A DNA stretch of 64,000 nucleotides, from NCBI GenBank assembly GCA_905339405.1, contig CAJPGC010000030.1, positions 43,956 to 107,955 of the forward strand, in the 5' to 3' direction. The position numbers were made by a program, and so were the translations under genes. Under the pieces are notes generated by a model. It was not told where the DNA came from. It saw only the letters and a list, made by a program, of their open reading frames with translations, and ran no database searches. This DNA is from an uncultured bacterium (GTDB lineage Bacteria > Desulfobacterota > GWC2-55-46). Of the stretch, positions 1 through 64,000 are shown piece by piece (the first letter of the stretch is position 1; the number at the start of each line of letters is the position of its first letter).

Positions 1-396
1 CCTCTCGTGTCCGGCCCTGAAATCCCATAGCCCCCGCATCGAGGCCCACGTGATGTCGAACGCGCCGCCCGAGAGCTCAGAGACCTTCATGGCGGCCGAG
101 ATGACGTTAAAAAGCTCCCCCGGCACCTTGACAGGGCGCACGCCAGCTGCCCTGTTGACTTCCGTTAACGGCGAGCCCTCGATCCATTCGCTCATCTGTC
201 CTTCAATGCGCTTCATCTCCCGCTCGACGGAGGAAAAAACGGTCTCTGCCGCCTCTTCCCCGGCCGTATCTATCGTCATCTCCAGGGCGGTGCCCATGAC
301 GACGGTATTCTTCCGGAACGTCCCGGCCAGCGCGTCCGGGACAAAGGCAACGCACATGAATATCAATGACATGAGTATGGAAATAGGCTTTTTCAT
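1..396 (-). CDS. apbE: FAD:protein FMN transferase ApbE (5' part; runs off the window start)
   Basis: Manual translation, not in the ORF track: MKKPISILMSLIF...VVMGTALEMT...MSEWIEGSPLTEVNRAAG...SGGAFDITWASMRGLWDF. MGT, S-x-V-N and GAFDIT are ApbE motifs. Lies next to DUF3570/DUF4266/TlpA. Confidence 0.9.
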   Translation of the reverse strand, partial: MKKPISILMSLIFMCVAFVPDALAGTFRKNTVVMGTALEMTIDTAGEEAAETVFSSVEREMKRIEGQMSEWIEGSPLTEVNRAAGVRPVKVPGELFNVISAAMKVSELSGGAFDITWASMRGLWDFRAGHER

Positions 397-456
397 TCGG
401 GAAATGATACCAGAAAAAAGGCCTCAAATGAAGAGTCAGACAAGGGGGTAAAAGGC

Positions 457-492
457 AAAAAAAAGGCGGGGAGGCCCGTAGGCCTCCCCTTC
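457..492 (-). terminator. Intrinsic terminator upstream of apbE
   Basis: Minus strand reads GGGGAGGCC-UACG-GGCCUCCCC-GCC-U8 (cUNCGg tetraloop plus U tract). Confidence 0.7.
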
Positions 493-659
493 AAAGGCGG
501 GCTGGGGAGCGGGAAGGTTTTTTGTTGATGGATTTTTAAAGGCGGGTAAAGGGCGGCTATGCCGCCCGGGATGGTATGATAATATTACCTTACGATTGAG
601 TATATTAAACGTGACATTAAGGGATTATTAGAAGTGCAACCCATTGAAATACAAAAAAG

Positions 660-692
660 AAAAAGGCCGGGGAGGCCCTCCCCGGCCTTTTT
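660..692. terminator. Bidirectional intrinsic terminator after the DUF3570 gene
   Basis: AAAAGGCCGGGGAG-GCC-CTCCCCGGCCTTTTT, flanked by A and T tracts. Confidence 0.8.
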
Positions 693-704
693 GGAGCAAT
701 GCTT

Positions 705-1883
705 TCAGAAACTGAACCTCAGGCCTCCCATGAGGATATGGGCGTCTACGCCGATCGATTCCGTATAGTACTCGTATTTCCCTTCTAGAGAGTTTACCGC
801 TAGCTTCCAGACGTTGGCCGGGTTGTCGAGAAGGTATATGAGCTTGAGGCCAAAAAGGTTCGTATCCTTCTCCTCTATCTGCGGCGAAGAGGACTTGAAC
901 TGGTCGCCTGAAACATAGGCGTCCTTCACGAAAAACGCTGCAGACTGGGTGTAGTACCTGTAATTGAGCCTCATTATGAGGTCTTCATCGAGGTACTTGT
1001 AGAACTCGGCCTCTCCCATCCACGAGTTTACGTCCCACGAGTCGTCATAATACCTCACGGTGAGCTTTACAGCCGACCTATTGAGGAGCCCGCCGAGCCC
1101 TTCGGTGAAGTAATGGTTTACCCCCGCGAGGTACGCGTTCCTTTTCCTCTCTGAAGGAAAGGCCTCCGCGATGCAGCCCGCGATTGTCAGATCAGTGCAG
1201 GTGGCCGCGTCTGTCCCGTCGACCGCTACCAGCCTTATGCCCTCGGAGAGGTGGCCTGTCGCCCTGCTGTGCGAGTACCCGAACTGCGCGACGGTAACGG
1301 GCGAGAGCACCTGCGTAAGGCCGAAAAAGAAGTTGTCGGTCGTGCGGTCTTCCTCGTTCGGCATGAAAATGCCGTCTATCGTATCCGAGTTCCTCGAGTA
1401 CCCGGCCGTGAGGGTCGTGTTCTTCTCGAAGAGCTCTTTTTTAAGGGTCAAGGTAGGCGTGCTCGATGAATAGTCCTTCTCGTGGCTGTAGTCGTAGTAA
1501 GCCTCGACGGCTATGACGTTGTCGAAGTTGTGCGCCGCCCCGATTGTGAAGGCGTGCCTCGTGTCGCTTCCGGCGTTCACGGCGCTTGAAGCCCCGGAGA
1601 CGGCGGCAACGCTGCTCAAGCTGTCCGATTCGTTTCCTTCTTCGTCGTCTTCATCGTCGCCGTCTTCGCCATCCGGGTTGATGAGGTCGATCGCGTACTT
1701 CAAGGAAATGGTCGTATTTAGCGAGACGTCCTTGTTGAGCGAGAAGACCCCGGAGTAGACGGAAACCCCGTTGTTGAAGCTGTGCATGTACCCCTGGACC
1801 GCCGCGTAGTCTTCGGCAAGGGCGCTCAAGGGCAACGCGAAAAAGATGGCTGACGTAAGAATGAGCCTTTTAATTGCACCCAC
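705..1883 (-). CDS. DUF3570-family outer-membrane beta-barrel protein (putative flavinylation substrate)
   Basis: Signal peptide, SGAS motif, EKDYSS, TQVLSP, RYYDDSW, RYYTQSAAFF and terminal F. Canonical position after a DUF4266 gene. Confidence 0.85.
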   Translation of the reverse strand: MGAIKRLILTSAIFFALPLSALAEDYAAVQGYMHSFNNGVSVYSGVFSLNKDVSLNTTISLKYAIDLINPDGEDGDDEDDEEGNESDSLSSVAAVSGASSAVNAGSDTRHAFTIGAAHNFDNVIAVEAYYDYSHEKDYSSSTPTLTLKKELFEKNTTLTAGYSRNSDTIDGIFMPNEEDRTTDNFFFGLTQVLSPVTVAQFGYSHSRATGHLSEGIRLVAVDGTDAATCTDLTIAGCIAEAFPSERKRNAYLAGVNHYFTEGLGGLLNRSAVKLTVRYYDDSWDVNSWMGEAEFYKYLDEDLIMRLNYRYYTQSAAFFVKDAYVSGDQFKSSSPQIEEKDTNLFGLKLIYLLDNPANVWKLAVNSLEGKYEYYTESIGVDAHILMGGLRFSF

Positions 1884-2088
1884 AGCCGCCTCCGCTCACG
1901 CCGAAGCTTCCGGCGCTCCCTTCCCTCGTGCCCAGGAAGTGCTCGCGCACCGCCTTCTCTTCCTTGTTAGAGTCGAACTGCATGATGGGGTCGGCGAGGT
2001 ACTCCCTTTCCCAGGGCTTGACCCTCGCGCAGCCGGAAACAGCTAGAGCGCCTAAAACTATCGCAAGCGCCAGGACAATAGACTTCAT
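1870..2088 (-). CDS. DUF4266 small lipoprotein
   Basis: Lipobox-like VSGC, VKPWERE..LADPIM, and C-terminal GGGCGCN. Confidence 0.9.
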   Translation of the reverse strand: MKSIVLALAIVLGALAVSGCARVKPWEREYLADPIMQFDSNKEEKAVREHFLGTREGSAGSFGVSGGGCGCN

Positions 2089-2100
2089 GAAAAAGGCTCC

Positions 2101-2607
2101 TTATTTTTCCTTTAAAAGGCTCTCTATCTCTTTTACCCACTCGTCCGGGTCGTTTTCCCTGTATCCGAAATGTACGAACCTGATGACGCCCGACCTGTCG
2201 ATTATGTAGGAGGTGGGCATGGCCTGGGCCATGTATTGGGATACAACCGATGATTCGGGGTCATGCAAGACTGTTATTCTTTTCGAGACGCCCGGTATGG
2301 TCAACATGAACGAGCCGGCGTGCTCTTTTTTCTTGTCTACGCTGACGGCGACGACCGCCATGTCGGCTTCCTTGAATTTTCCGGCGAGCCTGTTTATCTC
2401 AGGCATCTCCTTTTTGCACGGAGGGCACCAGCTCGCCCAAAAATCGAGGAAGACCACCCTGCCCTTGAACTCGCCGAGCGAGACGGCCTTGCCGTCGAGG
2501 CCATTCAGGGTAAACTCGGGGGCTTTCTTGCTGACCAGACCGGCCGAGGCAAGGGCCGGAAAGATAACCGCGGCAAAAAGTACAACGGCAAACATCTTTT
2601 TCATCAT
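2101..2607 (-). CDS. TlpA/ResA-family thiol:disulfide oxidoreductase
   Basis: Signal peptide, DFWASWCPPC, and cis-Pro AMPTS. Confidence 0.92.
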   Translation of the reverse strand: MMKKMFAVVLFAAVIFPALASAGLVSKKAPEFTLNGLDGKAVSLGEFKGRVVFLDFWASWCPPCKKEMPEINRLAGKFKEADMAVVAVSVDKKKEHAGSFMLTIPGVSKRITVLHDPESSVVSQYMAQAMPTSYIIDRSGVIRFVHFGYRENDPDEWVKEIESLLKEK

Positions 2608-2776
2608 GGCATGGTCCTCCGGTGGCGTATTATTCCATCTGGAACATTAAGGACGGATTAGAGCGGCAAATGGGTACCATTATTTATTATTTAAAAAGTT
2701 ATTTCAGGAATACACCTGAGATTAATCATTCCACCGGCTTTAGCGTTCTGGTATATTCAGTCCGAAGGAGGCCTAT

Positions 2777-3499
2777 ATGGAATCCATCACCCTCGACAAG
2801 ATAAAATACGAATGGCTCGCCCAGTCGTGCGTGCGGATAACGGCAGCCGGCACAGTCCTTTATACCGACCCCGTAATCCTCGACAAGGACCCTGCGCCCG
2901 CCGACCTTATACTCATCACCCATCATCACGTCGACCACTGCCTGCCGGAGTTCGTCACCCCGATCAGGACCGACAGGACCAAACTGGCCGCTTTTCACGA
3001 AAGCTACGTGAAGTACTGCGCCAAGGACATCAAGGGCGTACGCACCGTGAAGGTCGGCCAGACCATCGAGCTCGGGGCCGCCATAATAACCGGCATCGAG
3101 GCTTACACGAAGCGCGGCTTTCATGTCAAAGGTGAAGGATGCGGCTTTTTAATAGAGCTTTCGGGGCAGCGGATATACTTCTCGGGCGACACGTCGAGGA
3201 TACCCGAGATGTCCGGCCTCGGCAAGCTTGACGCGGCGATATTGCCTATTGCCGACAACGCCTACGCCATCGATATGAAAGATATCGCCGCGGCGGTCAG
3301 GGAGCTGAAACCCCGGCTTTTCATACCGGTACACTATACGCCCATCGGCGAGAGCGACCCTGAGATAACGGCGGATATGTTCTTCTCCAAGGACCCGGCC
3401 TTCTACACGAAAAAAGAAGACCCGGGGAAGATGGCCGCCCTCCTCGAAGGCTCCGGCGTCGAAGTGGCCGTCCTTGACAAGCTCGGAATAAGGAAATAA
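2777..3499 (+). CDS. MBL-fold metallo-hydrolase
   Basis: TDP, THHHVDH (HxHxDH), FSGDT and IPVHY. AAGGAGG RBS upstream. Confidence 0.9.
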   Translation: MESITLDKIKYEWLAQSCVRITAAGTVLYTDPVILDKDPAPADLILITHHHVDHCLPEFVTPIRTDRTKLAAFHESYVKYCAKDIKGVRTVKVGQTIELGAAIITGIEAYTKRGFHVKGEGCGFLIELSGQRIYFSGDTSRIPEMSGLGKLDAAILPIADNAYAIDMKDIAAAVRELKPRLFIPVHYTPIGESDPEITADMFFSKDPAFYTKKEDPGKMAALLEGSGVEVAVLDKLGIRK

Positions 3500-3530
3500 A
3501 AAAAAGGCGCGCCCGAAAGGGCGCGCCTTC
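3499..3530. terminator. Terminator between convergent genes
   Basis: A-tract followed by AAGGCGCGCCC-GAAA-GGGCGCGCCTT. Confidence 0.85.
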
Positions 3531-3545
3531 TGCCTGCCTTGATAT

Positions 3546-4073
3546 TTACTTCGGTATCTTTATGAAGTCCTCTTCGAAGTTCCCTTCAGCCCCCTTCTGG
3601 TGGCAGGCCCCGCAATTGGACGGGCTGCCGATGGAAGGCCTCTTGAAAACACCGGCCCCTACCTCCCTATGCTCCTTTTTTATCCAGGGAACGTCCATTA
3701 TCTTTTTGGGGGTCATTCCCTCGGAACTGGAGGTTATCTTCTGGGCCCACCTTGCGGCCGTCTTATCGGACGAGTTGGCCTTGAGGTACGCGCGTATCTC
3801 CTTGTCGGTCTCCGCGTCGAGTCCGAGGTTTTCTCCGAAGTGCTTGCCTGATTCGTCCATTATCGCCTGCCACGACCTCTCAGGCAGAAGCCAGGGCTGG
3901 TAGAGGAAGTGGCAGGAGGAGCATTCCTGCTTGTAAAGGGCGCTCGATGGCGCGCTTGTGAACGACGGCAGTCTCTTGCCCTTGCCGTCGTCGGCGCTGG
4001 CTGAAAGGGCGGTTAAAAAACCGAATGTAAGCGTAATGGCCAGGACGCCTGCCGTTTTCTTTCCGAATGACAT
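3546..4073 (-). CDS. Diheme cytochrome c (DHC)
   Basis: Signal peptide, ECSSCH, LLPERSW, HFG and NCGACH. Confidence 0.92.
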   Translation of the reverse strand: MSFGKKTAGVLAITLTFGFLTALSASADDGKGKRLPSFTSAPSSALYKQECSSCHFLYQPWLLPERSWQAIMDESGKHFGENLGLDAETDKEIRAYLKANSSDKTAARWAQKITSSSEGMTPKKIMDVPWIKKEHREVGAGVFKRPSIGSPSNCGACHQKGAEGNFEEDFIKIPK

Positions 4074-4085
4074 ATGAACTCCTTC

Positions 4086-4502
4086 CTATTTAAGGGACAT
4101 CATGTAGGTTATAAAATCGCCTTTTTCCTTGGGGGTGCACTCCCTCTCGTATACCCATTCGCAGTTGCGCTTGAACCACTTCTCGACCTTTTTGGGGTCG
4201 GTGAAACGCTGCGGGTTGGCAGATGGCGACAGGGGCTCGATGACCTTCCCGGCCGTCGACTTGCCTGAAGCCGCCGGGTTTGACGTATGACAGGTCGTGC
4301 AGGAGCGCTCTTCTTTTTTCTGGGAATGCGTCCTCTTCGCGTTATAGAGCTTTCTGCCTTCCTCCGCGCTGAACGAGGCTGCCCCGGCCTCCTTTTTAAG
4401 CCCGTCCAGCACCTGGCTCATCTGTGCGTTCGGCCCCGCGGCGTAGACGCTGCCAGCGAAAAAAACGGCAGCGAGCGTTGCAAGTCCCTTGAATGTCTTC
4501 AT
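4086..4502 (-). CDS. SHP-like (DUF1924) monoheme cytochrome c
   Basis: Signal peptide, SCTTCH, RFTDPKKVEKWFKRNC...RECTPKEKGD. Confidence 0.9.
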   Translation of the reverse strand: MKTFKGLATLAAVFFAGSVYAAGPNAQMSQVLDGLKKEAGAASFSAEEGRKLYNAKRTHSQKKEERSCTTCHTSNPAASGKSTAGKVIEPLSPSANPQRFTDPKKVEKWFKRNCEWVYERECTPKEKGDFITYMMSLK

Positions 4503-4514
4503 CGATTCCTCCCT

Positions 4515-5642
4515 TTATACCTTTGGGACCGAAATGTCCCTGTCCTCGAAAGAGCCCCACGGAGAGCCCGGGTGGCAGGCGGCGCAGTTCGTCCTGCTCG
4601 TGACGGACTTCCTCGAGTAAACCTCTTCTCCGATATCCACGTGCTTCTCCTTCCAGTACGCCGTTTCGGTTATCCTCAGCGGCGCGCCTTCTCCTATGGA
4701 GCTCAATATCTTTTTGGACGGCTCCGAAAGAGCGCGCTCGGCTGATGAAGCCAGAAGCCACGCGCGTATCTCTGAAGAGGTCTCATCCGGCAGGGATGCG
4801 TCGTCGCCGAAGTGCTCAGCGAGCCCGGCCATGACCTTCTCCCACGACCTCGCGGGAAGAAGCGTCGGGCTGAACGCGTTATGGCATGAGCCGCATTCCT
4901 CTTCATAGGCAATGTTTTTCTCGAGCGGCTTGAAGCCCCCATTGCCTTCCACGAGCGCGCCTGCGTGTCCGGAAGCCTGCTGACCTGTGGCGACCAGCAT
5001 TGCCGCAGAGGCGGCCACGAAGGCAAAGAGAACGAAGGCCGTTTTCTTGAGTATAGGCCTTTCCGCTACAGCTGCGTCTTCCATGCTTTCGACCTTTTTC
5101 CTGCCGGTCAGCATCGAGCGAATGAGCCCCTCTTTCCAGATGACGTCATGGAGGAGAGCGGCTGCAATATGGACGCCTGCCAGGGCTAGGAAAGACCATG
5201 CCGCGACTGAATGTATGAGGCCTGCGGTCTCAGCAGTCTCGAAACTGAAGAAGCCCGCCAGCGGCCCCCTCATCTCCTCGCCCGAGTAGACGATGACGCC
5301 GGTGGCGCCGAGGACGGCCGCAAGGGCGAGCATGACGATGACGGCCAGGCCGACAGCCGGGTTATGTCCTGGGTATTTTGCTGGGTTGAGCCGTATGAAA
5401 CCCGTGAGAAAGCTTTTTATCTCCGCCCAACCCCTAACGAACCCGCTGAACCTCGCGTTCCGGTTCCCTGAAAAGCCCCAGAGGAACCTGAAAGAGGCCC
5501 CAGCTAAGACCAAAGCGCCTGCCATTACATGGTAGTCGAGGAACCATTCACGCGTAGAGGCGGCGAAAGCCGTCATGAATGAGGCCGCGAACGTCCAGTG
5601 GAACAGACGCGTTGGAAGGTCCCATATCTTTTCAGTCTTCAT
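4515..5642 (-). CDS. Cytochrome b (Ni-hydrogenase b-type) fused to a C-terminal diheme cytochrome c domain
   Basis: WDLPTRLFHW, GHNP and TM histidines in the N-terminal part; ECGSCH and NCAACH in the C-terminal part. Confidence 0.9.
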   Translation of the reverse strand: MKTEKIWDLPTRLFHWTFAASFMTAFAASTREWFLDYHVMAGALVLAGASFRFLWGFSGNRNARFSGFVRGWAEIKSFLTGFIRLNPAKYPGHNPAVGLAVIVMLALAAVLGATGVIVYSGEEMRGPLAGFFSFETAETAGLIHSVAAWSFLALAGVHIAAALLHDVIWKEGLIRSMLTGRKKVESMEDAAVAERPILKKTAFVLFAFVAASAAMLVATGQQASGHAGALVEGNGGFKPLEKNIAYEEECGSCHNAFSPTLLPARSWEKVMAGLAEHFGDDASLPDETSSEIRAWLLASSAERALSEPSKKILSSIGEGAPLRITETAYWKEKHVDIGEEVYSRKSVTSRTNCAACHPGSPWGSFEDRDISVPKV

Positions 5643-5684
5643 TTTGAATCCTCATGAAGGTGTCACATCAAAAAGATGTGCAGC

Positions 5685-5777
5685 TCAGGAAAAGGCGATG
5701 CTTGAGACGAATACTGCCACCGAGACTATAAAAGCTGATATTGACAAAAGATCGAGAAATCCGAGGTTCCCTGCCAT
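5685..5777 (-). CDS. Putative 30-aa single-TM small protein
   Basis: AAGGAGG-4nt-ATG; translates as MAGNLGFLDLLSISAFIVSVAVFVSSIAFS. First ORF of the cytb-SHP-DHC unit. Confidence 0.5.
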   Translation of the reverse strand: MAGNLGFLDLLSISAFIVSVAVFVSSIAFS

Positions 5778-5920
5778 AAGGCCTCCTTTAAAAACCGTTC
5801 TTTCATAAACCGGTCACGTTTTATGGCATCATTATATAAACCATCTAATTAAGAGAATATTAAAGGACATCCCCTAAAAAGTGTAACAAAGGCAACCGCG
5901 ACCTTTGGTCGGCTTATTCA

Positions 5921-5950
5921 TTGACAAACGCAACTAAGTTGCATTAAACT
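5921..5950 (+). promoter_or_regulatory. Sigma70 promoter with a Zur-type operator in the spacer
   Basis: TTGACA(5921)-18nt-TAAACT(5945). Palindrome ACGCAAC-TAA-GTTGCAT at 5928-5944 resembles the deltaproteobacterial Zur motif ATGCAAC-N3-GTTGCAT. Confidence 0.8.
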
Positions 5951-5964
5951 GCAGACTGCCAATC

Positions 5965-6396
5965 ATGAAAAAGAGCTCTGAAGAGATATTGTCCTCACTG
6001 GCGAGCCAGGGGTTCAGGATGACCCGCCTCCGGAAGGCCATCATCGGCGTTTTCACGGGGAATGGCCTGCCCATGTCCGCCGAGGAGCTGATGGATATCC
6101 TAAGGGCCGGGAACACGGCGTTCAACAGGACGACCGTCTACAGGGAGATTGGCTTCCTCAAGGCAAGAGGCGTCATAAACGAGATACAGTTCCTGCACGA
6201 GAGGGTCAAGAGGTACGAGCTTGCCTCCCTCGAGCACCATCATCACCTCGTGTGCCTCAGGTGCAAGAGGGTCGAGGACATAGTCCTCGAGAACGACCTG
6301 GCCGACCAGGAAAGGTCGATACTCGACTCGAAAGGCTTCCATGTGACCAACCACATGCTTGAGTTCCACGGCATATGCCGGGGATGCAACCGGTGA
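5965..6396 (+). CDS. zur: Fur-family regulator, likely Zur
   Basis: RTTVYR helix, HHHHLVCLRC and HGICRGC. Heads the znuACB genes. Confidence 0.85.
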   Translation: MKKSSEEILSSLASQGFRMTRLRKAIIGVFTGNGLPMSAEELMDILRAGNTAFNRTTVYREIGFLKARGVINEIQFLHERVKRYELASLEHHHHLVCLRCKRVEDIVLENDLADQERSILDSKGFHVTNHMLEFHGICRGCNR

Positions 6397-7343
6397 GAAG
6401 AGCGGTCCTTTTCATAGCCGCTCTAGCGGTCGTATCGGGGATAGTCATCCTGCTGATCAGCTTCGCCGTGAATGAAAAGACCCCGGACGAGCGGCTCACG
6501 CTTTCCGCGAGCTTCTACCCTCTCGCGCATTTCGCCGGGAAGGCCGGAGGCGAAAACGTGGAGGTCTTCATGATAACCCCTCCGGGAGTAGAGTCCCACG
6601 ACTTCGAGCCTACGCCAAGGGACGTAAGAAAGATCAGGAAATCGGCGGTCTTCATCTACAACGGCGCTGGGCTCGACCCCTGGGCCGAAAGGATCGCCCC
6701 TACGCTTGAGCAATCGGGAGTACGCACCATCGAGATGACTTCTCATTTCACCCTGCTGAGCGCTGAAACTGACGCGCCCCTGGAAAACGAAGGACATGAA
6801 GAACACGATGGCGGCGGCCATGACCCGCATATCTGGCTTGACCCTCTGATGGCGGCCGGACAGGTAAACCTAATAGGCGAGGCGCTCGGGGCAGCCGACC
6901 CGGCGAACGCTGCAACGTACCGCTCACATTCCAGCCGGTACGGCGCTGAGCTCATGGCGCTTCACGAGGAATTCAGCAGCGGTCTTCAAAACTGCGGCAC
7001 GAGGGACATGATAGTCGCCCACGACGCGTTCAGATACCTTGCGGCGAGGTACGGCCTCAACATAATCCCGGTAGTAGGCGTGTTCTCAGGCGAGGAACCC
7101 TCTCCCCGGCGCATAGCCGAGGTCACGAGGATAGCGAAGGAGAAGTCCATCAGGTACATATTCTTCGAGCCTCTCGCTAGCAGGAAGATCGCACAGACCA
7201 TCGCAAGGGAGACCGGGGCCGGCGTGCTTGAACTAAACCCGCTCGAGGGGCTCACTAAAGAAGAAGAGGCGGCAGGCAAGGACTATATCTCCGTCATGCG
7301 GTCCAACCTCGCCAACATGAGAAAGGCTCTCCAATGCATATGA
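6393..7343 (+). CDS. znuA: Zinc ABC transporter substrate-binding protein
   Basis: ESHDFEPTP, His/acidic loop, DPHIWLDP and HDAFRYL. GTG start overlaps the zur stop. Confidence 0.9.
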   Translation: MRRAVLFIAALAVVSGIVILLISFAVNEKTPDERLTLSASFYPLAHFAGKAGGENVEVFMITPPGVESHDFEPTPRDVRKIRKSAVFIYNGAGLDPWAERIAPTLEQSGVRTIEMTSHFTLLSAETDAPLENEGHEEHDGGGHDPHIWLDPLMAAGQVNLIGEALGAADPANAATYRSHSSRYGAELMALHEEFSSGLQNCGTRDMIVAHDAFRYLAARYGLNIIPVVGVFSGEEPSPRRIAEVTRIAKEKSIRYIFFEPLASRKIAQTIARETGAGVLELNPLEGLTKEEEAAGKDYISVMRSNLANMRKALQCI

Positions 7344-8092
7344 GCGTGCCGAAGACATGCATAGACGTCCGGGAGGTAAGCTTCAGCTACAACGGCAACC
7401 CCATACTCCAGGACATAACCTTTGACGTCAAGGAAGGCGAATACCTCGGCATCATAGGGCCGAACGGCGGAGGCAAGACCACTCTTTTCAAGGTGATACT
7501 CGGCCTGCTGAAACCCCAGACCGGCGAGATATTGATTTACGGAGAGCCACTCGCGACCTTCGGGAAAAAGCACCTCATCGGCTATGTCCCCCAGCGCTCG
7601 CTCTCGGACTACTACTTCCCGGCCACCGTCGAGGAGGTGGTAAGGAGCGGCAGGACAGCCAGGCTCGGCCTGCTGAAACGGATGTCGAAGGAAGATTCAG
7701 CCGCGATAGAGCGGGTCATGGAAGTGACCGACGTCGCCAGGCTCAGAGGCAGGCTCATCGGCCAGCTCTCCGGCGGAGAGCGCCAGAGGGTCTTCATAGC
7801 CAGGGCCCTCGCGAGCGAGCCGAAGATACTCATACTCGATGAGCCCGACGTGGGCGTGGACGTCACGGCGCAGGAGAAGTTCTACTCTTTCCTCGACGAC
7901 CTCAACAGGAACCTCGGCATAACTATACTCCTCATCTCCCACGACATAGACGTCGTGGCGCACCAGGCCAAGACCATCCTTTGCCTGAACAGGCGGCTCG
8001 TCTGCCACGGCCCGCCGAGGGACTTCATAACAGAGGACTACATGCAAAAACTCTACGGCAAGCAGGTGCGGTTCATACTGCACGGGCATTGA
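7340..8092 (+). CDS. znuC: Zinc ABC transporter ATPase
   Basis: GPNGGGKT, LSGGERQR, ILDEP and SHD. Confidence 0.9.
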   Translation: MSVPKTCIDVREVSFSYNGNPILQDITFDVKEGEYLGIIGPNGGGKTTLFKVILGLLKPQTGEILIYGEPLATFGKKHLIGYVPQRSLSDYYFPATVEEVVRSGRTARLGLLKRMSKEDSAAIERVMEVTDVARLRGRLIGQLSGGERQRVFIARALASEPKILILDEPDVGVDVTAQEKFYSFLDDLNRNLGITILLISHDIDVVAHQAKTILCLNRRLVCHGPPRDFITEDYMQKLYGKQVRFILHGH

Positions 8093-8162
8093 GGCGTTTG
8101 TGGTAAAGGGCAGACTGGGTCAACCGCGTTTTGAAGCGGAATGTTCAGAGGGACAATAACTA

Positions 8163-8963
8163 ATGCCGGAAATTTTTGAACTCGAATTCATGAGGCGGGC
8201 CTTCGTGGCGGGCCTGCTCATATCCATAATAGTGCCGATAATAGGCACCTTCCTGGTGGTGCGCAGATACTCGCTCATGGCGGACACCCTGGCGCACGTT
8301 TCGCTGGTTGGGGTGGCCGTGGGAGTGCTCACGAAGACGCACCCGGTCATCTCGGCGGTCATCGCCTCGACCCTGGCTGCAGTTCTAATAGAGAGGCTGC
8401 GCGGGCTCAAGAAACTCTTCGCGGAGTCCATCCTCGCGATATTCCTTTCAGGCAGCCTCGCCGTGGCGGTCGTCATCATAAGCATGGCAAAAGGCTTCAA
8501 CGTCGACCTCTTGAGCTATCTTTTCGGCAGCATCTCAACGATAGACAGGGTAGACCTGTTCCTGCTGGCTGCGCTCTTCGTGCTCGTCCTCGCGTCGGTC
8601 GCGCTTTTCTACAAGGAGTTCTTCCTGGTCTCCTTTGACGAAGAGTTCGCAGAAGCAGGGGGCGTGAAGGCCCGGGCGCTGAACCTTTTTATCGTCGTCC
8701 TCGCGGCCGTGACCGTATCCCTTTCAATGCGCATAGTCGGCATACTCCTCATAGGCGCGCTCATGGTCATACCGGTCGTAACGGCAAGGCAGTTCGAGCT
8801 GAGCTTCAGGAACACCATCGTCTTCTCTGTCGTCTGCTCGCTCGTATCGGTCATAACGGGGCTCTTCCTCTCCTACTACTTCGACCTCGCAAGCGGCGGG
8901 ACGATAGTGCTCGTCTCGCTTGCAATTTTCCTCGCGTCGTTCATGGTGACCAGGCAGGAGTAG
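8163..8963 (+). CDS. znuB: Zinc ABC transporter permease
   Basis: Multi-TM; ADTLAHVSL, YLFGSI and SFDEEFA. Confidence 0.9.
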   Translation: MPEIFELEFMRRAFVAGLLISIIVPIIGTFLVVRRYSLMADTLAHVSLVGVAVGVLTKTHPVISAVIASTLAAVLIERLRGLKKLFAESILAIFLSGSLAVAVVIISMAKGFNVDLLSYLFGSISTIDRVDLFLLAALFVLVLASVALFYKEFFLVSFDEEFAEAGGVKARALNLFIVVLAAVTVSLSMRIVGILLIGALMVIPVVTARQFELSFRNTIVFSVVCSLVSVITGLFLSYYFDLASGGTIVLVSLAIFLASFMVTRQE

Positions 8964-8966
8964 CGC

Positions 8967-9542
8967 TTACATCCCCTTCGTGACAAGCGACACCTTCATC
9001 CTGACGTCGAGGAGGTCAGGGTCCTCGAACCTCGACTTCATCGAAAACTCCCTTACGGCCATGAGCTTTCCGCCGGACTCGGCATGGTAGAGGAAGTTCA
9101 CGAGCTGATTGAGGTCGACCGCTTCGAGCCTCACCTCCGCCGGTTTGTCGATATACCCCGGAGAAGGCCTCTCCTCGAGAGGCTTGACCGAGGCCACCCT
9201 CTCCTTTATGCCCGTCCTTTTGGCTATTTCCTCTATCGCTGACACCGGGGATTCGCCCGATTCAGCCGCACGCTGGCTGACCATGTCCAGGGCGGTCTTC
9301 TTGCCGATGTAATCGGCCTTAAGGGAGGCCATCACGCCTATCTCCTTTTTTTTCGCCTCCACGGCCTTCCTTACGGAAGCGTAGCTGCCGTATAACGTGA
9401 GGCCGCCCGCAAGGAGCGCAAGCGGGATAACGGCGTAAATGGCGTAAAGGTAGGCCTTTTTCCTGTCGGGACGGCCCTTGAGGAAGCCCGCCATCGCCTC
9501 TTTCAAATGTATGACCGGATATGGCAGTCTCATCTCCATCAT
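8967..9542 (-). CDS. gspM: Type II secretion protein M
   Basis: One TM, coiled coil and ferredoxin-like C-terminus; follows gspL. Confidence 0.75.
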   Translation of the reverse strand: MMEMRLPYPVIHLKEAMAGFLKGRPDRKKAYLYAIYAVIPLALLAGGLTLYGSYASVRKAVEAKKKEIGVMASLKADYIGKKTALDMVSQRAAESGESPVSAIEEIAKRTGIKERVASVKPLEERPSPGYIDKPAEVRLEAVDLNQLVNFLYHAESGGKLMAVREFSMKSRFEDPDLLDVRMKVSLVTKGM

Positions 9543-10867
9543 TTTACCTCGATTGCAGCGTTTATGCTGAAGGACGTCCTGCCGCCGGGCTTGGCCCTCG
9601 TCTCGCCCATGGCCGCGTCCTTGAACCCGGCCTTCTGGAGGGCCTCTTTCACTGAGTTGGCGGCGTTAAAGGCAGGGGCCTCTCCCCTTACCGCTACCCT
9701 GCCGTCGGCAAGCGAAAATTCGTCTATTTTGACGCCCAAGCCTTCGGGAACGGCTTCAGCCACGCTCTTCAATACGTCAAGGGACTTGCCGGAGCTTCCG
9801 AGAGAAGCCGACTCCTTCTCAACCGCCTTGAGCTTGGCCTCGAGCTGGTAGACAGGGTCAACGACGTTGCTCTCGGAAGGGAAAAGCTCCTGGTAGGAGG
9901 CCCTCAAAGACTGCCTGTAGGCCTCGAGCTCGCCGGTGAGCCCCCTGTACCTCGCGTAGAAGTCCGCGCCCACAAGCACCAGAAGAGAGGCGCAAAGGGC
10001 GGCCGTGAGCCTGAGCCTCCTCCTGAACGCGGCACGCTCCTTCGTGTACTCGAACTCGCCTCTCCTGAAGTTTACGATGGTGCCGGCAAGCCCCTTATCG
10101 AGGAGCATCGACAATGCCAGTGCTTCAGCGGCCTCCGGGGCGATTGAGCCAGGCAGGTCGAGCGGGACGAGATGGGCACCGCCGAACATCTCCTGCAACG
10201 CCTCCCTGTCGTTCTCCCAGCCGGAGAAATGGAGCTCTTCGACAGTAATCCCTTCTGCGTCGAGAAAAGCCACCCCGAGCCCGACGTTGTCGAGTCTCCT
10301 GGCGTGCTTCAGGAGCCTGGGCATCCCGTCCTGAACGACGGCGAAAACGCCGGGCGAGAGAACGGCCCTGCACCCCTCAGTGCCGAAAAGCTCGTTCATG
10401 AGCACCGGCATTGCGAAGAGCCCCGGCCCCATCCATACTGGGTCTATCCCCAGAGCCGAGAGCGCGTCGAGATAGCCCCTCAAAACGCGCTTTTCCACGG
10501 CGACTGCCATGACCTTGCTTTCACCGAGCTGGACCGCGTCGGCGACGACGTCGTCGACCTCAACGTGGAGAAACCCGGCCAGCTCGAACGGCAGCGCCTC
10601 TATTATCTTTTTCCTGTCCTCGAACGGCAGCTCCACTATCCTGATGGAAAGGTCTTCCGGCGGTATGCCTACGGCTACCTTATCGAAGCCCTTGAAACCC
10701 CTTTTTCCCGCAAGAGGCAGCAGCAGGGCCGAGAGCGCCTGCTTGACTCCACCCTCCGCAGTCACAGGCTGGGAATGGACGGTAACGGGCTCGACCCTTC
10801 CGGCAAGGAAGACCCCGGCCCTTACGGCTTCCCTTCCTATATCAATGACAAGGTTCTTTTTCGACAT
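9539..10867 (-). CDS. gspL: Type II secretion protein L
   Basis: Actin-like N-domain (IDIG, LPFEDRKKI..LPFEL), NFRRGEF, TM and PilN-like C-terminus. Confidence 0.85.
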   Translation of the reverse strand: MSKKNLVIDIGREAVRAGVFLAGRVEPVTVHSQPVTAEGGVKQALSALLLPLAGKRGFKGFDKVAVGIPPEDLSIRIVELPFEDRKKIIEALPFELAGFLHVEVDDVVADAVQLGESKVMAVAVEKRVLRGYLDALSALGIDPVWMGPGLFAMPVLMNELFGTEGCRAVLSPGVFAVVQDGMPRLLKHARRLDNVGLGVAFLDAEGITVEELHFSGWENDREALQEMFGGAHLVPLDLPGSIAPEAAEALALSMLLDKGLAGTIVNFRRGEFEYTKERAAFRRRLRLTAALCASLLVLVGADFYARYRGLTGELEAYRQSLRASYQELFPSESNVVDPVYQLEAKLKAVEKESASLGSSGKSLDVLKSVAEAVPEGLGVKIDEFSLADGRVAVRGEAPAFNAANSVKEALQKAGFKDAAMGETRAKPGGRTSFSINAAIEVK

Positions 10868-11794
10868 CTACGTCTCCCTCCAGTAAAGGACGCCCCCTCC
10901 AAGCTGTATGACCGCCTCGACCTCGCGTACCGATTCTCCGGCGGTTGCCCTGGAGAAGACCCGGTACGTCCTCGATACGGTGGTTATACGGTCCTGGAGG
11001 CCAAAGCCGACCCTCTCGAAGCCGGGCACTTTCATTATGTCCGACCTGTCGCGAAACGGCGCTTCCTTCCTCTTCTTTATGACCCTGTCGGCCAGCTCGC
11101 CGGTCATCTCGTCGCTCAACGCGGCGAGCACCTCTTTTGGGGCCGTGTTTATGTTCACCAGCCCATCCGCGCCGTACGGCGTAAGGTACCTGCTGACTGC
11201 CATAAAAACATCGGGTTTGAAACCTTTTACAAGTAAAAGCTCATCAAGCGCCTCAAGGTGATTGTTCCTCGGTTTATACGGCCTGGGCCCTGAGCCGTAC
11301 TGATGCACCTCCGCGCCGCCGGGCCTCGGCACGTCGTCGTTGTCAATCCAGTCGGCCATCGAGTCAACGAGTGCGTCTTCGAGCTTTAAATCCTTTACGA
11401 GCTTCCTCAGCGGCTTTTCAACCCTCGGGTCGGACAGGCCGGTCAGTGGGTAGACCGCCTTCATCGAAAGTTTTCCCGCTTCGTCAACCGCCCTTATTTC
11501 AACAGAGAGCCCCTCACCGGCCGGTTGCGAGAATACCAGCCCGTCCCTGTCCATTACGAGGTTGCCGTCCCTCCTCAAGAGTTCCTCGAGGCCCGCCTTG
11601 GCCAGCACGACTCCGTCGGTGGCCAGCGCACCTGCCCTTACCGAGTCTTTCAGGATCCCGGCCCTTGAGGAGCCAATATACATCCTGTATGTGAAATCCG
11701 TTACCAGAGTAAGCAGTATCGCCGTGACCAACAGGGCCGCCACGAGCGCGACGCCGCTCTGGTTGAGATAGCGTTTTTTCACGTATTTACGCAT
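10868..11794 (-). CDS. gspK: Type II secretion minor pseudopilin K
   Basis: SGVALVAAL, DEAGKL, DWIDND, ELLLVKG and VNINTAP. Confidence 0.93.
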   Translation of the reverse strand: MRKYVKKRYLNQSGVALVAALLVTAILLTLVTDFTYRMYIGSSRAGILKDSVRAGALATDGVVLAKAGLEELLRRDGNLVMDRDGLVFSQPAGEGLSVEIRAVDEAGKLSMKAVYPLTGLSDPRVEKPLRKLVKDLKLEDALVDSMADWIDNDDVPRPGGAEVHQYGSGPRPYKPRNNHLEALDELLLVKGFKPDVFMAVSRYLTPYGADGLVNINTAPKEVLAALSDEMTGELADRVIKKRKEAPFRDRSDIMKVPGFERVGFGLQDRITTVSRTYRVFSRATAGESVREVEAVIQLGGGVLYWRET

Positions 11795-11817
11795 GGTTGA
11801 CCAAAATACCTCAGAGA

Positions 11818-12462
11818 CTATCTTATCATGGTCCTGGCCGTCGCTGAAAGTTTCTCGCCGGATGAAAGAGTTAAAGTGACGGCAACCGCCCTGGGCGGCT
11901 GCCCTTCAAGAGATGCGTTCCACGCGCCTGCCCATTCCCTGCCGTTGAAGAAGCTTACCTCGAAGCCCTTTATCTCTTCCACCGCCTCAACGGTGAACTT
12001 CTCGCCCTGGAACGCGTCCCAGACCTCTTTGACGAGATCCTTCCTGCCGCCCTCTTCCCTGACGTAATAGTTCACGGCGGAAAGGTCGCCCGTGGGTGCG
12101 TCTTTAGAGTAAACCGGATAGGCCATCGTAGTGAACGACACCGCGCCGGAGTCCCCGTCGCGCCCACCGTTGAAAAAAGTATGCCCGTCCGTCCTCCTGT
12201 AATATGACGCTCGCGCCTCCCTCGAGAACCTCTCCAGAAAATAGCCCGCCTCGATTGTTTTCTCGACTGTCCTGCCAGCGCTGCCGCTTGCCCCGGATAT
12301 CGAGAAGAAGGTCGTATAAAGGGCCGCAGAAAGGGCAGCAGTGAGGCCTACCGCGACGAGCACCTCGATGAGCGTGAAACCGCCGCTGCCTCCAGTCCTA
12401 CTCCTGAAGGTACGAGACAAACGAGACAGGAGGGCCGTTTTTTCGGACGACCTTGAGCTCAA
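11818..12462 (-). CDS. gspJ: Minor pseudopilin J (start may be the TTG at 12420)
   Basis: GFTLIEVL prepilin motif; C-terminal PRAVAVTL. Confidence 0.8.
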   Translation of the reverse strand: MSSRSSEKTALLSRLSRTFRSRTGGSGGFTLIEVLVAVGLTAALSAALYTTFFSISGASGSAGRTVEKTIEAGYFLERFSREARASYYRRTDGHTFFNGGRDGDSGAVSFTTMAYPVYSKDAPTGDLSAVNYYVREEGGRKDLVKEVWDAFQGEKFTVEAVEEIKGFEVSFFNGREWAGAWNASLEGQPPRAVAVTLTLSSGEKLSATARTMIR

Positions 12463-12805
12463 GCCTTTTTACCCCCTTAAGTCCGGAGTCCTCCTCGACA
12501 AGGGTCCATGAATAGCCTTCATAGCCTTCGCCGAAGTCCCCTTCCCTTGAAACTATCCCCTCGAGCTTTATCCTCTCGAGCTTCTGGGCCCCGAGGGAAG
12601 CCACGATTACGTCTTCACGGCTCAGGCTTGCCCCACCAAGCTGGTAGTTGAAGCTCACCACGAGCGTCACCACCACCCCGGCAGTTATGGCGAGAGCCAC
12701 CATGACCTCGATGAAGGTGAAGCCGCGCTCCGCCCTACCCGGCCTTCCCGGAATCTTCCGGCTGGCGCACCTTTGCCCTGCCGGTATATGGATTGAATGA
12801 AACAA
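12398..12805 (-). CDS. gspI: Minor pseudopilin I (start uncertain)
   Basis: RGFTFIEVMVAL; size and gene order fit. Confidence 0.8.
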   Translation of the reverse strand: MFHSIHIPAGQRCASRKIPGRPGRAERGFTFIEVMVALAITAGVVVTLVVSFNYQLGGASLSREDVIVASLGAQKLERIKLEGIVSREGDFGEGYEGYSWTLVEEDSGLKGVKRLELKVVRKNGPPVSFVSYLQE

Positions 12806-13397
12806 CCAAAGACCTCTTTCCAGCGGAAAGCCTCACGTCAAAGGGCTCCGCGCCGTAAGGTGATATGACTAAAGCCGCCTCGCCCCTCGTGACGGCTCCG
12901 AGGCCCGGCGAGCGGACCTCCTCCAGTTGAACGCCGCGTCCGAGCTTTATCTTCCTCAACGCGCTCTCGGCAATTGCGGCGTACTCCTTGCCGTCGGCGG
13001 AGGACTCCACCCTTATCTCTCCGGCGTTGAAGTCGAACCAGAGCCTGTAATAGGAACGCCTGGAAGCGGCCCTCTCGTTCAAAAAGACGGAGAGCCGGGA
13101 CAAGCGGCCTGAATCGGATTCGAGGTTATAGCCCTCGAGCCCTGGGAGCCTCGGGAAGACGACGGCAAGAGCAACGGCGATTACGGCAATCACGGCAAGA
13201 AGCTCGATCAGCGAAAAACCTTTTACAGAGTGGACAGAGTGCGGAGCGCGGCAAGCGAACGTGCGGACAGGTAGACCGGTCTTCTCATCTCCGGGCGGCC
13301 CGGGAGGGCCAGCGCCGGATGAAATATTCATCTCTGGCATTTGACCTTTTTCAATTATTAGGCTTTCCATGAAAATCAGATGTTTTTTCCGTATCAA
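12735..13397 (-). CDS. gspH: Minor pseudopilin H (true start probably downstream)
   Basis: KGFSLIELL; follows gspG. Confidence 0.78.
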   Translation of the reverse strand: MIRKKHLIFMESLIIEKGQMPEMNISSGAGPPGPPGDEKTGLPVRTFACRAPHSVHSVKGFSLIELLAVIAVIAVALAVVFPRLPGLEGYNLESDSGRLSRLSVFLNERAASRRSYYRLWFDFNAGEIRVESSADGKEYAAIAESALRKIKLGRGVQLEEVRSPGLGAVTRGEAALVISPYGAEPFDVRLSAGKRSLVVSFNPYTGRAKVRQPEDSGKAG

Positions 13398-13481
13398 GTA
13401 AGGGTTGGAAGTAAAACGCTGAGCATGAGCATTTTCACTTCCGCCCTGACAAAGAGACCGGGCAAGCAGCGATTTTCAGAA

Positions 13482-13919
13482 TCAGTCCAGGTTCCAGCTC
13501 TCTATGTCGGCGTCAAACCCCTCACCGCCGCGGGCGGCGTCAGCGCCGTAGGAGAGTATGTCATACTCGCCGCTGGCGCCCGGGGAGGCGTAGACGTACG
13601 GGCTGCCCCAGGGGTCAACCGGCACCTTCTTCTTTTCGAGGTAGCCGCCTTCGCGCCAGTTGGCAGGTATCCTTCCGGCCTCTGGCTTTGAAACCAGAGC
13701 CGCAAGCCCTTGCTCGGTGCCGGGGTAAAAGCCGTTGTCGAGCTTGTAGAGCTTCAAGGCCGTCTCGAAGTTCCTTATCTGGACCTTGGCTTCTGTGACC
13801 TTCGCCTCGTCGGTCCTGCCCACTATTCTCGGGGCTATTATGGCCGCGAGGATGCCGAGTATCACGATGACGACCATGAGCTCGATGAGAGTAAAACCTT
13901 TGTCACATCTTTTCATCAT
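13482..13919 (-). CDS. gspG: Major pseudopilin G
   Basis: [25 protein letters not shown] and SYGAD. Confidence 0.96.
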
Positions 13920-13974
13920 GCGGATATTTTATATCAAAAATTCCAGGATAACAATATTTATACCGTCAGCGCAC

Positions 13975-14002
13975 TTGAAATACTCTCCGTTTTTGTTACA
14001 AT
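13975..14002 (+). promoter_or_regulatory. Putative sigma70 promoter for luxR-gspC
   Basis: TTGAAA-16nt-TACAAT with a TG extension at 13994-13995. Confidence 0.55.
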
Positions 14003-14184
14003 TGAAGTTGCCGGGCGTAAGCAGCTTTCAACGCCGGGCCGCTCCAGCCAAGACGAAAGGAAGGTGTACCGGGGAACAAAACTCAGCCTCCTCGTTCGAA
14101 TACTCCGCTGATGTAAGACGTCCAGCCGCACGCCGCAGAGCCGCAATCCGCAGACCTGTAAAAATCAATCCGGGGTGGGGTTCA

Positions 14185-14826
14185 ATGCGCATCAGGGTTA
14201 TGGTCGCTTTCAGCAACAATCTTTTCTCCGAAGGCATAACAAGGCTTTTGGACGACGAACAGGACATCGAGGCTGACTACATACACGCAGGCAGCGAATA
14301 CAGCGCTGAAGACATCGAATCGGCAGATGTCGTACTCACCGATTTTCCCACTCTCTACGGCTCGTTCGTATCTATCGACACCTCCAGGAAAAACGGCTTC
14401 ATCCTAATCGACACCGACTGCGGCAAAGACAACATAATCTCCGCCATAATGGCCAAGAACCTGAGCGGCGTACTTTTAGGCAACGCCTCCACGGCGCTCC
14501 TGAAGCGCGCCATAAGGTCGGTCGCCCGTGGCGACGTCTGGATGGACAAGGCGACCGTCAAGGACCTCCTCTGGAGCGTAGGGCGCCTCCGCAAGGACCA
14601 CTCGGAGACGCTCTCGCCAAAGGAGCAGGAGATAGTGGCCCTCACGGGAAAGGGCCTGCGCAACCGGGAGATAGCCGAGAAGCTCCACATAAGCGAGCTC
14701 ACGGTAAAGACGCACCTCCACAGGATATTCAAGAAACTGGAGATAACGACGAGGTCGCAGCTCATCACCTATTCGATAAGGAACCCGGCCGCAAAGGACG
14801 CGCTCTTCGGGTTGAAGCAGCACTGA
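14185..14826 (+). CDS. LuxR/NarL-family regulator with an atypical receiver domain
   Basis: C-terminal LSPKEQEI..GLRNREIAEKLHISELTVKTHL HTH. Receiver lacks the N-terminal acidic pair. Start re-called to ATG 14185. Confidence 0.88.
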   Translation: MRIRVMVAFSNNLFSEGITRLLDDEQDIEADYIHAGSEYSAEDIESADVVLTDFPTLYGSFVSIDTSRKNGFILIDTDCGKDNIISAIMAKNLSGVLLGNASTALLKRAIRSVARGDVWMDKATVKDLLWSVGRLRKDHSETLSPKEQEIVALTGKGLRNREIAEKLHISELTVKTHLHRIFKKLEITTRSQLITYSIRNPAAKDALFGLKQH

Positions 14827-14834
14827 GGTAAAAG

Positions 14835-15743
14835 ATGATATCTGAAAGACTAAAGTATTTGAACTTCGGCCTTGCCCTGCTGGCCTTCCCTCTAATGGGC
14901 CTGCTGGCAAAGGACCTGCTGGTCCTCAAATACAGGCCCGAGATAAAGACCGGCCTGCCGCCGGTGGCGGCTGAGGCCCCGGCAGATGCGCCCTTTGAGA
15001 GCTACTCCCCGATACTCGAGCGTGGGGCCTTCCCTTCCGCCACGAGGCAGCTTACGAAGATCGACATCCTCGATGCTGCCGCGGCGGCGGCCCACCCGGT
15101 GCTGACAGAGCTCAGGCTGATCGGCACTTACGCAGGCGCGGCCGGTTACGCTGTCTTTGAAAAGACAGGCTCGGCCGTCCAGGAGGTCTTCCGGACAGGT
15201 CAATCTGTATTCGAAGCTGGCACTCTGCTGGCCGTAGAGGACGGCAAGGCAAAGATTTCCGCTTCCGGAAGCGAAGTCACTTTCACGGTCTTCAATGAAG
15301 AACTTCCCTCGAGCATAACGGAGATGGGAGAGGCGGCAGAGCTGCCGGACACCGAAGACGGGCAGCCTGCCCGGCAGTCGAGCACGGGGGCGAGCTTAAG
15401 GTACACGGAAAAAGTCTCGGAGAATGCGTGGGTGATTGACCAGAAGGCCGTGGCCGCATCCCTCAGCGACATGAGCCGGGTCATGACGGACGCCAGACTC
15501 ACCCCGAAGGTCTCTTCCGGCGGGACGGTCGAGGGGTTCACCCTGACGGACATAAAGCCCAGGGGCATTTTCGACGCCATAGGTTTAGAGGACGGGGACG
15601 TCCTCACGAAGATAAACGGCTACGAGATAGACTCCCCCGAGAAGGCCGTGCAGGTGCTCTCGGCGCTTCGCGGGCAGACGAACATAGACCTCGATATCGT
15701 GCGCGCTGGCAAGCCAAAGAGCCTGCACTACACCATAAGGTAA
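14835..15743 (+). CDS. gspC: Type II secretion protein C (PDZ)
   Basis: N-terminal TM, HR domain (LRLIGT) and PDZ domain (IGLEDGDVLTKING). Confidence 0.88.
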   Translation: MISERLKYLNFGLALLAFPLMGLLAKDLLVLKYRPEIKTGLPPVAAEAPADAPFESYSPILERGAFPSATRQLTKIDILDAAAAAAHPVLTELRLIGTYAGAAGYAVFEKTGSAVQEVFRTGQSVFEAGTLLAVEDGKAKISASGSEVTFTVFNEELPSSITEMGEAAELPDTEDGQPARQSSTGASLRYTEKVSENAWVIDQKAVAASLSDMSRVMTDARLTPKVSSGGTVEGFTLTDIKPRGIFDAIGLEDGDVLTKINGYEIDSPEKAVQVLSALRGQTNIDLDIVRAGKPKSLHYTIR

Positions 15744-15777
15744 AAAAGGAGCGTGAAAAAGCCGAAGCCGGATTGTG

Positions 15778-15786
15778 TGTTATAAT
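15778..15786 (+). promoter_or_regulatory. Extended -10 element upstream of gspD
   Basis: TGtTATAAT in the gspC-gspD spacer. Confidence 0.5.
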
Positions 15787-15918
15787 CTCTACGTATTTTG
15801 ATGTGAGCAGCGCACCGTATTCCATGCCGCACCCTTTGCCGAACGCCGAATCGCAGCTGGCCGGGCCTTTTGCCCGCCACTGCCACCACACCCTCCGATC
15901 GTCATGGGATACTCGCAT

Positions 15919-17874
15919 ATGGCTAAAAAAGCCGCCGTCCTCATCTTCCTCTTCATCCTGTTCGCTATCCCGGGAGTTGTCCATCCTCAACAGGCCGGCC
16001 AGAAAAAAGCGAAAGCCGCCGAGAAGATAACCCTCAACTTCGTTGACGTCGAGATATCCTCGCTCGTCAAGATAATGAGCGAGATAACCGGCAGGAACTT
16101 CATCTACGACGAGAACCTCAAGGGCAAGGTAACGATAATCGCCCCCGGCAAGCTCACGAGCGAGGAGGCCCTAAGCGTTTTCGTCTCGGCCCTGGAGCTG
16201 AAGAACTTCACGATCATACACACTGACGGCTACTACAAGATAGTGCCGGCGGCCGAAGCAAGGCAGAGCGCGACGAGGGTGATGAAGAACGTCGGAGCGG
16301 CGCGCCCGGACGAGTTCATCGTAAGGCTCATCCCGCTAAATTACGTGCCGAGCCAGGACGCCTTCTCGGCCGTCCAGCCGCTGGTTTCGAGGAACGGGCA
16401 GATATCTGTCTTCGGCTCGAGGAACGCCCTCCTCCTTGTGGACACGGCGCAGAACATCGAGAAGATACTCGAGATAATCGCCTCGATAGACTCCCCACCC
16501 TCGGTTCGCGCCCCGGAGGTCATATACCTCAAGTACGCGCAGGCCGACGTCATCTCCCAGCTCCTCAGGAGGGAGGAAGCAAGGCGCGGAGGCGGCAGGA
16601 GGGGCGAGAACGGGGAAGGCAGCTCCATCGTCCCCGACACGAGGCTGAACGCGATAATCCTGTCCGATTCGATCTCGGACAGGGAGTATTACAGGAACTA
16701 CATATCGTTCCTTGACGTGCCCCCTCCGGAGGCCTCGAGCCGCATAAACGTCTACTACCTGGAGAACGCAGACTCCGAGGACATGGCAAGGGTGATAGAC
16801 GCGCTCCTGAGGCCAGGGGCCGCCCAGCAGCAGGCGTCGCAGGCGGCCGGTGCGGCCGCGGCCCCGATAGCGCAGGAGCTTACTGGCGCGAAGATAAGCG
16901 TTACGCCGTTCAAGGCGGCGAACTCGCTCATAATCATGGCCTCTCCTGCCGACTACCAGAACCTTGTGCAGGTCATCGAGAGGCTCGACAGGAGGCCCAA
17001 GCAGGTCTTCGTCGAGGCAATGATAACCGAGGTGACGGTCGACAAGGCTCTGGAACTGGGCACGAGGTTCCGGGTCACGGCGGAAAAGGACAACTCTCCG
17101 GTAGTCATCGGAGGCGTCGGCTCGATAGATTCTACGGCTATACAGGGGATACTGAACGGGCTGGCCGGGCTCACCATAGGAGGCCTCGGAAACCTCCTCA
17201 CTGTGCCAATCACGAGGGCCGACGGCACGACCTTCAATCTCACGGCCCCGGGCTTCGCGGTCCTTTTCTCGCTCTCGGAGTTCAAGGACATAGTGAACGT
17301 GCTGTCGACCCCGCATATCCTGACGAGCGACAACCACGAGGCGGAGATAATGGTCGGCGAGAACGTCCCCTTTCTCTCCAGCTTCGAGCGCCAGTCCGGG
17401 ACGGAGGGGCAGCCTGTCATACAGTCTATTGAAAGAAGGGACGTCGGCATAAGGCTCAGGATAAAGCCGAAGATAAGCGAAGGGGATTTCGTAAAGCTTG
17501 ACATCTACCAGGAGATCTCGGCCATCTCGCCCACGAGGACCGGCGGGGCGGCAGACATCATAACGACTAAGAGGTCGGCCCAGACGAGCGTGGTCGTCAA
17601 GAACAACCAGACGGTCGTCATAGGCGGCCTGATACAGAACAGGAACACCAACAACTCGAGCAAGGTCCCTCTCCTGGGCGACATACCGCTTATAGGCTGG
17701 CTCTTCAAGTCGACAAGGGACCAGAACCAGAAGACCAACCTGCTGGTCTTCATAACGCCGTACATCGTCGAGGACTTCAAGGGACTCGAGGATCTGAGGC
17801 TCAAAAAACAGCAGGAGTTCAACAGGTACGGCGTAAATCCGCAAAGCAACGGGAGGCCTTCGAGACTGCCCTGA
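15919..17874 (+). CDS. gspD: Type II secretion secretin D
   Basis: ITLNFVDVEI, N-domains, QVFVEAMI, LSTPHIL and KVPLLGDIPLIGWLF. Confidence 0.96.
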   Translation: MAKKAAVLIFLFILFAIPGVVHPQQAGQKKAKAAEKITLNFVDVEISSLVKIMSEITGRNFIYDENLKGKVTIIAPGKLTSEEALSVFVSALELKNFTIIHTDGYYKIVPAAEARQSATRVMKNVGAARPDEFIVRLIPLNYVPSQDAFSAVQPLVSRNGQISVFGSRNALLLVDTAQNIEKILEIIASIDSPPSVRAPEVIYLKYAQADVISQLLRREEARRGGGRRGENGEGSSIVPDTRLNAIILSDSISDREYYRNYISFLDVPPPEASSRINVYYLENADSEDMARVIDALLRPGAAQQQASQAAGAAAAPIAQELTGAKISVTPFKAANSLIIMASPADYQNLVQVIERLDRRPKQVFVEAMITEVTVDKALELGTRFRVTAEKDNSPVVIGGVGSIDSTAIQGILNGLAGLTIGGLGNLLTVPITRADGTTFNLTAPGFAVLFSLSEFKDIVNVLSTPHILTSDNHEAEIMVGENVPFLSSFERQSGTEGQPVIQSIERRDVGIRLRIKPKISEGDFVKLDIYQEISAISPTRTGGAADIITTKRSAQTSVVVKNNQTVVIGGLIQNRNTNNSSKVPLLGDIPLIGWLFKSTRDQNQKTNLLVFITPYIVEDFKGLEDLRLKKQQEFNRYGVNPQSNGRPSRLP

Positions 17875-17897
17875 AGGCGAAGGGACGAGTAGACAGG

Positions 17898-19448
17898 ATG
17901 GACAACGAAGTTTTCGAGACGATGCCCAAAGGCGGCATACACAGGATAAAAGAGATAAAAGACGAGTACGTCGACCCGGCCATGCTCGAGAAAGTGAGCC
18001 TCAGCTACGTCAAGAAGAACATGGTCATGCCGCTTCGCGTGAAAGAAGGCCACCTGCTCGTGGCCCTCTCCGGGCCCAGGGGCATATTCACGGTAAACGA
18101 GCTCGAGCGCCTCACCGGGCTTCCGGTAAAACCTGTATTCGCCTCAGAAAAGCAGATACTCGACGCGATAAACAGGTTCTACGACAGGCTCTCCGGGTCG
18201 GCCCAGGACGTCATGAACGGGATGAGCGGCGAGTCAATAGAGTCGATATCGACGACCGAATGGGAAGAGCCCAAGGACCTCCTGGACGCCGCTGACGAGG
18301 CTCCCATCATAAGGCTCCTGAACTCGCTCCTTTTCAGGGCCGTCAAGGACAGGGCCAGCGACATACACATCGAGCCCTATGAAAAAGAGGTCGAGGTCAG
18401 GTACAGGATAGACGGCGTACTGTACCCGGTGCTTACCCCTCCAAAGAGTATACAAGAAGCCCTTGCGAGCAGGGTCAAGATAATGGCCGGACTCGACATT
18501 GCCGAAAAAAGGCTGCCGCAGGACGGCAAAATAAGGCTACTCGTCGCCGGGAAGGACGTGTACGTCAGGGTGTCGGTCATGCCGACTTCGTACGGCGAAA
18601 GGATAGTGCTCCGCATACTCGACCGCAAGTCCGACATAATAACCCTCGACATGCTCGGGCTCACGGCCCGCCAGGTCACGGTCCTCGAGGGGCTCCTTAC
18701 GAGGAGCAGCGGAATAATCCTCGTGACCGGGCCAACCGGCTCGGGAAAGACGACCACCCTCTACTCCGCCATAAACAGCATAAACTCGACCGCAAGGAAC
18801 ATCATCACTGTCGAAGACCCTGTCGAGTACCAGTTGAAGGGAATAGGCCAGGTGCACGTGAACCCGAAGATAGGGCTCACCTTCGCCCACGGCCTGCGCT
18901 CAATCCTTAGGCAGGACCCCGACGTCATAATGGTCGGAGAGATAAGGGACAGGGAGACGGCTGAGATAGCCATACAGGCCTCCCTAACCGGCCACCTCGT
19001 GCTCTCGACCCTCCACACGAACGACACCGCGAGCGCCATCACCAGGCTCGTGGACATGGGCATAGAGCCTTTCCTCGTGGCCTCGTCGCTCTCAGGCGTG
19101 CTGGCCCAGAGGCTCGTGAGGGTGCTGTGCCCCGAGTGCAAAAAGCAATACGAGCCGACGGCCGAAGAGGCTAAGCTCTTTCAGACCAGGCCCGCGAAGC
19201 TGTACGCCGCCAGTGGCTGCGACAAGTGCTTTTCCACCGGCTATTACGGCAGGCTCGGCATATTCGAGTTCCTCGTGCCGGGCCAGGAGATGAGGCCGAT
19301 GATATTGAAAAATCAGGACGCCGACACCCTGAAGAGGTACGCCATATCCAAAGGCATGCGCACGATGATGGAAGACGGACTTGAGAAGGCGGCCCTCGGG
19401 ATGACGAGCGTGGAAGAGGTGCTGAGGGTCACGAAGGACGAGGAGTAG
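17898..19448 (+). CDS. gspE: Type II secretion ATPase E
   Basis: ASDIHIEP, GPTGSGKTT, LRQDPD, TLHTND and a CPEC/CDKC Zn site. Confidence 0.96.
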   Translation: MDNEVFETMPKGGIHRIKEIKDEYVDPAMLEKVSLSYVKKNMVMPLRVKEGHLLVALSGPRGIFTVNELERLTGLPVKPVFASEKQILDAINRFYDRLSGSAQDVMNGMSGESIESISTTEWEEPKDLLDAADEAPIIRLLNSLLFRAVKDRASDIHIEPYEKEVEVRYRIDGVLYPVLTPPKSIQEALASRVKIMAGLDIAEKRLPQDGKIRLLVAGKDVYVRVSVMPTSYGERIVLRILDRKSDIITLDMLGLTARQVTVLEGLLTRSSGIILVTGPTGSGKTTTLYSAINSINSTARNIITVEDPVEYQLKGIGQVHVNPKIGLTFAHGLRSILRQDPDVIMVGEIRDRETAEIAIQASLTGHLVLSTLHTNDTASAITRLVDMGIEPFLVASSLSGVLAQRLVRVLCPECKKQYEPTAEEAKLFQTRPAKLYAASGCDKCFSTGYYGRLGIFEFLVPGQEMRPMILKNQDADTLKRYAISKGMRTMMEDGLEKAALGMTSVEEVLRVTKDEE

Positions 19449-19457
19449 CAAGGACGT

Positions 19458-20660
19458 ATGCCTACATTCAGTTACAAAGCCTACAACAGGGGCGGCGGCC
19501 AGGTCGCGGGGAATATCGAAGCCGCAGGCCCGAAAGAAGCGGCACAGTCGCTCAAGAACACCGGGCTCTACCCCACAGAGGTAAAGGAAGCTGGCAAGGA
19601 GGCGGGCAAAACGCTTTTCGGCCAGCGCGTAAGCCCCGGGGCCCTGGCGGCTGCGGCCAGACAGCTCGCGACCCTTATCTCGACCGGCACGTCCATCGCC
19701 GAAGCCCTCCAGGTGCTCGCTGAAAATACCGACAACCAAAAGCTCCGCGCAATTCTCCTTGAAACGAAAGACAGCGTCCTGGGCGGCAGCTCCCTTTCAA
19801 AGGCCCTATCGGCGAACCCTGATGTCTTCTCTCCACTGTTCAGAGGGCTCGTGCAGGCCGCAGAAGCGAGCGGCTCGCTTGACCAGGTGCTCCCCAGGCT
19901 TGCGGACTACCTCGAAAAAAGGGCGCGCATACGCTCTGAGGTACGGGCCGCCCTCACCTATCCGGCGCTCATGACGATAGTCGGCGCGGCGGTGCTCGCC
20001 TTCCTGTTCATCTTCGTCATCCCCAAGATATCGCGCATATTCGAGGACACCGGCACCAGGCTACCCTTCATAACGGTACTTCTCCTCTGGATGACAGACA
20101 TCGTCCGCTCGTACTGGCCATTCCTGCTCGGGGCCATTGGGGGGGCTTACTGGTTCCTCATGCGCCGATCGAGGAGCGCCCGGGGCCGTGAGATGAAAGA
20201 CAGGCTGCTCTTGAAGCTGCCGTGGTTCGGCGCAATCGTCTTGAGCTTCCACATGGCCAACCTTACAAGGACGCTCGGGACGCTCCTGAAGGGCGGCGTG
20301 CAGATGCTCAAGGCCCTCGAGATATGCAGGGAAGCTATCGACAACAAGGTCTTCGACAAGGTGCTGGACCTGGCCGCGAAAGACTGCGCCGAGGGCAGCT
20401 CCCTTTCCGCGTCGCTCAAGAAATCCGCCCTGGTCCCTCCCCTTGTCTGCCACATGATAAGCGTCGGCGAAAGGAGCGGCAACCTTGACGAGATGCTCCT
20501 TAAGACCGCCGAGTCGTACGACGCCTACTTCGAGGACGGCGTTAAGCGCTCATTGAGCCTCATGGAGCCTGTCCTCATACTCGCGATGGGCCTCGTCGTG
20601 GGCTTCATCGTCCTTGCGATGCTCCTCCCCATCTTCGAGCTGAACCAGACCATCCGCTGA
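19458..20660 (+). CDS. gspF: Type II secretion platform protein F
   Basis: AAEASGSL, ALTYP, VGERSGNL and MEPVLI. Confidence 0.95.
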   Translation: MPTFSYKAYNRGGGQVAGNIEAAGPKEAAQSLKNTGLYPTEVKEAGKEAGKTLFGQRVSPGALAAAARQLATLISTGTSIAEALQVLAENTDNQKLRAILLETKDSVLGGSSLSKALSANPDVFSPLFRGLVQAAEASGSLDQVLPRLADYLEKRARIRSEVRAALTYPALMTIVGAAVLAFLFIFVIPKISRIFEDTGTRLPFITVLLLWMTDIVRSYWPFLLGAIGGAYWFLMRRSRSARGREMKDRLLLKLPWFGAIVLSFHMANLTRTLGTLLKGGVQMLKALEICREAIDNKVFDKVLDLAAKDCAEGSSLSASLKKSALVPPLVCHMISVGERSGNLDEMLLKTAESYDAYFEDGVKRSLSLMEPVLILAMGLVVGFIVLAMLLPIFELNQTIR

Positions 20661-20690
20661 CAAAACCCCGCTTTTCAAGCCAGAGGGCGC

Positions 20691-20717
20691 GCGGAATTAA
20701 TCCCGGATTAATTCCGC
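20691..20717. repeat. Perfect 13-bp inverted repeat with a 1-nt spacer
   Basis: GCGGAATTAATCC-C-GGATTAATTCCGC; no U tract on either side. Confidence 0.8.
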
Positions 20718-20892
20718 CGCGCCATCCCGTTCATCCCAAAAGCATACCTTCTGGTATTAGTCAAAATACTACCGTTTTTTATTCTTTCGGTGGATTGTAT
20801 TGGCACAATGCTCGGCTATCCTCTTCTTGTATGCGGCATCTGGAAAATCATTTAACAGGCCGGTCAATTATTTTGCAATCACAGGGGTTTCG

Positions 20893-21240
20893 ATGAGCCT
20901 CAGGATCTGCCCGGAATGCACAAAGGCGTTTTTCATGTCCCTTCTGGACAGCCATGCCAGGTGCCCGCATTGCGGCGTCTTCCTCGCGGACAGAAGGTGC
21001 TCCAAGAGGGAGCGCAAGGTCCGCCAGGTCACTTTCTCATTCAGCGGGTGCGTACAGAGGGCGAAAACGACCGATTTTTCCGGACACGGGGCCGGGATAG
21101 TATTCGCCGGGAAATATCTTGAAAAAGGCACGGTCATAGACGTCACCATAAGCGGGCTCATCATAAAAAAGCCGGCGAGGATGGTCTGGTCGAAACAGGG
21201 CTCGGGCTCGCTAATATCAGCCGGGATAGAGCTCCTGTAA
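20893..21240 (+). CDS. Zinc-ribbon plus PilZ domain protein
   Basis: CPEC...CPHC, then RCSKR (RxxxR) and DFSGHG (DxSxxG). Confidence 0.8.
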   Translation: MSLRICPECTKAFFMSLLDSHARCPHCGVFLADRRCSKRERKVRQVTFSFSGCVQRAKTTDFSGHGAGIVFAGKYLEKGTVIDVTISGLIIKKPARMVWSKQGSGSLISAGIELL

Positions 21241-21274
21241 AAACGCGGCACGGCCCGCGAGGAGGTTCCAGGGA

Positions 21275-21916
21275 ATGAGATCAAAGGTTTTGAAAAATAT
21301 TTTTACTTTCGTTGCCGCGGCACTCCTTGTGCTTTCAGCCGGTGCGCAGCCCTCCGGGGCCGCTGAGAAGGCAGCGAAGCCCGCGAAGGAAAAGGACGCG
21401 AAGGCAGCCGCCAAGGCCATAGCGCAGAGCCCTGACTACGTCATAGGCATCGAGGACGTGCTCGAGATATCCGTCTGGAAGAACCCGGACGTTTCCAAGA
21501 CCGTGATGGTGCGCCCCGACGGGATGATATCCCTGCCCCTGGTCGGAGACCTGAAGGCTGCCGGGCGCACTCCGGCACAGCTGAGGGACGCCCTGAACGA
21601 GGCCCTGAGCGAATACCAGGAGACGGTCGTCACATCCGTCATCGTCCAGGAAGTGAACAGCTACCGCATATTCATCCTCGGAGAGGTAATGAGCCCCGGC
21701 ACGTACACGATGACCAGGAGGATGTCGCTCATACAGGCCATAGCCCTTGCGGGCGGCTTCAACCCCTTCGCCTCAAGGAAAATAGTCCTCGTGCGGGAGA
21801 ACGGCTCAAGCATGGCCGAGAAGATTGAGATCAGCTTCGACGACATCGTAGACGCGGACTCGAGGCGGGACAAGAACCTCATACTTAAACCCGGAGACAC
21901 CGTCTTTGTACAGTAG
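21275..21916 (+). CDS. Short periplasmic polysaccharide export (OPX/Wza-family) protein
   Basis: YVIGIEDVL, VRPDGMISLPLVG and SLBB domain. No lipobox and no OM helix. Confidence 0.9.
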   Translation: MRSKVLKNIFTFVAAALLVLSAGAQPSGAAEKAAKPAKEKDAKAAAKAIAQSPDYVIGIEDVLEISVWKNPDVSKTVMVRPDGMISLPLVGDLKAAGRTPAQLRDALNEALSEYQETVVTSVIVQEVNSYRIFILGEVMSPGTYTMTRRMSLIQAIALAGGFNPFASRKIVLVRENGSSMAEKIEISFDDIVDADSRRDKNLILKPGDTVFVQ

Positions 21917-23060
21917 ACACGCCATCAGGTGCGCGGCGGTCCTCGCGGCCCTGTTGATGGTCCCGGCTGCAACCGAGGCCAGGAACAACACCGTGACCCC
22001 GTCCATAACGCTTGACACCCGTTACGACTCGAACGTCCGGTTCAGGGGTTCAAAGGAAAACGAGGACGGGGACTTCGTCGCGTCGGTGAAGCCGTCCATA
22101 GAGTTCGCCAGGAAGGGCCGCCATTACAACTTCCGCGGGCTCTACAGCCTTACCGCCGACTACCATCTCGAGGAGACGGACCTCAACAACCTGTCGCACA
22201 GCGCCGGGTTGAACTTCGACGCGGACCTCTCAAGGAAGTGGAGTTTCGCAGTTGGAGACAGGCTGGACTTCTACGAAGATTCGCTGAGGGCCGTAGGCGA
22301 AGGCATACTGGTTACGCGCACCGACATACTCTCGAACACGGCGTACGCGAGCTTGAGCCGTCAGTTGTCCGTCAAGACTGCCGCAACAGTCACGGTAAAG
22401 GACAGGATACAGGAGTTTGACGACCCGCAGCTCGTCGACTCAAGGACAGATTCAGCCGGGCTGAGCGCCACGCACAGGTACAGCCAGACAGGGACTGCGA
22501 ACGCCGCGTACTCATTCACGGTCTTCGATTTCGATACTTCGGAGAGCGAGATAATCTCTCACGGAATAAGCCTCGGGTTCAGGGAGGCGGTCTCGTCGAG
22601 CATGAACCTCGAGCTCGGCGGCGGGGTCGAGTACGCGAATTACGCGGGCTCAGAGGACAACGACCTTTTCCTGACCGGGCACGCAAGCATCGAGAAAGCC
22701 TTGAAGAACTCATACATGACGCTCATGTACGAGCGGGCGATGACGACGCCCACTGGGCTCACCGACGAGATAAGCATAAGGGATTCGGTCACGTTCATCT
22801 GGGACTTCACGGTAAGCAGGGAGGTATCGGCGTCGTTTTTCACGGGACTTGCCAGGAACAGGAGCGAGCCTTCCGGAAGAGTCGGAGTCGACTCGATAGT
22901 GGCTGAATTGTCCGGGAACTGGAAACCCTACAGGTGGCTTATCCTGGGCGCAGGGCTCTCACATTACCAGCAGTGGCCGGAAGACAGCTTCGACATCGGC
23001 CTTAAAAGAAACAAGGTCTTCATAAACGCAACACTAATCGGAGAAGCTTGGAGGTTCTGA
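21906..23060 (+). CDS. Outer-membrane beta-barrel partner of the short OPX protein
   Basis: Signal peptide, YDSNV, alternating beta-strand pattern and terminal WRF. Lies between OPX and PCP. Confidence 0.75.
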   Translation: MYSRHAIRCAAVLAALLMVPAATEARNNTVTPSITLDTRYDSNVRFRGSKENEDGDFVASVKPSIEFARKGRHYNFRGLYSLTADYHLEETDLNNLSHSAGLNFDADLSRKWSFAVGDRLDFYEDSLRAVGEGILVTRTDILSNTAYASLSRQLSVKTAATVTVKDRIQEFDDPQLVDSRTDSAGLSATHRYSQTGTANAAYSFTVFDFDTSESEIISHGISLGFREAVSSSMNLELGGGVEYANYAGSEDNDLFLTGHASIEKALKNSYMTLMYERAMTTPTGLTDEISIRDSVTFIWDFTVSREVSASFFTGLARNRSEPSGRVGVDSIVAELSGNWKPYRWLILGAGLSHYQQWPEDSFDIGLKRNKVFINATLIGEAWRF

Positions 23061-23064
23061 GGCC

Positions 23065-24555
23065 ATGGAGGAATCCAGGAAAACAATTTTCGACCAGTTC
23101 GCCATTTTCATACACAGGAAGTGGCTGTTCATCGTACCGCTTATAATCGGCTCTGTCGCCGGGCTCGCGGTCAGCTTCGAACTCCCTGAGAAATACAGCT
23201 CCACGACCCTCATCCTCGTCGAGGAGCAGCAGATACCTGAAGAGTACGTCACGCCCACGGACAAGACGCCGTTCAGCCAGAGGCTCAACGTCATAAGCCA
23301 GCAGATATTGAGCAGGACCAGGCTCGAAAAGATAATAAAGGAATTCGGCCTCTACAGCCAGCAGGGCCCCGGGCTCGTGGACAAAGCCAAAAGCCTTATC
23401 ACGGGTTCGGCCACCGAAGCCCCCACGCCTGACGAGATAATAGAGCAGATGCGCGCTGACATACAGTTCACCGTCATCGGCGAGCAGAACCCCAAAAAAC
23501 AGCAGGGCTCCGGCGGCAACGCCTTCTCCATAACCTACAGCGGGGAAGACCCTCAGACGACCATGCAGGTAACGAACACCCTGTCGTCCCTCTTTATAGA
23601 GGAGAACCTCAAGGTGCGCGAGCAGTACGCCGAGGGCACCTCGGAGTTCCTCTCATCAGAACTCGAGACGGCCCAGCAGGAGCTCTCGGTACTCGAACAG
23701 AAACTCAAGGACTTCAAGCAGGCGCACATGGGCACGCTGCCAGGACAGCTGGACGCGAACCTCCGCACGCTCGACAGGCTCCAGCTCGAGCTTCAGACGG
23801 TATCGGCGCAGCTCAAGACCAACGAGGACAGGAAGCTGGTCCTCGATGAGCAGATGAAGTACAACGCTCCCATGGCCGTCTCCCCTGCGGTGCAGGGCTC
23901 GCTGGCCGCGGAGCTCGAGGGCGCGAGGGCCGAGCTCGGCCAGATGCTCTCGGTCTACAAGGAGAGCTACCCGGACGTAATAATATTGAGAAAACGCATA
24001 AAGGACCTTGAAAGGCAGGTGCAGGGCGAGGTGGTCGAAGAGCCCGCGAAAGGCCCGGCCCCGCCGAAGGTGATGCACCCGGCCTACTCTGAGCTCATGG
24101 CGGTAAAGTCGCAGATAACGACGCTTACGCGCCGTGAAGCCAACATCAGAAAGCAGATAGACCAGTACTCGTCCAGGGTTGAGCTTACGCCCGCGAGCGA
24201 ACAGCAGCTCTCCGACCTTCAGAGGGACTACGACATCTCCCTGCAGAACTACCAGGCCCTGCTTGAGAAGAAGATGAGCGCGAGGCTCTCCGAAAACCTC
24301 GAAAAGCGCCAGAAGGGCGCGAGGTTCAGGGTCGTCGACCCTGCGAACGTCCCCCAGAGCCCGGACCAGCCGAACAAGCCGCTGGTCATCACCATCGGCA
24401 CGCTGGCCGGCGCCGCCGTCGGGATAGGCCTCGTGTTCCTGGTCGAGTTTATGAACCCGGCTTTCAGGAAGCCCGAGGACTTCGAAGGCGTCATCGACTC
24501 ACCGGTGTTGACGAGCATTCCCCTTTTCTCGCTGGGAGAGGCCGTAAAAAAATAA
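23065..24555 (+). CDS. Polysaccharide co-polymerase / chain-length determinant (Wzc N-part, kinase separate)
   Basis: Two TMs, ILSRTRL, long coiled coil, YPDV, FRVVDPA..P..P and LTSIP. Confidence 0.9.
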   Translation: MEESRKTIFDQFAIFIHRKWLFIVPLIIGSVAGLAVSFELPEKYSSTTLILVEEQQIPEEYVTPTDKTPFSQRLNVISQQILSRTRLEKIIKEFGLYSQQGPGLVDKAKSLITGSATEAPTPDEIIEQMRADIQFTVIGEQNPKKQQGSGGNAFSITYSGEDPQTTMQVTNTLSSLFIEENLKVREQYAEGTSEFLSSELETAQQELSVLEQKLKDFKQAHMGTLPGQLDANLRTLDRLQLELQTVSAQLKTNEDRKLVLDEQMKYNAPMAVSPAVQGSLAAELEGARAELGQMLSVYKESYPDVIILRKRIKDLERQVQGEVVEEPAKGPAPPKVMHPAYSELMAVKSQITTLTRREANIRKQIDQYSSRVELTPASEQQLSDLQRDYDISLQNYQALLEKKMSARLSENLEKRQKGARFRVVDPANVPQSPDQPNKPLVITIGTLAGAAVGIGLVFLVEFMNPAFRKPEDFEGVIDSPVLTSIPLFSLGEAVKK

Positions 24556-24586
24556 ACACGCTCGCAGGAAAAAGGAAGGTAGGACC

Positions 24587-25630
24587 GTGTTCAACCTGAA
24601 CTGGATAAGAAAACTGATCTTCTGGGAGAGGGACTACGGCGCCCAACTCGCGCCAGCGCCAATGGCCTTGCGCCCTGTGCGCGCCACCAGCCCTTACGGA
24701 ACTTCGATCTGGTCCGTGGGCGGCGGCAAAGGCGGCGTCGGGAAAAGCCTTGTCGCCTCGAACCTGGCGCTTTCCCTGTCGAAACAGGGCAAAAAAGTCC
24801 TGCTTGTCGACGCCGACCTCGGGGCCGCCAACCTGCACACTTTCCTGGGAGTAGAAGGCGGCAAGGGGGCCCTGTCGAGCTTCCTTAAGGACGAGATATC
24901 GGACATCGGGTCGCTCATCTCCAAGACCCCATTTCCAAACCTCGACCTCATAAGCGGCGCGAAGGACTCTCTTGACGTAGCGGACGTAAGGAACGCCCAG
25001 GTCACGAGGCTCCGCGAGGCCCTCAAAAAGGTCGAATACGACTACGCTGTCCTGGACATCGGCCCGGGGACCTCCTCCAACCTCCTCGACATGTTCCTCA
25101 TGGGCAACGAGGGGATAATCCTCTCGACGCCGGAGCCGACTACCATAGAGAACAACTACAGGTTCCTCAAATGCCTCTTCCTGAGAAAGATAAAGTCCAT
25201 CGCCGACTCACAGGAAGACGGATTGCTGAACGGCATGCTACAGAAGATATTCAGCGACAAGTGGTCGCAGAGGGTCAAGACGGTTGCGGACATAGTCGAG
25301 CAGATCTCAATGCTGGACTTCGACCAGGGCAGGATGCTCAAGGAGGACCTCGCGGCCACGAGCATCTCGATGATAATGAACCAGACGAAAAGGAACGAAG
25401 ACGCGGAGATGGGTGACTCGATACGGAAGGCCTGCACCGATTATTTCGGAATGGACATAGGGTATCTCGGCTCCGTGGGTTATGAGGAGACCGTCAGCGA
25501 ATCTGTAAGGCTGAGGAGACCGCTGGTCATGCACTACAGCGCATCCAGGGCTGCCAGGTCAATCGAGGGGTGTCTGGAGAAGCTCATGAACAGAGCAAAC
25601 AAAACTCAACCCGTCACAATCCAATTCTAA
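24587..25630 (+). CDS. MinD/FlhG/ParA-family ATPase
   Basis: Deviant Walker A GGKGGVGKS, DADLGAANL, DIGPG and PEPTTIEN. Confidence 0.9.
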   Translation: MFNLNWIRKLIFWERDYGAQLAPAPMALRPVRATSPYGTSIWSVGGGKGGVGKSLVASNLALSLSKQGKKVLLVDADLGAANLHTFLGVEGGKGALSSFLKDEISDIGSLISKTPFPNLDLISGAKDSLDVADVRNAQVTRLREALKKVEYDYAVLDIGPGTSSNLLDMFLMGNEGIILSTPEPTTIENNYRFLKCLFLRKIKSIADSQEDGLLNGMLQKIFSDKWSQRVKTVADIVEQISMLDFDQGRMLKEDLAATSISMIMNQTKRNEDAEMGDSIRKACTDYFGMDIGYLGSVGYEETVSESVRLRRPLVMHYSASRAARSIEGCLEKLMNRANKTQPVTIQF

Positions 25631-25638
25631 AGGGAATT

Positions 25639-26637
25639 ATGGAGCATAAAAAAGAGAAGACCTATTACGAGATCCTCGAAGTGAACTCCAAGGCTCCCAT
25701 GAGCGAGATAGAACAGGCGTACAGGAAATCGAAGTCGCTCTACGGGGGCGACTCCATGGCCCTGTACTCTCTGTACACGCCGGAGGAGCGCCAGGACAAG
25801 CTCAAGCAGCTCGAGGACATCCTTGAGACGCTGACGGACCCCGTCAAGAGAAAATCTTACGACCAGTACATCGGCAGCCTTTCAGCCGCTCCAGCGGCTG
25901 AAAAGAGCCCGCAGCTGAAAGAGGCAGCCAGGGACGTCTTCGACGAGTACAACGAGGCCGGGGCTTTCAGGGACAGGATAAGCTTCAAAAAACAGCTCCC
26001 CATCATGGAGGGCAAGGACGCGATGATCTGCGAGAGGTACAGGATACTGTACACGAGGCTCGAGCAGATAAGCTCTAAAAAAGCGTTCAAGTCATTCGCG
26101 GTGACAAGCGCGGTAAAAGGTGAAGGCAAGACGACGACTTCGCTGAACCTGGCCTGGCTGATGGCCAACGAGTTCGGCAAGAAGGTGCTGCTCATCGAGA
26201 GCGACTTCAGGAACCCTTCCATCTCCTCCAACTACATCAGCATGGGAAGGCTGAGCGGCCTTGTGGACGTCATAAACGGGGAAGCTGACATAAGGTCGGC
26301 CATAAACAGGTTCGAGGACACGAGGCTCTACCTGCTGCCGGCGCGCACCAGCGTCAAGAACTCGTCGATGCTGGTCGACTCGCAGGGCATGAAGAACGTG
26401 CTTGAGCGGGCCAAGAGCGACTTCGACTACGTCATCGTCGATTCTCCGCCGATCCTTCCGCTCGTCGACATGAACATACTTTCGAAGATGGTGGACGGCC
26501 TCCTCCTTGTCGTGAAGGCAGGCTCGACGCCCAAGGACCTCGTAAGAAAAGCAGTGAACTCGCTCCCGAACAAAAACGTCTCGGGTGTCGTCTTGAACGG
26601 AGCCGACGACAATCACATGAAGAAATACTATTACTGA
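25639..26637 (+). CDS. BY-kinase (CpsD/CapB) with an N-terminal J-like domain
   Basis: YYEILEV..EIEQAY..LTDPVKRKSYD with no HPD; then GEGKTT, LLIESD, IVDSPP and C-terminal YYY. Confidence 0.88.
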   Translation: MEHKKEKTYYEILEVNSKAPMSEIEQAYRKSKSLYGGDSMALYSLYTPEERQDKLKQLEDILETLTDPVKRKSYDQYIGSLSAAPAAEKSPQLKEAARDVFDEYNEAGAFRDRISFKKQLPIMEGKDAMICERYRILYTRLEQISSKKAFKSFAVTSAVKGEGKTTTSLNLAWLMANEFGKKVLLIESDFRNPSISSNYISMGRLSGLVDVINGEADIRSAINRFEDTRLYLLPARTSVKNSSMLVDSQGMKNVLERAKSDFDYVIVDSPPILPLVDMNILSKMVDGLLLVVKAGSTPKDLVRKAVNSLPNKNVSGVVLNGADDNHMKKYYY

Positions 26638-26855
26638 CCGTAGCGGCCGTGATGCCGCTTGAAAGACCAGCCCGCACGGCCCTTTAAAGCCGCTGGACGG
26701 GTACTTGATTGAGCCTTTCCCCGCGGCGGGTTCATCCCCTACTCCGGTAAAGCACTGGGCCAATCAACCGAATATTCCTGAAGCCAGGCCGCCTGGGAAA
26801 TGGGCTCTATCGCGGCCCAAGGGACGCTTATTTTCAAAAAGCCGAAAGGAAGGCG

Positions 26856-27341
26856 ATGGAAAACTGGTATTTGATTTACACGAAACCGAAGTGCGAGGAC
26901 ATGGTGGAAGGCAAACTCATCGGCGCGGGCTTCACCGTCCTCAACGCCAAGGTAAGGGAAAGGAAGTTCTTAAGGGGCAAGGTAATGGACGCCGTCTCCC
27001 CTCTTTTCCCGAGCTACGTCTTCGCGAAGTTCGAAAAATTCAGAGACTACCACCTCATCAGGTACACGAGGGGCGTCAAATGGGTGCTGAGCAGCGAAGA
27101 AGGCCCTTCTGAGATACCGGACAGGGTGGTAGATTCCATCGTCGAGAGGATCGAGGACGGCTTCGTGAAGATAAGGAGCTCGTTCACGCAGGGCCAAAAC
27201 GTCATCATAAAGGGCGGCCCCTTCGAAGGGTTTACGGCGGTTTTCGAGAAGGAGATGAGCGGCATGGAGCGCGTCTGTCTCCTTCTGAAGGCGATAAACG
27301 TAAGGCTCGTAATAGACAGGAGCATGATCGCGGGCTGCTGA
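26856..27341 (+). CDS. NusG paralogue, RfaH/UpxY-like antiterminator
   Basis: WYLIYTKP, PLFPSYVF, IRYTRGV and KOW motif GGPFEG. Confidence 0.9.
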   Translation: MENWYLIYTKPKCEDMVEGKLIGAGFTVLNAKVRERKFLRGKVMDAVSPLFPSYVFAKFEKFRDYHLIRYTRGVKWVLSSEEGPSEIPDRVVDSIVERIEDGFVKIRSSFTQGQNVIIKGGPFEGFTAVFEKEMSGMERVCLLLKAINVRLVIDRSMIAGC

Positions 27342-27435
27342 AGACTAACAAGCTTAAATGGTTTGGATGAACGCGCCGGTTTTTACAGGGCGGAAAAGAC
27401 GGCAATAACGCTTTCAAAAAGGTGCGCAAGACGCA

Positions 27436-27495
27436 TCAACGGCGGTAGCCCACCCGGGCAGGACATCGGATATGTCAACGGCGGTAGCCCATCCA
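27436..27495 (+). promoter_or_regulatory. Two tandem ops-like elements
   Basis: TCAACGGCGGTAGCCCA at 27436 and at 27475, 39 nt apart. Core GGCGGTAG matches the RfaH ops core. Confidence 0.75.
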
Positions 27496-27506
27496 GGACA
27501 TCTAAA

Positions 27507-28652
27507 ATGAAAAGCTTCCTGAGGAACACAGCCAGGAATATAAGGCGCGGCGTCTTTCAGTTCAAGTGCACGGACTTTCTGAAAGAGGCCGACTCCGGGC
27601 TCTACGTGGAGGACTACTTCCACGAGATGGTCTGTCTTGAGCGGAGGCGGGCCGAGCGCTCGGGCAGGGCCTTTTTTCTGCTTCTCGCAGACCTCGAGGG
27701 CCTTTCGCATGAAAACAGAGCGGAAATCACGAGGCGTGCGGCTAAAAAGGTCACGGCGGCGACAAGGGAAATAGACCTAAAAGGCTGGTACAGCCAGGGA
27801 CACGTTCTCGGGGTCATACTGACCGAAACAGACAGAGACGGCGCTGAAAAGGTCAAAACGAAGCTCCTTGAAGGGTTCGGCGAAGCCGATGCCCTGGGCG
27901 CGGATGCGGAACTGGTGAAGGTCTCAGTACACGCTTTTCCCGAAGAAAAAGCCGCAGGCAAGAGAATACCGGAGGACCTGAAGCTCTACCCGGACCTCTC
28001 AACAAAAAAGAGCCTAAAAAAAAAGGGCACGCTCTTTAAAAGAGCAGTAGACATCGCCGGAAGCATCGGCGGGCTCATCCTGTTCTCCCCGTTTTTTTTG
28101 ATAATCCCGGCGCTCATAAAACTTACTTCAAAAGGCCCGGTCTTTTTCAGGCAGACACGCGTAGGAAGACTCGGGCAGAACTTCACGTTCCTGAAGTTCA
28201 GGTCGATGCACGCTGGCGCGGACCCGGCGATACACTCGGAGTACATCAAGAAGCTCATAAACGAGGACAGCGCCTGGAAAGGCGACGGAGAAAAAATTTA
28301 CAAGATAAGCGACGACCCGAGGGTCACCAGGGTCGGCAAGTTCCTCAGGAAGACGAGCCTGGACGAGCTGCCCCAGTTCCTGAACGTCCTTTCGGGCGAC
28401 ATGTCCCTCGTCGGCCCGCGCCCGCCGATACCGTATGAGATGGAGTCCTATGAACTGTGGCACTGGAGAAGGGTAATGGAAGCCAAACCCGGGCTCACCG
28501 GCCTCTGGCAGGTCTCCGGGAGAAGCACGAAATCCTATAACGAGATGGTCAGGCTTGACATACGGTACATGGACCGGTGGTCGTTGTGGCTCGACCTGAA
28601 GATAATATTCCTGACGCCGCTTGCGATGCTTTCAAGCAAGGACGCGTACTGA
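27507..28652 (+). CDS. Priming (undecaprenyl-phosphate) sugar transferase with an N-terminal degenerate GGDEF-like domain
   Basis: C-terminal part: [30 protein letters not shown] and [10 protein letters not shown]-terminal part: GLY..YF....[19 protein letters not shown]-x5-SQGHV and ILTETD. Confidence 0.9.
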
Positions 28653-28672
28653 AACAAGGGGGGTGCGGCAAG

Positions 28673-29674
28673 ATGCTCAGAGTGGGAGTAGTCGGCTACG
28701 GTTACTGGGGGCCGAACATAGTAAGGAACTTCAACGCCTCCGAAAAGGCGAACGTAGTCGCCGTGTGCGACAAGAACGAAAACGCGCTCGGCAGGGTCAG
28801 ACGGAACTATCCCGGCATCAGGACGACCTCGGACATAAACGACATAGTGCGCTCGCCGGACATAGACATCGTGACGGTCATAACTCCGGTGAGCACCCAT
28901 TACGAACTCGCGAAGGCGGCCCTGGAGAACGGAAAGCACGTCTTCGTCGAAAAGCCGTTTACGTCGACCACCGCAGAGGCCGAGGAGCTCATCGAGCTTG
29001 CCGAAAAAAAAGGGCTGAAGCTGATGGTCGACCACACGTTCCTGTTCACGAGCGTCGTAAAGCGCATCAGGGAGATTATCGAGGAGAACGTCCTGGGCGA
29101 GCTCTATTACTACGATTCCACCAGGGTCAACCTCGGCCTGTTCCAAAGGGACGTCAACGTGATATGGGACCTCTCGCCGCACGACTTCTCCATAATGGAC
29201 TACCTCATCAAGGAACGGCCCCTTGCCATCGCGGCCGCTGGCAAAGCGCACATAAACTCTAAAGAAGACATCGCCTACATAATGGTCTACTTCAATAACA
29301 ACATAATAGCCCACTTCAACGTCAACTGGCTCTCCCCTGTGAAACTAAGAACGACCCTCATAGGCGGAGAAAAGAAGATGCTCGTCTGGAACGACGTCGA
29401 CGCCGACGAAAAACTCAAAGTATACGACAGAGGAGTAGAGATAAAGAGCAAGGAGGGCATCTACGACCTTCTGGTGAATTACCGCTCCGGGGACATGTGG
29501 GCTCCAAAGGTCGATCAGCTCGAGGCCCTGAGGCTCGAGACGGAATACTTCGTGGACTGCATAGAGAAGGACGAAACTCCATTCAACGACGGCCAGGCGG
29601 GCCTGCGCGTAGTAAGGATGCTGGAAGCCTGCGACAGGTCGCTCAAGAACAACGGGAGAATGGTATACCTATGA
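28673..29674 (+). CDS. Gfo/Idh/MocA oxidoreductase (NDP-sugar 3-dehydrogenase-like)
   Basis: GYGYWG, VEKP and WDLSPHD. Confidence 0.9.
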   Translation: MLRVGVVGYGYWGPNIVRNFNASEKANVVAVCDKNENALGRVRRNYPGIRTTSDINDIVRSPDIDIVTVITPVSTHYELAKAALENGKHVFVEKPFTSTTAEAEELIELAEKKGLKLMVDHTFLFTSVVKRIREIIEENVLGELYYYDSTRVNLGLFQRDVNVIWDLSPHDFSIMDYLIKERPLAIAAAGKAHINSKEDIAYIMVYFNNNIIAHFNVNWLSPVKLRTTLIGGEKKMLVWNDVDADEKLKVYDRGVEIKSKEGIYDLLVNYRSGDMWAPKVDQLEALRLETEYFVDCIEKDETPFNDGQAGLRVVRMLEACDRSLKNNGRMVYL

Positions 29675-30192
29675 ACTACGCGGCAAGGCTTAGACATATT
29701 CCGGAGGAGGAAAAAAGCTTCAACAGGATAGCGCCCGACGTCAAGCTCGGAGACGGCGTGGTCCTCAGCTCTTTCATAAACCTCTACGGCTGCTCCATCG
29801 GCGAGCGCACCAAGATCGGGGCATTCGTCGAAATACAGAAGAACGCGGCAATAGGGACTAACTGCAAGATCTCGAGCCATTCTTTCATATGCGAGGGAGT
29901 GACCATAGAGGACAACGTCTTCATCGGCCACGGCGTGACCTTCATAAATGACACATACCCCAGGGCCACGAACGGCGGGGGCGCACTCCAGACAGAGAGC
30001 GACTGGAAAGTCGAAAGGACCATCGTAAGGAAAGGCGCTTCAATCGGTTCAGGGGCGACCATTATGAGCAACGTCGTCATTGGAGAAAATTCGATAGTGG
30101 GGGCCGGAAGCATGGTTCTAAAAGACGTCCCCGCGAACAGCATAGTGGCCGGAAACCCGGCAAGACTCCTGAGGAGCATGGAAAATGAATAA
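29671..30192 (+). CDS. Hexapeptide-repeat N-acyltransferase (WbpD/QdtC-like)
   Basis: Left-handed beta-helix repeats, FINDTYPRA and VAGNPAR. Confidence 0.9.
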   Translation: MNYAARLRHIPEEEKSFNRIAPDVKLGDGVVLSSFINLYGCSIGERTKIGAFVEIQKNAAIGTNCKISSHSFICEGVTIEDNVFIGHGVTFINDTYPRATNGGGALQTESDWKVERTIVRKGASIGSGATIMSNVVIGENSIVGAGSMVLKDVPANSIVAGNPARLLRSMENE

Positions 30193-31384
30193 GACAGGCC
30201 AGATGACCGGATCATCCGACATACCCTTTCTCGACCTCGTCTCCCCCCACCTCGAACTCGAAGAAGAGCTCGTGGAGGTCTACAGGCGATCTTTGAGAAA
30301 CGCCGCATTCATAGGAGGCCCGGCTGTAGAGGGGTTCGAAAAGGACTTCGCCAGATTTTGCGGCGCATATCACTGCGCCGGGGTCAGCAGCGGCACGGAC
30401 GCGCTCAGGTTCGCCATCATGGCCTCCGGCGTAAAGCCGGGAGATACGGTCGTGACCGTCTCAAACACCTTCATCGCTACAGTCGAGGCCATAACCCAGG
30501 CCGGCGCGACGCCTGCGTTCGTCGACATCGACGAGGCGACTTTCAACATGGACCCCGAGCTCCTCGCGGAGTACCTCGAAGCCAGGTGCGATATTGGCTC
30601 TGACGGAAGGCCGGTTGACCGCAGGACCAAGAGCCCCGTCACCGCGGTCGTCCCTGTGCACCTGTACGGACAGGCCTGCCGGATGGACAGGATAATGGAG
30701 ATAGCTGAGCGTCATAAACTCAAGGTCATTGAAGACGCCTGCCAGGCCCACGGAGCCGAGTATTATTCGGAGAGGGAAAAAAGCTGGAAAAGGGCAGGCT
30801 CTATGGGCATTGCCGCGGCTTTCAGCTTCTACCCCGGGAAGAACCTCGGGGCCTGCGGCGAAGGCGGTGCCGTCACAACGATGGACGCGGGGATAGATTC
30901 GGCTTCAAGGATGCTGCGCGACCACGGGCAGACGCGGAAGTACCACCACGCGATGGAAGGCTATAACGGAAGGCTTGACTCGATACAGGCCGGGATTCTC
31001 GGCGTGAAGCTTAAAAAACTCGAAGCCTGGAACGATATGAGACGCCAGAGGGCCAGGACCTACGGAGAGCTCTTCGAAGGATGCGCGGATGTCATAACTC
31101 CTGAAGAGCCCTCGGGGTCAAAGGCGGTATGGCACCTGTACGTCGTGCGCGTAAAAGAAAGGGACGCACTGCAAAAGCGCCTTTCAGAAAACGGCGTCGG
31201 CACCGGCCTCCATTACCCGGTTCCCCTTCACCTCCAGAAGGCCTGCGAGCGTTACGGATACAGGAGGGGCGAGCTTCCAGTGACCGAGAGGCTCTCGGAG
31301 GAGATACTTTCACTGCCGATGTTCCCGGGGTTGACCTGCGGCCAGCAGGAGCGCGTCGCCGAGCTCATCCTCGGCGGCCGCTGA
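30185..31384 (+). CDS. DegT/DnrJ/EryC1/StrS aminotransferase
   Basis: SGTDAL, PVHLYGQ, EDACQAHG and SFYPGKNLG. Confidence 0.95.
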   Translation: MNKTGQMTGSSDIPFLDLVSPHLELEEELVEVYRRSLRNAAFIGGPAVEGFEKDFARFCGAYHCAGVSSGTDALRFAIMASGVKPGDTVVTVSNTFIATVEAITQAGATPAFVDIDEATFNMDPELLAEYLEARCDIGSDGRPVDRRTKSPVTAVVPVHLYGQACRMDRIMEIAERHKLKVIEDACQAHGAEYYSEREKSWKRAGSMGIAAAFSFYPGKNLGACGEGGAVTTMDAGIDSASRMLRDHGQTRKYHHAMEGYNGRLDSIQAGILGVKLKKLEAWNDMRRQRARTYGELFEGCADVITPEEPSGSKAVWHLYVVRVKERDALQKRLSENGVGTGLHYPVPLHLQKACERYGYRRGELPVTERLSEEILSLPMFPGLTCGQQERVAELILGGR

Positions 31385-31392
31385 GGAACCCG

Positions 31393-32706
31393 TTGTCCAT
31401 AGGTTTCATAACCCATATCCTCGAGACCAAGGGCCTCGTGCATTCCATCGAGCGTTCTGCCCAGGTCTTCTACCGCTATTCATTTGGCAGAAAGAGATTT
31501 TCAGAGATGATGAACTGCCTCGAAAGGAACCTCGGGACCGAGGGTATACGGGTCACTTTCTGCATCACGGCGAGCCTGCTGGACAGCCACCTGCCCTTTC
31601 TCGAGATGTTCAAGGGGCTCGGGCACGAATTCGCTGCCCACGGCTTTTTCCACACCAACATGAAAAAAAAGAGCCTGGACGAGCAGCACCAGATACTCTC
31701 CCAGAGCTACAGCGCTTTCGAGAAGCTCAAGATAGAAGTCTACGGCTTCAGGTGCCCGTACCTGAGCTACAACGAGAACACGCTCACGGCGCTTAAGCAA
31801 AGCCAGTTCATGTGGACGAGCAACAACGTAGTCTTCTGGGACGGCTTCAATGCCGGCGGCGGAAGGGCCAGGGAACATATAAAAAAACTGGAACTCCTGT
31901 ACAGCACTACCTCTTCAGAAAGATGCATATCGGTTCCGTCGCGCATCGGCAAGCTCATCGACATCCCCATAAGCGCGCCTGACGACGAGATGCTTATCGA
32001 GAGGTGCAGGATACGGGACAGGGAAGAGATAGCGCGCATCTGGAAAGGCGTCTTCTCGAGGATAAACTCGAGAGGCGAGCTTTTCCACCTCCTTTTCCAC
32101 CCTGAGCGCTTCAGGCAGATAGAGGAGCCGCTGCGCGCTACCATCGCGGAAGCCAGGAGCCAGACCTCTCCGGTATGGTTCCCTACACTCAACGAACTTA
32201 CAGTATGGTGGGGAAGGCGCGCGGCCGCCAGATGGGAAGTACAGGAAAAGAACGGCTCCCCTTCCATAAGGTTCACCGGGCCCCAGGAGGCCACCCTCCT
32301 CATCAAGTCCTCCACTGCAAAAAGGAACGGGCAGGTCTGCGGGCTCTATGCCCCGGCCCCGGAGAGACAGGCCGGACAGTGGCGGGTAATAGATACGGAC
32401 GACGGATGGAAGCACGTCGTCGAGCTCTCAAAAAGGTGCTCGCCTGAGGTGGAGCGTTTTCTTAACGAGGAAGGCTTCATAACCGCGCGTGTCGACTACC
32501 CGCACAGGAACTCACTGTACATAGACGGTTTCGAAAGTTTCGACCCGGAGGAAAGGCGCATGCTCCTGGACATCGTTGACAATTCGAACTTCCCTCTCCT
32601 GAGGCTCTGGAGATGGCCCCACGGCGCGCAGTCGGCCTTTACAGTTTCCTCTGACGTCGACTCCATAGACATCCCTGACTTTTTCAGGAGGTTCATAAAC
32701 TTCTGA
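31393..32706 (+). CDS. Polysaccharide deacetylase family protein (TTG start inferred)
   Basis: HGFFH, FRCPYL and LLFHPE; C-terminal WP.G..SAFTVSSDVD. Confidence 0.8.
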   Translation: MSIGFITHILETKGLVHSIERSAQVFYRYSFGRKRFSEMMNCLERNLGTEGIRVTFCITASLLDSHLPFLEMFKGLGHEFAAHGFFHTNMKKKSLDEQHQILSQSYSAFEKLKIEVYGFRCPYLSYNENTLTALKQSQFMWTSNNVVFWDGFNAGGGRAREHIKKLELLYSTTSSERCISVPSRIGKLIDIPISAPDDEMLIERCRIRDREEIARIWKGVFSRINSRGELFHLLFHPERFRQIEEPLRATIAEARSQTSPVWFPTLNELTVWWGRRAAARWEVQEKNGSPSIRFTGPQEATLLIKSSTAKRNGQVCGLYAPAPERQAGQWRVIDTDDGWKHVVELSKRCSPEVERFLNEEGFITARVDYPHRNSLYIDGFESFDPEERRMLLDIVDNSNFPLLRLWRWPHGAQSAFTVSSDVDSIDIPDFFRRFINF

Positions 32707-33773
32707 GCGAGCTCGCCCCCTACAACCTGCGCGTCTGCTCTCTTGGCGAGATAGGCGAGGAGAACTGGCTCTCTTTCATCTCTTCGAGGCCTTCGACCAT
32801 CTACCACCACCCGAGATGGCACAGGGCCATTGAACTCACGTACGGTATAAAGCCGCTATACGTCGTCATGACGGACGCCAGCGGGGTCATGAACGCCGCT
32901 GTCCCTGGGGCGCTGGTGAGGTCGATGACAGGGGCGAGAAGGTTCGTCTCTTATCCGTTTTCAGACGTATGCGGCCCGGTTGCCGACGGGCCGCTGGAAT
33001 CCGGTGCCATCGCCGCAGCGCTCTCCTCCGGAAAAGGGCTTCATGGAAAAACATGGACACGCTCAGAACTCCGCATCGAGAACGGCGGCTCCGTTGAGAG
33101 GTACTCCGAATACCAGGGATACTCAAGCCATATCTTAAGGCTCGGGCGCCCAATCGACGACATCTTCGCCGCATTTCACAAGGACTGCGTCCAGAGAAGG
33201 ATAAAAAAGGCTTTCAGGTCCGGGCTCGAGGTCTTCGATGGCTCCACCATCTCAGACATGAGAGATTTTTACAGGCTCCACCTCATGACGCGCAAAAAGC
33301 TCGGCGCGCCAGTGCAGCCGTTCTCCTTTTTCAGGAACTTGCGCCAGCTCCTCACTCCCGGCGGACATATCTCGGTCCTTATCGTGAAAAAGGGTAAAAA
33401 GCCGGTGTCCGGGCTTGTGCTGCTCAGGTACGGCAAGCGTGCCTCGTACAAGTTCGCAGCGTCGGATGAAAGCTTCCTCAGCCTCGGCGGCAACCAGCTG
33501 GCAATCTGGACTGCTATCAGGAAGGCCTCTGACGACGGACTTCTCGAGTTCGACTTCGGCAGGAGCTTTTCCGGCAACAGCGGCCTCAACGGTTTCAAAG
33601 CCAGGTGGGGGGCCGAAGAGGTGCGGCTCAGCTACCTTTACAGCCCTGAAAAGAGCGCGGGCCTCAAGGATGAAGGCGGCAGCTGCGCTAAAGTCGCCAG
33701 CGCGCTCTTTAAAAGCCTCCCGCCGTTCTCCAACAGGCTCATAGGCAGGCTCTTTTACAAGTACCTTGCCTGA
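32703..33773 (+). CDS. FemAB-like GNAT-family protein (probable CTG start)
   Basis: TIYHHPRW...TYG, SYPFSDVCGP, FDFGRS and FKARWGA. The frame is open upstream of ATG 32868 to CTG 32703. Confidence 0.82.
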   Translation: MSELAPYNLRVCSLGEIGEENWLSFISSRPSTIYHHPRWHRAIELTYGIKPLYVVMTDASGVMNAAVPGALVRSMTGARRFVSYPFSDVCGPVADGPLESGAIAAALSSGKGLHGKTWTRSELRIENGGSVERYSEYQGYSSHILRLGRPIDDIFAAFHKDCVQRRIKKAFRSGLEVFDGSTISDMRDFYRLHLMTRKKLGAPVQPFSFFRNLRQLLTPGGHISVLIVKKGKKPVSGLVLLRYGKRASYKFAASDESFLSLGGNQLAIWTAIRKASDDGLLEFDFGRSFSGNSGLNGFKARWGAEEVRLSYLYSPEKSAGLKDEGGSCAKVASALFKSLPPFSNRLIGRLFYKYLA

Positions 33774-33784
33774 AGAGGAAGATA

Positions 33785-35101
33785 ATGGAAGACTTCAATC
33801 AAATACACCCAGCGTCGCTGGTGTTCGCCCTTGTTTCGGGTTTTCTGATGCTCCTGCTGCCGAAGAGGGCCGCGATGGTACCTCTCCTTTTCGCGGTCGT
33901 TTTCATCCCGCTCCAGCAGAGGGTCGTCATTTTCACGCTCGACTTTTTTGTGCTGCGCATACTGGTCCTGTTCGGCTGGGTGCGCGTCATGATGCGCGGG
34001 GAATTCCAGGGCATCGTCCTGAACCGCGTCGACAAGCTCATGATCCTGTGGACCCTCTCCAGCATCGTCATGTACACGATATTGTGGAAGACCTCGGGAG
34101 CGTTCATAAACAGGCTCGGGATTTCCTTCGACATAATCGGCGTCTACTTCCTTACGAGATTCCTCGTCCGCGACCTTGACGACATAGTATGGGTCATCAA
34201 GACCCTCGCCGTCGTTTCTCTGCCGGTCGCGGCTGCGATGATAGTCGAGAGGACGACCGGCAGAAACCTTTTCTCGCTGCTTGGCGGGGTCCCGGACTAC
34301 ACGATAATAAGGGACGGCAAGCTCCGCTGTCAGGGCGCCTTTTCGCATTCGATAACCGCGGGCTCATTCAGCGCCTCGCTTCTCCCGCTCTTCTGGGCCG
34401 CCAGGAAATACGGCAAAAGCCGCCACCTGCTAATGTACGTTGGCATGGCCGCGGCCGCGCTCATAACGATAAGCACCTCGTCGAGCGGCCCGGCGCTCTC
34501 TTTCATCGCGGGGGTCGTCGGCATACTCATGTGGCGCTTCAGGGACAGGATGCGCCAGGTAAGATGGGGACTCGCGCTGACTCTGATCGGCCTGCACATC
34601 GTGATGAACGCGCCTGTCTGGGCGCTTATCCTGAAGGTCAAGATATTCGGCGCTTCGACCGCCTACCACAGGTACAGGCTTTTCGACCAGTTCGTCAACA
34701 GGTTCGGCGAGTGGTGGCTCTACGGCGTTAAATCGACCGCCTCATGGGGTTTCTGGCTCTTCGACGTCACAAACCACTTCATAAGGATCGCCGTGGACGG
34801 CGGCCTCATAACGCTCGTCCTTTTCATCGCGATACTCTCGTACTGCTTCCAGTCAGTCGGCAGGGCACTGAAGTCGGGCAGCCTGAACGCCGACAACGAA
34901 AAAATCGTCTGGGCGCTCGGGGCCTCGCTGTTCGTGCACATAATATCGTTTTTCGGCGTTTCGTACTTCGACCAGATAAGGGTCATTCTCTATCTCAACC
35001 TCGCCCTGCTGGGGACGGTAAGGGCCCTGACCGAAAAAGAGGCCTTGAAGAAACAGGTCGAGGCGAAGCAGGCCCTGAAAACAGTCGAGTCCCCCGCCTG
35101 A
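33785..35101 (+). CDS. Wzy-like polymerase / O-antigen ligase family membrane protein
   Basis: Many TMs, RCQGAFSHSI, SSSGP, and YHR...DVTNHF..GGL periplasmic loop. Confidence 0.8.
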   Translation: MEDFNQIHPASLVFALVSGFLMLLLPKRAAMVPLLFAVVFIPLQQRVVIFTLDFFVLRILVLFGWVRVMMRGEFQGIVLNRVDKLMILWTLSSIVMYTILWKTSGAFINRLGISFDIIGVYFLTRFLVRDLDDIVWVIKTLAVVSLPVAAAMIVERTTGRNLFSLLGGVPDYTIIRDGKLRCQGAFSHSITAGSFSASLLPLFWAARKYGKSRHLLMYVGMAAAALITISTSSSGPALSFIAGVVGILMWRFRDRMRQVRWGLALTLIGLHIVMNAPVWALILKVKIFGASTAYHRYRLFDQFVNRFGEWWLYGVKSTASWGFWLFDVTNHFIRIAVDGGLITLVLFIAILSYCFQSVGRALKSGSLNADNEKIVWALGASLFVHIISFFGVSYFDQIRVILYLNLALLGTVRALTEKEALKKQVEAKQALKTVESPA

Positions 35102-36000
35102 TGCCGGAAGTTTCGATAATAATCGTCAGCTGGAACGCGAAGGAATACCTGGTCGGATGCCTGATGTCGCTGTACGAGGATGAGCTCGACAGAACCGAGA
35201 TAATCGTCGTGGACAACGGCTCGTCTGACGGCTCTCCTGAAGCGGTAGAAGAGCTCTTCCCCGAGGTCACGGTTATAAGGGCGGGAGAAAACCTCGGCTT
35301 CGCAAAGGCGAACAACGTCGGCATAATGTCAAGCAAAGGGAAGTACGTCTGCCTCATAAACTCTGATGTCGTGGTGCTAGGCGGCTGCCTTGACGCGTTG
35401 AAAAGACGCATGGACTCGGATGAGTCAGCCGGGCTCGTCTGCCCGAAGGTACTGAACCCTGACATGACGCTACAGCCCACGCTGAGGCGCTTTCCTTCAC
35501 TTAAAGGCGCGCTTTTTTCGGCCATAGGGCTCGACAACTTGAATTACCTGCCGCATGACGCCGTAACCGAGGCGGAAGCGGTAAGCGGCTGTTTCATGCT
35601 CGTCCGCAGGGCCGCGATAAACCAGGCGGGCCTCCTCGATGAAAGGTTTTTCTTCTATGCTGAGGACAAGGACTGGTGCAGGCGGTTGAAAGACAGCGGC
35701 TGGAAGATAATATACCTGCCCGAGGCAAACGCGATCCATTACGGCGGCTCGAGCTCCGCGTCAGCGCCGGTGAGGTTTTACATCGAACTCCACAAGGCAA
35801 ACCTCAAGTACTGGCAGAAGCACCACGGAGAGGCCCGTACGTCGGTCTATCTCGCCATAGTGATGCTCCACCAGGCTTTAAGGCTCATGAGCGCGGCCGC
35901 CATATTCGCGCTCATGCCTGGCAGGCGCGTGGGTGAAGCGAACAAGGTCAAAAGAAGCGCAGCCTGCATCAGATGGCTGATGTCGGGAAAAGATGCCTGA
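35101..36000 (+). CDS. GT2 glycosyltransferase
   Basis: VSIIIVSWN, VDNGSSD, NLGFAKANN, NSD and YAEDKD. Confidence 0.92.
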   Translation: MPEVSIIIVSWNAKEYLVGCLMSLYEDELDRTEIIVVDNGSSDGSPEAVEELFPEVTVIRAGENLGFAKANNVGIMSSKGKYVCLINSDVVVLGGCLDALKRRMDSDESAGLVCPKVLNPDMTLQPTLRRFPSLKGALFSAIGLDNLNYLPHDAVTEAEAVSGCFMLVRRAAINQAGLLDERFFFYAEDKDWCRRLKDSGWKIIYLPEANAIHYGGSSSASAPVRFYIELHKANLKYWQKHHGEARTSVYLAIVMLHQALRLMSAAAIFALMPGRRVGEANKVKRSAACIRWLMSGKDA

Positions 36001-36018
36001 AGAAATGGAGACGCTCGA

Positions 36019-37221
36019 ATGGCCAGGATAGCCATGGTCGTCTTTTCCTACTACCCCGCCGACCCCAGGGTCAGGCGCGAAGCAGAGGTACTGGAGCGCG
36101 CGGGCCACAGCGTCGACGTGCTGTGCCTGAAGAAAAACGGAGAGACGGGCTTTGAGTCTCTCGGCTCGGTAAACGCGTACAGGGTGATGGCGGGCTCTGA
36201 GAACAAGGAGAGCCTGCTGAAGTACTTCGCCCTCTCCTCTGTCTTCGGCCTGGCTTCCCTTTTAAAGCTCGCCGCGCTTTCGCTCAAGCAGAGGTACGCA
36301 CTCGTGCAGGTCCACAACATGCCCGACTTTCTTGTCTTCGCGGCGTTCTTCCACAAGCTGAGGGGTGTACCCGTTGTGCTGGACCTCCACGACCTCACCG
36401 TAGAGCTTTTCGAATCAAAGACGGCCGGCAGGCCCCTTAAGGCCCTCCTTGGTTTCGTCAAGGCCGTGGAAAGGCTCTCCTGCGCTTTCGCGGACCAGCT
36501 CATCACCACGAGCGCGGGTTTCAGGAACAAGCTCATAGAGCGCGGAGTAAAGCCCGGAAAAGTCACGCTGGTCCTCAATTCCGCAGACGACAGGATATTC
36601 AGCCTGCCGCCTCCGAGGGCGTGGGAGAAGATAAAAAACGGGCCGGTCCTCCTCTATCACGGGACCGTTGCGAAACGGTTCGGCCTGCACGTCGCCATTG
36701 AGGCTGTTGAGAGCCTCAGGCGTGTGTACCCCGGCGCGAGGCTCAACATATACGGTAAATACGACCCATCGTATAAAGCGGAACTCGAAGAGCTCGCCGC
36801 CAGAAAAGGCCTCGAGTCCTCGGTCAGCATCAACGGCTTTCTCCCGCTGGACAAGGTCTCCTCTGAGATAGCCTCTTCGGACATAGGAGTCGTCCCGTAC
36901 CTCAGCGACCCGTTCATGAACCTGGCCCTCTCGACCAAGATATTCGAGTACGTCTCAATGGGCATGCCGGTCGTGGCGGCAGGGCTCGATTCGATAAAGG
37001 AGATTTTCGGCGAGGGCTCGATAAAGTACTTCAGGCCCGGCGACCCGGAAGACATGTCGGAGAAGATTGCGGAGTTTTGCACGCGGCCTGAAGAGCGAAG
37101 GGCCTTCTCGGAAAAGGCGCAGAACGCGTATTCGTCCGTAGCATGGCCGATAATGTCAAACAGGTATCTTGAAACGGTAAATACGCTCATATCGGGGATA
37201 AAGCCGGATGTCCAGCACTGA
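36019..37221 (+). CDS. GT4 glycosyltransferase
   Basis: DPRVRRE, HNMPD, LDLHD and KIFEY..MG.PVV. Confidence 0.92.
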   Translation: MARIAMVVFSYYPADPRVRREAEVLERAGHSVDVLCLKKNGETGFESLGSVNAYRVMAGSENKESLLKYFALSSVFGLASLLKLAALSLKQRYALVQVHNMPDFLVFAAFFHKLRGVPVVLDLHDLTVELFESKTAGRPLKALLGFVKAVERLSCAFADQLITTSAGFRNKLIERGVKPGKVTLVLNSADDRIFSLPPPRAWEKIKNGPVLLYHGTVAKRFGLHVAIEAVESLRRVYPGARLNIYGKYDPSYKAELEELAARKGLESSVSINGFLPLDKVSSEIASSDIGVVPYLSDPFMNLALSTKIFEYVSMGMPVVAAGLDSIKEIFGEGSIKYFRPGDPEDMSEKIAEFCTRPEERRAFSEKAQNAYSSVAWPIMSNRYLETVNTLISGIKPDVQH

Positions 37222-38071
37222 CGCCAGATACATCGTCATATCAGCCGTTAAAAACGAGGCCCAGTACATTGGCGAGACGCTCTCCTCGATGGCTGCCCAG
37301 ACAGTGAAGCCCGCCGAATGGGTCATAGTGAACGACGGGTCGACCGACTCTACGTCGAAGGTCATCAAAGGGTACGCAAAAAAATACTCGTGGATACGCC
37401 TCGTCGATGCGGAGCTCTCAAAACGCTCCAGGGGCGGCCATATTGTAAAACTCGTTTATTACGGCTTGTCCAAGCTCAAGACCAACGACTTCGATTTCAT
37501 AGTGAAGCTCGACGGCGACCTCTCTTTTGAGCCGGGCTTTTTCGAACGCGTCTTCGCCCACCTCGCCCAAAACCCGGCGCTCGGCATAACGAGCGGCATA
37601 AGCCACATTTGCTCCGGAGGCGTCCTTATCGAGGAGAAATCCGCCCGGGGCCATACGCTCGGGGCCTGCAAGGTCTACAGGAAAGAGTGCTTCACGGATA
37701 TCGGCGGTCTCATTCAGGCGATGGGCTGGGACGGAATAGACGAGATCAAAGCCCGAATGAAAGGCTGGGAAGCATCCCCCGTGCCGGGGCTCAGGGTAAT
37801 ACACCTCAGGCCGGAGGGACAGGCAAACGGGACATTCGCCTCAGGGAAGGAACGAGGCCGCGGGTCGTATTTCATGGGCTACCACCCGCTCTTTTTCGCC
37901 GTAAGGGCCGCGAAAAACATACTTAAATCACCTCTCGACGGAGTGGGCATGGTAACCGGCTACCTTGGAGCGGCCTTAAAAGGCGGAGAGAAGATAGACG
38001 ACCCGGAGTTCATCAGGTTCATCCGGAAAAACCAGCTAAGGAAACTCCTTATGCTCAAACACAAGGTATAA
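37208..38071 (+). CDS. GT2 glycosyltransferase
   Basis: KNEAQYI, VNDGSTD, KLDGD and GWDGIDE. Confidence 0.92.
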   Translation: MSSTDARYIVISAVKNEAQYIGETLSSMAAQTVKPAEWVIVNDGSTDSTSKVIKGYAKKYSWIRLVDAELSKRSRGGHIVKLVYYGLSKLKTNDFDFIVKLDGDLSFEPGFFERVFAHLAQNPALGITSGISHICSGGVLIEEKSARGHTLGACKVYRKECFTDIGGLIQAMGWDGIDEIKARMKGWEASPVPGLRVIHLRPEGQANGTFASGKERGRGSYFMGYHPLFFAVRAAKNILKSPLDGVGMVTGYLGAALKGGEKIDDPEFIRFIRKNQLRKLLMLKHKV

Positions 38072-38076
38072 AAATA

Positions 38077-40014
38077 ATGTGCGGAATCTGCGGAAAGCTT
38101 TATTTCGACGGCTCAAAGCCGGTCTCCCGGGAAGTAATAGACTCGATGACCGACGTCATGGAGCACAGGGGCCCGGACGACAGGGGCACCTTCATCGGCA
38201 AAGGCGTCGCACTCGGCCACAGGAGGCTCAGCATCATAGACCTCTCACAGCTGGGACATCAGCCCATGTCCAACGAGGACGGCACGATATCGGTCGTCTT
38301 CAACGGCGAGATATACAATTACCTTGAGATCCGCGAAGAGCTCATAAAGGCAGGCCACGTATTCAGGTCTGCGACAGACACAGAGGTCATAGTGCACGCG
38401 TACGAAGAGTACGGCAGAGAGTTCGGCGGCCGCTTCAACGGGATGTTCGCCATAGGCTTGTGGGACGGAAGGAAAAAAGAGCTGCTGCTCGTGCGGGACA
38501 GGCTCGGCGTTAAGCCCCTTTACTACCACAGGAACGGGCAGTTCATCTCCTTCGCATCCGAGATAAAGTCCCTCCTCACGGACCCCGAGGTCGCAAGAAA
38601 AGTCGACCTTCAGGCCTTAAGCAACTTTTTCACGCTCCATTACGTGCCTGGCCCGCGCACGATGTTCGAAGGAATAATGAAGCTACAGCCCGGCCACATC
38701 ATGACTGTGCGGGCAGGAAAGGTCGAAACCCAAAGGTACTGGGAGCTCAAAAAAGACCCGGCCCTTGTGAAATACATGAGCGGCGCGAAGGAAGAGGACG
38801 CCGCCAGCCATCTGTACTCAGCCCTCAGCGAATCGGTAAGGAAAAGGATGCAGAGCGACGTGCCGGTAGGCGCGCTTTTGAGCGGAGGGCTCGATTCGAG
38901 CGCCATACTCGGCCTCATGACGGAGCTCACAGGGAGGCCAGTGCCCGCGTTCACCGTCGGATACAGCGAATCAGGGGAAGACAGTATATCCGAGTTCAAA
39001 TACTCTAGGCAGGTCGCGAAGCACTTCCAGAGCCATTACAAGGAAGTGGTGGTGAGCGCCTCGAAGTTCCTCGATTTTCTCCCGAAAGCCGTCTGGCACC
39101 AGGACGAGCCCATAGGCGAGCCAGCTTCCATCCCGCTCTATTTCGTATCGAAGCTCGCGAAGGACAACGGCGTGACCGTGCTCCTCACGGGTGAAGGGTC
39201 TGATGAGCTCTTCGCGGGCTATAACAGGCACTGGGGCGAGATCCTCTCAGAATACTACCAGCTCATGCCCGGCATATTGAGGGACACGGTATTAAAGAGG
39301 CTCATCTCGGCCCTCCCGAGGATGCCGCTCCTTAAAAAGGGCCACCGCTCGATGTCCATAGGCGGCTTCAACGACAGGTACATGTCCTGGCACACGGTCT
39401 TTACCGAGGAGATGAAGGAATCGCTCTTCAAGGCCGAGTGGGAAAAGGTGGACACCTTCTCGGACGTCTTCGAGAAGTATCTCGGCAGGATAGGTACGCT
39501 AGAGAACCTCGACAAGATACTCTACCTCGACCTCAACGTCTGGCTGCCAGACGACCTCCTCATGAAAAAGGACAAGATGGGCATGGCAACTTCCATAGAG
39601 GCAAGAGTGCCCTTCCTCGACTATACGTTCGTCGAGTTCGCCTTCCAGATACCTTCGGCGATGAAGGTGAAGAAGCTCGTGACTAAGCACATTCTGAAAA
39701 AATCGATGGAAAGGCTCCTTCCCACCGAGATTATCTACAGGAAAAAGGAAGGCTTCCCCACCCCGATTTCGAACTGGCTGAAGACGGAGCTTAAGGACTT
39801 CACGATGGAGACCCTGTGCTCGGCCGGGGCCCTGGGCCACGGGCTATTCGACAGGAAAGTCGTGCGCCGTCTCGTGGACGCTCATATGAAGGGCACGGAA
39901 GACAACAACAGGCTCCTTTTCCCGCTCATCAACTTCGAGATATGGCACAAGCTCTTCTTTTCAAAAGAGCGGATGGGTACCATAGATCTGAGCCTTGGCG
40001 CTCACGTGGCCTGA
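38077..40014 (+). CDS. asnB: Asparagine synthase-type glutamine amidotransferase (polysaccharide amidation)
   Basis: MCGI, HRGPD, HRRLSIID, FNGEIYN, LSGGLDSS, GEGSDELF and EARVPFLD. Confidence 0.93.
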   Translation: MCGICGKLYFDGSKPVSREVIDSMTDVMEHRGPDDRGTFIGKGVALGHRRLSIIDLSQLGHQPMSNEDGTISVVFNGEIYNYLEIREELIKAGHVFRSATDTEVIVHAYEEYGREFGGRFNGMFAIGLWDGRKKELLLVRDRLGVKPLYYHRNGQFISFASEIKSLLTDPEVARKVDLQALSNFFTLHYVPGPRTMFEGIMKLQPGHIMTVRAGKVETQRYWELKKDPALVKYMSGAKEEDAASHLYSALSESVRKRMQSDVPVGALLSGGLDSSAILGLMTELTGRPVPAFTVGYSESGEDSISEFKYSRQVAKHFQSHYKEVVVSASKFLDFLPKAVWHQDEPIGEPASIPLYFVSKLAKDNGVTVLLTGEGSDELFAGYNRHWGEILSEYYQLMPGILRDTVLKRLISALPRMPLLKKGHRSMSIGGFNDRYMSWHTVFTEEMKESLFKAEWEKVDTFSDVFEKYLGRIGTLENLDKILYLDLNVWLPDDLLMKKDKMGMATSIEARVPFLDYTFVEFAFQIPSAMKVKKLVTKHILKKSMERLLPTEIIYRKKEGFPTPISNWLKTELKDFTMETLCSAGALGHGLFDRKVVRRLVDAHMKGTEDNNRLLFPLINFEIWHKLFFSKERMGTIDLSLGAHVA

Positions 40015-40112
40015 GTTTTTACCTTTAAACAAGCCTAGTTCAAGAATAAAGCTAAGAAATGTTCTCACAATAGATAAATAACTCTGTAATCTAAATCACA
40101 TTTAGGTACAAA

Positions 40113-40176
40113 GACCTTCTGTATCCTGACTGGGAAAGGCGCCAACGGCGCAAAAACCAGTTAGTCTCAGGAGGTC
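40113..40176 (+). promoter_or_regulatory. Nested hairpin sequestering the RBS of the downstream gene
   Basis: Three nested helices: GACCTTCTG/CAGGAGGTC, CTGACTGG/CCAGTTAG and GCGCC/GGCGC. Confidence 0.55.
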
Positions 40177-40179
40177 GTA

Positions 40180-41457
40180 ATGAGAAAATTCCTTATCCTG
40201 CTGGCGTTCGCAATCTTGAGCGCCACGCCGGGGCTCTCGGAGGCAGCCACCTATTACATAAGGGCTGGCGCAACCGGAAACAAGAGCGGCATGGACTGGG
40301 TCAACGCCCTTCCCCAGCTGCCAGCTACCCTGGTCAGGGGAAATACCTACTTCATAGCCGACGGCACGTACCCCGGGTATACTTTCGACGACCCGCAGAA
40401 CGGGGCGTGGATATACATAAAGAAGGCCACGCCGGCCAGCCACGGCACCTCTACCGGCTGGCAGAACGCCTTTGGAGACGGCAAAGCAGTATTCGGCCCG
40501 CTCAAGTTCTCGACAGGCTACTACGAAGTAGACGGACAGACCGGCGGCGGGCCCGGCAAATGGACTTCCGGCCACGGCATAAAGGTGGAGTTCGCGCAAT
40601 CGGCGAACACGGTAAAGCTCATCAACGTCACGAAGAACGTACCCTTCCTCACTTTCAAGCACATGGAGCTCGCGTTCAAGCCATGCTCCTCTTGCAGAGG
40701 ACAGGACGCCGTCTACGCGATAAAAGGCGGCCGCGACTGGAAGTTCCAGTACATGTGGATACACCACCCGAGCAGGGTCGTCTTCTACACGATGGGCAAC
40801 GCGAACAAGATACTTGTCGAGTACTCGCTCCTTGAAAGGAGCGGCACCAACGGCTCTTCCTCGCAGCACTCGGAGATATGGTCGGCAAGGGACACCCACG
40901 ACGTCGTCCTCAGGTACAGCTGGATAAAGGACTACAGGAGCACCGGCGGCATAATCCTGGGCAGGGCGAGGAACTGGAACATCTACGGCAACGTCTTCCA
41001 GTGGACCTCGAACTTCGGCCCGACGGCTAACAACGGCGCGGTCGGCAGCTGGTCTTCCGACCCGACCTATTACGCGAGCAACATCAAGGTGCACAACAAC
41101 TCCTTCGTGGGGCTGAGGAGCGGCGGGTCCGGCAAGCTTTTTCCGGTCTACAAATCGATAAGCGGCGTTTCCGCCTACAACAACCTGTGGTACAACAGCC
41201 CGGCTTCCGGTTTCGGCGGGGGCGTTACCCACAACAACAACTGGTTCAAAGACTCGAACGAAGCGAAGATAGCCGAGCCTTCCAAGGAGGTCGGCACGTC
41301 CGACCCTTTCAGGAACGCGGCCGCCGGAGACTTCAGGCTCAAGGGAGCGACCCGCGCTGGCGCATCTCTTGGCTCTCCTTTCAACATCGACGCAACAGGG
41401 CTTACGCGCGGCCGTGACGGCGTCTGGGACAAGGGAGCGTACGAGTTCACAAGGTAA
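40180..41457 (+). CDS. Secreted parallel beta-helix (pectin lyase-like) protein
   Basis: Signal peptide, ATYYI...G.DW.NA, Asn-ladder repeats and C-terminal GDFRL...D..G..R....DKGAYEF. Confidence 0.75.
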   Translation: MRKFLILLAFAILSATPGLSEAATYYIRAGATGNKSGMDWVNALPQLPATLVRGNTYFIADGTYPGYTFDDPQNGAWIYIKKATPASHGTSTGWQNAFGDGKAVFGPLKFSTGYYEVDGQTGGGPGKWTSGHGIKVEFAQSANTVKLINVTKNVPFLTFKHMELAFKPCSSCRGQDAVYAIKGGRDWKFQYMWIHHPSRVVFYTMGNANKILVEYSLLERSGTNGSSSQHSEIWSARDTHDVVLRYSWIKDYRSTGGIILGRARNWNIYGNVFQWTSNFGPTANNGAVGSWSSDPTYYASNIKVHNNSFVGLRSGGSGKLFPVYKSISGVSAYNNLWYNSPASGFGGGVTHNNNWFKDSNEAKIAEPSKEVGTSDPFRNAAAGDFRLKGATRAGASLGSPFNIDATGLTRGRDGVWDKGAYEFTR

Positions 41458-41507
41458 TAAGCGGCACACATCCGCAAACTGCACCAATCCGCAAAATCGT
41501 ATCATAT

Positions 41508-41533
41508 GTGCCGGCCCCGTCCGGGGCCGGCAC
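41508..41533. terminator. Strong GC hairpin inside the operon (terminator/stabiliser; no U tract)
   Basis: GTGCCGGCCCCG-TC-CGGGGCCGGCAC. Confidence 0.45.
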
Positions 41534-41572
41534 GCTCATCAAAAAAAAATCAGGACAACAGAAAACAGGCAA

Positions 41573-42889
41573 ATGGAACGGCCCGTCAAACATCCGAAGG
41601 TGCTCCTTCTTGGCGTATCGTTCAACACGAGGAACATGGGCGTCGGCGCGCTCGCGGCAGGGGCGGTGAAATGCATCCGCAACTGGCGGCCCGGAGCCGA
41701 TATCAAGCTACTCGATTATGGGAAAAAGGCCGAAATACACAACATAAACGTCGCCGGGAAAGACGAGCTGATAGAGCTCATCAACCTCAGGTTCTCCAAG
41801 AAGCTCTTTCTTCCAAACAACGTCGCGCTCCTTATCGCCCTGGCCGCTATTGCGAAGCTTCTGCCGTTCAAGCCAGTCAAGAAGCTTTTCGTTGACTCAA
41901 ACGAGTACCTCCGCGAGATATCCACCGCAGACATGGCCGCGTCGGTTGCCGGAGGGGACAGTTTCAGCGACATATACGGGATAGGGAGATTTTTTTACGT
42001 CGCCCTCCCCCAAGTCCTCATCCTGCTCATGGGAAAGCCGCTCGTGCAGCTCCCGCAGACCATCGGCCCCTTCACCTCAAAGCTGCCCAGGAGGATAGCC
42101 GCGGCGATACTACGACGCTCGTCACTGATATACTCGCGCGACTACCCGGGCCTGCTGGAGACGAGGGAGATACTCGGTATAACCGGCAAGAACGAGCGCA
42201 TAAGGTTCTGCTACGACATGGGCTTCGTGCTCGACCCGGTTAAACCGGCCGGGCAGCAGGCCGAAAGGGCCGCAGCTGAGCTTCCGGGGTCGATGGAGGC
42301 CAACGAGCCGTGCAGGGTCGGGTTAAACGTAAGCGGCCTCCTTTACATGGGAGGGTACACGCGGGGCAACATGTTCGGGCTGAAGTCGGATTACAGAGAA
42401 CTTGTAGCGGGGATAATCGATTTTCTCATCACGCGCAAGAAAGCGGATGTCGTTCTGGTGCCGCACGTTTTCGGCGGCCCGGAGACCGAAAGCGACTCCG
42501 CCGTATGCGAGCGGCTCTACGCAGAGCTCAAGCCCAGGTACGGCGAGCGGCTCTCTTTTCTTTCCGGCGTCTACGACCAGGGCGAGATAAAGCACATGAT
42601 AGGGACTTGCGACTTTTTCATAGGCTCGAGGATGCATGCCTGCATCGCCGCGCTTTCGCAATGCATCCCTTCCGTGCCTGTCGCATACAGCCGTAAGTTC
42701 ATCGGGGTCATGGAATCCATCGGGGTCGCCTCTTACGTTGCCGACCCGTGCACGCTGGACCCCGGCGCGGTACTGGACATAATCGACAAGGCTTTCGAAG
42801 ACAGGGCCGCGATAGCGGAAAAACTCAGGGCGCAGATGCCCGGCGTAAAGGAGAAGATACTCGGCCTGTTCCGTGAAATCCATGAATGA
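41573..42889 (+). CDS. Polysaccharide pyruvyl transferase family protein
   Basis: NMGV.AL, GGDSFSDIYG, PQTIGPF, YSRD, DMGF and GSRMHACIAA. Confidence 0.9.
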   Translation: MERPVKHPKVLLLGVSFNTRNMGVGALAAGAVKCIRNWRPGADIKLLDYGKKAEIHNINVAGKDELIELINLRFSKKLFLPNNVALLIALAAIAKLLPFKPVKKLFVDSNEYLREISTADMAASVAGGDSFSDIYGIGRFFYVALPQVLILLMGKPLVQLPQTIGPFTSKLPRRIAAAILRRSSLIYSRDYPGLLETREILGITGKNERIRFCYDMGFVLDPVKPAGQQAERAAAELPGSMEANEPCRVGLNVSGLLYMGGYTRGNMFGLKSDYRELVAGIIDFLITRKKADVVLVPHVFGGPETESDSAVCERLYAELKPRYGERLSFLSGVYDQGEIKHMIGTCDFFIGSRMHACIAALSQCIPSVPVAYSRKFIGVMESIGVASYVADPCTLDPGAVLDIIDKAFEDRAAIAEKLRAQMPGVKEKILGLFREIHE

Positions 42890-44139
42890 TTTTCGGAGGG
42901 ACGATGAAAAAAAAACGTGTAGCTTTCGTGACGAACCCGCTTGACTCGGGGTTCAGGAGCTCCATCAGCATTGTTACGCTCGAGCTGGCGAAAAGACTCA
43001 CGGCGGATTATGACGTTACGGTCTACGCTGGAAAAGGGAAGGAAGAGAGGGCCGCGCCTCCAGGCATCAAAATAAGGCGGCTTCCGTCTCACATCGACCA
43101 GGACTTGAGGAGGCTAACGGGAAAGCTCGCACCTCTTTACAGCTTGCGAAAGCCTTTTTTCAGCTCGCCGCTGTATTATCCTCTGTACATGACGAGGCTC
43201 GCGCTGGACATCAGGAAATGCGGCTTCGACATCGTCCACCTTCACAACTTCACGCAATTCATACCGGTCATAAGGGCATTGAACCCGGGCCTGAAGATAG
43301 TCCTCCACATGCACAGCGAATGGCTCACCCAGCTCGACAGGAAAACGATGCGCCAACGCATTAAAAACGCGGACCTGGTCTTGAACTGCAGCGAGTTCAT
43401 CACCTCAAGGACGCGCGCCGCCTTCCCTGAGGCCGCAACTAAATGCAAGACGCTGTACAACGGCGTCGACGTTGGAAACTTCTCAACGCCTCTCTCGACT
43501 GAGACAGCGGAACGAAAAAAACAGACGCTACTATGCGTCGGCAGGATAACGCCCGAAAAGGGGCTCCACGTCGTAATAGAGGCCTTCAATTCCCTTGGCG
43601 CGAAGTACCCTGACCTGGAGCTCTGCCTGGTAGGCCAGGAGAGGATAACTCCGAAAGAATTCCTCATAGAGCTGAGCGACGACGAGAGGGTCAGGTCTTT
43701 GAAGGCCTTTTATCCGGGCAGCTACAAGAAAAAGATAATGGAGAGCCTTGTCCCTGCTCTTTCAGCGAGGGTCAATTTTTTCGGACACGTCAGCCACCCT
43801 GAGATGGTCTCGAAGTACTCAGAAGCCACGATATTCATTAACGCCTCTTATTACGAGTCGTTCGGCATACCGGTGGCCGAGGCAATGGCCTGCGGCCTCC
43901 CGGTTGTGGCCTCAAGGGCCGGTGGCGTGCCGGAGATCGTCGAAAACGGTCTTTCGGGCCTGCTTGTCGAGCCGGGAAACGCCGGAGACCTCGCCTCCGC
44001 GGTCTCGGAGCTTCTGGAAAACAGGAACGAGAGGGAATCGTTAGCCCGCGCAGGACGCGAACGCATAAGCGAGCATTTCAATTGGGACACCATAGCGGGG
44101 GAACTATCAAATTCATACAGCGGTATGTACAGGTCTTGA
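42886..44139 (+). CDS. GT4 glycosyltransferase
   Basis: YNGVD, GRITPEKG and ESFGIPVAEAMACG. Confidence 0.93.
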   Translation: MIFGGTMKKKRVAFVTNPLDSGFRSSISIVTLELAKRLTADYDVTVYAGKGKEERAAPPGIKIRRLPSHIDQDLRRLTGKLAPLYSLRKPFFSSPLYYPLYMTRLALDIRKCGFDIVHLHNFTQFIPVIRALNPGLKIVLHMHSEWLTQLDRKTMRQRIKNADLVLNCSEFITSRTRAAFPEAATKCKTLYNGVDVGNFSTPLSTETAERKKQTLLCVGRITPEKGLHVVIEAFNSLGAKYPDLELCLVGQERITPKEFLIELSDDERVRSLKAFYPGSYKKKIMESLVPALSARVNFFGHVSHPEMVSKYSEATIFINASYYESFGIPVAEAMACGLPVVASRAGGVPEIVENGLSGLLVEPGNAGDLASAVSELLENRNERESLARAGRERISEHFNWDTIAGELSNSYSGMYRS

Positions 44140-44149
44140 AAGATGCTAG

Positions 44150-45622
44150 ATGCGCGGCGCATCCCTTATGAAACGTTCCGAAATAAAACAGAAGGTCGTA
44201 AGAGGGAGCGCGTGGACGCTTTTCGCCAATGTCTCATCCCAGGCGATATCCTTCCTCGTGACCGTGGTGCTCGCAAGGCTCCTGACCCCGGGGGATTTCG
44301 GCGTGGTGGCCATCTCGGCGGTCTTCATCGGGGTCATCACGCTCTTCCAGGACGTCGGCATGGGCGCGGCGCTCATCCAGAGGAAAGAGATCGACGACGA
44401 TTACCTGTCGACCTCTTTCAGCGTAAGCCTGCTGGCAGGCGCGGCCCTCGCGGGCCTCGTAGCGGCCATCTCCCCGCTTGTGGCCGCGTTCTACGGCGAG
44501 GCGGTTCTCCGTGACATACTGCTCGTCTCTTCGCTCGGGTTTCTCTTGAGCCCCTTTACCTCCATACACACTTCGATCCTTTCGAAGGGTCTGGAGTTCA
44601 AAAAGGTCGCTCTCATACAGCTAGGGACGCAGGCCGTCTCAGGTTCTATATCAGTCGGACTTGCCCTTTCAGGCTACGGCCTCTGGAGCATGGTGCTGGG
44701 GAAGATACTCTCCCAGCCGCTCCTCATACCGGTCGTATGGTCGGTAGTCAAATGGAGGCCCAGGCTCAAGGTCGTAAGGAAGTGCTTTACAGACCTGTTC
44801 GGCTTCTCGTCGCACCTTCTGGGGTTCAACCTCCTGAACTTCTTCGCCAGGAGCCTCGACAACCTCATAATCGGCAAATACCTCGGCCCCCAGGCTCTCG
44901 GGTACTACTCGGTTGCGTACAACCTGATGCTCAAGCCCCTGCAGCTCATCTCATGGTCCATAGGTAAGGTCCTTTTCCCGGTCTTCTCGAGCATACAGGA
45001 CGACCCGGCGCAGACGCGGGCCGTGTACCTGAAGATAATAAAATCGATCTCTCTCATCACTTTCCCCATGATGACCGGGCTTTTCATGGTCGCCGAAGAG
45101 TTCATACTGTCAGTCTACGGCGACACCTGGAGGCCCGCGATACTGCCCTTGAAGCTCCTTTGCGCGGTCGGGGCCATACAGTCGATAGGCACGACAGCCG
45201 GGGTCATCTTCAATTCACAGGGCAGGTCCGACCTCAACCTCAAAGTCGGGTCGGTCTCTGCCACAGCTATAGTGATCGGCTTCATCATTGGCATCAACTG
45301 GGGCGTCATAGGGCTCATAACAGCCTATATCGCGGTGTCGCTCCCGATATTCTTCCTCGGGCAGTTCTACGCGAACAGACTCATCGGCCTTAAGATGGGT
45401 GAGCTGCTTTCGGCCCTGGTCCCTGCGGCCGCCTGTTCCGTATTCATGGTCGCGGTCCTCGCGGCCTTCAGGTACATGAGCGGTTCCTTGAGGTTCGAAG
45501 TCGCAACAGCCCTTGTCCTCCTCATACTCGTCGGAGCGTCTTCCTACATACTTTTCGCCGCAAAAGTCTTCAAGGTCGACGAGGTGAACGAGGCCCTTCA
45601 GATGGTCAAAAGGAAACTATGA
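44150..45622 (+). CDS. Wzx flippase (WzxC-like)
   Basis: LARLLTPGDFG, ALIQRK, DNLIIGK.LG...LGYY and many TMs. Confidence 0.92.
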   Translation: MRGASLMKRSEIKQKVVRGSAWTLFANVSSQAISFLVTVVLARLLTPGDFGVVAISAVFIGVITLFQDVGMGAALIQRKEIDDDYLSTSFSVSLLAGAALAGLVAAISPLVAAFYGEAVLRDILLVSSLGFLLSPFTSIHTSILSKGLEFKKVALIQLGTQAVSGSISVGLALSGYGLWSMVLGKILSQPLLIPVVWSVVKWRPRLKVVRKCFTDLFGFSSHLLGFNLLNFFARSLDNLIIGKYLGPQALGYYSVAYNLMLKPLQLISWSIGKVLFPVFSSIQDDPAQTRAVYLKIIKSISLITFPMMTGLFMVAEEFILSVYGDTWRPAILPLKLLCAVGAIQSIGTTAGVIFNSQGRSDLNLKVGSVSATAIVIGFIIGINWGVIGLITAYIAVSLPIFFLGQFYANRLIGLKMGELLSALVPAAACSVFMVAVLAAFRYMSGSLRFEVATALVLLILVGASSYILFAAKVFKVDEVNEALQMVKRKL

Positions 45623-46458
45623 AGATAAAAATACTGATGATAACGCACAACAGGCCGCAGTACACCGCCCTTTCACTCACAAGGCTGACTGAAACAGTAC
45701 CTGATAACGCGAAAATTACCGTCTGGGACAACGCTTCCTCGGAAGAGACCCTCACGGTACTCAAACGGTTCGAGCGCCACCCTTCCGTCGAGCGGGTCAT
45801 CTACAACAGGACAAACGACAAGCTCTGGGGCCCGACGAACTGGTTCTGGAAGAACTCGAAAGACGCTGACCTCCTCAGCAAGATAGACGACGACTGCCTG
45901 ATGCCTGCAAGGTGGGCCGAAAAGCTCCAGGAAGCGCATGGTGACATCCCTGAAGCAGGAATCATCGGCTGCTGGAGGTTCATGCCCGAGGACATGAACA
46001 ATTCAAAGGCCGCGAAAAAAATACAGGCGTTCGGCCGTCATATGCTCCTCAGAAACTGCTGGGTCGAGGGGTCGGGCTATCTCCTCAAGAGAAAGCTCAT
46101 AGAGGAGATAGGCCTTCTCCGGCCGAAAGAGACTTTTACGACGTGGTGCCTGAGGGCCGCCGCTCGGGGATACATAAACGGGTGGTATTACCCTTTCATG
46201 TACCAGGAGCACATGGACGATCCCAGGGCCGAGCACACCGGTATAAAGACCGACGAAGACCTGATGAAGTACCTTCCTCTGTCAGCCGCCCAGAACGGGA
46301 TAAAAACAAAAGACGACTGGGTGGCGAAACTGAAATCGAGCGCGGCGCGGCTGCAGGAGTATTCCCTGGACCCGTACGATTTCATCGGCGTCAAGCCAAA
46401 GCTCAAAAGAAGGCTGCTGAGGCTCCTCGGAATAACCTACTTCCCCAAGGCCAGATGA
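45619..46458 (+). CDS. GT2 glycosyltransferase
   Basis: THNRP, WDNAS and KIDDD. Confidence 0.88.
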   Translation: MKIKILMITHNRPQYTALSLTRLTETVPDNAKITVWDNASSEETLTVLKRFERHPSVERVIYNRTNDKLWGPTNWFWKNSKDADLLSKIDDDCLMPARWAEKLQEAHGDIPEAGIIGCWRFMPEDMNNSKAAKKIQAFGRHMLLRNCWVEGSGYLLKRKLIEEIGLLRPKETFTTWCLRAAARGYINGWYYPFMYQEHMDDPRAEHTGIKTDEDLMKYLPLSAAQNGIKTKDDWVAKLKSSAARLQEYSLDPYDFIGVKPKLKRRLLRLLGITYFPKAR

Positions 46459-47729
46459 GATTCGAAAACGTGAACGATATAGCCGCGTGGAGGCTGTGCC
46501 TGGGCTGCGGTGCCTGCGCGTGGGCTTGCGAAAACAAGGCTGTCAACCTCATCGACGTAACTGACGACGGCATAAGGCCGTCCGTCGGCGAAAGCTGCCA
46601 GGGATGCGGCCGCTGCGTGGAGGTCTGCCCCGGGGCCGACACTTCACACGGAAAATGGGCCGAAGGCGTAGACCCGGAGCTTTCATCTTCCTGGGGCCCT
46701 GTGTTCGAGGTCTGGGAAGGACACGCAGCAGACCCGGAAGTAAGGTTCAAGGGCTCTTCAGGCGGCGCGGCCACCGCGCTTGCCCTTTACTGCCTGGAAA
46801 AAGAAGGGCTCTACGGAGCCGTCCACGCGGGAGCCGACAAGGACGAGCCATGGAAGAACAAAACCCAGCTCAGCAAAAGCCGCGAAGAGCTGCTCGGCAA
46901 ATCCGGCTCAAGATACTCACCTGCCTCTCCCTGCGACGGGCTCGGCATAATGGAGGCGGCGCCCTCACCCAGCGTCTTCATCGGGAAGCCCTGCGACGTA
47001 GCAGGCCTCAGGAAGGCACAGGCCATAAGCGCCGAGCTCGACAGCAGGACGGCCCTGGCGATTAGCATATTCTGCGCGGGCACGCCCTCGACTAAAGGCA
47101 CGATCGACCTGCTGGCGCGATTCCGGAAAGAACCCTCTGAGATAGAATCGCTTAGATACAGAGGGAACGGCTGGCCCGGCAACTGGACTGCCGAATCGAG
47201 CGCCGGGACCTCAAGCATACCGTACAAAACAGCCTGGAGCTTCCTGCAAAGGTATCGCCCGCTCCGATGTCAACTTTGCCCCGATGGCACCGGCGAGTTC
47301 GCTGACATATCATGCGGCGACCCCTGGTACAGGGAGATAACGCCCGGGGAGCCCGGCCTTTCGCTCATCCTGGCGAGAACGGATAAAGGCAGGCGGGTTC
47401 TCAAGGCTGCCGCGGAGGCAGGCTATCTTAAGATAAAAAAAATCGACTCCAGCCTCCTTGAAAAATCCCAGGCGAACCTGCTGGCAAAAAGAAGGGCCAT
47501 CTGGGGAAGGCTGCTTGGTTTGAGGCTTCTTCTGGCCCCTGTCCCCACTCTCAGCGGCTTCAGCCTCTTTGAAAACTGGAAGGGCCTCAGCGCCTACGAA
47601 AAACTGAGGAGCGTCGCAGGCACCCTGAGACGCGCGCTAAGGCGGGAGTATTACAGGAGGTCCAGGTCATTCCCTGTCCGCGCCGTCCTAAGGGACATCT
47701 CAATCATCCGAAAGCGAGGAGCAATATGA
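46455..47729 (+). CDS. FrhB/FdhB-like (F420 hydrogenase beta subunit) Fe-S flavoprotein with 2x[4Fe-4S]
   Basis: CLGCGACAWAC, CQGCGRCVEVCP, SSGG, GSRY, GKPC, FCAG, YRG.GWPG and RC..CPD...ADISCGD. Confidence 0.9.
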   Translation: MRFENVNDIAAWRLCLGCGACAWACENKAVNLIDVTDDGIRPSVGESCQGCGRCVEVCPGADTSHGKWAEGVDPELSSSWGPVFEVWEGHAADPEVRFKGSSGGAATALALYCLEKEGLYGAVHAGADKDEPWKNKTQLSKSREELLGKSGSRYSPASPCDGLGIMEAAPSPSVFIGKPCDVAGLRKAQAISAELDSRTALAISIFCAGTPSTKGTIDLLARFRKEPSEIESLRYRGNGWPGNWTAESSAGTSSIPYKTAWSFLQRYRPLRCQLCPDGTGEFADISCGDPWYREITPGEPGLSLILARTDKGRRVLKAAAEAGYLKIKKIDSSLLEKSQANLLAKRRAIWGRLLGLRLLLAPVPTLSGFSLFENWKGLSAYEKLRSVAGTLRRALRREYYRRSRSFPVRAVLRDISIIRKRGAI

Positions 47730-48868
47730 AAACAGAAAAGCTTTTCAAGACGCCGCTGACGCCCGCGCAGATATCCAACAGCGAGCTTAACCTCAGGGAG
47801 TTCAAAGAAGGCAGGACCGAGCTTGCGTCCAGCCCCAGGAGGATAGTATTCGAGCTTACGAACAGGTGCAACTTCCAGTGCATCATGTGCGGACGCGAGG
47901 CCGTCAACTTCAAGACGAAAGACCTCCCGGTAGACGTGGTGAAGGCCTGCGAGCCGTTCTACGGACAAACAGAAGAAGTCACCCTTCACGGCTGGGGAGA
48001 AGGCACGCTCCACCCGAAGACAGCCGAGGTCCTCGAGTACCTCAACTCGTTCCCCATGCTCAGAAAGTATTTCGTCACCAACGGGTCGACCATGCCGCGC
48101 ATAATGGGGCCGATATTCGCCCACCACGTCGACCTCGTCGCTGTCTCTCTCGACGGGGCCACGCCCGAGACTAACAACGGGATAAGAAAAGGCGGGGACT
48201 TCAACCGCGAGGTCGCCTCGATAAGGCTGCTTATGGAGGAGAAGGCGAAGCGCGGCGCTAACTACCCCTACGTGAACCTCGTCTTCACGGCGATGGCGCG
48301 GAACATCCACGAGCTCCCCAAGATGGTCGAGCTCGCCAGGGAACTCGGCCTCCCAGAGGTCAAGGTAGTCTATCTGACCATCTTCAACGAAGCGCTCGCA
48401 GCCGAATCGCTCGTCGACAGACAGCAGCTCGTCATGGAACACTTTGGCAAGGCAATGGAGCTTGCTGAAAAATACGGCATAAACCTGAAACTTCCGGAGA
48501 TACAGGGTGCCGGGGAGGCAGGCCTGATGAAGCACAAGACCTGCCCTTTCCCCTGGCGTGACCTTTACATCGGCAGCGACGGGTACGTGCGCCCCTGCCA
48601 GTCGTCTGCGGACAAGCTCCTTCACATCGGCGGCTACGGCAGCTTCGAGGCGGTCTGGAACTCGGAACCCATGCAGAAAATGAGGTCGACCGTTAACGAC
48701 CCTGAAGCGATGCCCGCCGGTTGCGCGAACTGCTATCACAGCAGCTGCGCCAACTGGAACCTTTCGACGAGCTTCGTGCAGCTCGGGAAGAAATTCGCTC
48801 CGGACTGGATGGCGGACAAGGGGAAAGCCGCGGCAGCTGTCGAGACATTGAAGGCCGCTGTTGAATAG
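47726..48868 (+). CDS. Radical SAM protein with a SPASM/twitch domain
   Basis: CNFQCIMC, GWGEG, TNG and SLDG; C-terminal CPFPW...G.V.PC...CANC...C. Confidence 0.92.
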   Translation: MKTEKLFKTPLTPAQISNSELNLREFKEGRTELASSPRRIVFELTNRCNFQCIMCGREAVNFKTKDLPVDVVKACEPFYGQTEEVTLHGWGEGTLHPKTAEVLEYLNSFPMLRKYFVTNGSTMPRIMGPIFAHHVDLVAVSLDGATPETNNGIRKGGDFNREVASIRLLMEEKAKRGANYPYVNLVFTAMARNIHELPKMVELARELGLPEVKVVYLTIFNEALAAESLVDRQQLVMEHFGKAMELAEKYGINLKLPEIQGAGEAGLMKHKTCPFPWRDLYIGSDGYVRPCQSSADKLLHIGGYGSFEAVWNSEPMQKMRSTVNDPEAMPAGCANCYHSSCANWNLSTSFVQLGKKFAPDWMADKGKAAAAVETLKAAVE

Positions 48869-48901
48869 ACGGCTGGAAAAAAGAGCAAAGGAGACAAAGC
48901 C

Positions 48902-49669
48902 ATGAAGGTCGGCATACTCGCGGGCGGCTTCGGCTCAAGGCTCGCCGAGGAGACGGAGATAAAGCCAAAGCCGATGGTGGAGATAGGCAACAGGCCCATG
49001 CTCTGGCACATAATGATGTACTACGCCGCGTACGGCTTCAGCGACTTCGTAGTGGCGCTCGGGTACAAGGGCGGATACATAAAGAGCTGGATGAAGGACT
49101 ACTGCGCCATGAACAGCAACATGACCGTAAAGCTCGGGACCGGCGAAGTCATTCTCAAAAAAGGCGACCTCCCCGACTGGACGGTCGACCTCGTCGACAC
49201 CGGCCCCTCCACCATGACCGGCGGCCGCATTAAAAGACTCAAGCCCTGGCTCGGGGAAGAGACTTTCATGCTGACGTGGGGCGACGGGGTATCGGACGTC
49301 GACCTCGACGACCTGCTCTCTTTCCACAGGTCCCACGGCAAGCTCGCTACTCTTACGGCAGTAAGGCCGCCAGCGAGGTTCGGCCACCTCAAGATGAAAG
49401 AAAACAGCGTCACCGAGTTCTCCGAGAAGCCGCAGACAGCCGAGGGATGGATAAACGGGGCCTTCTTCGTGCTCGAGCCCGAAGTCTTCGACTACATCGA
49501 CGGCGACGAGACGCAGTTCGAAAAAGAGCCGCTCGAGGGCCTTGCAAGAGACGGACAGCTCATGGCGTATACACATAACTCATTCTGGCAGTGCATGGAC
49601 ACGCTCCGTGACAAAAGGCTCCTGGAGAAGCTCTGGGAAAGCGGAAAAGCGCCGTGGAAGAGGTGGTAA
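48902..49669 (+). CDS. rfbF: Glucose-1-phosphate cytidylyltransferase
   Basis: [34 protein letters not shown] and [10 protein letters not shown]. Confidence 0.94.
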
Positions 49670-49689
49670 ATCAAAAGAAGGAGAAGGAG

Positions 49690-50919
49690 ATGGACAGAGC
49701 CAAATCTAAATGCCGCTCATGCGGCAGCAGGAACCTGCAGACGGTCCTGGACCTGGGGCGCACTCCGCTCGCGGACGCACTGCTTACGGCCGACGACCTT
49801 ATGAAGCCTGAGCCGGTCTACCCGCTCGAGGTCGCCTTCTGCGCCGATTGCAGCCTCGTGCAGATACTCGAGACCGTGCCGCCCGACGTGCTCTTCTGCA
49901 GGCATTACCCATACTACTCGTCGTTCTCCGACGAGCTTCTGAGGCACTCGAGGGAGAACGCCCTCGAACTCATCGACTCCAGGGGGCTGAACGACAAGAG
50001 CCTCGTCATTGAGATAGCCTCCAACGACGGCTACCTCCTCAAGAACTTCGTTGAAAAGAACATACCCTGCATGGGAGTCGACCCGGCCGAAGGCCCGGCC
50101 GAGTCGGCGGAGAAGATAGGCGTGCCCACGCTCTGCGGCTTTTTCAACCATGAGCTCGCCAGGCAGCTCCGGGGCGTGGGGAAAAGGGCAGACGTCATAA
50201 TAGCCAACAACGTGCTTGCTCACGTGGCCGACATCAACGGCTTTCTCGACGGCATAAGGATACTCCTCAAGGACGGAGGAGTCGCGGTAATAGAGGTGCC
50301 CTACGTCCGCGACCTGGTAGACAACTGCGAATTCGACACCATATATCATGAGCACCTGTGCTATTTTTCGGCTACATCGGTCGACAGCCTCCTGAGGTCG
50401 CATTCGCTCTACCTGAACAAGGTCAAACGAGTGCCTATACACGGCGGGTCTCTGAGGCTCTTCATAGGGCTGAGGGACGAGCCGGACGAGACTGTCACAT
50501 GGCTGCTGGCTGAGGAGCGGGGCAAGGGGGTCGGCGAGTTCTCCTATTACAACGACTTCGCCATAAAGGTCACGAACATAAGAGAGGGGCTCAAGAGCAT
50601 GCTCCGCTCCCTCAAGGACCAGGGCAGCAGGATAGCAGCCTACGGGGCCGCGGCCAAGGGCGCGACGCTCATCAACTACGTCGGGCTCGACAACGGGACT
50701 ATCGACTTCGTGGTCGACAGGAACGTCCACAAGCAGGGCAAGTTCATGCCCGGCAAGCACATACCCATAGCCTCTCCCGAAAAGCTCCTGACGGAGATGC
50801 CTGATTTCGTCCTGCTCCTGGCCTGGAACTTCGCCGAGGAGATAATAAGGCAGCAGGAAGAGTACAGGAGCAGGGGCGGGAAGTTCATACTGCCTATACC
50901 AGAGTGGAAGATAGCGTAA
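49690..50919 (+). CDS. NDP-hexose C-methyltransferase (Zn-binding, class I SAM)
   Basis: CRSC..CADC, EIASNDG, NNVLAHV, IYHEH and YGAAAKG. Confidence 0.92.
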
Positions 50920-50930
50920 AAGGAGCCCGG

Positions 50931-52142
50931 ATGGATTACAGCCACAAAAACGAAAGCTCTTTACTTGCCGCGGAGACGCATTCGTGCCCGAGCTGCGGGA
51001 AAGAGGCCATGAGGGAATTCTATTCTTTCCAGGGCGCGCCGGTGCACAGCGTCCTTCTCTTCCCGACCCGGGAAGAGGCGCTCGCCTATCCCAAAGGGGA
51101 GATAAGGCTCGCGTTCTGCGAAGGGTGCGGCTTCATCTCGAATACAGCCTACGACCTCGCGGTGCAGGAGTACTCCGGAAACTGCGAAGAGACGCAGGGC
51201 TACTCGGAGACTTTCAATTCGTTCGCGAGAAAGCTCGCTGGCGAGCTAATCGAGAAGTACTCTCTCAAGGGCCGTCACATAGTCGAGATAGGATGCGGCA
51301 AGGGAGAGTTCCTCTCCATGCTTTGCGAGATGGGAGGGAACACGGGGACCGGGTTCGACCCGGCCTACGTCGACGGCAGGTACGCGACATCGTCCGGCGT
51401 AAGCTTCATTAAAGATTTCTACTCGGTGAAGTACTCCGGCACAAGGGCAGAATTCATAATCTGCAAGATGACTCTGGAGCACATTGGGGCCACCGGGAAA
51501 TTTCTCGCAACGCTCAGGAGGTCGCTTGAAGGAAGCCCCGAGACGGTGCTTTTCTTCCAGGTCCCGGACGTCACGCGTGTCTTGAGCGAGCTGGCCTTCT
51601 GGGACATCTACTACGAGCACTGCTCGTACTTCAGCCCCGGGTCGCTCGCAAGGCTCTTCAGGGCCGCCGGTTTCGAGGTAACTGGCATAAGGCGGGACTA
51701 CGGAGGCCAGTACATAATGCTCGAGGCCAGGCCTGCCAGCTCGCCGCCGACAAGGCCGGCTCCGGAGGAAGACGACCTGGAGACGATCAAGGGCCTTGTA
51801 GAGTACTTCACGTCAAACATCGAGGCAAAGACCTCGTCATGGAAAACACGGCTTTCGGAATTCGTGAAAAAAGGGCGCAAGACCGTGATATGGGGCTCGG
51901 GCTCGAAAGGAGTCGCTTTCCTCACCACGCTTGGGACCGGCGGCGAGGTTCTGAACGCCGTAGACATAAACCCCTACAGGAAGGGGACGTACATGGCGGG
52001 AACCGGCCACGAGATAGTAGACCCCGGCCGCCTCGTGAAGCTAAAGCCTGACGAAGTCATAGTGATGAACCCGGTCTATATGAGCGAAGTCGAAAACGAG
52101 CTCAAAAGACTCGGCATAAAGGCCGAACTTCTCACGGCCTGA
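50931..52142 (+). CDS. C-methyltransferase-family paralogue 2
   Basis: CPSC..CEGC, EIGCGKG, LEHI, IYYEH and WGSGSKG. Confidence 0.88.
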   Translation: MDYSHKNESSLLAAETHSCPSCGKEAMREFYSFQGAPVHSVLLFPTREEALAYPKGEIRLAFCEGCGFISNTAYDLAVQEYSGNCEETQGYSETFNSFARKLAGELIEKYSLKGRHIVEIGCGKGEFLSMLCEMGGNTGTGFDPAYVDGRYATSSGVSFIKDFYSVKYSGTRAEFIICKMTLEHIGATGKFLATLRRSLEGSPETVLFFQVPDVTRVLSELAFWDIYYEHCSYFSPGSLARLFRAAGFEVTGIRRDYGGQYIMLEARPASSPPTRPAPEEDDLETIKGLVEYFTSNIEAKTSSWKTRLSEFVKKGRKTVIWGSGSKGVAFLTTLGTGGEVLNAVDINPYRKGTYMAGTGHEIVDPGRLVKLKPDEVIVMNPVYMSEVENELKRLGIKAELLTA

Positions 52143-52148
52143 AACCTG

Positions 52149-53327
52149 ATGACCGGCAGAAATAACAAGTGCCCGATATGCGAATCCGGGGCGGTGCTGC
52201 TGTTCGCCGAAGTCAAGGATGCCCTGGTCCACTGCAATACGCTCTGGAAGAGCAGGGAGATGGCGCTCAAGGCCCGTAGAGGCGTCCTGAAGCTCGGCTT
52301 CTGCAACAGGTGCGGCCACGTCTTCAACACCGCGTTCGACCCCGAGGCGATGAAGTACGCAGAGGAATACGAGAACTCCCTGCACTTCTCCCCTGTTTTC
52401 CAGGACTATGCCCGGTCGCTCGCAGTGAAGCTCATAGAACGCTACGGGCTTTATGAAAAGGAGATAATAGAGATAGGCTGCGGCAAGGGTGATTTTCTCC
52501 TCCTCATGTCCGAGCTCGGCGGGAACAGCGGCATAGGTTTCGACGCGAGCTTCATCCGGGACCGCAACGACAGCAGGAGCAGAAAAGTCTCGTTCATACA
52601 GGACCTTTATTCGGAAAAATACGCGCACTTCAAGGGCGACATGATATTGAGCCGCCAGGTGCTCGAACACATCAGGTCGCCGCGCTCTTTCGTCAGGAAG
52701 ATGCGCTCAGCGACGGGCTCCCGCCCGGGGGCAATGGTCTTCTGCGAAGTCCCGAATTTTATGCACACAATTAAAGAGCTCGCAGTCTGGGACATCATTT
52801 ACGAACATTACTCGTACTTCACTCCCCTTTCATTCCGCCGTCTTTTCAATTCAGACGGCTTCCGTGTCCAAAGCCTCGAGGAAGGCTTCAACGGCCAGTT
52901 CCTCTGCCTGGAGGCCGCCCCGGTCGAAAATATGCATAAAACGGCCGAGGAAGCGCCCGGCCTGGATTCTTTAATGCGCGAAGTATCTGCATTCTTCCAC
53001 CGCTACACAAACAAGATAGCGGCTTGGAAAAACGAGCTCGAAAAGATAGCCGCTAGGGGGCAGAGAGCGGCAGTCTGGGGTGCTGGCTCAAAGGGGGTCT
53101 CATTTCTCAATACCCTGAAGACGGCCGCAGAGATAGACCACGTCATAGATATAAACCCCTACAAACAGGGAAACTACGTGCCCGGGACCGGCCAGGAGAT
53201 AGTAGGCCCCGAAGCGCTGCGTGAAATAGACCCGGACCTGATAATAATAATGAACCCAATATACACAAGCGAGATCTGGGAGACTGTCAAACGGATGGGG
53301 CTCAAATGCAGGCTCCTAACAGCATGA
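52149..53327 (+). CDS. C-methyltransferase-family paralogue 3
   Basis: CPIC..CNRC, EIGCGKG, LEHI, IIYEH and WGAGSKG. Confidence 0.88.
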   Translation: MTGRNNKCPICESGAVLLFAEVKDALVHCNTLWKSREMALKARRGVLKLGFCNRCGHVFNTAFDPEAMKYAEEYENSLHFSPVFQDYARSLAVKLIERYGLYEKEIIEIGCGKGDFLLLMSELGGNSGIGFDASFIRDRNDSRSRKVSFIQDLYSEKYAHFKGDMILSRQVLEHIRSPRSFVRKMRSATGSRPGAMVFCEVPNFMHTIKELAVWDIIYEHYSYFTPLSFRRLFNSDGFRVQSLEEGFNGQFLCLEAAPVENMHKTAEEAPGLDSLMREVSAFFHRYTNKIAAWKNELEKIAARGQRAAVWGAGSKGVSFLNTLKTAAEIDHVIDINPYKQGNYVPGTGQEIVGPEALREIDPDLIIIMNPIYTSEIWETVKRMGLKCRLLTA

Positions 53328-53338
53328 AAGGACCGCTG

Positions 53339-54247
53339 ATGGAAAAAACACCGAGGATAAGCATCGGTCTGCCTGTCTACAACGCGGAAAAATACCTGCG
53401 GCACGCCCTTGACGGTATCCTTTCACAGACCTTCACGGACTTCGAGCTCATAATCTGCGACAACGCCTCGACCGACTCGACTCCCGAGATATGCGGCTCT
53501 TACGCGGCCTCCGACAGCCGGATACGCTTTTACAGGAACGAGCGGAACCTCGGCGCGGCCGAAAACTTCAACAAGGTCTTCAGGCTCGCCAGGGCCGATT
53601 ATTTCAAATGGATCGCGTATGACGACATCTGCATGCCGACTTTCCTCGAAAAATGCGTGGAGGTCCTGGAGAGGCACCCGGAAGTTGCGCTGTGCTACCC
53701 AAAGACAACGCTCATTGACGCGGATGGCGGAGAGATCATGAAGTACGAGGACAGGCTCCACATGATGCAAGCCTCTCCGCACGACAGGCTGAGGCACTTC
53801 CTCACAAAGGTAAACCTGGCGAACGCCGTTTTCGGGGTGATAAGGACTCCGGTCCTCAGGCAGACCGGGCTCCTGGGGAAATACTTCGGCGCCGATTACA
53901 TCCTGCTGATGGAGATATGCCTCAGGGGCAAGTTCTACGAGTATCCGGAGCACCTGTTCCTCAGAAGGGACCACGAGAGGAACTCGAGACGCCTCCCGAG
54001 AAAAGAGATAGCTGTCTGGTGGGACAGCTCGAGGAAGACCGTCTACAAGTACATCCAGAGCAGGCTCGTCTCAGAGCAGTTCCTCGCGATAAACCGCTCG
54101 GGCCTCGGTTGGTTTGAAAAAGGGCTCTGCTTCGCGCAGATAGGCAGATGGATATTGAGGCAATGGCGGGCAAAGGGCGGCAGGTACAAGGCAAACCTGA
54201 AGGGGAAGGTTTCGGTCCCAAAGCCCCAGAAGAACTCAGTCTTTTGA
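53339..54247 (+). CDS. GT2 glycosyltransferase (alternative start 53324)
   Basis: SIGLPVYNAE, DNASTD, NLGAAENFN and AYDD. Confidence 0.92.
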   Translation: MEKTPRISIGLPVYNAEKYLRHALDGILSQTFTDFELIICDNASTDSTPEICGSYAASDSRIRFYRNERNLGAAENFNKVFRLARADYFKWIAYDDICMPTFLEKCVEVLERHPEVALCYPKTTLIDADGGEIMKYEDRLHMMQASPHDRLRHFLTKVNLANAVFGVIRTPVLRQTGLLGKYFGADYILLMEICLRGKFYEYPEHLFLRRDHERNSRRLPRKEIAVWWDSSRKTVYKYIQSRLVSEQFLAINRSGLGWFEKGLCFAQIGRWILRQWRAKGGRYKANLKGKVSVPKPQKNSVF

Positions 54248-55270
54248 TTGCGAGATTCTTTTTCCGGAAAGCATTCCAAAGAGCGCGCCAGCGGCCGCGC
54301 CGGAAGTATTGAGCACCAGGTCGGAGAGCTGCGAGAACCGCTCAGGCATGAATACCTGGGCCGTCTCTATCGACAGTGACAGGGCAAAGCAGACTGAAAC
54401 GGCGAAGATGAGCTTCATGGCGGCGCTCCGGGCGGCGGGCTTAAAGAAATAGGCCAGAAACCCCAGCGGCATGAAGCCGATGAGGTTAACTGCAACGTCA
54501 GCGCCGTCGAACCGGAAACTTCTCCCGCTTTCGAAGACCGGGCCCAGGAAGACCCTTTTCGCGGGCCTGAATACAGGCGGCAAGGATATCTGAGGCCCTC
54601 CCGTGACCGAGTTTTTAACCAGAGGTCCGCTCCCATCGAAAAGGTAAAGACCTGTGAGCCCTGATGCCGGCCCTGCTGCCAAAGAGGCTTCAGGCAATCC
54701 GGCCTCTTCAGGTGAAAGCGCCCTGTTCCATAGCGCGAGGCTCCTGAGGCTCCCATGCCAGTGATGTCTTCCATCAGGTGAAGAGCCGAGAGTAAAGCAG
54801 GCCGCCTTCTCGATCGCGTAAGACGGATTCAGGGAACGCCCTGCGAACTTCCCGTCTACATACAGTATGATTCCGCCCTTTCCGGCGGCGACAAGAATAG
54901 AGGCCCACTTGTCTTTTGAAAATGCCGACCTTGCGCCTGTAACTGCCTCTGAGCCAATGTTGATTATTGCCCGGCCGCTCCATTGAGATACGCTTAAAAC
55001 TTCTTTACCGGCGGCGTCATAAAAAGAGAGCAAAGCGCCTGACCGGTCCATTAAAAAATCCCGCGCGACGGCTGAAATCTCTATTGTCGCCTCCCCTGCC
55101 GGGAAAAGCGGAGCGCTGGCGCAGGCCCCTGCGATACCTGAGCCGGTAAATTCGAGACTCTGCCCGTTGAGCCTGGCCCCGTTTTCAGGGCTTGTCTCAA
55201 AAGGCCACAAACCAGCGACGAGAGCGACGACGACCATGACAGAGAACAGGACCGGGACGAGAAACCTCAT
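54236..55270 (-). CDS. LamG/concanavalin-like domain plus C-terminal VanZ membrane protein
   Basis: N-terminal TM ending LVAGLWPF; LamG-like LYVDG, LG....HWHG.L...ALWNRALS; VanZ-like D...N.IGFMPLG, IETAQ.F.P.R.S..SD...NT.G. Confidence 0.8.
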   Translation of the reverse strand: MRFLVPVLFSVMVVVALVAGLWPFETSPENGARLNGQSLEFTGSGIAGACASAPLFPAGEATIEISAVARDFLMDRSGALLSFYDAAGKEVLSVSQWSGRAIINIGSEAVTGARSAFSKDKWASILVAAGKGGIILYVDGKFAGRSLNPSYAIEKAACFTLGSSPDGRHHWHGSLRSLALWNRALSPEEAGLPEASLAAGPASGLTGLYLFDGSGPLVKNSVTGGPQISLPPVFRPAKRVFLGPVFESGRSFRFDGADVAVNLIGFMPLGFLAYFFKPAARSAAMKLIFAVSVCFALSLSIETAQVFMPERFSQLSDLVLNTSGAAAGALFGMLSGKRISQSKD

Positions 55271-56111
55271 CTTCGCGTTGTTTGCGGCATTTTCAGTCTT
55301 CATCTATTCGCCTTATCTCATTGCTCTTTATAATCTCTCGAGTGAAAACGAGCTGTACTCCTACGCGCCTTTCATCCCGCTTTTCAGCGCGTACCTCCTT
55401 TATTCTAATCGGAAGAAGATATTCACGCAAACGGGATTTTCAAACCGGGGCATTGCGCTGATAATCGCCTCCGGGCTCCTTTACGCCGCCGCTCAGTTCT
55501 CAGCCCTGAGCGGAGACAACATACTCACTGTCATGGCAGTGTCCTGGGCCGCGTTTCTGTCCGGCGGCTTCATGACGGTTTACGGGACAAGGGCCGCCAG
55601 GGCAGGCGCCTTTCCGCTCGCCTTTCTCCTGTTCATGGCCCCCCTGCCCCAATCTGCGGTCGACACGCTGACGCAGTTACTCCAGTCCTGGTCAGCGGAG
55701 ACGGCCTGGTGGCTCTTTAACCTCGTCGGCGCACCGGTCCACAGGGAGGGCTACTTCTTCCACCTGCCCGGACTCACGGTAGAGGTCGCCAAACAGTGCA
55801 GCGGGATAAGATCGAGCATGGCTCTTTTCATCTCCGGGGTCCTCGCGTCCCACCTGTTCCTTAGGACCTGGCCAGCCAGGGGCGCGCTCCTCGCGGCAGT
55901 CGTGCCGATAGCAGTCCTCAAGAACGGGCTCAGGATAACGGCCTTGACGCTCTCCGGGTATTACGTCGACGAGCGGATGCTCTACGGGAGCCTGCACACG
56001 AGGGGCGGCATGCTTTTTTTCGGCGTCGCTATCGCCCTCGCCGGGTGTGCCGTCTGGGGGCTCCGAGCGCTCGAGCGCAAATCGGCAAAAAAAAATGCCG
56101 CGGGGGCCTGA
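55236..56111 (+). CDS. Exosortase (EpsH/Xrt family), with no fused EpsI domain
   Basis: YSY..FIP, FPL.FL.F..PLP, VA..CSGIRS (Cys), NGLR (Arg) and LH...G (His). Confidence 0.92.
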   Translation: MTENRTGTRNLIFALFAAFSVFIYSPYLIALYNLSSENELYSYAPFIPLFSAYLLYSNRKKIFTQTGFSNRGIALIIASGLLYAAAQFSALSGDNILTVMAVSWAAFLSGGFMTVYGTRAARAGAFPLAFLLFMAPLPQSAVDTLTQLLQSWSAETAWWLFNLVGAPVHREGYFFHLPGLTVEVAKQCSGIRSSMALFISGVLASHLFLRTWPARGALLAAVVPIAVLKNGLRITALTLSGYYVDERMLYGSLHTRGGMLFFGVAIALAGCAVWGLRALERKSAKKNAAGA

Positions 56112-56126
56112 GCCCCCGCGGCTTTT
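56088..56126. terminator. Bidirectional terminator
   Basis: A-tract, GCCGCGGGGGC-CTGA-GCCCCCGCGGC, then TTTT. Confidence 0.85.
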
Positions 56127-56135
56127 GTTGCGGCT

Positions 56136-57950
56136 TTAGAGATGGCGTTTCCTGTTGACTCTCATGACGACCGCTATGCCGGTGAACATCATGGCCAGCG
56201 CGCCCGCCAGAACAGGGTACTTGAAGCCGTAGACTATGGGGGTCAGCGCGACCCTGGAGACGGCCCTCAGCGTCTCATGCCTGGCTATGAAGTCGGCCAC
56301 CGGGGGAGACACCCTGTAGTAAAGGTCGACGAACGATGCCCCGAGCGGGTTTGTAAGGAGCACGTTGTCCCTGAAGGAACGCAGGACCATGACCTCCGGC
56401 TCGAGATAGCTGCCGTAGGCCGCGGTGGCGATAAAGCAGCCGCCGCCGCTACTTACGCCGGAAGGCCCGGAGATCGGGGTGCCCGGGTTCACCGCGGCGT
56501 CAGCCACTTCGACCGTTGTCATGGCAGTAGCGGTAGCGCCCTGGTTGTCCGTGACCTTCACAACCGGGGTGTATGAGCCGGGCGCGGTGTAGCTATAGAG
56601 CGCCGGGGCTGTCGTGGTGGTGGCGTCTATCGTGCCGTTGCCGTCGAAGTCCCACTCGAACTTTACGATGACGCCGTTCGGGTCAGAGGCCGATACGTTG
56701 AAAGTAACCGACGAGGTCGAGCCGCTCTGCGTGACCGTCCCGAGTATCGACACGATGATGGGCGGCGTGTTCGCGGAGGTCGAAACAGTGACGGCCTCGG
56801 GGTCTGATATAACGTAGGCCCCTCCGTTGTCCTTTGCCCTCACGCGGGCGTTGTAGGTGCCTGCGGTCTGATAGGTTTTCGCCGCGGAAGGCGTAACGCT
56901 CGAGTAATCGTAGACGCCGTCACCGTCGAAGTCCCACTCATACCCGGTTATCGTGCCGTCGCTGTCGGCCACCGATGCCGTGAACTGGACCTGCAGCGGG
57001 GCGGTGCCGGAGGACGGGGATGCCGCGATGGACGTGACAACCGGCGGCACGTTGGAAGTGGTAAAGGTGCTGCCGGACGAGGTGGCGCTGTTACCGGCCT
57101 TGTCGGCTGAAACCACCCTGTAGCTGTAGGTTGTGAAGCTCTTGAGGCCAGCTATCTCGGCGGAATGTACGGTTTCAAGCTGTGAGTTGAGCGCCGTGGA
57201 AGCCGAATAGCTGCCGCCTGTGCCGAATTGGACCTGGGTCGTAGACGGCTCGTTGGTCGTCCATGTCACTAGCGCTGAGGAGGCGGTAATGTTCTCCACT
57301 TTCACGTTAGAAACGACCGGGGGCGTAACATCGGCGGCCGCCGCCGTAGTGAAGGTAAAATCAGGCGAGGTAGTGGAATTGCCAGCTGCGTCCTTGCTCA
57401 CGACCCTGTAGTGATAGAGGGTCGATGGCGAAAGGCCGGATACCGCCTGGATGTGGTTCGTGGCCAGCGCTGTGTTCAGCGTCGTGGTATAGCCGTACGA
57501 GGTCGTCATGCCGTACTGCACCTGTGTGGTCGAGGGCTCGTCGGTTATCCAGTTGATGGTTACGGCGTCCGGGCCAGGCGCTGCCGTGTACACGCCGGAT
57601 ATGACCGGCCCTGCCACGTCGTTCACCACTGACTTTGAGACTTCGTTCGAATACGCGCTCTCCGTCATGGCCGTGTTGTAGGCCGTGACCGCGAAGAAAT
57701 AGGTCGCGTTGGACAGGTTCGACACCTTGTACGTCGTTACCCTGCCCGCGTCAACGGACTGCGTGTAGGCCCCGGGAGCGGTGCCGTAATAGACCTTATA
57801 TCCCCCGAGGTCGGTCAACGGAGACCCGTTGGTATATGTTGTGGGCGCGGCCCATGACAGGGTTGCGTCTCCGGCCAGAGCCGGGCCCGCTGACATGAAA
57901 GACATGGCCAGCGCGGCTAGAAACACCTTGAGCTTTTCCTTCCTTGGCAT
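56136..57950 (-). CDS. Secreted Fn3/Ig-like plus 2x PKD surface protein with a CFI-box-CTERM tail
   Basis: Signal peptide; Fn3 ([15 protein letters not shown]); two W.T.EPSTTQV..G repeats; two WDFDG.G PKD repeats; [15 protein letters not shown]...LRSFRD...YY..SPP, then TM and RKRH. AGGAGG RBS. Confidence 0.9.
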
Positions 57951-57974
57951 TGCACTTCCTCCTTCTTGGTGAAT

Positions 57975-58011
57975 AAAAAAACCGCCTAAAGGCATGGTGA
58001 TCCTTTGGCGG
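57975..58011 (-). terminator. Riboswitch-controlled intrinsic terminator
   Basis: Minus strand CCGCC-AAAGG...CCUUU-A-GGCGG-U7; overlaps the 3' strand of aptamer P1. Confidence 0.85.
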
Positions 58012-58135
58012 CTCGGCGAACCTGGAAGCTGGGTGCGAATGTCAGGGAGTTAAATCAGCAGGAGGTGCCCGGTCTTCTTTAGTCCCGTTGCTCTGCGCCG
58101 CCGGGTTTCCCCGGGTTTGCTCTAAGCAAAGGATC
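57999..58135 (-). ncRNA. Cyclic dinucleotide GEMM-I (c-di-GMP-I family) riboswitch, A20 variant
   Basis: Minus strand: P1 GAUCCUUUG/CAAAGGAUC; J1/2 CUUAGA; GCAAA-CCCGGG-GAAA-CCCGG-CGGCGCAGAGC; receptor GGGACUAAAG; 3' UCGCCGAGCCGCC. Confidence 0.92.
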
Positions 58136-58159
58136 CAAATAGTGATTTTTTTCGAAGTC

Positions 58160-58202
58160 ATTGTAATAAATACGCATTGTCAGGTATGTGACATTCATCA
58201 CT
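58160..58202 (-). promoter_or_regulatory. Class II CRP/FNR-type promoter driving the riboswitch leader
   Basis: -10 TACAAT (58165-58160, minus strand). TGTGA-N6-TCACT at 58187-58202 is centred at -41.5. An overlapping TGTCA-N6-TGACA palindrome lies at 58178-58193. Confidence 0.6.
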
Positions 58203-58213
58203 GGACAGAGAAG

Positions 58214-59665
58214 ATGGGGACATACGGGGAAGAAATATTCATCGGGTCAGTGGCAGGCGCGCTGGGCCTGGGGGCGGTATGCCTCGCGGCGGTCTTTTTC
58301 AGGCGGACTCCCAAAAGGGTCTTCCTCCTGGCGGGAGCGGCGGCGTACATGGCGGGCGCTATGACGTTCTCCACCCCTGGCCCTTCTGCGGCCGGGGCTC
58401 AATACATACGCTCGCTTTTCCTCCTGCTTTCAGCGGGCTTCGCTGTCTCTGCCCTGCCCGCAGGTCTTTTTAAAAAAACATTTTCAACACTGGGCGCGAG
58501 GCTGTGGCGCAGATACGAATACATGGACCTGTGGCTCGAGACGACCGAGAAGATAAGCTCAAGGCTCGAGACGTCAGAGATAAAAAGTTTTCTCGCCGAG
58601 GTATGCGGCCGCGCTCTCGGCGCCTCCCCGGTGCACGTTTGGCTCTATGAAGCGCCCTCGCGCTGCTTCATCGCAAATTCCTTGAGCATCGGGCCTTCAT
58701 TCAGAAGGATAAGGGCTGAACACCGGCTGATAGAGCACATCAGGTCGTCCACAAGGCAGCCTTTCCTGCTTAAGGACGCGCTCACGCCTGAAGAGTTCAG
58801 GAGCTTCGCGGTCCCCCTGAAGGCGGAAGTCTGCGCCCCTCTCATAGTCCACGGGGAGATAACCGGGTTTCTGCTCGCCGGGCGAAGGGACAGGCCGGCG
58901 TATGCGCAAGACGAGCTGCGCCTCCTCGGCGCCATCGCAGCGCAGGCCGCGGTCCAGGTGAAAAACGTCCGCCTGAGCGGCGAGATACTCGACATGAAGG
59001 AGTCGGACCTGTTCAACAGGATGTCCTCGTTCGTGGCGCACGACCTCAAAAACCTCACGAACTCTCTCGCGCTCCTCGGGCACAACGCCAGGACGAACAT
59101 CTCAAACCCGGCTTTCCAGAGGGAGGCGCTAAAAGCCATAGACGCGACGGTAGTCAAGATGCGCTCCCTGGTTGAAAAGATGGCGGGCGGGATGCGCGCG
59201 CTCGAGCTAAACCCCAACTGGAGCGATTTGCGCGCAGTCATGGCCAGGGCCGCGGGCCGCCTCCCGGTCAAGGCAAACTCGAGGCTCAAGATCGAAGAAG
59301 GCAGTCCCCTGCCCTGCCTCATAGATGAAGAGCTCGTCGAGACGGTCTTCCTGAACATCCTTACGAACGCCTCTGAAGCGACCACTGACAGGGACGAGAT
59401 ACTGGTCTCGTTCCGGCAGGGACAGGGCACTCTTTCGGCCGTAATATCGGACAACGGCTACGGCATACCTATGCCTTTCCTCGAGAACGGCCTTTTCAGG
59501 CCGTTCAGGACCACAAAAAAGGACGGCTTCGGCGTGGGCCTGTATCAGTGCAAAAAGGTGATGGAAGCCCACGGCGGCACGATAGAGGCCGAAAGCGAGG
59601 AAGGCAAAGGCGCCTCGTTCACATTGAAGTTCCCGCTGCCGGTTGGCGGCGAAAAAGCATGTTAA
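58214..59665 (+). CDS. prsK: PrsK-like sensor histidine kinase (shortened)
   Basis: GAF domain, FNRMSSFVAHDLKN, NILTNA, DNGYG, FRPFRTTK and GFGVGLYQ. Lies upstream of prsR. Confidence 0.8.
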   Translation: MGTYGEEIFIGSVAGALGLGAVCLAAVFFRRTPKRVFLLAGAAAYMAGAMTFSTPGPSAAGAQYIRSLFLLLSAGFAVSALPAGLFKKTFSTLGARLWRRYEYMDLWLETTEKISSRLETSEIKSFLAEVCGRALGASPVHVWLYEAPSRCFIANSLSIGPSFRRIRAEHRLIEHIRSSTRQPFLLKDALTPEEFRSFAVPLKAEVCAPLIVHGEITGFLLAGRRDRPAYAQDELRLLGAIAAQAAVQVKNVRLSGEILDMKESDLFNRMSSFVAHDLKNLTNSLALLGHNARTNISNPAFQREALKAIDATVVKMRSLVEKMAGGMRALELNPNWSDLRAVMARAAGRLPVKANSRLKIEEGSPLPCLIDEELVETVFLNILTNASEATTDRDEILVSFRQGQGTLSAVISDNGYGIPMPFLENGLFRPFRTTKKDGFGVGLYQCKKVMEAHGGTIEAESEEGKGASFTLKFPLPVGGEKAC

Positions 59666-61044
59666 CGGAGAAGGACAGGGTGGAAAAACATAAGCTCCTC
59701 GTTATCGAAGACGACGACACCCTGCGGGCGCAGATGCAGTGGGCTCTGGCGGAAGAGTACGAAGTGCTCCCGGCTGACGGCCCAGAGGCGGCAATCCAGG
59801 CACTGCTCGCGGCCCAGCCCCATCTCGTCACCCTCGACCTCGGGCTGGCGCCGAACACCTCGGACTCCTCCGCCGGGTTCCGGCTCCTTGGGAAGATACT
59901 CCAGCAGTCACCGCTGGCCAAGGTGATCGTCGTGACCGGAAATGCGCAGCGGGACCTCGCGATGAAGGCCATCTCCCAAGGCGCGCACGATTTCATGGCA
60001 AAGCCCGTCGACGTAGGGGAGCTCAAGATAATCCTCAAGAGGGCATCGTACATACATTCGCTCGAATCCGAGCAGGCCCGTCTCCAGAGGTCCGGTGAGG
60101 GCCGGGACTTCGAGGAGATACTCGGGATGAGCTCCGGGATCCAGGGCGTTTTTTCAACCATAAGGAAAGTAGCCTCGACCGACGTGCCGGTCCTTGTTAC
60201 CGGAGAGAGCGGCACCGGAAAGGAGCTGATAGCGCGCGCCATCCACAACGGCAGTCTCAGAAAGAGCAGGCCATTCGTGCCCATAAACTGCGGGGCCATA
60301 CCTGAGGCGCTCCTGGAAAGCGAGCTTTTCGGCCATGAAAGGGGCGCGTTCACCGGAGCACACGCCCAAAGGAGCGGAAGGATAGAGATGGCGCAGGGCG
60401 GCACCCTGTTCCTCGACGAGATAGCAGAGCTCCCGCTGGCGCTCCAGGTAAAGGTGCTGAGGTTCCTTCAGGACCACAAGCTGGAGCGGGTCGGAGGCAG
60501 GGGCGCGATAAACATGGACGTACGGGTCGTAGCGGCCGCAAACAAGTGCCTGAAGAAGCTCGTGGCGGAAGGAAGGTTCAGGGAGGACCTTTATTACAGG
60601 CTCGCAGTTGTGAGCATCGAAGTGCCGCCGCTGCGCGAGCGGGACGACGACATTGTGCTCCTGGCGAAGGCGTTCCTCAAAAAATACTCCAACGAGCGCG
60701 CCAGGGCGAAGGCGCTGAGCGCGCAAGCGGTCGACACGATAAAAGCCTACAACTGGCCGGGCAACGTCCGCGAGCTGGAAAACCGCGTGAGAAGAGCCGT
60801 GACGTTCGCCGAGGGGCCTCTCGTGAGGCCGTCCGACCTGGGCTTCGGCCCCCTGGACGAGGCGTCCCAGAACCTCGACCTCAAGAAGGCAAAGGAGGAC
60901 CTGGAGCTGAAGTTCGTCCAGATGGCCATCATCAAACACAACGGCAACATCAGCAAGGCGGCGGAAGAACTCGGCCTCAGCAGGCCTACTGTGCACCACA
61001 TAATCAAGAAATACAACATGCTTGAATCCGTAAGAAAGGGGTAG
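59659..61044 (+). CDS. prsR: PrsR sigma54-dependent response regulator
   Basis: Q.QWAL, VTLDLGL, GESGTGKE, ESELFG.E.GAFTGA, LFLDEI, WPGNVRELEN and Fis HTH. Confidence 0.9.
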   Translation: MLTEKDRVEKHKLLVIEDDDTLRAQMQWALAEEYEVLPADGPEAAIQALLAAQPHLVTLDLGLAPNTSDSSAGFRLLGKILQQSPLAKVIVVTGNAQRDLAMKAISQGAHDFMAKPVDVGELKIILKRASYIHSLESEQARLQRSGEGRDFEEILGMSSGIQGVFSTIRKVASTDVPVLVTGESGTGKELIARAIHNGSLRKSRPFVPINCGAIPEALLESELFGHERGAFTGAHAQRSGRIEMAQGGTLFLDEIAELPLALQVKVLRFLQDHKLERVGGRGAINMDVRVVAAANKCLKKLVAEGRFREDLYYRLAVVSIEVPPLRERDDDIVLLAKAFLKKYSNERARAKALSAQAVDTIKAYNWPGNVRELENRVRRAVTFAEGPLVRPSDLGFGPLDEASQNLDLKKAKEDLELKFVQMAIIKHNGNISKAAEELGLSRPTVHHIIKKYNMLESVRKG

Positions 61045-61046
61045 AC

Positions 61047-62363
61047 ATGTCCGAGCACTTCAAGAAGACACTCTGCAGGGTCGAGCAGAAAAACGCAAGA
61101 ATAGGCGTCATTGGCCTCGGGTACGTCGGGCTTCCCATAGTCCTGAGGTTCTGCGAGGAAGGCTACAAGGTAACGGGCTTCGACGTGGACCGCTCGAAGG
61201 TCGACACGCTCAACTCCGGGGGGTCGTACATCAAGCACATACCCGCCGAAAAAGTCTCCTCGTTCGTGAAGGCGAAAGTCTTCAACGCCACGACGGACAC
61301 GTCGGCTCTCTCGAAAATGGACGCGGTCATCATCTGCGTGCCCACGCCCCTTTCGGACAAGCGGGAGCCAGACCTGAGCTATGTGAAAAAATCAGGAGAA
61401 GAGGTCGCGAAGTACCTGAGGCGCGGGCAGATGATCTCGCTGGAGTCGACGACGTACCCCGGCACCACGGAAGAGATGCTTCTCCCTCTTCTCAGCGAAG
61501 GCGGCATGAAGGCCGGAAAGGACTTCTTCCTGGTCTTCTCTCCTGAACGGGAAGACCCCGGCAGGGTCGATTTCACGACCAGGAACACGCCTAAAATAGT
61601 CGGCGGCATCACGGAAAAATGCGGCAAGCTCGGCGTGGCGCTCTACTCGAAGATAATACACGAGGTCGTGCCGGTCTCTTCGACAAGGGTTGCGGAGATG
61701 TCCAAGCTCCTCGAGAACATCTACAGGTCAGTTAACATAGCCCTCGTGAACGAGCTCAAGATGCTCTGCGACAGGATGAAGATAGACATCTGGGAGGTCA
61801 TCGAAGCCTCCAACACGAAGCCGTTCGGCTTCCAGGCGTTCTATCCCGGCCCGGGGCTCGGCGGACACTGCATCCCCATAGATCCGTTCTACCTCACGTG
61901 GAAAGCGAGGGAGTTCGACTTTTCGACGAGGTTCATAGAGCTCGCCGGGGAGATAAACACGAACATGCCCTACTACATCGTCTCAAAGGTGATGGAGGCG
62001 CTCAATTCCAACGGCAGAAGCATAAAAGGGTCGAACATACTCATCCTCGGGCTGGCCTACAAGAAAAACGTCGACGACCTGCGCGAGTCCCCTTCCCTCG
62101 AGCTCATAAGGATATTGAAGCACAAGGGCGCCAAGGTGTCCTATAACGACCCTTACGTGCCAATGGCCGTCCACCACAAGAACAACATGAAGATGCGTTC
62201 TGTCCCGCTGTCACTTAAGGGAATAAAAAAATACGACTGCGTCATAGTGGCCACCGACCATTCCACCTACGACTACCGCTGGATAGCGTCGAACAGCAGG
62301 CTCGTCGTCGACACGCGCAACGCAATGGCAGGCATAAAGTCCGCCAATATCGTCAAGGCCTGA
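61047..62363 (+). CDS. Nucleotide-sugar dehydrogenase (WbpA-like UDP-GlcNAc 6-dehydrogenase)
   Basis: GLGYVG, CVPTP, ESTTYPGTT, SPEREDPG, GGHCIPIDP and DLRESP. Confidence 0.93.
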   Translation: MSEHFKKTLCRVEQKNARIGVIGLGYVGLPIVLRFCEEGYKVTGFDVDRSKVDTLNSGGSYIKHIPAEKVSSFVKAKVFNATTDTSALSKMDAVIICVPTPLSDKREPDLSYVKKSGEEVAKYLRRGQMISLESTTYPGTTEEMLLPLLSEGGMKAGKDFFLVFSPEREDPGRVDFTTRNTPKIVGGITEKCGKLGVALYSKIIHEVVPVSSTRVAEMSKLLENIYRSVNIALVNELKMLCDRMKIDIWEVIEASNTKPFGFQAFYPGPGLGGHCIPIDPFYLTWKAREFDFSTRFIELAGEINTNMPYYIVSKVMEALNSNGRSIKGSNILILGLAYKKNVDDLRESPSLELIRILKHKGAKVSYNDPYVPMAVHHKNNMKMRSVPLSLKGIKKYDCVIVATDHSTYDYRWIASNSRLVVDTRNAMAGIKSANIVKA

Positions 62364-62382
62364 GGAAGGGCAGAAAGGTCCC

Positions 62383-63729
62383 ATGCCAAAACCAGGGCTC
62401 CTCATACTCGACTCGGACGAGACCGCAAGAGGGCAGATGCGCTGGGCCTTCTCGAGGGACTACGACGTCTTCGAGGCGGCGACCAGGGCCGAGGCCGTCC
62501 AGATAGCAGGTGACGGACAAGTGCCTGCGGGGATTGTCGACCTGGGGCTGCCGCCTCAGCCGCTCAAAGCGACCGAAGGCATGACGGCAGTGCGGGAGAT
62601 CCTTTCAATAAACCCGCTTTTCAAGGCGGTCGTCGTCACTGGCCTCGGCGAAATGGACGACGCCTTGCGGGCGGTCGACATGGGCGCATTCGATTTTTTC
62701 ACCAAGCCGATTGCGATAGAGGACGTAAGGCTTACGATCAGGAGGGCCGTCAACACCTACAGGCTCCAGGTGGAGAGCATGGGCGGACAGCCGGGGGCCG
62801 CATGGCCCGGCGAGCTAATAGGCCTCTGCCAGCCCATGCAGGAAGTCTTCAGCACGGTTCGAAAGCTCGCCGAGGTGAACATCCCGGTACTCATACAGGG
62901 CGAGACGGGCTCCGGCAAGGAGACGCTCGCGAGGGCGGTGCACCGGATAAGCAGCAGACCCTCGATGCCGTTCGTCAAGGTCGCATGCGATTCCATGCCC
63001 GAGACGATACTGGCCGGAGAGCTTTTCGGCGAGGGGCAGGAGGAAACGAGACCAGGCGCCAAGGGCAAAATTGACCTCGGCGACGGCGGCACGCTTTACC
63101 TCGAGGAGGCGGGGGCCCTGAGCCCCGCCCTCCAGAAAAGGCTCTTGGGACGGCTTTTCGGGCGAAGCCTGGACAAGACGCCTCCGGACGGCAAAGCCTG
63201 CCCCGACACGCGGGTCATCGCCTCTTCGACCAGGGACATGAAATCGCTCGTAAGGGCCGGGGAGTTTTCAGAGGAGCTCTACAACAGGCTGGCGATAATA
63301 ACCTTTGCCGTCCCGCCGCTGCGCGACAGAGGCGAAGACGTGCATATGCTGTCGCTATACTTCCTTAAAAAATATTCGAAGGAACTGGGGCGCCAGGTCC
63401 TGGGGTTCGCTCCTGGGGCCGTCGAAGCAATGGCCGAATACGCTTGGCCGGGCAACGTCCGTGAGATGGAGAACAGGATAAGGCGTGCAGTCTCCCATAT
63501 CAGAAAAAAGGAGATAGCCGCCGAGGACCTCGCCATTCCCGCGGGCCCGGAGGCCGGCAACGGGCCCGGAAGCCTTACCGACACGCGTGAGGCGTTCAGG
63601 AAGAGGATGATATATGAAGTCCTCTGCCGCAATTTCGGCAACGTCACACGCACCGCAAACGAGCTGGGCATAAGCAGACAGTACCTTTCAAGGCTGATAG
63701 CGCGCTTCAACATCAAGATAAGCAGGTAA
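62383..63729 (+). CDS. PrsR paralogue with a degenerate AAA+ domain
   Basis: QMRWAF, IVDLGLPP, GETGSGKE, WPGNVREMEN and HTH are present. GAFTGA is absent and Walker B reads LYLEE. Confidence 0.85.
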   Translation: MPKPGLLILDSDETARGQMRWAFSRDYDVFEAATRAEAVQIAGDGQVPAGIVDLGLPPQPLKATEGMTAVREILSINPLFKAVVVTGLGEMDDALRAVDMGAFDFFTKPIAIEDVRLTIRRAVNTYRLQVESMGGQPGAAWPGELIGLCQPMQEVFSTVRKLAEVNIPVLIQGETGSGKETLARAVHRISSRPSMPFVKVACDSMPETILAGELFGEGQEETRPGAKGKIDLGDGGTLYLEEAGALSPALQKRLLGRLFGRSLDKTPPDGKACPDTRVIASSTRDMKSLVRAGEFSEELYNRLAIITFAVPPLRDRGEDVHMLSLYFLKKYSKELGRQVLGFAPGAVEAMAEYAWPGNVREMENRIRRAVSHIRKKEIAAEDLAIPAGPEAGNGPGSLTDTREAFRKRMIYEVLCRNFGNVTRTANELGISRQYLSRLIARFNIKISR

Positions 63730-63754
63730 AAATCAAAAACTTCAAGGAGGCTTC

Positions 63755-64000
63755 ATGAAGAGAATCCCCACTCTTTTGGCCGCGGTTTCAATTGCAGCTT
63801 TCGCGTATAGCGACGCCACAGCAGCGCAATTTTCCTACGGCGACGTATTCGCGTCGGTCAACGACGGCAAGGTGGCGCACTACGGAGCCGACGGCACGCT
63901 GCTGGAGACCCTGAACACCGGCGTCGGCGGCATTACGAGCGGACTGGCATTTGACGGAAACGGAAACCTCTACGTGTCGAACCACACGAACGGTTCCATA
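63755..64000 (+). CDS. Secreted beta-propeller (NHL-like) protein, partial; possible PEP-CTERM substrate
   Basis: AAGGAGG RBS; MKRIPTLLAAVSIAAFAYSDATAA signal peptide; SGLAFDGNGNLYVSN repeat. The C-terminus is outside the window. Confidence 0.7.
   Translation, partial: MKRIPTLLAAVSIAAFAYSDATAAQFSYGDVFASVNDGKVAHYGADGTLLETLNTGVGGITSGLAFDGNGNLYVSNHTNGSI

Follow-up and report, generated by a model that had tools for sequence, protein, structure and literature searches.

A probable composite envelope locus with three candidate cyclic dinucleotide sensors within a T2SS gene cluster of an uncultured Desulfobacterota bacterium

Several described systems resemble parts of the locus reported here. In PelD and BcsE a dead GGDEF domain binds c-di-GMP through an RxxD motif and thereby activates Pel or cellulose synthesis; both are reported as separate subunits of synthase-dependent systems, and PelD was reported to need a second arginine, R402 (PMC8461298). 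In Myxococcus xanthus the single-domain response regulator EpsW is reported to activate the initiating transferase EpsZ, a large transferase, with phosphorylation of the separate regulator protein as the input (PMC12802240). For Geobacter GEMM-Ib riboswitches, the A20G change was reported to switch the ligand from cGAMP to c-di-GMP, and deletion of the cGAMP synthase lowered expression of the genes behind these riboswitches (PMC6456294). The equivalent of Vc2 G20 is A14 in Gs1761, and the same source describes dual binding by a Vc2 G20A mutant and bispecificity in several natural GEMM-Ib members (PMC6140456). Surface display of GlyGly-CTERM proteins (rhombosortase, Vibrio cholerae) and MYXO-CTERM proteins (myxosortase, Myxococcus) is reported to require the T2SS (10.1101/2023.06.07.544157; PMC11980579). 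The XrtA/PEP-CTERM system (Haft 2006, PMC1569441) and VpsT of Vibrio cholerae are the closest comparisons for the exosortase genes and for a LuxR regulator.

The window analysed here is a 64,000-nt stretch of DNA, and its gene content was determined using Pfam and NCBIfam scans of 60 window ORFs. We read it as probably a composite envelope locus in which a Wzx-type EPS pathway, an exosortase with PrsK/PrsR/PrsT-type regulators and an FN3/PKD surface protein lie within a T2SS gene cluster, and in which three elements read cyclic dinucleotides. The gene order runs from gspM to gspG, then a LuxR regulator, gspC to gspF, the EPS/exosortase/Prs block and, past the window, gspN. Both gspN (TIGR04411, 96.9 with a cut-off of 50) and PrsT (348.7 with a cut-off of 312.2) were found just beyond the window end, where both are conserved in relatives, and the position of gspN places the EPS/exosortase block inside the T2SS cluster. 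The 55-kb extent given in a preliminary description ended at 64000 as an artefact of the window, as the locus continues for about 5.8 kb. Its observation of an integrated unit was confirmed and is now stronger than a reading of the letters could show, and the three independent second-messenger signatures that it listed (PilZ, RxxD and GEMM-I) were each found with their defining sequence features. No EAL or HD-type domain was found in the scanned window ORFs and the sole GGDEF was a dead one on the priming transferase, bearing out the earlier statement that the window holds no cyclase or phosphodiesterase. In a sediment-type bacterium, a block with three separate built-in sensors makes a good test bed for cyclic dinucleotide switching of a biofilm matrix.

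The priming phosphoglycosyl transferase (27504..28652, + strand, 382 aa) is built from a catalytically dead, unannotated GGDEF domain (about residues 28-165), a single membrane segment and a Bac_transf domain (221.8 bits). An RxxD motif, REID, occupies residues 88-91 (nt 27765-27776), and five residues further on, at the GG[DE]EF position, the sequence is SQGHV. R88, D91, G94 and W95 are shared by all 46 aligned homologues, the most distant at 44% identity, whereas the one-time active-site motif has degenerated. Alignment of the N-domain to the genome's own GGDEF domains using hhalign (97.4%, E 1.5e-11) placed the RxxD on the I-site column, so that the I-site proposed earlier for this transferase lies in the I-site register of a dead GGDEF domain. 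A structural model with a mean pLDDT of 68.5 and N-domain blocks at about 70-90, which is moderate quality, was searched with Foldseek, and PglC and WbaP filled ranks 1-4 while the listed matches from rank 5 were the GGDEF proteins SadC, WspR, GcbC and PleD. The GGDEF fold, the lost active site, the RxxD in register and the link to a polysaccharide are shared with PelD and BcsE as reported (PMC8461298), but here the domain is fused directly to the monotopic priming transferase of a Wzx-dependent pathway. By analogy with PelD and BcsE, dinucleotide binding at this domain would change transferase activity at the first committed step. We consider it unlikely that the domain now binds no nucleotide and instead acts as a scaffold, mediating dimerisation or contact with other EPS proteins, its RxxD being structural. 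Strong divergence would suit such a scaffold: Pfam GGDEF was undetected in the transferase even at E<=1 (a precomputed PF00990 label is already attached to some homologues), a gap in the hhalign alignment marks a shortening of the substrate-binding segment, and the secondary arginine is not clearly kept, as near the PelD R402 equivalent only a nearly invariant Lys120 was found, in a loose alignment. The action of EpsW on EpsZ is also a reported precedent for control of a priming transferase by protein contact (PMC12802240), and it shares with our preferred reading post-translational control of the first committed Wzx/Wzy step; here, however, the sensor-like domain is fused and the transferase is small with one membrane segment. 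Invariance of the four residues in all homologues while the active-site motif decayed is instead the pattern of a PelD-/BcsE-type receptor as described (PMC8461298), which argues for dinucleotide binding.

The transferase gene is preceded by an rfaH-like antiterminator gene and two exact ops elements (26856..27487, + strand; NusG/RfaH matches). These elements, GGCGGTAG at 27441 and 27480, match what we take to be the ops consensus; they are the only two in the window and both lie in the 162-nt leader of the transferase gene. Downstream, 28577..54247 (+ strand) comprises genes for synthesis of the EPS sugars and for assembly, assigned by family scans and all collinear in three relatives, G006, G009 and G022. 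They encode an oxidoreductase, an acetyltransferase, an aminotransferase, a deacetylase, a FemAB-like protein, GT2/GT4 glycosyltransferases, an AsnB-type amidotransferase, a pyruvyl transferase, Wzx, an FrhB-like protein, a radical SAM/SPASM protein, a CDP-glucose synthase and three C-methyltransferase-like proteins. The Wzx half of the previously described Wzx/Wzy cluster was secured by PF13440 (311 bits), but Wzy stands as a candidate, a 438-aa ORF (33785-35101) that matched no family and has at least 6 hydrophobic segments.

The EPS export unit begins with a gene for a 115-aa zinc-ribbon and PilZ protein (20893..21240, + strand), identified by motifs (CxxC...CxxC, RCSKR and DFSGHG) and Pfam PilZ (28.9 with a cut-off of 22.5). 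The RxxxR and DxSxxG motifs noted earlier are intact, and all 22 zinc-ribbon PilZ homologues have both. The stop codon of the PilZ gene is 35 nt upstream of wza, the first of the genes at 21275..26637 (+ strand), which by family scans encode a Wza-like exporter, a TIGR03016-like outer-membrane protein, a Wzz-like chain-length protein, a MinD/ParA-like ATPase and a J-domain fused to a BY-kinase-like ATPase. All of these scored below the XrtA-system equivalog cut-offs, marking them as related paralogues and not XrtA-system members. Encoded with wza, wzz and kinase-like genes, the PilZ protein probably relays c-di-GMP occupancy to the export machinery. A LuxR regulator with an atypical receiver domain and a GerE HTH is encoded at 14185..14826 (+ strand), and its top solved-structure relative by sequence was VpsT (best PDB match, E 4.9e-13). 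Like VpsT it combines an atypical receiver with a LuxR HTH and heads matrix genes, and in eight further loci with the order LuxR, PilZ, Wza and outer-membrane protein the LuxR gene lies directly upstream of the PilZ-Wza genes. The earlier likening to CsgD/VpsT held for VpsT, but a role as a fourth sensor was weakened, as the regulator has WMDK aligned with the WLTR of VpsT, the c-di-GMP motif of that protein. The pattern W[MILV]D[KRN] was kept in 17 family members.

The third element is a GEMM-I riboswitch (57974..58131, - strand), with an aptamer at 58131-58004 overlapping an intrinsic terminator at 58014-57974, upstream of the CFI-box gene as first described. RF01051 matched with 48 bits (gathering score 35, E 2.7e-6); the match was recovered only by a permissive-filter search and by a whole-genome search. 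A 45-nt insertion in one hairpin probably explains why it escaped the gathering run at default settings. Minimum-energy folding yields the terminator, which was kept in four orthologues. In an alignment fitted to the model, 90.2% of cells were paired as compared to 31-49% in slid controls and 12 pairs had changed on both sides, covariation that supports the predicted structure. In G006, G009, G022, L099 and L101, too, a riboswitch of this family precedes the orthologous gene. In the proposed ON switch the terminator would form in the ligand-free state, and the ligand-bound aptamer would take the 5' arm of the terminator, allowing the CFI-box gene to be read through.

The base equivalent to G20 (model position 11) was A in the window and in G006, L099, L101 and G038, and G in G009 and G022. 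Judged from this base, the riboswitch is predicted to respond to 3'3'-cGAMP, either as sole ligand or with c-di-GMP as a second one. Hypr-type GGDEF proteins, raised earlier as a point to check, were found as candidates: 3 of the 15 GGDEF proteins of the genome have the Hypr signature (Ser and GGDEF) and are encoded outside the window. The A and these proteins fit the earlier guess of cGAMP or c-di-GMP as ligand. G009 and G022, with G at this base, have Ser-type GGDEF genes too, so that the presence of such genes does not follow the base. We give a minority chance to the riboswitch sensing c-di-GMP, alone or alongside cGAMP, so that one messenger serves the whole locus. The canonical G20 of the G009 and G022 orthologues points that way, as do the bispecific Vc2 G20A mutant and natural GEMM-Ib members (PMC6140456), but an A here is the signature of the cGAMP-selective class, in which A20G is reported to flip selectivity (PMC6456294), it is present in five of the seven related riboswitches examined, and the genome has Hypr-type synthase candidates. 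Geobacter GEMM-Ib riboswitches (e.g. upstream of pgcA, Gmet_0970) share the Rfam family, the A, the terminator-type ON architecture, an extracellular-protein gene as target and Ser-type GGDEF synthase candidates in the genome, as far as the source describes them (PMC6456294). They differ in that the riboswitch here is single copy in its genome as compared to 17 reported for G. sulfurreducens, has a 45-50 nt insertion in one hairpin, has as target a CFI-box FN3/PKD protein in an EPS/exosortase locus, and has orthologues in a sister genus that carry G20.

The CFI-box gene (56136..57950, - strand) encodes the only such protein of the genome, with a signal peptide, FN3 and PKD repeats (PKD and fn3 matches), a CFI-box-CTERM domain (NF041770, 107.9 with a cut-off of 40, as previously assigned), a TM helix and a basic tail; its start ATG at 57950 is preceded by GGAGG. 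The adjoining exosortase (55167..56111, + strand; PF09721 177.9 bits) was likewise recognised earlier and passes the general model (TIGR02602, 149.4 with a cut-off of 105.6), but it passes no subtype cut-off (XrtA 147.7<208, XrtC 158<300); conserved Cys, Arg and His are visible. It is the second of two in the genome. That the CFI-box protein is an exosortase client was weakened by loci in other genomes, as an exosortase was found within 10 kb in only 2 of 79 CFI-box loci using tblastn and a five-sequence HMM, small enough that distant forms may be missed. By a slight margin over even chance, we think that the CFI-box protein is no client of this exosortase, which would serve PEP-CTERM proteins, and that another enzyme, encoded elsewhere, acts on the CFI-box tail, in which a Cys is invariant. 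The CFI-box gene of G005 and G016 is close to the T2SS and 28-36 kb away from the exosortase; in the present genome the gene after the second PrsR encodes a PEP-CTERM protein, and PEP-CTERM matches number 12 genome-wide; and CPBP-type proteases are reported to cut Cys-bearing tags (10.1101/2023.06.07.544157). Yet the two genes are convergent neighbours with a common hairpin terminator, they are adjacent in G006, G009, G022, L099 and L100, and the first three of these have no PEP-CTERM gene at the position after the second PrsR.

The T2SS genes flank the LuxR gene. On the - strand at 8967..13919 are gspM-like, gspL, gspK, gspJ, gspI, gspH and gspG pseudopilin/assembly genes, identified by NCBIfam and position, and on the + strand at 14835..20660 are gspC (delta type), the gspD secretin, the gspE ATPase and the gspF platform gene, by NCBIfam. 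The earlier assignment of gspC to gspM held for GspL (113.1>=65), GspK (161.9>=130), GspG (180>=88.9), GspD (538>=351), GspE (700.9>=630) and GspF (426.1>=424). GspC_delta fell just short (147<150), GspJ and GspI scored under their NCBIfam cut-offs, GspH had a prepilin motif only, and gspM is positional only: the ORF at 8967-9542 matched no family; it has one TM segment, and its position is kept in G006, G009 and G022. GspE was also considered as a c-di-GMP receptor, but its N-terminus is without the tandem MshEN c-di-GMP motif (compared with PMC5013675). Two further T2SS-like clusters were found elsewhere in the genome, a point that had been raised earlier for checking.

The order from gspM to the second PrsR was collinear in G006, G009 and G022, which are three genera, and also in a partial G003 contig. 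Linkage of T2SS and EPS/Prs genes was kept through rearrangements in G013, G027 and G028 and in G002, G005, G016, G038 and a second G009 locus, the last five having been chosen for a PilZ or CFI-box gene on a contig shared with a T2SS gene or a contig end, which biases this set towards linkage. In total linkage was present in 12 relatives and absent in four, so that conservation of the adjacency, on which the preliminary description had relied, stood for most but not for G019, G034, G037 and G040, where no EPS or Prs genes were found within at least 12 kb of the same T2SS type. None were found on the T2SS's one readable side in G011 and G015. This locus's matrix proteins may cross the outer membrane through the T2SS; a dedicated T2SS exporting the sorted proteins stays a proposal, as the T2SS type is order-wide and occurs free of such genes. 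It is quite possible, if not the reading that we prefer, that this T2SS serves the order as its general secretion system and exports unrelated cargo, its frequent position beside the EPS/exosortase locus being a matter of history. GspD orthologues (49-76% identity) occur once in most relatives with or without a CFI-box protein, which together with the unlinked T2SS loci would fit mere neighbours, as would transcription of T2SS and EPS genes as separate units, with a 230-nt gap and an inverted repeat after gspF, and the eight loci in which no T2SS genes lie between LuxR and PilZ. The linkage nevertheless outlasts differing gene orders in at least eight genera and four families of the order, the whole EPS block splits gspN from gspC-M in the window lineage, and G009 has a second Prs-PilZ-T2SS locus, which favours partnership. 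The reported GlyGly-CTERM and MYXO-CTERM systems are similar in that a gene next to a T2SS encodes a C-terminal sorting tag with a TM helix and a basic tail, and an invariant Cys is common to MYXO-CTERM and the CFI-box, but the adjoining sorting enzyme here is an exosortase and the CFI-box is a 69-residue domain in place of a short tripartite tag. A literature search found no published link of exosortase clients to the T2SS.

The Prs genes lie beyond the riboswitch on the + strand. A PrsK-like GAF histidine kinase whose membrane part is short (58214..59665; TIGR02916 203<300, model positions 299-679 only) is encoded by an ORF of at most 525 aa as compared to 689-710 aa in G009, G022 and G006. 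It is followed by a PrsR sigma-54 activator with GAFTGA (59548-61044; TIGR02915 568.5>=502.6), a nucleotide-sugar dehydrogenase (61047-62363) and a second PrsR-like protein without GAFTGA (62383-63729; TIGR02915 371<502.6). The earlier prsK and two prsR were thus upheld for the first PrsR, while PrsK and the second PrsR remain below their cut-offs. No enrichment of a sigma-54 promoter pattern was seen (37 matches, 48 expected), which counts against the reading of the locus given here. The locus resembles the XrtA/PEP-CTERM system (Haft 2006, PMC1569441) in its exosortase, PrsR and PrsT above cut-offs, EPS genes and PEP-CTERM protein at the locus edge. It differs in that the exosortase is not XrtA by cut-off, that PrsK, exporter, chain-length protein, kinase, FemAB and amidotransferase are all below XrtA-system cut-offs, and that the other exosortase of the genome lies separately on contig C3 with its own PrsK-/PrsR-like genes.

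Pfam and NCBIfam scans of 60 window ORFs bore out the gene list of the preliminary description, and the observation as a whole, a matrix locus combining type II secretion (T2SS, gsp) genes, a Wzx-type EPS cluster, exosortase and Prs genes and a CFI-box-CTERM surface protein, was confirmed by family scans, sequence motifs and conservation. On the minus strand a gspM-like ORF was followed by gspL, K, J, I, H and G (8967-13919), and on the plus strand lay a LuxR regulator (true start near 14185) and gspC (delta type), D, E and F, extending to 20660. GspD, E, F, G, K and L scored above their NCBIfam cut-offs and GspC marginally under (147 vs 150), GspI and GspJ fell below theirs, and GspH was recognized by its prepilin motif only. 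The gspM-like ORF (8967-9542) contained one membrane segment and was assigned by position only; neither it nor the ORF at 33785-35101 matched any Pfam family even at E ≤ 1. With gspN located outside the window, the T2SS core set (C, D, E, F, G, the minor pseudopilins, L, M and N) was judged present.

A 230-nt gap and a GC-rich inverted repeat lay 3' of gspF, followed by a zinc-ribbon PilZ gene of 115 aa (20893-21240, plus) that ended 35 nt upstream of wza. After wza came genes for an outer-membrane protein, a Wzz-like protein, a MinD/ParA-like ATPase and a J-domain/BY-kinase-like ATPase fusion; the last two (24587-26637), the second with its DnaJ J-domain at the N-terminus, are seldom seen together in a polysaccharide co-polymerase module and make it unusual. 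The 162-nt leader between rfaH (26856-27341) and the priming transferase gene (27504-28652) contained the only two exact GGCGGTAG words in the window, at 27441-27448 and 27480-27487. We take this word to be the ops element, and these ops-like words suggest RfaH-dependent read-through of the long EPS operon. Downstream of the priming transferase gene, sugar-modifying and transferase genes, Wzx among them, took up about 25 kb. The ORF at 33785-35101, with at least six hydrophobic segments, is a candidate for the Wzy polymerase, and the ORF at 40180-41457 gave a weak DUF5123 match alone (Pfam at E ≤ 1; E 0.016, below the family cut-off). Genes for an FrhB-like Fe-S protein, a radical SAM/SPASM enzyme, a CDP-glucose synthase and three C-methyltransferase-like proteins stood in a row at 46143-53327, a hint that the polymer may contain an unusual CDP-sugar, branched or methylated. 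The locus ended with a VanZ/LamG protein, the exosortase (55167-56111), the CFI-box-CTERM gene (56136-57950, minus, convergent with the exosortase), a PrsK-like kinase, a PrsR, a nucleotide-sugar dehydrogenase and a second PrsR-like protein. Four more genes were found past the window end at positions 107710-113794 of the same contig (C30): a PEP-CTERM protein with an NHL/beta-propeller-like body (TIGR02595, 26.4 against a cut-off of 16), present at that place in this genome only, and two PrsT-like TPR proteins (one scoring 348.7 against 312.2) and gspN (minus; TIGR04411, 96.9 against 50), which were also there in the genomes of three relatives, G006, G009 and G022.

Gene order from gspM to the second PrsR was collinear in these three genomes, which belong to two other genera (44-82% protein identity), and on a partial contig of another relative (G003). 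A gspN homologue lay between gspL/M and gspC in four relatives (G011, G016, G019 and G020) and adjoined gspF in four others (G005, G013, G028 and G038). As gspN elsewhere falls within the T2SS cluster, the EPS/exosortase/Prs block of the window lineage sits between gspF and gspN. T2SS, PrsK/R, PrsT, exosortase, EPS export, PilZ and LuxR genes were also found on one stretch, in differing orders, in G002, G005, G016, G038 and a second G009 locus, genomes selected because PilZ or a CFI-box gene was on one contig with a T2SS gene or with the end of a contig, and hence biased towards linkage. Among the other 17 GspD-orthologue loci, T2SS-EPS/Prs linkage was seen in G013, G027 and G028; no EPS or Prs gene lay within at least 12 kb of the T2SS in G019, G034, G037 and G040, or on the one readable side of it in G011 and G015, G004 was ambiguous and seven loci were on contigs too short to tell. 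The window type of GspD was present in one copy in most genomes of the order. The preliminary description had proposed looking for a second housekeeping T2SS; the window's own genome contained two more T2SS-like clusters, their GspD about 30% identical, and a total of five secretins. The conserved, rearrangement-resistant neighbourhood and the split cluster support a link, predicted from gene order, between the T2SS and the EPS/exosortase locus, but the four genomes with no linkage show that it is not universal.

Three elements had been named as cyclic dinucleotide sensors, a PilZ protein, an RxxD motif on the priming transferase and a GEMM-I riboswitch, and all three proved solid at the sequence level. 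The PilZ protein contained CxxC...CxxC, RCSKR (RxxxR) and DFSGHG ([D/N]xSxxG) and matched PF07238 at 28.9 against a cut-off of 22.5. Both PilZ motifs were kept in 22/22 homologues recovered from relatives, and the protein is a predicted c-di-GMP receptor. The order LuxR-PilZ-Wza-outer-membrane protein recurred in eight other loci with no T2SS genes between, indicating that LuxR and PilZ belong to the EPS export unit. The LuxR regulator had been suggested as a possible fourth sensor of the VpsT type, and VpsT was its best solved-structure relative by sequence. WMDK in the window protein aligned with WLTR of VpsT, and W[MILV]D[KRN] was retained across the family; taking the c-di-GMP motif of VpsT to be W[F/L/M][T/S]R, the LuxR failed this test. 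GspE was considered as a fifth sensor and rejected: PF05157 matched its residues 20-97, and the MshEN c-di-GMP motif, two tandem 24-residue RLGxx..G..L...L..Q motifs (PMC5013675), was absent from the first 150 residues.

About 150 GGDEF-like N-terminal residues of the priming transferase preceded its single membrane segment and Bac_transf domain, with REID placed five residues ahead of SQGHV, which occupies the GG[DE]EF position. Pfam GGDEF gave no match on the transferase even at E ≤ 1. A search restricted to this region recovered 193 proteins of similar length, some bearing a precomputed PF00990 label. R88, D91, G94 and W95 were invariant in 46/46 aligned homologues, down to 44% identity, and the former active-site motif varied among them. 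Alignment by hhalign with 14 GGDEF domains encoded in the same genome gave a probability of 97.4% (E 1.5e-11, 136 columns) and placed RxxD on the I-site column. In the AlphaFold model of the transferase mean pLDDT was 68.5, with blocks of the N-domain at about 70-90. Foldseek returned PglC and WbaP at ranks 1-4 and, from rank 5, GGDEF-domain proteins at E of about 1e-5, including SadC, WspR, c-di-GMP-bound GcbC and PleD. An active diguanylate cyclase was rejected, as SQGHV occupies the motif and the segment is shortened at the FKxxND...GHxxGD stretch of cyclases. The domain is instead a predicted degenerate-GGDEF I-site receptor of the PelD/BcsE kind, here fused to the monotopic transferase of a Wzx pathway, unlike the PelD and BcsE covered in part of a review (PMC8461298). 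The second ligand arginine of PelD, R402, had no clear counterpart, with just a nearly invariant Lys120 near the aligned place. A literature search of main texts found no publication on a GGDEF-phosphoglycosyl transferase fusion, and PMC11257628 contained 0 occurrences of GGDEF or c-di-GMP.

The GEMM-I riboswitch (RF01051) was detected at 58004-58131 on the minus strand with permissive filters (48 bits against a gathering score of 35, E 2.7e-6), carried a 45-nt insertion in one hairpin and was the sole GEMM-I copy in a whole-genome search. The Rfam gathering run with default filters reported nothing, though the element is 13 bits above the gathering score, and routine scans may under-count elements whose hairpins hold long insertions. 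A bulged hairpin and U-run (58014-57974), present in the minimum-energy fold, overlapped the aptamer 3' end, and GGAGG and then the ATG at 57950 followed downstream. Because the terminator overlaps the aptamer in this way, the RNA should terminate without ligand and be read through with ligand, and we infer that the riboswitch would act as a ligand-dependent ON switch for the CFI-box gene. The same logic has been reported for Geobacter GEMM-Ib in a section of PMC6456294. The same element and terminator were found upstream of the orthologous gene in G006, G009 and G022, and the element also in two public MAG contigs (L099 and L101). In five matches aligned to the model, 90.2% of pair cells held standard pairs vs 31-49% with partners slid and both-sided changes occurred at 12/29 pairs, values that favour the structure because the alignment had itself been fitted to the model. 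A general partnership of GEMM-I with CFI-box genes was rejected, with matches to our own model at only 5 of the 79 best CFI-box loci (L099-L177); L099 and L101 were clearly upstream of the gene, L125 possibly and two were not.

Model position 11, the unpaired base before the first paired GC, was A in the window, and we take this position to be equivalent to G20 of the riboswitch Vc2. The equivalent base was also A in G006, L099, L101 and a related element in G038, and was G in G009 and G022. The G038 element (L193:11909-12504) precedes a small lipoprotein that has an FN3-like N-terminal module as in the window CFI-box protein, but lacks the CFI-box tail. According to passages of PMC6456294 and PMC6140456, cGAMP sensing by GEMM-Ib is defined by A at the G20 place, A20G switches selectivity to c-di-GMP and some natural GEMM-Ib riboswitches accept both ligands. 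The window riboswitch carries the base signature of this subclass and is predicted to sense 3'3'-cGAMP, alone or along with c-di-GMP.

The 2.65 Mb draft genome (60 contigs, 95% complete) contained 15 GGDEF proteins outside the window, 3 of which had Ser at the guanine-reading Asp position (GHLAGS or DHLVGS), all three with GGDEF, not GGEEF, and with the architectures GAF-GGDEF, REC-GAF-GGDEF and GAF-GGDEF. Part of PMC6456294 gives this combination of a Ser at that position with GGDEF as the rule for Hypr cGAMP synthases. The three proteins carry the Hypr signature and are predicted cGAMP synthases, in line with the earlier proposal that such enzymes be sought elsewhere in the genome. The signature was found in 2/8 GGDEF proteins examined in G009, 2/9 in G022 and 3/20 in G006, counting matches individually above the cut-off, with one weak match per genome omitted and, in G006, C18:554750 omitted as well although above the cut-off. 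A tie between riboswitch base and synthases was rejected for lack of correlation: Ser-type GGDEF proteins occur in both A20 and G20 genomes, so the signature does not track the base.

The genome contained two exosortases and 12 PEP-CTERM hits; the other exosortase was on contig C3, close to PrsK- and PrsR-like genes of its own, and EPS export genes lay on the same contig about 30 kb farther on. The window exosortase passed the general model only, with Cys, Arg and His in place. At the XrtA-system cut-offs PrsR and PrsT passed, and XrtA (147.7, cut-off 208) and PrsK (203, cut-off 300) failed; the set is best called a paralogous exosortase system. The PrsK-like kinase (58088-59665) has at most 525 aa and probably starts at the Met at 58214, giving 483 aa, compared with 689-710 aa for the orthologues in G009, G022 and G006; about 200 N-terminal membrane-sensor residues are missing in the window. 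The first PrsR has GAFTGA; the second PrsR-like protein (62383-63729) keeps Walker A and has no GAFTGA loop, and therefore probably cannot contact sigma-54. Searching for sigma-54 promoters for PrsR (TGGCAC-N5-TTGC, up to 2 mismatches) gave 37 matches vs 48 expected, none convincingly placed ahead of the riboswitch or the EPS operons.

The CFI-box protein scored 107.9 against a cut-off of 40 for NF041770, with a TM helix and then a basic tail after the domain. CFI-box-CTERM was very widespread, with at least 596 confirmed stretches in species genomes of Nitrospirota, Gammaproteobacteria, Geobacteraceae, Syntrophales and others, and some genomes had more than one copy. An exosortase as its general partner was rejected, being within 10 kb at only 2 of the 79 best loci, and no sorting enzyme was evident from the neighborhoods of these loci. 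In G005 and G016 the CFI-box gene was near the T2SS and far from the exosortase. Together these placements make it doubtful that the CFI-box protein is an exosortase client. The invariant Cys of the CFI-box resembles the Cys-bearing tags that, in parts of 10.1101/2023.06.07.544157 and PMC11980579, other proteases cut before a T2SS moves the protein. The literature search found no publication on 'CFI-box-CTERM' and no experimental T2SS-exosortase link, and PMC9850573 names type II secretion only as the presumed route into the periplasm.

The interpretation given in the preliminary description was partly supported: the three sensors and the conserved locus stood, and the LuxR as a possible fourth sensor did not. 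One joint reading, which we put forward tentatively and consider unlikely, is that the bracketing T2SS would be the long-sought way across the outer membrane for the C-terminally sorted matrix proteins of exosortase systems, with two-messenger timing and one-base riboswitch re-tuning. Here c-di-GMP would act on polymer priming, through the dead GGDEF domain of the transferase, and on export, through PilZ; cGAMP, acting at the riboswitch, would release the surface protein; and sister genera would have re-tuned the riboswitch ligand by one base, A20 or G20. Each part of the locus is of a known kind. The predicted I-site domain fused to a priming transferase, the exosortase locus embedded in a T2SS cluster and the A/G switch between orthologous riboswitches are new variations on these kinds. 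Post-translational control by c-di-GMP is well described for the synthase-dependent polysaccharides cellulose, alginate, Pel and PNAG in the relevant part of PMC8461298, and a passage of PMC12802240 describes it as incompletely understood in Wzx/Wzy pathways. If true, the fused sensor-like domain would bring the commonest type of pathway under second-messenger control right at its first committed step. The route by which exosortase clients and proteins sorted in similar ways get across the outer membrane has been a question since 2006 (PMC1569441), and the T2SS cluster split around the exosortase/EPS block is a concrete, testable candidate for this route. The orthologous riboswitches, which differ at the base that selects the ligand, are a natural experiment in how a regulon shifts between c-di-GMP and cGAMP control.

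The region upstream of the locus (1-8963) contained a dihaem cytochrome c/cytochrome b561 cluster, a peroxiredoxin and a Fur-ZnuABC zinc-uptake operon, and the Znu operon adjoined gspM in G009 and G022 too, not in G006. The second G009 locus (G009:C1:2540001-2562000, L178-L179) contained PrsK, PrsR, a sugar dehydrogenase, PrsT, a PilZ paralogue and a full T2SS paralogue with a GspD 64% identical, and gene hits in G022 indicate that there seems to be a second such locus there too.

Follow-up and report, generated by a model that had tools for sequence, protein, structure and literature searches.

Degenerate GGDEF domains that bind c-di-GMP at an RxxD I-site are known from PelD, which serves the Pel polysaccharide of Pseudomonas aeruginosa, and from PopA of Caulobacter. 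The canonical I-site also has a third arginine on helix alpha3 (R390 in PleD, R402 in PelD). The N-terminal domain of the fusion protein described here, hereafter the N-domain, shares with PelD and PopA the GGDEF fold, a decayed A-site and a retained RxxD. Like that of PelD, it is a cytoplasmic domain of a membrane-bound polysaccharide machine. It differs from both in being shorter, at about 120-140 residues, and stops before the C-terminal elements that a complete GGDEF domain has. PelD is moreover a subunit of its own, of GAF-GGDEF architecture, in a synthase-dependent system, and its I-site includes the third arginine, whereas here the domain is fused to an enzyme, the pathway is of the Wzx/Wzy type and the site is putative. 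The product-inhibited diguanylate cyclases PleD, WspR and GcbC share the fold (best Z 14.2-14.7) and an RxxD located five residues before the A-site. The predicted pairing, in which helix alpha1 of one N-domain copy meets the RxxD loop of its partner, also recalls c-di-GMP-cross-linked GGDEF dimers. Unlike these enzymes, the N-domain cannot be a cyclase, as it has lost GG(D/E)EF, part of the substrate/metal loop and the C-terminal elements.

The catalytic part of the protein resembles the phosphoglycosyl transferases (PGTs) PglC, WbaP, WcaJ and EpsZ in its Bac_transf domain, its presumed single re-entrant helix and its D286-E287 pair. Small PGTs comprise about 200 aa and large PGTs carry four transmembrane helices and a DUF; the fusion protein is neither. 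To our knowledge, control by c-di-GMP is well established for synthase-dependent systems only, and the Caulobacter glycosyltransferase HfsJ carries no GGDEF-like domain. HfsJ is needed for holdfast synthesis and, in the available text of the source, is reported to be bound by c-di-GMP (PMC9980756). It is a case of direct c-di-GMP control of a glycosyltransferase for an exported polysaccharide adhesin, a type of control that is only proposed for the present protein, and it differs in not being a priming PGT.

Post-translational control over Wzx/Wzy-dependent pathways was called incompletely understood in November 2025, and the available part of that article describes EpsW~P acting on EpsZ, the initiating PGT of the Myxococcus xanthus Wzx/Wzy pathway, with the proposal that it promotes the active dimer (PMC12802240). 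Activation of a large monotopic PGT by a dimer-promoting regulator, as presented there, is a precedent for the mechanism proposed below. Both systems would place an initiating PGT under post-translational activation by a signalling domain, but the regulator of EpsZ is a separate phosphorylated receiver protein, whereas here it is a fused candidate reading a nucleotide second messenger. The preliminary description of this locus considered c-di-GMP control of the first committed step of polysaccharide synthesis a control point not known to be established. This has to be restricted to c-di-GMP, for which neither a GGDEF-PGT fusion nor a c-di-GMP-binding or -regulated PGT was found in the literature searched, which lay outside subscription journals. 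Control at the PGT step as such is already described for other signals, with CapB1/CapM and EpsW~P/EpsZ as the examples in the available text of PMC12802240.

A monotopic PGT with a truncated, catalytically dead GGDEF domain

The fusion gene lies in a window of 64,000 nucleotides, which is the whole stretch of DNA analyzed, and its features are collected in Table 1. Its frame is open from a TTG at 27363 onward, while the ORF itself runs from the ATG at 27507 to 28652. This ATG is the likely start because relatives begin with the identical residues MKSFLRNT. The product is a monotopic PGT that carries a truncated and catalytically dead GGDEF domain at its N terminus, as the preliminary description had put it in calling the protein a priming glycosyltransferase joined to a dead GGDEF-like domain.

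Table 1. Positions of the fusion gene, its protein features and neighboring elements in the window
Feature	Position	Strand	Basis
Small PilZ-domain protein, head of export genes	20800..21240	+	Pfam PilZ E 2.7e-6, over cut-off
J-domain fused to BY-kinase-type P-loop ATPase, ending YYY	25570..26637	+	Pfam DnaJ, AAA_31
RfaH/UpxY-like NusG paralogue gene, directly upstream of PGT gene	26856..27341	+	Pfam NusG E 8e-14
Two copies of 17-nt direct repeat in leader (27436-27452 and 27475-27491)	27436..27491	+	Read from sequence
GGDEF-like/PGT fusion gene (protein P0001)	27507..28652	+	ORF and translation, 381 aa
Degenerate, truncated GGDEF-fold domain, residues ~25-164	27579..27998	+	AF2, profile vs PDB, hhalign, Foldseek, VIA-align
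Helix alpha1 segment E45-S52 (ERRRAERS) with near-invariant E45, R48, R51	27639..27662	+	Conservation and dimer model
R87-E-I-D90, RxxD at I-site position	27765..27776	+	Aligned on RxxD of solved and own-genome GGDEF domains
S96-Q-G-H-V100, decayed A-site (former GG[D/E]EF hairpin)	27792..27806	+	Aligned against GGEEF
K119 on helix alpha3, basic and conserved, close to where the third arginine of a canonical I-site would lie	27861..27863	+	Conservation
Bac_transf (monotopic PGT) catalytic domain, residues 178-375, with D286-E287	28038..28631	+	Pfam PF02397, E 5e-66
Single hydrophobic segment, residues 180-208, containing S194-P195	28044..28130	+	Hydropathy scan

The Bac_transf model scores 222.1 bits against a cut-off of 27 and is matched over profile positions 1-178 of 179. 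In the PDB the catalytic part matches WbaP (E 1e-46, residues 173-379), with which the LDELPQ stretch aligns on the same stretch, and PglC (E 2e-24). Among 43 sequences P195 and D286 are invariant, and E287 is present in at least 90%. A Ser-Pro break in the re-entrant helix and an Asp-Glu catalytic pair are features of monotopic PGTs known from PglC, and the segment with S194-P195 is presumed to be the re-entrant membrane helix. Because the hydropathy scan finds this to be the sole hydrophobic segment of the protein, the N-domain is cytoplasmic, and the four N-terminal transmembrane helices and cytoplasmic DUF of large PGTs are not part of the fusion protein. The WbaP/WcaJ-type models TIGR03022 and TIGR03023 cover only residues 167/168-381 (~215) and stay at 244 bits, where their cut-offs are 403 and 411, and TIGR03013 (EpsB_2) reaches 140.6 against a cut-off of 393.

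The N-domain is a soluble extension for which there is no model in Pfam or NCBIfam. Searches with the single sequence in Pfam and the PDB leave it unnamed or marginal (E 0.07 to 0.4), Pfam GGDEF has no match to the fusion protein itself and TIGR00254 gives only a weak signal (E 0.034). Across 43 family members, Pfam GGDEF matches 12 (best E 0.0014), all under the cut-off. Since these searches are marginal or empty, the identity of the domain is resolved by family profiles only. A profile of 18 N-domains searched against 177,635 PDB sequences finds GGDEF-type chains in 13 of the 15 matches at E<=1 and exclusively down to E 0.05, with 5euh_A as the best match (E 8.8e-6). Comparison of the N-domain family by hhalign with the 12 canonical GGDEF domains that this genome encodes gives a probability of 98.1% (E 8e-14, 135 columns). 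HMMER on solved GGDEF domains and hhalign on those of the genome align SGLY..YF with the (D)xLTGL..NRR..F start, ERRRAERS with helix alpha1, FFLLLADL with strand beta1, REID with RxxD and ILTETD..GA with (v)iLPeT...A.

Predicted structure agrees with this assignment. AF2 models of the N-domain have a pLDDT of about 88-94 across residues 31-140 and contain alpha1 (35-52), beta1 (56-62), alpha2 (71-85), beta2 (91-96), beta3 (100-105), alpha3 (110-124) and beta4 (138-144), an order that corresponds to the alpha/beta palm-like fold of the GGDEF superfamily. The top 34 rows of the VIA-align structural search are all GGDEF entries (Z 14.7-9.7, with the next row at 8.3); they include PleD (1w25_A, Z 14.2, rmsd 3.1 over 130 residues) and PelD, which is a receptor of the I-site kind (4dmz_A, with Z 9.9 and an rmsd of 3.4 for 121 residues). 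Foldseek with the N-domain model returns, among the matches listed, GGDEF entries throughout, at E about 1e-6 to 2e-4. The ESM Atlas provides a lead only, in the form of unnamed ‘hypothetical protein’ clusters and one cluster with GGDEF on 13% of its members (score 0.89). The earlier alignment by eye of the N-terminal ~140 aa with GGDEF domains was therefore right, though it took a family profile to establish, and the GGDEF fold, whose absence would have spoken against it, is found by profile, hhalign, Foldseek and VIA-align.

The A-site positions vary across the family, and a GGDEF-like motif occurs in 0 of 198 domain copies from relatives. The substrate/metal loop between beta1 and alpha2 has a gap of ~6 residues relative to solved and own-genome GGDEF domains, and all the K, N, D, H and GD residues otherwise conserved in this loop (D-x-D ... 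FK..ND..GH..GD) are absent. Because the A-site is kept in none of the copies and the loop residues are missing, the N-domain is, judged by its sequence, dead as a diguanylate cyclase. The loss of all catalytic motifs could mark it as an evolutionary remnant with no function of its own. This is very improbable in view of the 13 invariant positions among 18 aligned N-domains, the size of the family, the tandem duplication of the domain in three proteins and the confidently predicted fold.

The family has no name and numbers at least 1619 representative clusters at E<=1e-10, from a search whose 5563 hits include a weaker tail. It occurs in 372 species genomes, mostly of Acidobacteriota, Nitrospirota and deltaproteobacterial MAGs, and all 67 full-length relatives combine the N-domain with a PGT. 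A signature, R-[ED]-x-D-x-x-G-W-Y ahead of Bac_transf, marks these proteins, which present genome annotation overlooks. No PGT match is found in 82 of 194 proteins, 48 of which end within 25 residues past the N-domain. When five longer PGT-less proteins were read, four entered unrelated sequence at or soon after the end of the domain in a frameshift-like manner (the start of the PGT is visible in P0051); the fifth, P0176, has a different hydrophobic tail. Free-standing N-domains are not claimed, as the PGT-less forms are mostly truncated or frameshifted pieces.

The retained RxxD motif and its possible use

Both residues of the RxxD motif are invariant, with R87 and D90 each present in 197 of 197 aligned copies (out of 198 domain copies from relatives), and the motif R..D..GW[YHF] is found in 197 of the 198. 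Between D90 and S96 lie the five spacer residues L91-Y95, which is the canonical distance from I-site to A-site. In each of the three tandem-domain proteins, R and D are retained in both copies. Of the genome's 12 canonical GGDEF domains, 3 have no RxxD, so it is dispensable for the GGDEF fold. On this sequence comparison, the I-site RxxD is kept under strict selection. The preliminary description had located REID five residues ahead of an A-site position decayed to SQGHV. Its coordinates and spacing prove exact, the decay is confirmed by alignment on GGEEF, and the conservation across homologues that it suggested checking is complete for R and D.

Three residues of helix alpha1 are nearly as well conserved, namely E45 (194/195 copies), R48 (193/195) and R51 (194/196). 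Their recurrence in canonical GGDEF domains makes them in part inherited structural residues. On alpha3, the counterpart of the canonical I-site arginine is variable and is assigned differently by the two alignments (121 by HMMER, 117 by hhalign). At K119, a K or R is present in 194 of 197 copies, two residues off the canonical arginine in either alignment.

The preferred reading, with a probability of roughly one in two, is that the N-domain is a c-di-GMP receptor and that ligand-driven dimerization switches on the PGT. The PGT would transfer the initial sugar phosphate to undecaprenyl phosphate in the making of a Wzx/Wzy-type exopolysaccharide. At high c-di-GMP, the ligand would be bound at the RxxD (R87, D90) of the truncated GGDEF domain, with R48 on helix alpha1 of the second subunit probably joining in its binding. 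The bound ligand would draw two N-domains together, and their pairing would promote or stabilize the active PGT dimer and so turn on the first committed step. In this manner c-di-GMP may switch on polysaccharide synthesis at its first step. The fusion joins the candidate receptor to the enzyme by which scarce undecaprenyl phosphate is committed to the pathway, and it offers a testable direct link from biofilm signaling to the initiation of capsule or EPS in difficult-to-culture phyla of soil and sediment. A tentative extension, somewhat on the doubtful side, is that c-di-GMP directly switches on the family, with its members in Acidobacteriota, Nitrospirota, deltaproteobacterial lineages and Fibrobacterota, via an RxxD/alpha1-bridged enzyme dimer. 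If true, this would be the first second-messenger-gated PGT and would give a c-di-GMP input to a pathway class in which only phosphorylation-based signals are known at the PGT step.

Two N-domain copies were modeled with c-di-GMP present, and the resulting ipSAE of 0.49 (0.51, 0.49 and 0.43 in three runs), a score that covers the protein partner only, compares with 0.02 for the best control. Among proteins solved as pairs, 20 of 30 attain the ipSAE mark, and among those solved as single chains 1 of 23 does. The runs share at least 92% of contacts, with a partner pLDDT of at least 82. In the model, a symmetric interface sets residues 44, 47-48 and 51-52 of helix alpha1 against 88-89 and 106-107 on the side of the RxxD loop, and residue 48 contacts 106, 107 and 89 while 51 contacts 107 and 89 (R48/R51 touching T106/E107 and E88/I89). 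The N-domains are accordingly modeled, and only modeled, as dimerizing via the alpha1/RxxD face; R87 and D90 are not among the residues confidently touching. The dimer may have passed because the model remembers GGDEF dimers that were solved cross-linked by c-di-GMP.

The direct protein contacts of R48 and R51 in this model mean that the invariant residues could serve a ligand-free interface. The dead GGDEF domain would then be a constitutive dimerization or scaffold module that works without nucleotide and replaces the cytoplasmic domain and beta-hairpin by which large PGTs such as WbaP are held together, with RxxD, R48, R51 and E107 as the subunit interface. The predicted symmetric interface consists of exactly these segments, the family is devoid of the four transmembrane helices and DUF of WbaP-type enzymes, and the residue varies where the alignments put the third arginine of a canonical I-site. 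WbaP itself is a functional homodimer according to the available text of PMC12802240. Against such a scaffold, R87 and D90 themselves lie outside the confidently touching set, and two residues fixed in all aligned copies across several phyla amid varying neighbors are rare for an interface. The motif is also spaced exactly as in the canonical form of a known ligand site, and the degenerate GGDEF domains with RxxD in PelD and PopA are ligand receptors. A nucleotide-free module is on balance unlikely, and c-di-GMP reception remains the preferred reading.

Genomic setting

The locus is best explained as an exosortase-linked, Wzx/Wzy-type exopolysaccharide locus. An exosortase gene at 55167-56111 matches PF09721 over its cut-off (178 bits). 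As to the export, chain-length, kinase, FemAB and amidotransferase genes specific to XrtA/PEP-CTERM exopolysaccharide loci, the pepcterm models TIGR03027, 03007, 03018, 03019, 03108 and 03016 all match, each under its curated cut-off. Conserved neighbors in the related loci are a Gfo-type 3-dehydrogenase (55 of 80), a DegT aminotransferase (48 of 80) and a hexapeptide acetyltransferase (55 of 80), which suggest a UDP-2,3-diacetamido sugar as the donor. The translation of the PilZ protein contains RxxxR and DxSxxG by eye; no more than 5 of the 80 related loci have a PilZ gene near the PGT gene, and linkage to PilZ is rejected as a trait of the family. A GspE ATPase (17898-19445) with an MshEN match was considered as a second c-di-GMP receptor and dropped, as by eye its N terminus has no RLGxx-type motif. 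That the signal is available is supported by the PilZ gene of the locus and by the 15 GGDEF and 4 EAL proteins over curated cut-offs that the genome encodes, and canonical GGDEF domains are found in 29 of 30 other genomes carrying the family. Such co-occurrence has little power as evidence in these phyla.

A homologue of the BY-kinase-type protein, which scores 141.7 bits with TIGR01007 (cut-off 108), lies within 8 kb in 50 of the 80 related loci, and a chain-length determinant gene is present at 42 of them. This neighborhood bears on a further explanation, in which the N-domain senses or docks another partner: either 3'3'-cGAMP or (p)ppGpp at RxxD, or the BY-kinase, which would control the enzyme through phosphorylation of one of the invariant tyrosines Y95 and Y161. 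Besides the linked kinase gene with its C-terminal YYY, tyrosine is conserved at position 95 in 185 of 197 copies and at 161 in 149 of 157, and PleD entries that by their titles contain ppGpp or pppGpp (9g85, 9g86) are among the fold matches. In the available text of PMC12802240, tyrosine phosphorylation by CapB1 raises the activity of the small PGT CapM. The linkage is unspecific, however, because most Wzy-type loci contain BY-kinase and PCP genes regardless of their PGT, and nothing points to RxxD as a docking site for a kinase. Sensing or docking of such a partner is quite improbable.

The NusG paralogue matches the RfaH model TIGR01955 (E 7e-26, under cut-off) and is present in 22 of the 80 related loci. 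Each leader repeat holds the ops-like element GGCGGTAGC (27441-27449 and 27480-27488), and these are its only 2 matches in the window. In 22 of the 80 related loci, the 1 kb upstream of the PGT gene contains a copy of the element on the + strand.

Fold and conserved residues of the N-terminal domain

The P0001 frame is open upstream from a TTG at 27363; the ATG at 27507 is the likely start because relatives begin with the identical MKSFLRNT in an alignment of 43 full-length sequences. Pfam detects Bac_transf, the monotopic phosphoglycosyl transferase (PGT) domain, in the C-terminal half only (residues 178–375, E 5e-66) and no curated domain in the N-terminal 170 residues of this 381-aa protein. 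The sole hints of GGDEF from the single sequence are a TIGR00254 match (E 0.034, residues 31–140) and two GGDEF crystal structures in the PDB (E 0.07 and 0.4). The protein has one hydrophobic segment, residues 180–208. In monotopic PGTs the hydrophobic segment re-enters the cytoplasmic leaflet; taken as re-entrant likewise, the P0001 segment places the N-domain (residues ~25–164) facing the cytoplasm.

A search with residues 1–170 returns 44 proteins, all with Bac_transf and 325 to 439 aa long (mostly about 380–400). A profile built from 18 N-domains has 15 matches at E ≤ 1 among all PDB sequences, 13 of them GGDEF-type and led by GcbC (5euh_A, 8.8e-6) and 3ign (5e-5); the remaining two matches, at E 0.13 and 0.25, are to proteasome-lid proteins. 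Aligned by hhalign with 12 canonical GGDEF domains encoded in the source genome, the profile reaches 98.1% probability (E 8e-14, 135 columns). AlphaFold2 models have pLDDT of about 88–94 across residues 31–140 and the element order alpha1-beta1-alpha2-beta2-beta3-alpha3-beta4. Foldseek places PglC and WbaP first for the whole-protein model, followed by GGDEF structures, and for the domain-only model all matches listed are GGDEF (E 1e-6 to 2e-4, TM about 0.5–0.63). The top 34 entries of an all-against-all VIA-align comparison are GGDEF (Z 14.7 to 9.7; PleD 14.2, FimX 13.9, LapD 13.1, PelD 9.9), with other palm-like folds at Z 8.3 and below. On these profile and model comparisons the predicted GGDEF fold is firm, and the GGDEF-like N-terminus proposed by eye in the preliminary description holds.

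The residue assignments given here agree between the HMMER alignments to the PDB and the hhalign alignment to the genome's own domains. REID aligns on the RxxD of the I-site, G93-W94-Y95 on the x-R-Y preceding GGDEF, and S96–L101 on GG(D/E)EF with one residue extra. The preliminary description had put REID (R87-E-I-D90) at 27765–27776, five residues before a decayed A-site, S96-Q-G-H-V100; coordinates and spacing (L91–Y95) are exact. About six residues are absent between beta1 and alpha2, where cyclases have the FK..ND..GH..GD substrate loop. Beta4 is the last element of the domain, and a conserved linker, D-L-K-L-Y-P-D-L, falls on the A-D-x-A-(L/M)-Y stretch of helix alpha4 in the alignments.

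Conservation was scored on 198 domain copies aligned to the profile, drawn from the window protein, the 44 proteins matched first and the 150 highest-ranking matches of a library search. R87, D90, G93 and W94 are each kept in 197/197 aligned copies, as is Y95 in 185/197, F38 in 186/187, E45 in 194/195, R48 in 193/195, R51 in 194/196, K or R at 119 in 194/197, H142 in 171/195 and P145 in 188/195. The R..D..GW[YHF] motif occurs in 197 of the 198 copies; positions 96–99 are variable and no copy has a GGDEF-like motif, so both the expected RxxD conservation and the A-site decay are borne out. That the domain is a remnant without function is very improbable. The GGDEF fold does not require RxxD, since 3 of the genome's 12 canonical domains lack it. 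By alignment, the position matching the canonical alpha3 arginine of the I-site (121 by HMMER, 117 by hhalign) is variable, a point against a complete I-site; the conserved K119 sits two positions off register in both alignments.

Predicted pairing and proposed c-di-GMP control

Two copies of residues 25–164, modelled with two c-di-GMP molecules riding along, give an ipSAE of 0.49 (three runs: 0.51, 0.49, 0.43) versus at most 0.02 in three controls, where the ipSAE mark is reached by 20/30 proteins solved as pairs and 1/23 solved as single chains. Contact agreement between runs is at least 92% and partner pLDDT at least 82. The predicted symmetric interface sets alpha1 residues 44, 47–48 and 51–52 against 88–89 (inside RxxD) and 106–107. 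The model supports pairing through the I-site face and may reproduce solved c-di-GMP-cross-linked GGDEF dimers learned by the predictor. It predicts pairing, not ligand binding, and fits a ligand-bridged dimer and a constitutive one alike; a ligand-free dimerisation module is a possible, if doubtful, reading of the domain.

The preferred reading, with a probability of about one half, is a putative I-site-type c-di-GMP receptor fused to the PGT. The ligand would bind at R87/D90, probably bridging to R48 of the second subunit; this would favour a dimeric, active PGT, and polysaccharide initiation would therefore follow the cellular c-di-GMP level. According to PMC12802240, EpsW~P activates the monoPGT EpsZ, proposedly by promoting its dimer, and WbaP dimerises through a hairpin. 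The EpsZ case offers an analogy for the proposed mechanism, whereas the hairpin-bearing domain of WbaP is absent from this family. That the domain instead serves another ligand, or BY-kinase docking and phosphorylation, is unlikely.

Degenerate GGDEF receptors with RxxD are established in PelD and PopA. The holdfast pathway is Wzy-type, and HfsJ acts in it after the priming step. A full-text literature search, with subscription journals outside its scope, found neither a GGDEF-PGT fusion nor a c-di-GMP-binding PGT. Given that precedent and that search, the new element would be a known receptor module on a new, PGT output. The novelty claimed earlier for the control point thus stands for c-di-GMP-binding PGTs in the literature searched but is narrower for PGT control at large: PMC12802240 describes control at the PGT step through tyrosine phosphorylation and through a receiver protein, and c-di-GMP reportedly binds HfsJ, a glycosyltransferase on which holdfast synthesis depends (PMC9980756). 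PMC12802240 also calls Wzx/Wzy post-translational regulation incompletely understood and c-di-GMP control characteristic of synthase-dependent pathways.

The genome encodes 15 GGDEF proteins (16 matches) and 4 EAL proteins above cut-offs, and by this gene content can make and break c-di-GMP. Canonical GGDEF domains occur in 29 of 30 other family-carrying genomes, the exception being a 1.5-Mb 'archaeon' bin. The PilZ protein of the locus is small, with two CxxC pairs in front and RxxxR and DxSxxG recognised by eye; it is a candidate second c-di-GMP receptor, and its gene is the immediate upstream neighbour of the Wza-like export gene. The GspE N-terminus matches Pfam MshEN and, read by eye, lacks the c-di-GMP-binding motif. 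On another contig, a 333-aa protein has a second divergent GGDEF-like N-domain, in which RSCD precedes a decayed A-site; its C-terminal half is unnamed. The 18-domain profile detects this protein at E 6e-7, and the Pfam GGDEF model gives no match.

Polysaccharide locus and leader repeat

The PGT gene sits in a one-directional locus. XrtA/PEP-CTERM locus models match it with scores below their cut-offs, so it is called an exosortase-linked, Wzx/Wzy-type locus and not a proven XrtA system. Neighbours were surveyed in 80 related loci, up to 8 kb on either side or as far as the contig extended.

Features of the locus and one protein from another contig (last row), with the number of 80 related loci that have the gene near the PGT
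Feature	Position	Strand	Loci
LuxR-type (LuxR/CsgD-like) regulator	13786	+	
GspC, GspD, GspE, GspF	14835–20657	+	
PilZ protein (Pfam)	20800–21240	+	5
Wza-like exporter	21275	+	20
Outer-membrane protein	21906	+	
Chain-length determinant	23065	+	42
J-domain/BY-kinase ATPase fusion ending in YYY	25570–26637	+	50 (BY-kinase)
RfaH-like NusG paralogue	26856	+	22
Leader repeat	27436–27491	+	
PGT (P0001), ATG to stop	27507–28652	+	
Gfo-type dehydrogenase, hexapeptide acetyltransferase, DegT aminotransferase	28577–31381	+	55, 55, 48
Deacetylase, FemAB-like protein	downstream of this trio	+	24 (FemAB-like)
Unnamed polytopic membrane protein (Wzy candidate by inference)	33785	+	
Glycosyltransferases	downstream of 33785	+	
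Amidotransferase	38077	+	
Pyruvyl transferase	downstream of 38077	+	
Wzx flippase	44150	+	
Methyltransferases	downstream of 44150	+	
Sugar-modification gene set	46143–53327	+	
Exosortase	55167–56111	+	
Second GGDEF-like N-domain protein (other contig, L095)	919–1920	−	

The PGT donor may be a UDP-2,3-diacetamido sugar, as suggested by the neighbouring dehydrogenase, aminotransferase and acetyltransferase genes. Further downstream, an FrhB-like 4Fe-4S protein, a radical-SAM/SPASM protein, a nucleotidyl transferase and three consecutive C-methyltransferase-type genes suggest an unusually modified, methylated sugar. For a polysaccharide tyrosine autokinase, a J-domain (DnaJ, residues 31–98) ahead of the BY-kinase-type P-loop ATPase is unusual. 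The regulator and Gsp genes lie directly upstream of the polysaccharide export genes.

Just downstream of the RfaH-like gene, the PGT leader carries a 17-nt direct repeat in two copies, each containing GGCGGTAGC, which has only these two matches in the window and resembles the RfaH ops element (GGCGGTAG...). Of the 80 related loci, 22 have a + strand copy at most 1 kb before the PGT start, at a distance of either 26–99 nt or about 650–760 nt; the more distant copies precede the RfaH-like gene in loci with a detected one. Over the 1.15 Mb that the related loci span, 33 copies are on the + strand and 8 on the − strand.

Family architecture and distribution

The fusion proteins form a large unannotated family. 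An exhaustive profile search of representative clusters returns 5563 matches at E ≤ 0.001, the weakest of which will include true cyclases, 1619 at E ≤ 1e-10 and 174 at E ≤ 1e-30. Among 194 collected proteins, 67 join the N-domain to a complete PGT domain, 45 have it cut or partial and 82 have no PGT match; 48 of these 82 end within 25 residues past the N-domain. Five longer PGT-less proteins were examined: four continue into unrelated sequence from the domain end or shortly past it, as a frameshift would produce, and P0176 has a different hydrophobic tail. No output domain other than PGT was seen among the 194. Three proteins (P0046, P0047, P0048) carry tandem dead GGDEF domains before the PGT. 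The 905-aa P0181 has an aspartate-kinase/ACT region ahead of its N-domain and may owe this to a fusion made in gene calling.

In a pattern scan with each species represented by one genome, 372 species have a relative. The best 80 loci of the scan all come from MAGs and divide by record title into 40 Acidobacteriota-type, 17 Nitrospirota-type, 15 Deltaproteobacteria (Syntrophales and similar), 5 Fibrobacterota or Chitinivibrionales, and one each from Verrucomicrobiia, an unclassified source and a 'Nanobdellati archaeon' bin. The last bin carries a bacterial-type fusion gene in a genome without a GGDEF match, so this contig is probably mis-binned. Around the window's own genome the fusion is an accessory trait, present in 4 of 31 genomes (3 of 18 others in the same taxonomic family and none of 12 elsewhere in the order).

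Follow-up and report, generated by a model that had tools for sequence, protein, structure and literature searches.

The window, i.e., the whole stretch of 64,000 nucleotides that we analyzed, carries on its minus strand a gene for a secreted protein of 604 amino acids, preceded by a leader with an aptamer and a terminator (Table 1). In addition to a signal peptide, it contains Fn3-like repeats and two PKD domains, and its CFI-box-CTERM domain (NF041770, 108 bits for a cut-off of 40, residues 505-573 of 604) closes with a membrane helix and basic tail. The protein is the only CFI-box protein of the genome, and a literature search for "CFI-box" returned nothing. Orthologues with 54-60% identity stand behind the same riboswitch in related genomes. 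The label "adhesin" for this protein is a guess from its Fn3/PKD repeats and its C-terminal anchor. The neighboring exosortase matches TIGR02602 with 149 bits (cut-off 105.6), all subtype models stay below their cut-offs, and the two genes are adjacent in four of the five orthologous loci that extend far enough. On the other side, the divergent pair comprises a PrsK-like kinase, which matches TIGR02916 only at profile positions 299-679 and with 203 bits, below the cut-off of 300, and a PrsR regulator (TIGR02915, 568.5 bits for a cut-off of 502.6). The kinase lies upstream in 10 of 14 orthologous loci. Elsewhere in the window, a PilZ open reading frame (20800-21240) adjoins genes for the export of EPS, and an MshEN domain is encoded on GspE.

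Table 1. Features of the locus, in window coordinates
Feature	Positions	Strand	Basis
Exosortase, EpsH family, convergent with the regulated gene	55167..56111	+	TIGR02602
Regulated gene, 604-aa secreted protein	56136..57950	-	Pfam, translation, NF041770
Ribosome-binding site GGAGG, 7 nt before ATG	57958..57962	-	Read from sequence; conserved in orthologues
Intrinsic terminator	57975..58014	-	-17.3 kcal/mol, z -3.66
P1 3' strand CAAAGGAUC, common to terminator	57999..58007	-	Folds and orthologue alignment
GEMM-I aptamer (RF01051), full model length	58004..58131	-	48 bits, E 1.9e-8, covariation
J1/3 GC	58008..58009	-	cmscan alignment; Gs1761 layout
Distal P3 loop insertion, 45 nt	58029..58073	-	RF01051 alignment
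Divergent PrsK-like histidine kinase (true start uncertain) and PrsR sigma-54 response regulator	58088..61044	+	TIGR02916, TIGR02915
J2/3: A58094 and G58093	58093..58094	-	cmscan alignment
J1/2 CUUAGA	58121..58126	-	cmscan alignment; Gs1761 junction layout from PMC6274999
P1 5' strand GAUCCUUUG	58127..58135	-	Pairs with 58007-57999
Candidate -10 box TACAAT	58160..58165	-	TA(C/A)AAT kept in 10/10 orthologues; putative
Candidate Crp/Fnr-type operator GTGA-N6-TCACA	58187..58201	-	Orthologue conservation; putative function

An earlier note on this DNA had claimed a complete GEMM-I aptamer with a long insertion in P3, in a span (57975-58135) whose limits coincide with the end of the U-tract and the start of P1. 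Both claims were borne out by a local Infernal search (cmscan with permissive filters) using the c-di-GMP-I model RF01051, in which the element scored 48.0 bits for a gathering threshold of 35 and was aligned over positions 1-87 of the 87 of the model, with the additional nucleotides placed in the P3 loop. The score was again 48 bits when we searched the whole genome to which the window belongs. A whole-window Rfam search at the gathering threshold with default filters gave no match, and in view of the two positive searches we dismissed this apparent absence as a filter artefact: the aptamer was missed because the long P3 insertion trips the filters. Since GEMM-I aptamers with long inserts escape default Rfam filtering, the class is probably under-annotated. 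The aptamer is the only GEMM-I element in the genome, which is 95% complete; a second match (C14:10233-10317) had 22.5 bits and many non-canonical pairs, and we judged it to be due to chance.

The P1-P2-P3 three-way junction is backed by compensatory changes. Among 15 orthologous loci, double changes of this kind occur in 10 of the 31 pairs, which was equalled by none of 500 shuffles, and 87.3% of the alignment cells pair, against at most 49% when the partners were slid. The inner six pairs of P1 are kept in 14-15 of the 15 orthologues and four P1 pairs show double changes. At the foot of P3, two base pairs are non-canonical, one in all 15 orthologues and the other in 14 of them. An insertion of similar length is present in P3 in all 15 (RF01051 matches of 124-135 nt), and RNAalifold predicted no pairs for a conserved fold within it. 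In GEMM-I aptamers, a GNRA tetraloop on P2 docks into a receptor in P3. Here, the P2 loop has the sequence GAAA, conserved in the orthologues, and the putative receptor region of P3 reads CUAAAG...CCAGG.

The same alignment places the bases of the binding pocket. The last unpaired base before P2, at model position 11, is A58121, which by the published layout corresponds to A14 of Gs1761 and G20 of Vc2. The single adenine of J2/3, A58094, is the equivalent of the intercalating adenine A47/A41, and its neighbor G58093 occupies model position 39. Finally, C58008 in J1/3 is the equivalent of C92/C75, expected to pair with the guanine of the ligand. Both A58094 and C58008 are invariant across the 15 orthologues. 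These positions agree with the earlier note, which had put an A at the Vc2-G20 site within J1/2 CUUAGA and had listed the A47 and C92 (58008) equivalents as kept. The note had further proposed that the 3' strand of P1 is also the 5' arm of a terminator, so that ligand binding should stop termination, and the predicted folds are in line with this. The terminator reads GAGCCGCCAAAGG / CCUUU-A-GGCGGUUU and then U7, with the 5' arm at 58014-58002, a loop at 58001-57993, a 3' arm with one bulged A at 57992-57979, and the U-tract at 57981-57975. It uses bases from the 3' end of P2, the C92 equivalent, and the 3' strand of P1, its folding energy was matched by one of 200 shuffles, and it appears in the lowest-energy structure predicted for the full leader. 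Covariation was uninformative for this hairpin, since its 5' arm is invariant and its 3' arm has indels in the alignment. We used single-sequence folds instead and recovered an equivalent hairpin in every orthologue, and 13 of the 15 also have a U-tract. Because the 3' strand of P1 and the C92 equivalent sit in the 5' arm of the terminator, the ligand should block termination. The same mechanism has been published for the cGAMP ON switch of pilM in G. metallireducens, as described in the part of PMC9262584 available to us.

Upstream of P1, the candidate operator is followed by an invariant TACC and is centered 29 nt before the candidate -10 box (about -41.5). All 10 upstream regions of the orthologues retain it unchanged while their flanks diverge, and the 19-mer at this site is unique in the genome. 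Two proteins of the Crp/Fnr family (L224:1018-1737, L225:946-1707) would be candidates for binding to it. The bare pattern GTGA-N6-TCACA has 19 strand matches genome-wide for about 20 expected by our own estimate, i.e., it is not enriched. A simple sigma-70 scan identified no full promoter, and a sigma-54 pattern had 132 matches for 211 expected, none of them well placed. The lack of a sigma-70 match fits an activator-dependent promoter devoid of a -35 box. The Crp/Fnr-like operator and the TACAAT box would form such a promoter, from which transcription would probably start around 25 nt ahead of P1.

Which ligand the aptamer binds is a separate matter, as A20 alone does not prove selectivity for cGAMP. 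In the part of PMC6456294 available to us, the change A20G switches the selectivity of Gm0970 from cGAMP to c-di-GMP. The G20A mutant of Vc2 binds c-di-GMP (53 nM) and cGAMP (120 nM), and Cbe 1-2, a natural aptamer with A20, is likewise bispecific; in both, the binding of the two ligands relies on a protonated adenine, and bispecificity is reported for a number of other natural GEMM-Ib members as well (PMC6140456). The window aptamer could itself be bispecific: two of the ligand-contacting positions in its J1/2 differ from those of Gs1761, which is highly selective, and the genome has 12 further GGDEF genes, and therefore surely contains c-di-GMP. We nevertheless regard this alternative as rather unlikely, for reasons that come from the relatives of the genome (see below).

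The genome (2.65 Mb, 95% complete) encodes 15 GGDEF genes, and the search for Hypr enzymes among them, which the earlier note had suggested, was positive. Three of the 15 have a Ser at the position of GacA-348 (PleD D344), and all three read GGDEF rather than GGEEF. Across the GGDEF domains that fit the template, Ser is found with GGDEF in three cases and never with GGEEF, and Asp with GGEEF in six cases and never with GGDEF. A Ser at 348 and GGDEF are published Hypr signatures (PMC6456294, PMC8835794), and by the "Goldilocks" rule of PMC6456294 a Ser or Thr at 348 pairs with GGDEF and never with GGEEF, each as given in the available parts of these papers. One of the three proteins is a Rec-GAF-GGDEF protein that scores 178 bits with the endolysin-fused GGDEF chain 6d9m and 138 bits with PleD; its GS...GGDEF residues align with those of 6d9m column for column. 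From the name of the molecule, we take 6d9m to be the structure of Gmet_1914 (5VS9 in the paper). The other two are GAF-GGDEF proteins, like GacB of M. xanthus. The cross-dimer position is a Ser in two of the three, a residue reported to give mainly cGAMP (PMC6456294, in the part available), and an Asp in the third. Two of the three have an RxxD site before the GGDEF. On the basis of these sequence signatures, we predict that the three proteins are candidate Hypr cGAMP cyclases. Among nine HD-GYP domains, the Rxx(K/R) motif, whose position we anchored on the PmGH chain 4mcw (RPYK), reads RVYQ in two, RPY(R/K) in six, and RPYS in one. One of the two RVYQ domains has GYH instead of GYP. The replacement of Rxx(K/R) by Rxx(Q/N) is a signature of HD-GYP phosphodiesterases selective for cGAMP. 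No CD-NTase/DncV-type synthase was found in the 95%-complete genome with PF18144, and PF21654 gave no match in it either, a weak negative since this profile matched none of the control genomes.

We consider it fairly likely that the element is a transcriptional GEMM-I ON riboswitch that responds in the cell to 3',3'-cGAMP, the most likely ligand given that the genome has three predicted Hypr-type cyclases, two RxxQ HD-GYP domains, and a single GEMM-I. One could argue that it works in practice as a c-di-GMP riboswitch despite A20, with the Ser-type GGDEF enzymes being irrelevant to it: the family model is that of c-di-GMP-I, the PilZ and MshEN domains in the window point to c-di-GMP signaling around the locus, and orthologues with G20 control the same gene in a sister genus (g7). 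Yet the A20 aptamers in PMC6140456 and in the available part of PMC6456294 all take cGAMP as at least one of their ligands, the choice of A or G at this site sets the selectivity of Gm0970 in the same part of PMC6456294, and both the Hypr and the RxxQ signatures are present in the genome, which makes this account very improbable. We give even less credence to the idea that the ligand is another purine dinucleotide, such as c-di-AMP or a product of a clade-specific cyclase, or that the element is a decaying relic that does not switch. It could draw on the fact that Hypr GGDEF enzymes make all three dinucleotides in vitro, c-di-GMP included (PMC6456294, in the part available), and on features of P3, whose foot has two non-canonical pairs and whose insertion is long and unstructured. 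Against it, the C92 equivalent is retained for a guanine, and the conservation of the aptamer, terminator, and gene over at least five genera with compensatory changes argues against decay. The earlier note had also proposed a control by two messengers, one for the matrix and one for the adhesin. In this speculative scheme, the PilZ and MshEN domains may be the c-di-GMP receptors.

We searched 101 related genomes and found 83 GEMM-I matches in 43 of them. Aptamers with the 5'-leader scaffold of the window have A20 in 41 of 49 cases, and G20 prevails in those with the other scaffold (14 of 17). The two kinds coexist in nine genomes, which is expected if they read different ligands. Model position 39 is a G in 46 of the 49 A20 aptamers and an A in 27 of the 34 G20 aptamers. 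The strong conservation of A20 as a separate class beside G20 and a second position that co-varies with it suggest selection for a distinct specificity, which speaks against a bispecific aptamer. The orthologous riboswitch itself has A20 in four genera (g1, g4, g14, and g16) and one family (f13), and G20 in all seven genomes of the sister genus g7, where it precedes the same gene. The g7 aptamers keep every other feature of the A20 class, including the G at model position 39. A change from A20 to G in the sister genus would matter little if A20 already took c-di-GMP well, a further point against bispecificity. The cyclases were of no help in this comparison. The Hypr pattern is found in 93 of the 101 relatives, including all seven g7 genomes, and had no match in two A20-bearing genomes (G061, 88% complete, and G081, 93%). 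Since it is nearly everywhere, in all G20 genomes too, a test of its co-variation with A20 or G20 was non-discriminating, and the cyclase evidence cannot discriminate the ligand. We also scanned named genomes with a 17-base motif and discarded the result: the motif is too short, with about 1000 chance matches expected by our own estimate, and it hit at least 119 stretches. Among the matches listed, only repeated or tandem ones in MAGs labelled Nitrospirota are suggestive, and there was no Geobacter record. We found no literature joining GEMM-Ib with "Nitrospir-".

With cGAMP as the ligand, the switch would work as follows. In its absence, the 3' portion of the aptamer, which comprises the last bases of the P2/P3 3' strand, a G, C58008, and the P1 3' strand, pairs in the predicted fold with the downstream sequence, giving the terminator and its U7, and the transcript would end before the gene. 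The Hypr-type GGDEF cyclases of the genome would supply cGAMP. Once bound, its adenine would be read by A58121 and its guanine paired by C58008, with A58094 intercalating. Binding would lock P1, the terminator could not form, and transcription would read through into the gene. The 604-aa Fn3/PKD protein, presumably anchored by its CFI-box-CTERM tail, may then act together with the exosortase/PEP-CTERM exopolysaccharide system, as its domains and the conserved synteny suggest.

A broader reading of these data, which we put forward tentatively and find somewhat doubtful, is that the riboswitch has been naturally re-tuned between messengers by a single base and that, in addition, the gene is under an AND gate or feed-forward loop of Crp and cGAMP. 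Under this reading, A20 would stand for cGAMP and the G20 of g7 for c-di-GMP or a relaxed specificity, and a cAMP-type Crp activator may act at initiation and cGAMP at elongation. If true, the clade offers a natural evolutionary series for the change of ligand specificity in a riboswitch, and a second determinant of specificity, as yet undescribed, would lie at position 39. The natural pair of A20 and G20 orthologues makes a clean test case for the determinants of ligand selectivity. To our knowledge, work on cGAMP riboswitches and Hypr cyclases has been almost entirely confined to Geobacter, except that the enzymes have been examined in Myxococcus and Bdellovibrio as well. The predicted tool-kit of A20 aptamer, Ser/GGDEF cyclases, and RxxQ phosphodiesterases would be spread through a lineage of uncultured Desulfobacterota-type bacteria with small genomes, where its predicted target is not metal respiration, but a surface protein tied to an exosortase/exopolysaccharide system.

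The components have counterparts in known systems. The three predicted cyclases resemble GacA of Geobacter and GacB of Myxococcus in Ser348, GGDEF, and their Rec-(GAF)-GGDEF or GAF-GGDEF architectures, but one has the cross-dimer Asp. Vc2, the c-di-GMP-I riboswitch of Vibrio cholerae, matches the same family model and has the same pocket positions. It differs by its G20 and is selective for c-di-GMP, while its bispecific G20A mutant offers the minimal model for A20 aptamers. With the GEMM-Ib riboswitches of Geobacter (Gs1761 upstream of pgcA; Gm0970/pilM), the window element has in common the GEMM-I fold, the A at G20/A14, the equivalents of A41/A47 and C75/C92, a J1/2 of 6 nt, a J1/3 GC, and an ON-switch architecture in which the cytosine that pairs with the ligand is held in the terminator, with Hypr cyclases in the same genome. 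In contrast, it belongs to an uncultured lineage outside Geobacter, in a genome of 2.65 Mb, its ligand is predicted, and it is the single GEMM-I of its genome, compared with 17 in G. sulfurreducens. Its aptamer has the 45-nt P3 insertion and was compared with those of Geobacter at the level of the junctions. Its J1/2 CUUAGA is without the equivalents of A9 and A11, the two adenines of Gs1761 that contact the ligand in simulations (PMC6274999). For the regulated gene, the precedent is GSU1945 of G. sulfurreducens, a riboswitch-controlled Fn3/"repeat-containing" surface protein near exosortase substrates with PEP motifs. It needs the cGAMP synthase GacA for its expression, which drops from 359 in the wild type to 16 when gacA is deleted (eLife 2019, supplementary file 1). 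GSU1945 is larger, with around 1047 aa by arithmetic from table coordinates against the 604 aa in the window, and has two tandem riboswitches (GSUR3009/3010) against one. Hence, the window extends a known Geobacter-type system, for which GSU1945 is the existing precedent, to a new lineage.

An Rfam search with permissive filters (57850-58300) matched the leader of the gene encoding the 604-aa surface protein to RF01051, the c-di-GMP-I (GEMM-I) riboswitch family, on the minus strand from 58131 to 58004, with 48.0 bits (E 1.9e-8; gathering score 35) over 87/87 model positions. The riboswitch is real, and the earlier note was right to describe a complete aptamer with a long P3 insertion, its coordinates for the aptamer, A58121 and C58008 all being correct on this alignment. 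The P3 loop holds 45 extra bases relative to the model. When the whole 64-kb window was scanned with the same library at the gathering threshold, there were no matches, and a search of the whole genome with RF01051 again gave 48 bits. Since the local and the genome searches agree, the miss in the window is a filter effect of the insertion. Long-insert GEMM-I members are thus likely under-annotated in genome pipelines, as the default Rfam filters miss a 48-bit aptamer at 64 kb. Apart from CUGG/CCAG, which lengthens P3, and a semi-conserved ACAUUCG stretch, the pyrimidine-rich insertion is poorly conserved. No conserved fold was predicted in it beyond this short extension among 15 aligned orthologues, and it has no evident function.

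The pocket positions were mapped from the RF01051 structure line and the published layout of the Geobacter cGAMP aptamer Gs1761, where J1/2 is A9-A14, J2/3 is A41 and J1/3 is G74-C75, A14 corresponding to G20 of Vc2 (excerpts of PMC6140456 and PMC6274999). The window's J1/2 differs from that of Gs1761 at two ligand-contacting adenines, which speaks against the cGAMP reading (PMC6274999, excerpt).

Positions of the features discussed (window coordinates unless a contig or locus is given)
Feature	Position	Strand	Remark
P1	58135-58127 with 58007-57999	-	
J1/2 last base	A58121	-	within CUUAGA; equivalent of Vc2 G20 / Gs1761 A14
J2/3 adenine	A58094	-	equivalent of A47 / A41
J1/3	G58009, C58008	-	C58008 equivalent of C92 / C75
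P3 insertion	58029-58073	-	
Terminator hairpin and U7	58014-57975	-	predicted
GGAGG	57962-57958	-	downstream of terminator
ATG of regulated gene	57950	-	after GGAGG
Candidate operator palindrome	58187-58201	-	invariant in 10/10 orthologues
TA(C/A)AAT, candidate -10 box	58160-58165	-	10/10 orthologues
PrsK-like kinase ORF	58088-59665	+	start as listed
Second PrsR-like regulator	62383-63729	+	
GspE	17898-19448	+	MshEN domain
PilZ-domain ORF	20800-21240	+	
RVYQ HD-GYP domains	G000:C41:16953-17408; G000:C57:37719-38198		window's own genome
G20 orthologues of genus g7	L039:1501-1635, L044:1501-1635 (minus), L037, L038, L026, L052, L054		

Matches to RF01051 were found in 43 of the 101 related genomes, the window's own included, in a search whose stricter filters recovered the window's aptamer only as a 27-bit fragment, so that misses mean little. 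The same long-insert aptamer occurs at 14 further loci in the family of the window. In the resulting 15-row alignment, pairing is found in 87.3% of cells, against at most 49% with slid partners, and 10 of 31 pairs have double changes, as many as in none of 500 shuffles.

Folded to minimum energy, the complete leader lacks P1 and instead has a hairpin GAGCCGCCAAAGG / CCUUU-A-GGCGGUUU followed by U7; the isolated hairpin has -17.3 kcal/mol (z -3.66). A simple terminator scan did not pick it up because of its 9-nt loop and bulge. Its 5' arm draws on the end of the P2/P3 3' strand, on both J1/3 bases (the G and the ligand-pairing C) and, for five bases, on the P1 3' strand, which agrees with the dual use of the latter described previously. 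Aptamer and terminator would therefore be mutually exclusive, and binding of the ligand should cause read-through, i.e., an ON switch. In the cGAMP riboswitch of G. metallireducens pilM, which is an ON switch, the terminator likewise takes up the ligand-pairing C, there C75 (PMC9262584, excerpt). Counts of terminator pairs in the 15-row alignment were uninformative. When folded singly, every orthologue forms a hairpin using CCGCCAAAGG, with a U-tract after it in 13 of the 15. The tract is absent in two genomes of genus g7 (L052 in G035 and L026 in G036), where control may operate by means other than intrinsic termination.

The aptamer had been proposed to be an A20-type cGAMP sensor. The adenine is indeed present at position 20, but it is no proof of the ligand, since A20 by itself yields bispecific aptamers (PMC6140456, excerpt). 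A bispecific aptamer is hence an alternative, which we regard as possible but doubtful. In Gm0970, the pilM riboswitch, A20G shifts selectivity to c-di-GMP (PMC6456294, excerpt); c-di-GMP as the only ligand appears quite improbable here, and any other reading still more so. We favour cGAMP, which we consider rather likely to be the physiological ligand, the element being a probable cGAMP sensor. Among 83 GEMM-I hits, sorted into scaffolds by their first ten bases only (17 unclear), 41 of the 49 with the window's scaffold (CUUUGCUCAG-like) have A20, and 14 of the 17 with the other (CACCGAUAAG-like) have G20. Model position 39 is G in 46/49 A20 aptamers and A in 27/34 G20 aptamers. Both types are found together in nine genomes.

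The genome encodes 15 GGDEF genes, and the search for Hypr enzymes, the GGDEF cyclases making cGAMP, gave three with Ser at the position of residue 348 of the Geobacter synthase GacA, the distances to N339 and to GGDEF matching exactly. Each of these reads GGDEF; the six Asp enzymes fitting the same template have GGEEF (6/6). Ser and GGDEF are the published Hypr signatures (excerpts of PMC8835794 and PMC6456294), so these three are predicted cGAMP synthases. One, a Rec-GAF-GGDEF protein, scores 178 bits against the solved endolysin-fused GGDEF chain 6d9m and 138 against PleD, and its GS and GGDEF align with those of 6d9m. The remaining two have a GAF-GGDEF architecture, as does cAMP-activated GacB. 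The distribution of the pattern counts against the cGAMP reading: it is found in 93 of the 101 related genomes (one to three genes each; none with a reversed-pattern control), including every G20 genome, and is absent from two A20 genomes. Such a density is far above what has been reported for GGDEF domains in general. At the Rxx(K/R) motif, two of the nine HD-GYP domains have RVYQ, and RxxQ marks phosphodiesterases selective for cGAMP, an activity here predicted. Both end in a common C-terminal G(I/L)YP(I/V)GT extension, and one has GYH in place of GYP. Profile searches of the genome found no CD-NTase.

Position 20 varies naturally among the 15 orthologues. It is A in eight, from genera g1 (two genomes), g4, g14 (three) and g16 and family f13, and G in all seven genomes of g7. 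The g7 aptamers retain the A20-class G at model position 39, the sole seven of the 34 G20 aptamers to do so. They precede the same gene, and their genomes carry two to three Hypr-pattern genes each. By-eye parsimony suggests that A is probably ancestral, because the window's scaffold is A20 in six other families.

Upstream of the leader, GTGA-N6-TCACATACC is invariant in the ten aligned orthologues, followed by a spacer of ~21 nt and the candidate -10 box. The palindrome is centred 29 nt before the box. With the box taken as -12 to -7, the centre falls at -41.5, where class II sites of Crp/Fnr-type activators lie. The 19-mer of the operator occurs only once in the genome; the bare motif shows no enrichment there (19 strand hits, against ~20 expected by our own estimate). 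Two Crp/Fnr-family proteins with cNMP-binding domains are encoded in the genome, as are two class III cyclase domains. A possible scheme is that a Crp-type activator starts transcription and the riboswitch gates elongation.

Besides a signal peptide, the 604-aa protein carries Fn3-like repeats, a pair of PKD domains and a CFI-box-CTERM domain (NF041770, 108 bits; cut-off 40); its C-terminus is a hydrophobic helix with a basic tail. Its description as an adhesin is an inference from these domains. It is the only CFI-box protein of the genome, which has 11 PEP-CTERM proteins elsewhere. Its named relatives are in MAGs labelled Deltaproteobacteria, Thermodesulfobacteriota, Nitrospirae and Thermodesulfovibrionales, the closest being from Deltaproteobacteria (74% identity) and Thermodesulfobacteriota (59%). 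The riboswitch precedes an orthologue (54-60% identity) at 13 of the 14 loci, the 14th ending too early to show it. The gene seems broken in two drafts, L042 of G003 (67-aa ORF, then a downstream match) and L038 of G033 (331-aa ORF), which could reflect frameshifts or assembly errors. A divergent PrsK-like kinase is found at 10/14 loci and a convergent exosortase at four of the five reaching far enough. In the window, the kinase matches TIGR02916 at positions 299-679 only (203 bits, below the cut-off of 300) and apparently has no counterpart of PrsK's multi-pass membrane region; its listed start overlaps the riboswitch, the true one probably being downstream. Two genes beyond the first PrsR-type sigma-54 response regulator comes another, PrsR-like one, whose TIGR02915 score of 371 bits falls short of the 502.6 cut-off. 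Elsewhere the window contains a type II secretion cluster together with a large exopolysaccharide locus of the XrtA/PEP-CTERM type. There, a small PilZ-domain ORF directly upstream of an EPS export gene (28 bits; cut-off 22.5) and the MshEN domain of the T2SS ATPase GspE (62.8 bits) are candidate c-di-GMP receptors.

In the literature searched, we found no paper naming both GEMM-Ib, the A20-marked cGAMP-sensing subclass, and Nitrospir, and no mention of "CFI-box". For cGAMP riboswitches, Desulfobacterota or exosortases, the matches listed contained only the Geobacter precedent. This is GSU1945 of G. sulfurreducens, whose annotation is fibronectin type III or repeat-containing protein and which lies behind riboswitches GSUR3009 and GSUR3010, with PEP-motif exosortase substrates around it. 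Its expression value of 359 in the wild type compares with 751 when esnD is deleted and 16 when gacA is deleted (eLife 2019, supplementary file 1). It is listed among GEMM-I genes (PMC10599522, excerpt) and GEMM-Ib transcripts (PMC8835794, excerpt). As predicted for the gene studied here, it encodes a riboswitch-controlled Fn3/repeat protein in an exosortase context, and the regulatory idea is therefore already known. The novelty here lies in the lineage, in a long-insert aptamer that is single-copy and sits beside exosortase and PrsK/PrsR, in the A/G flip and the co-variation of position 39, and in the promoter lead.
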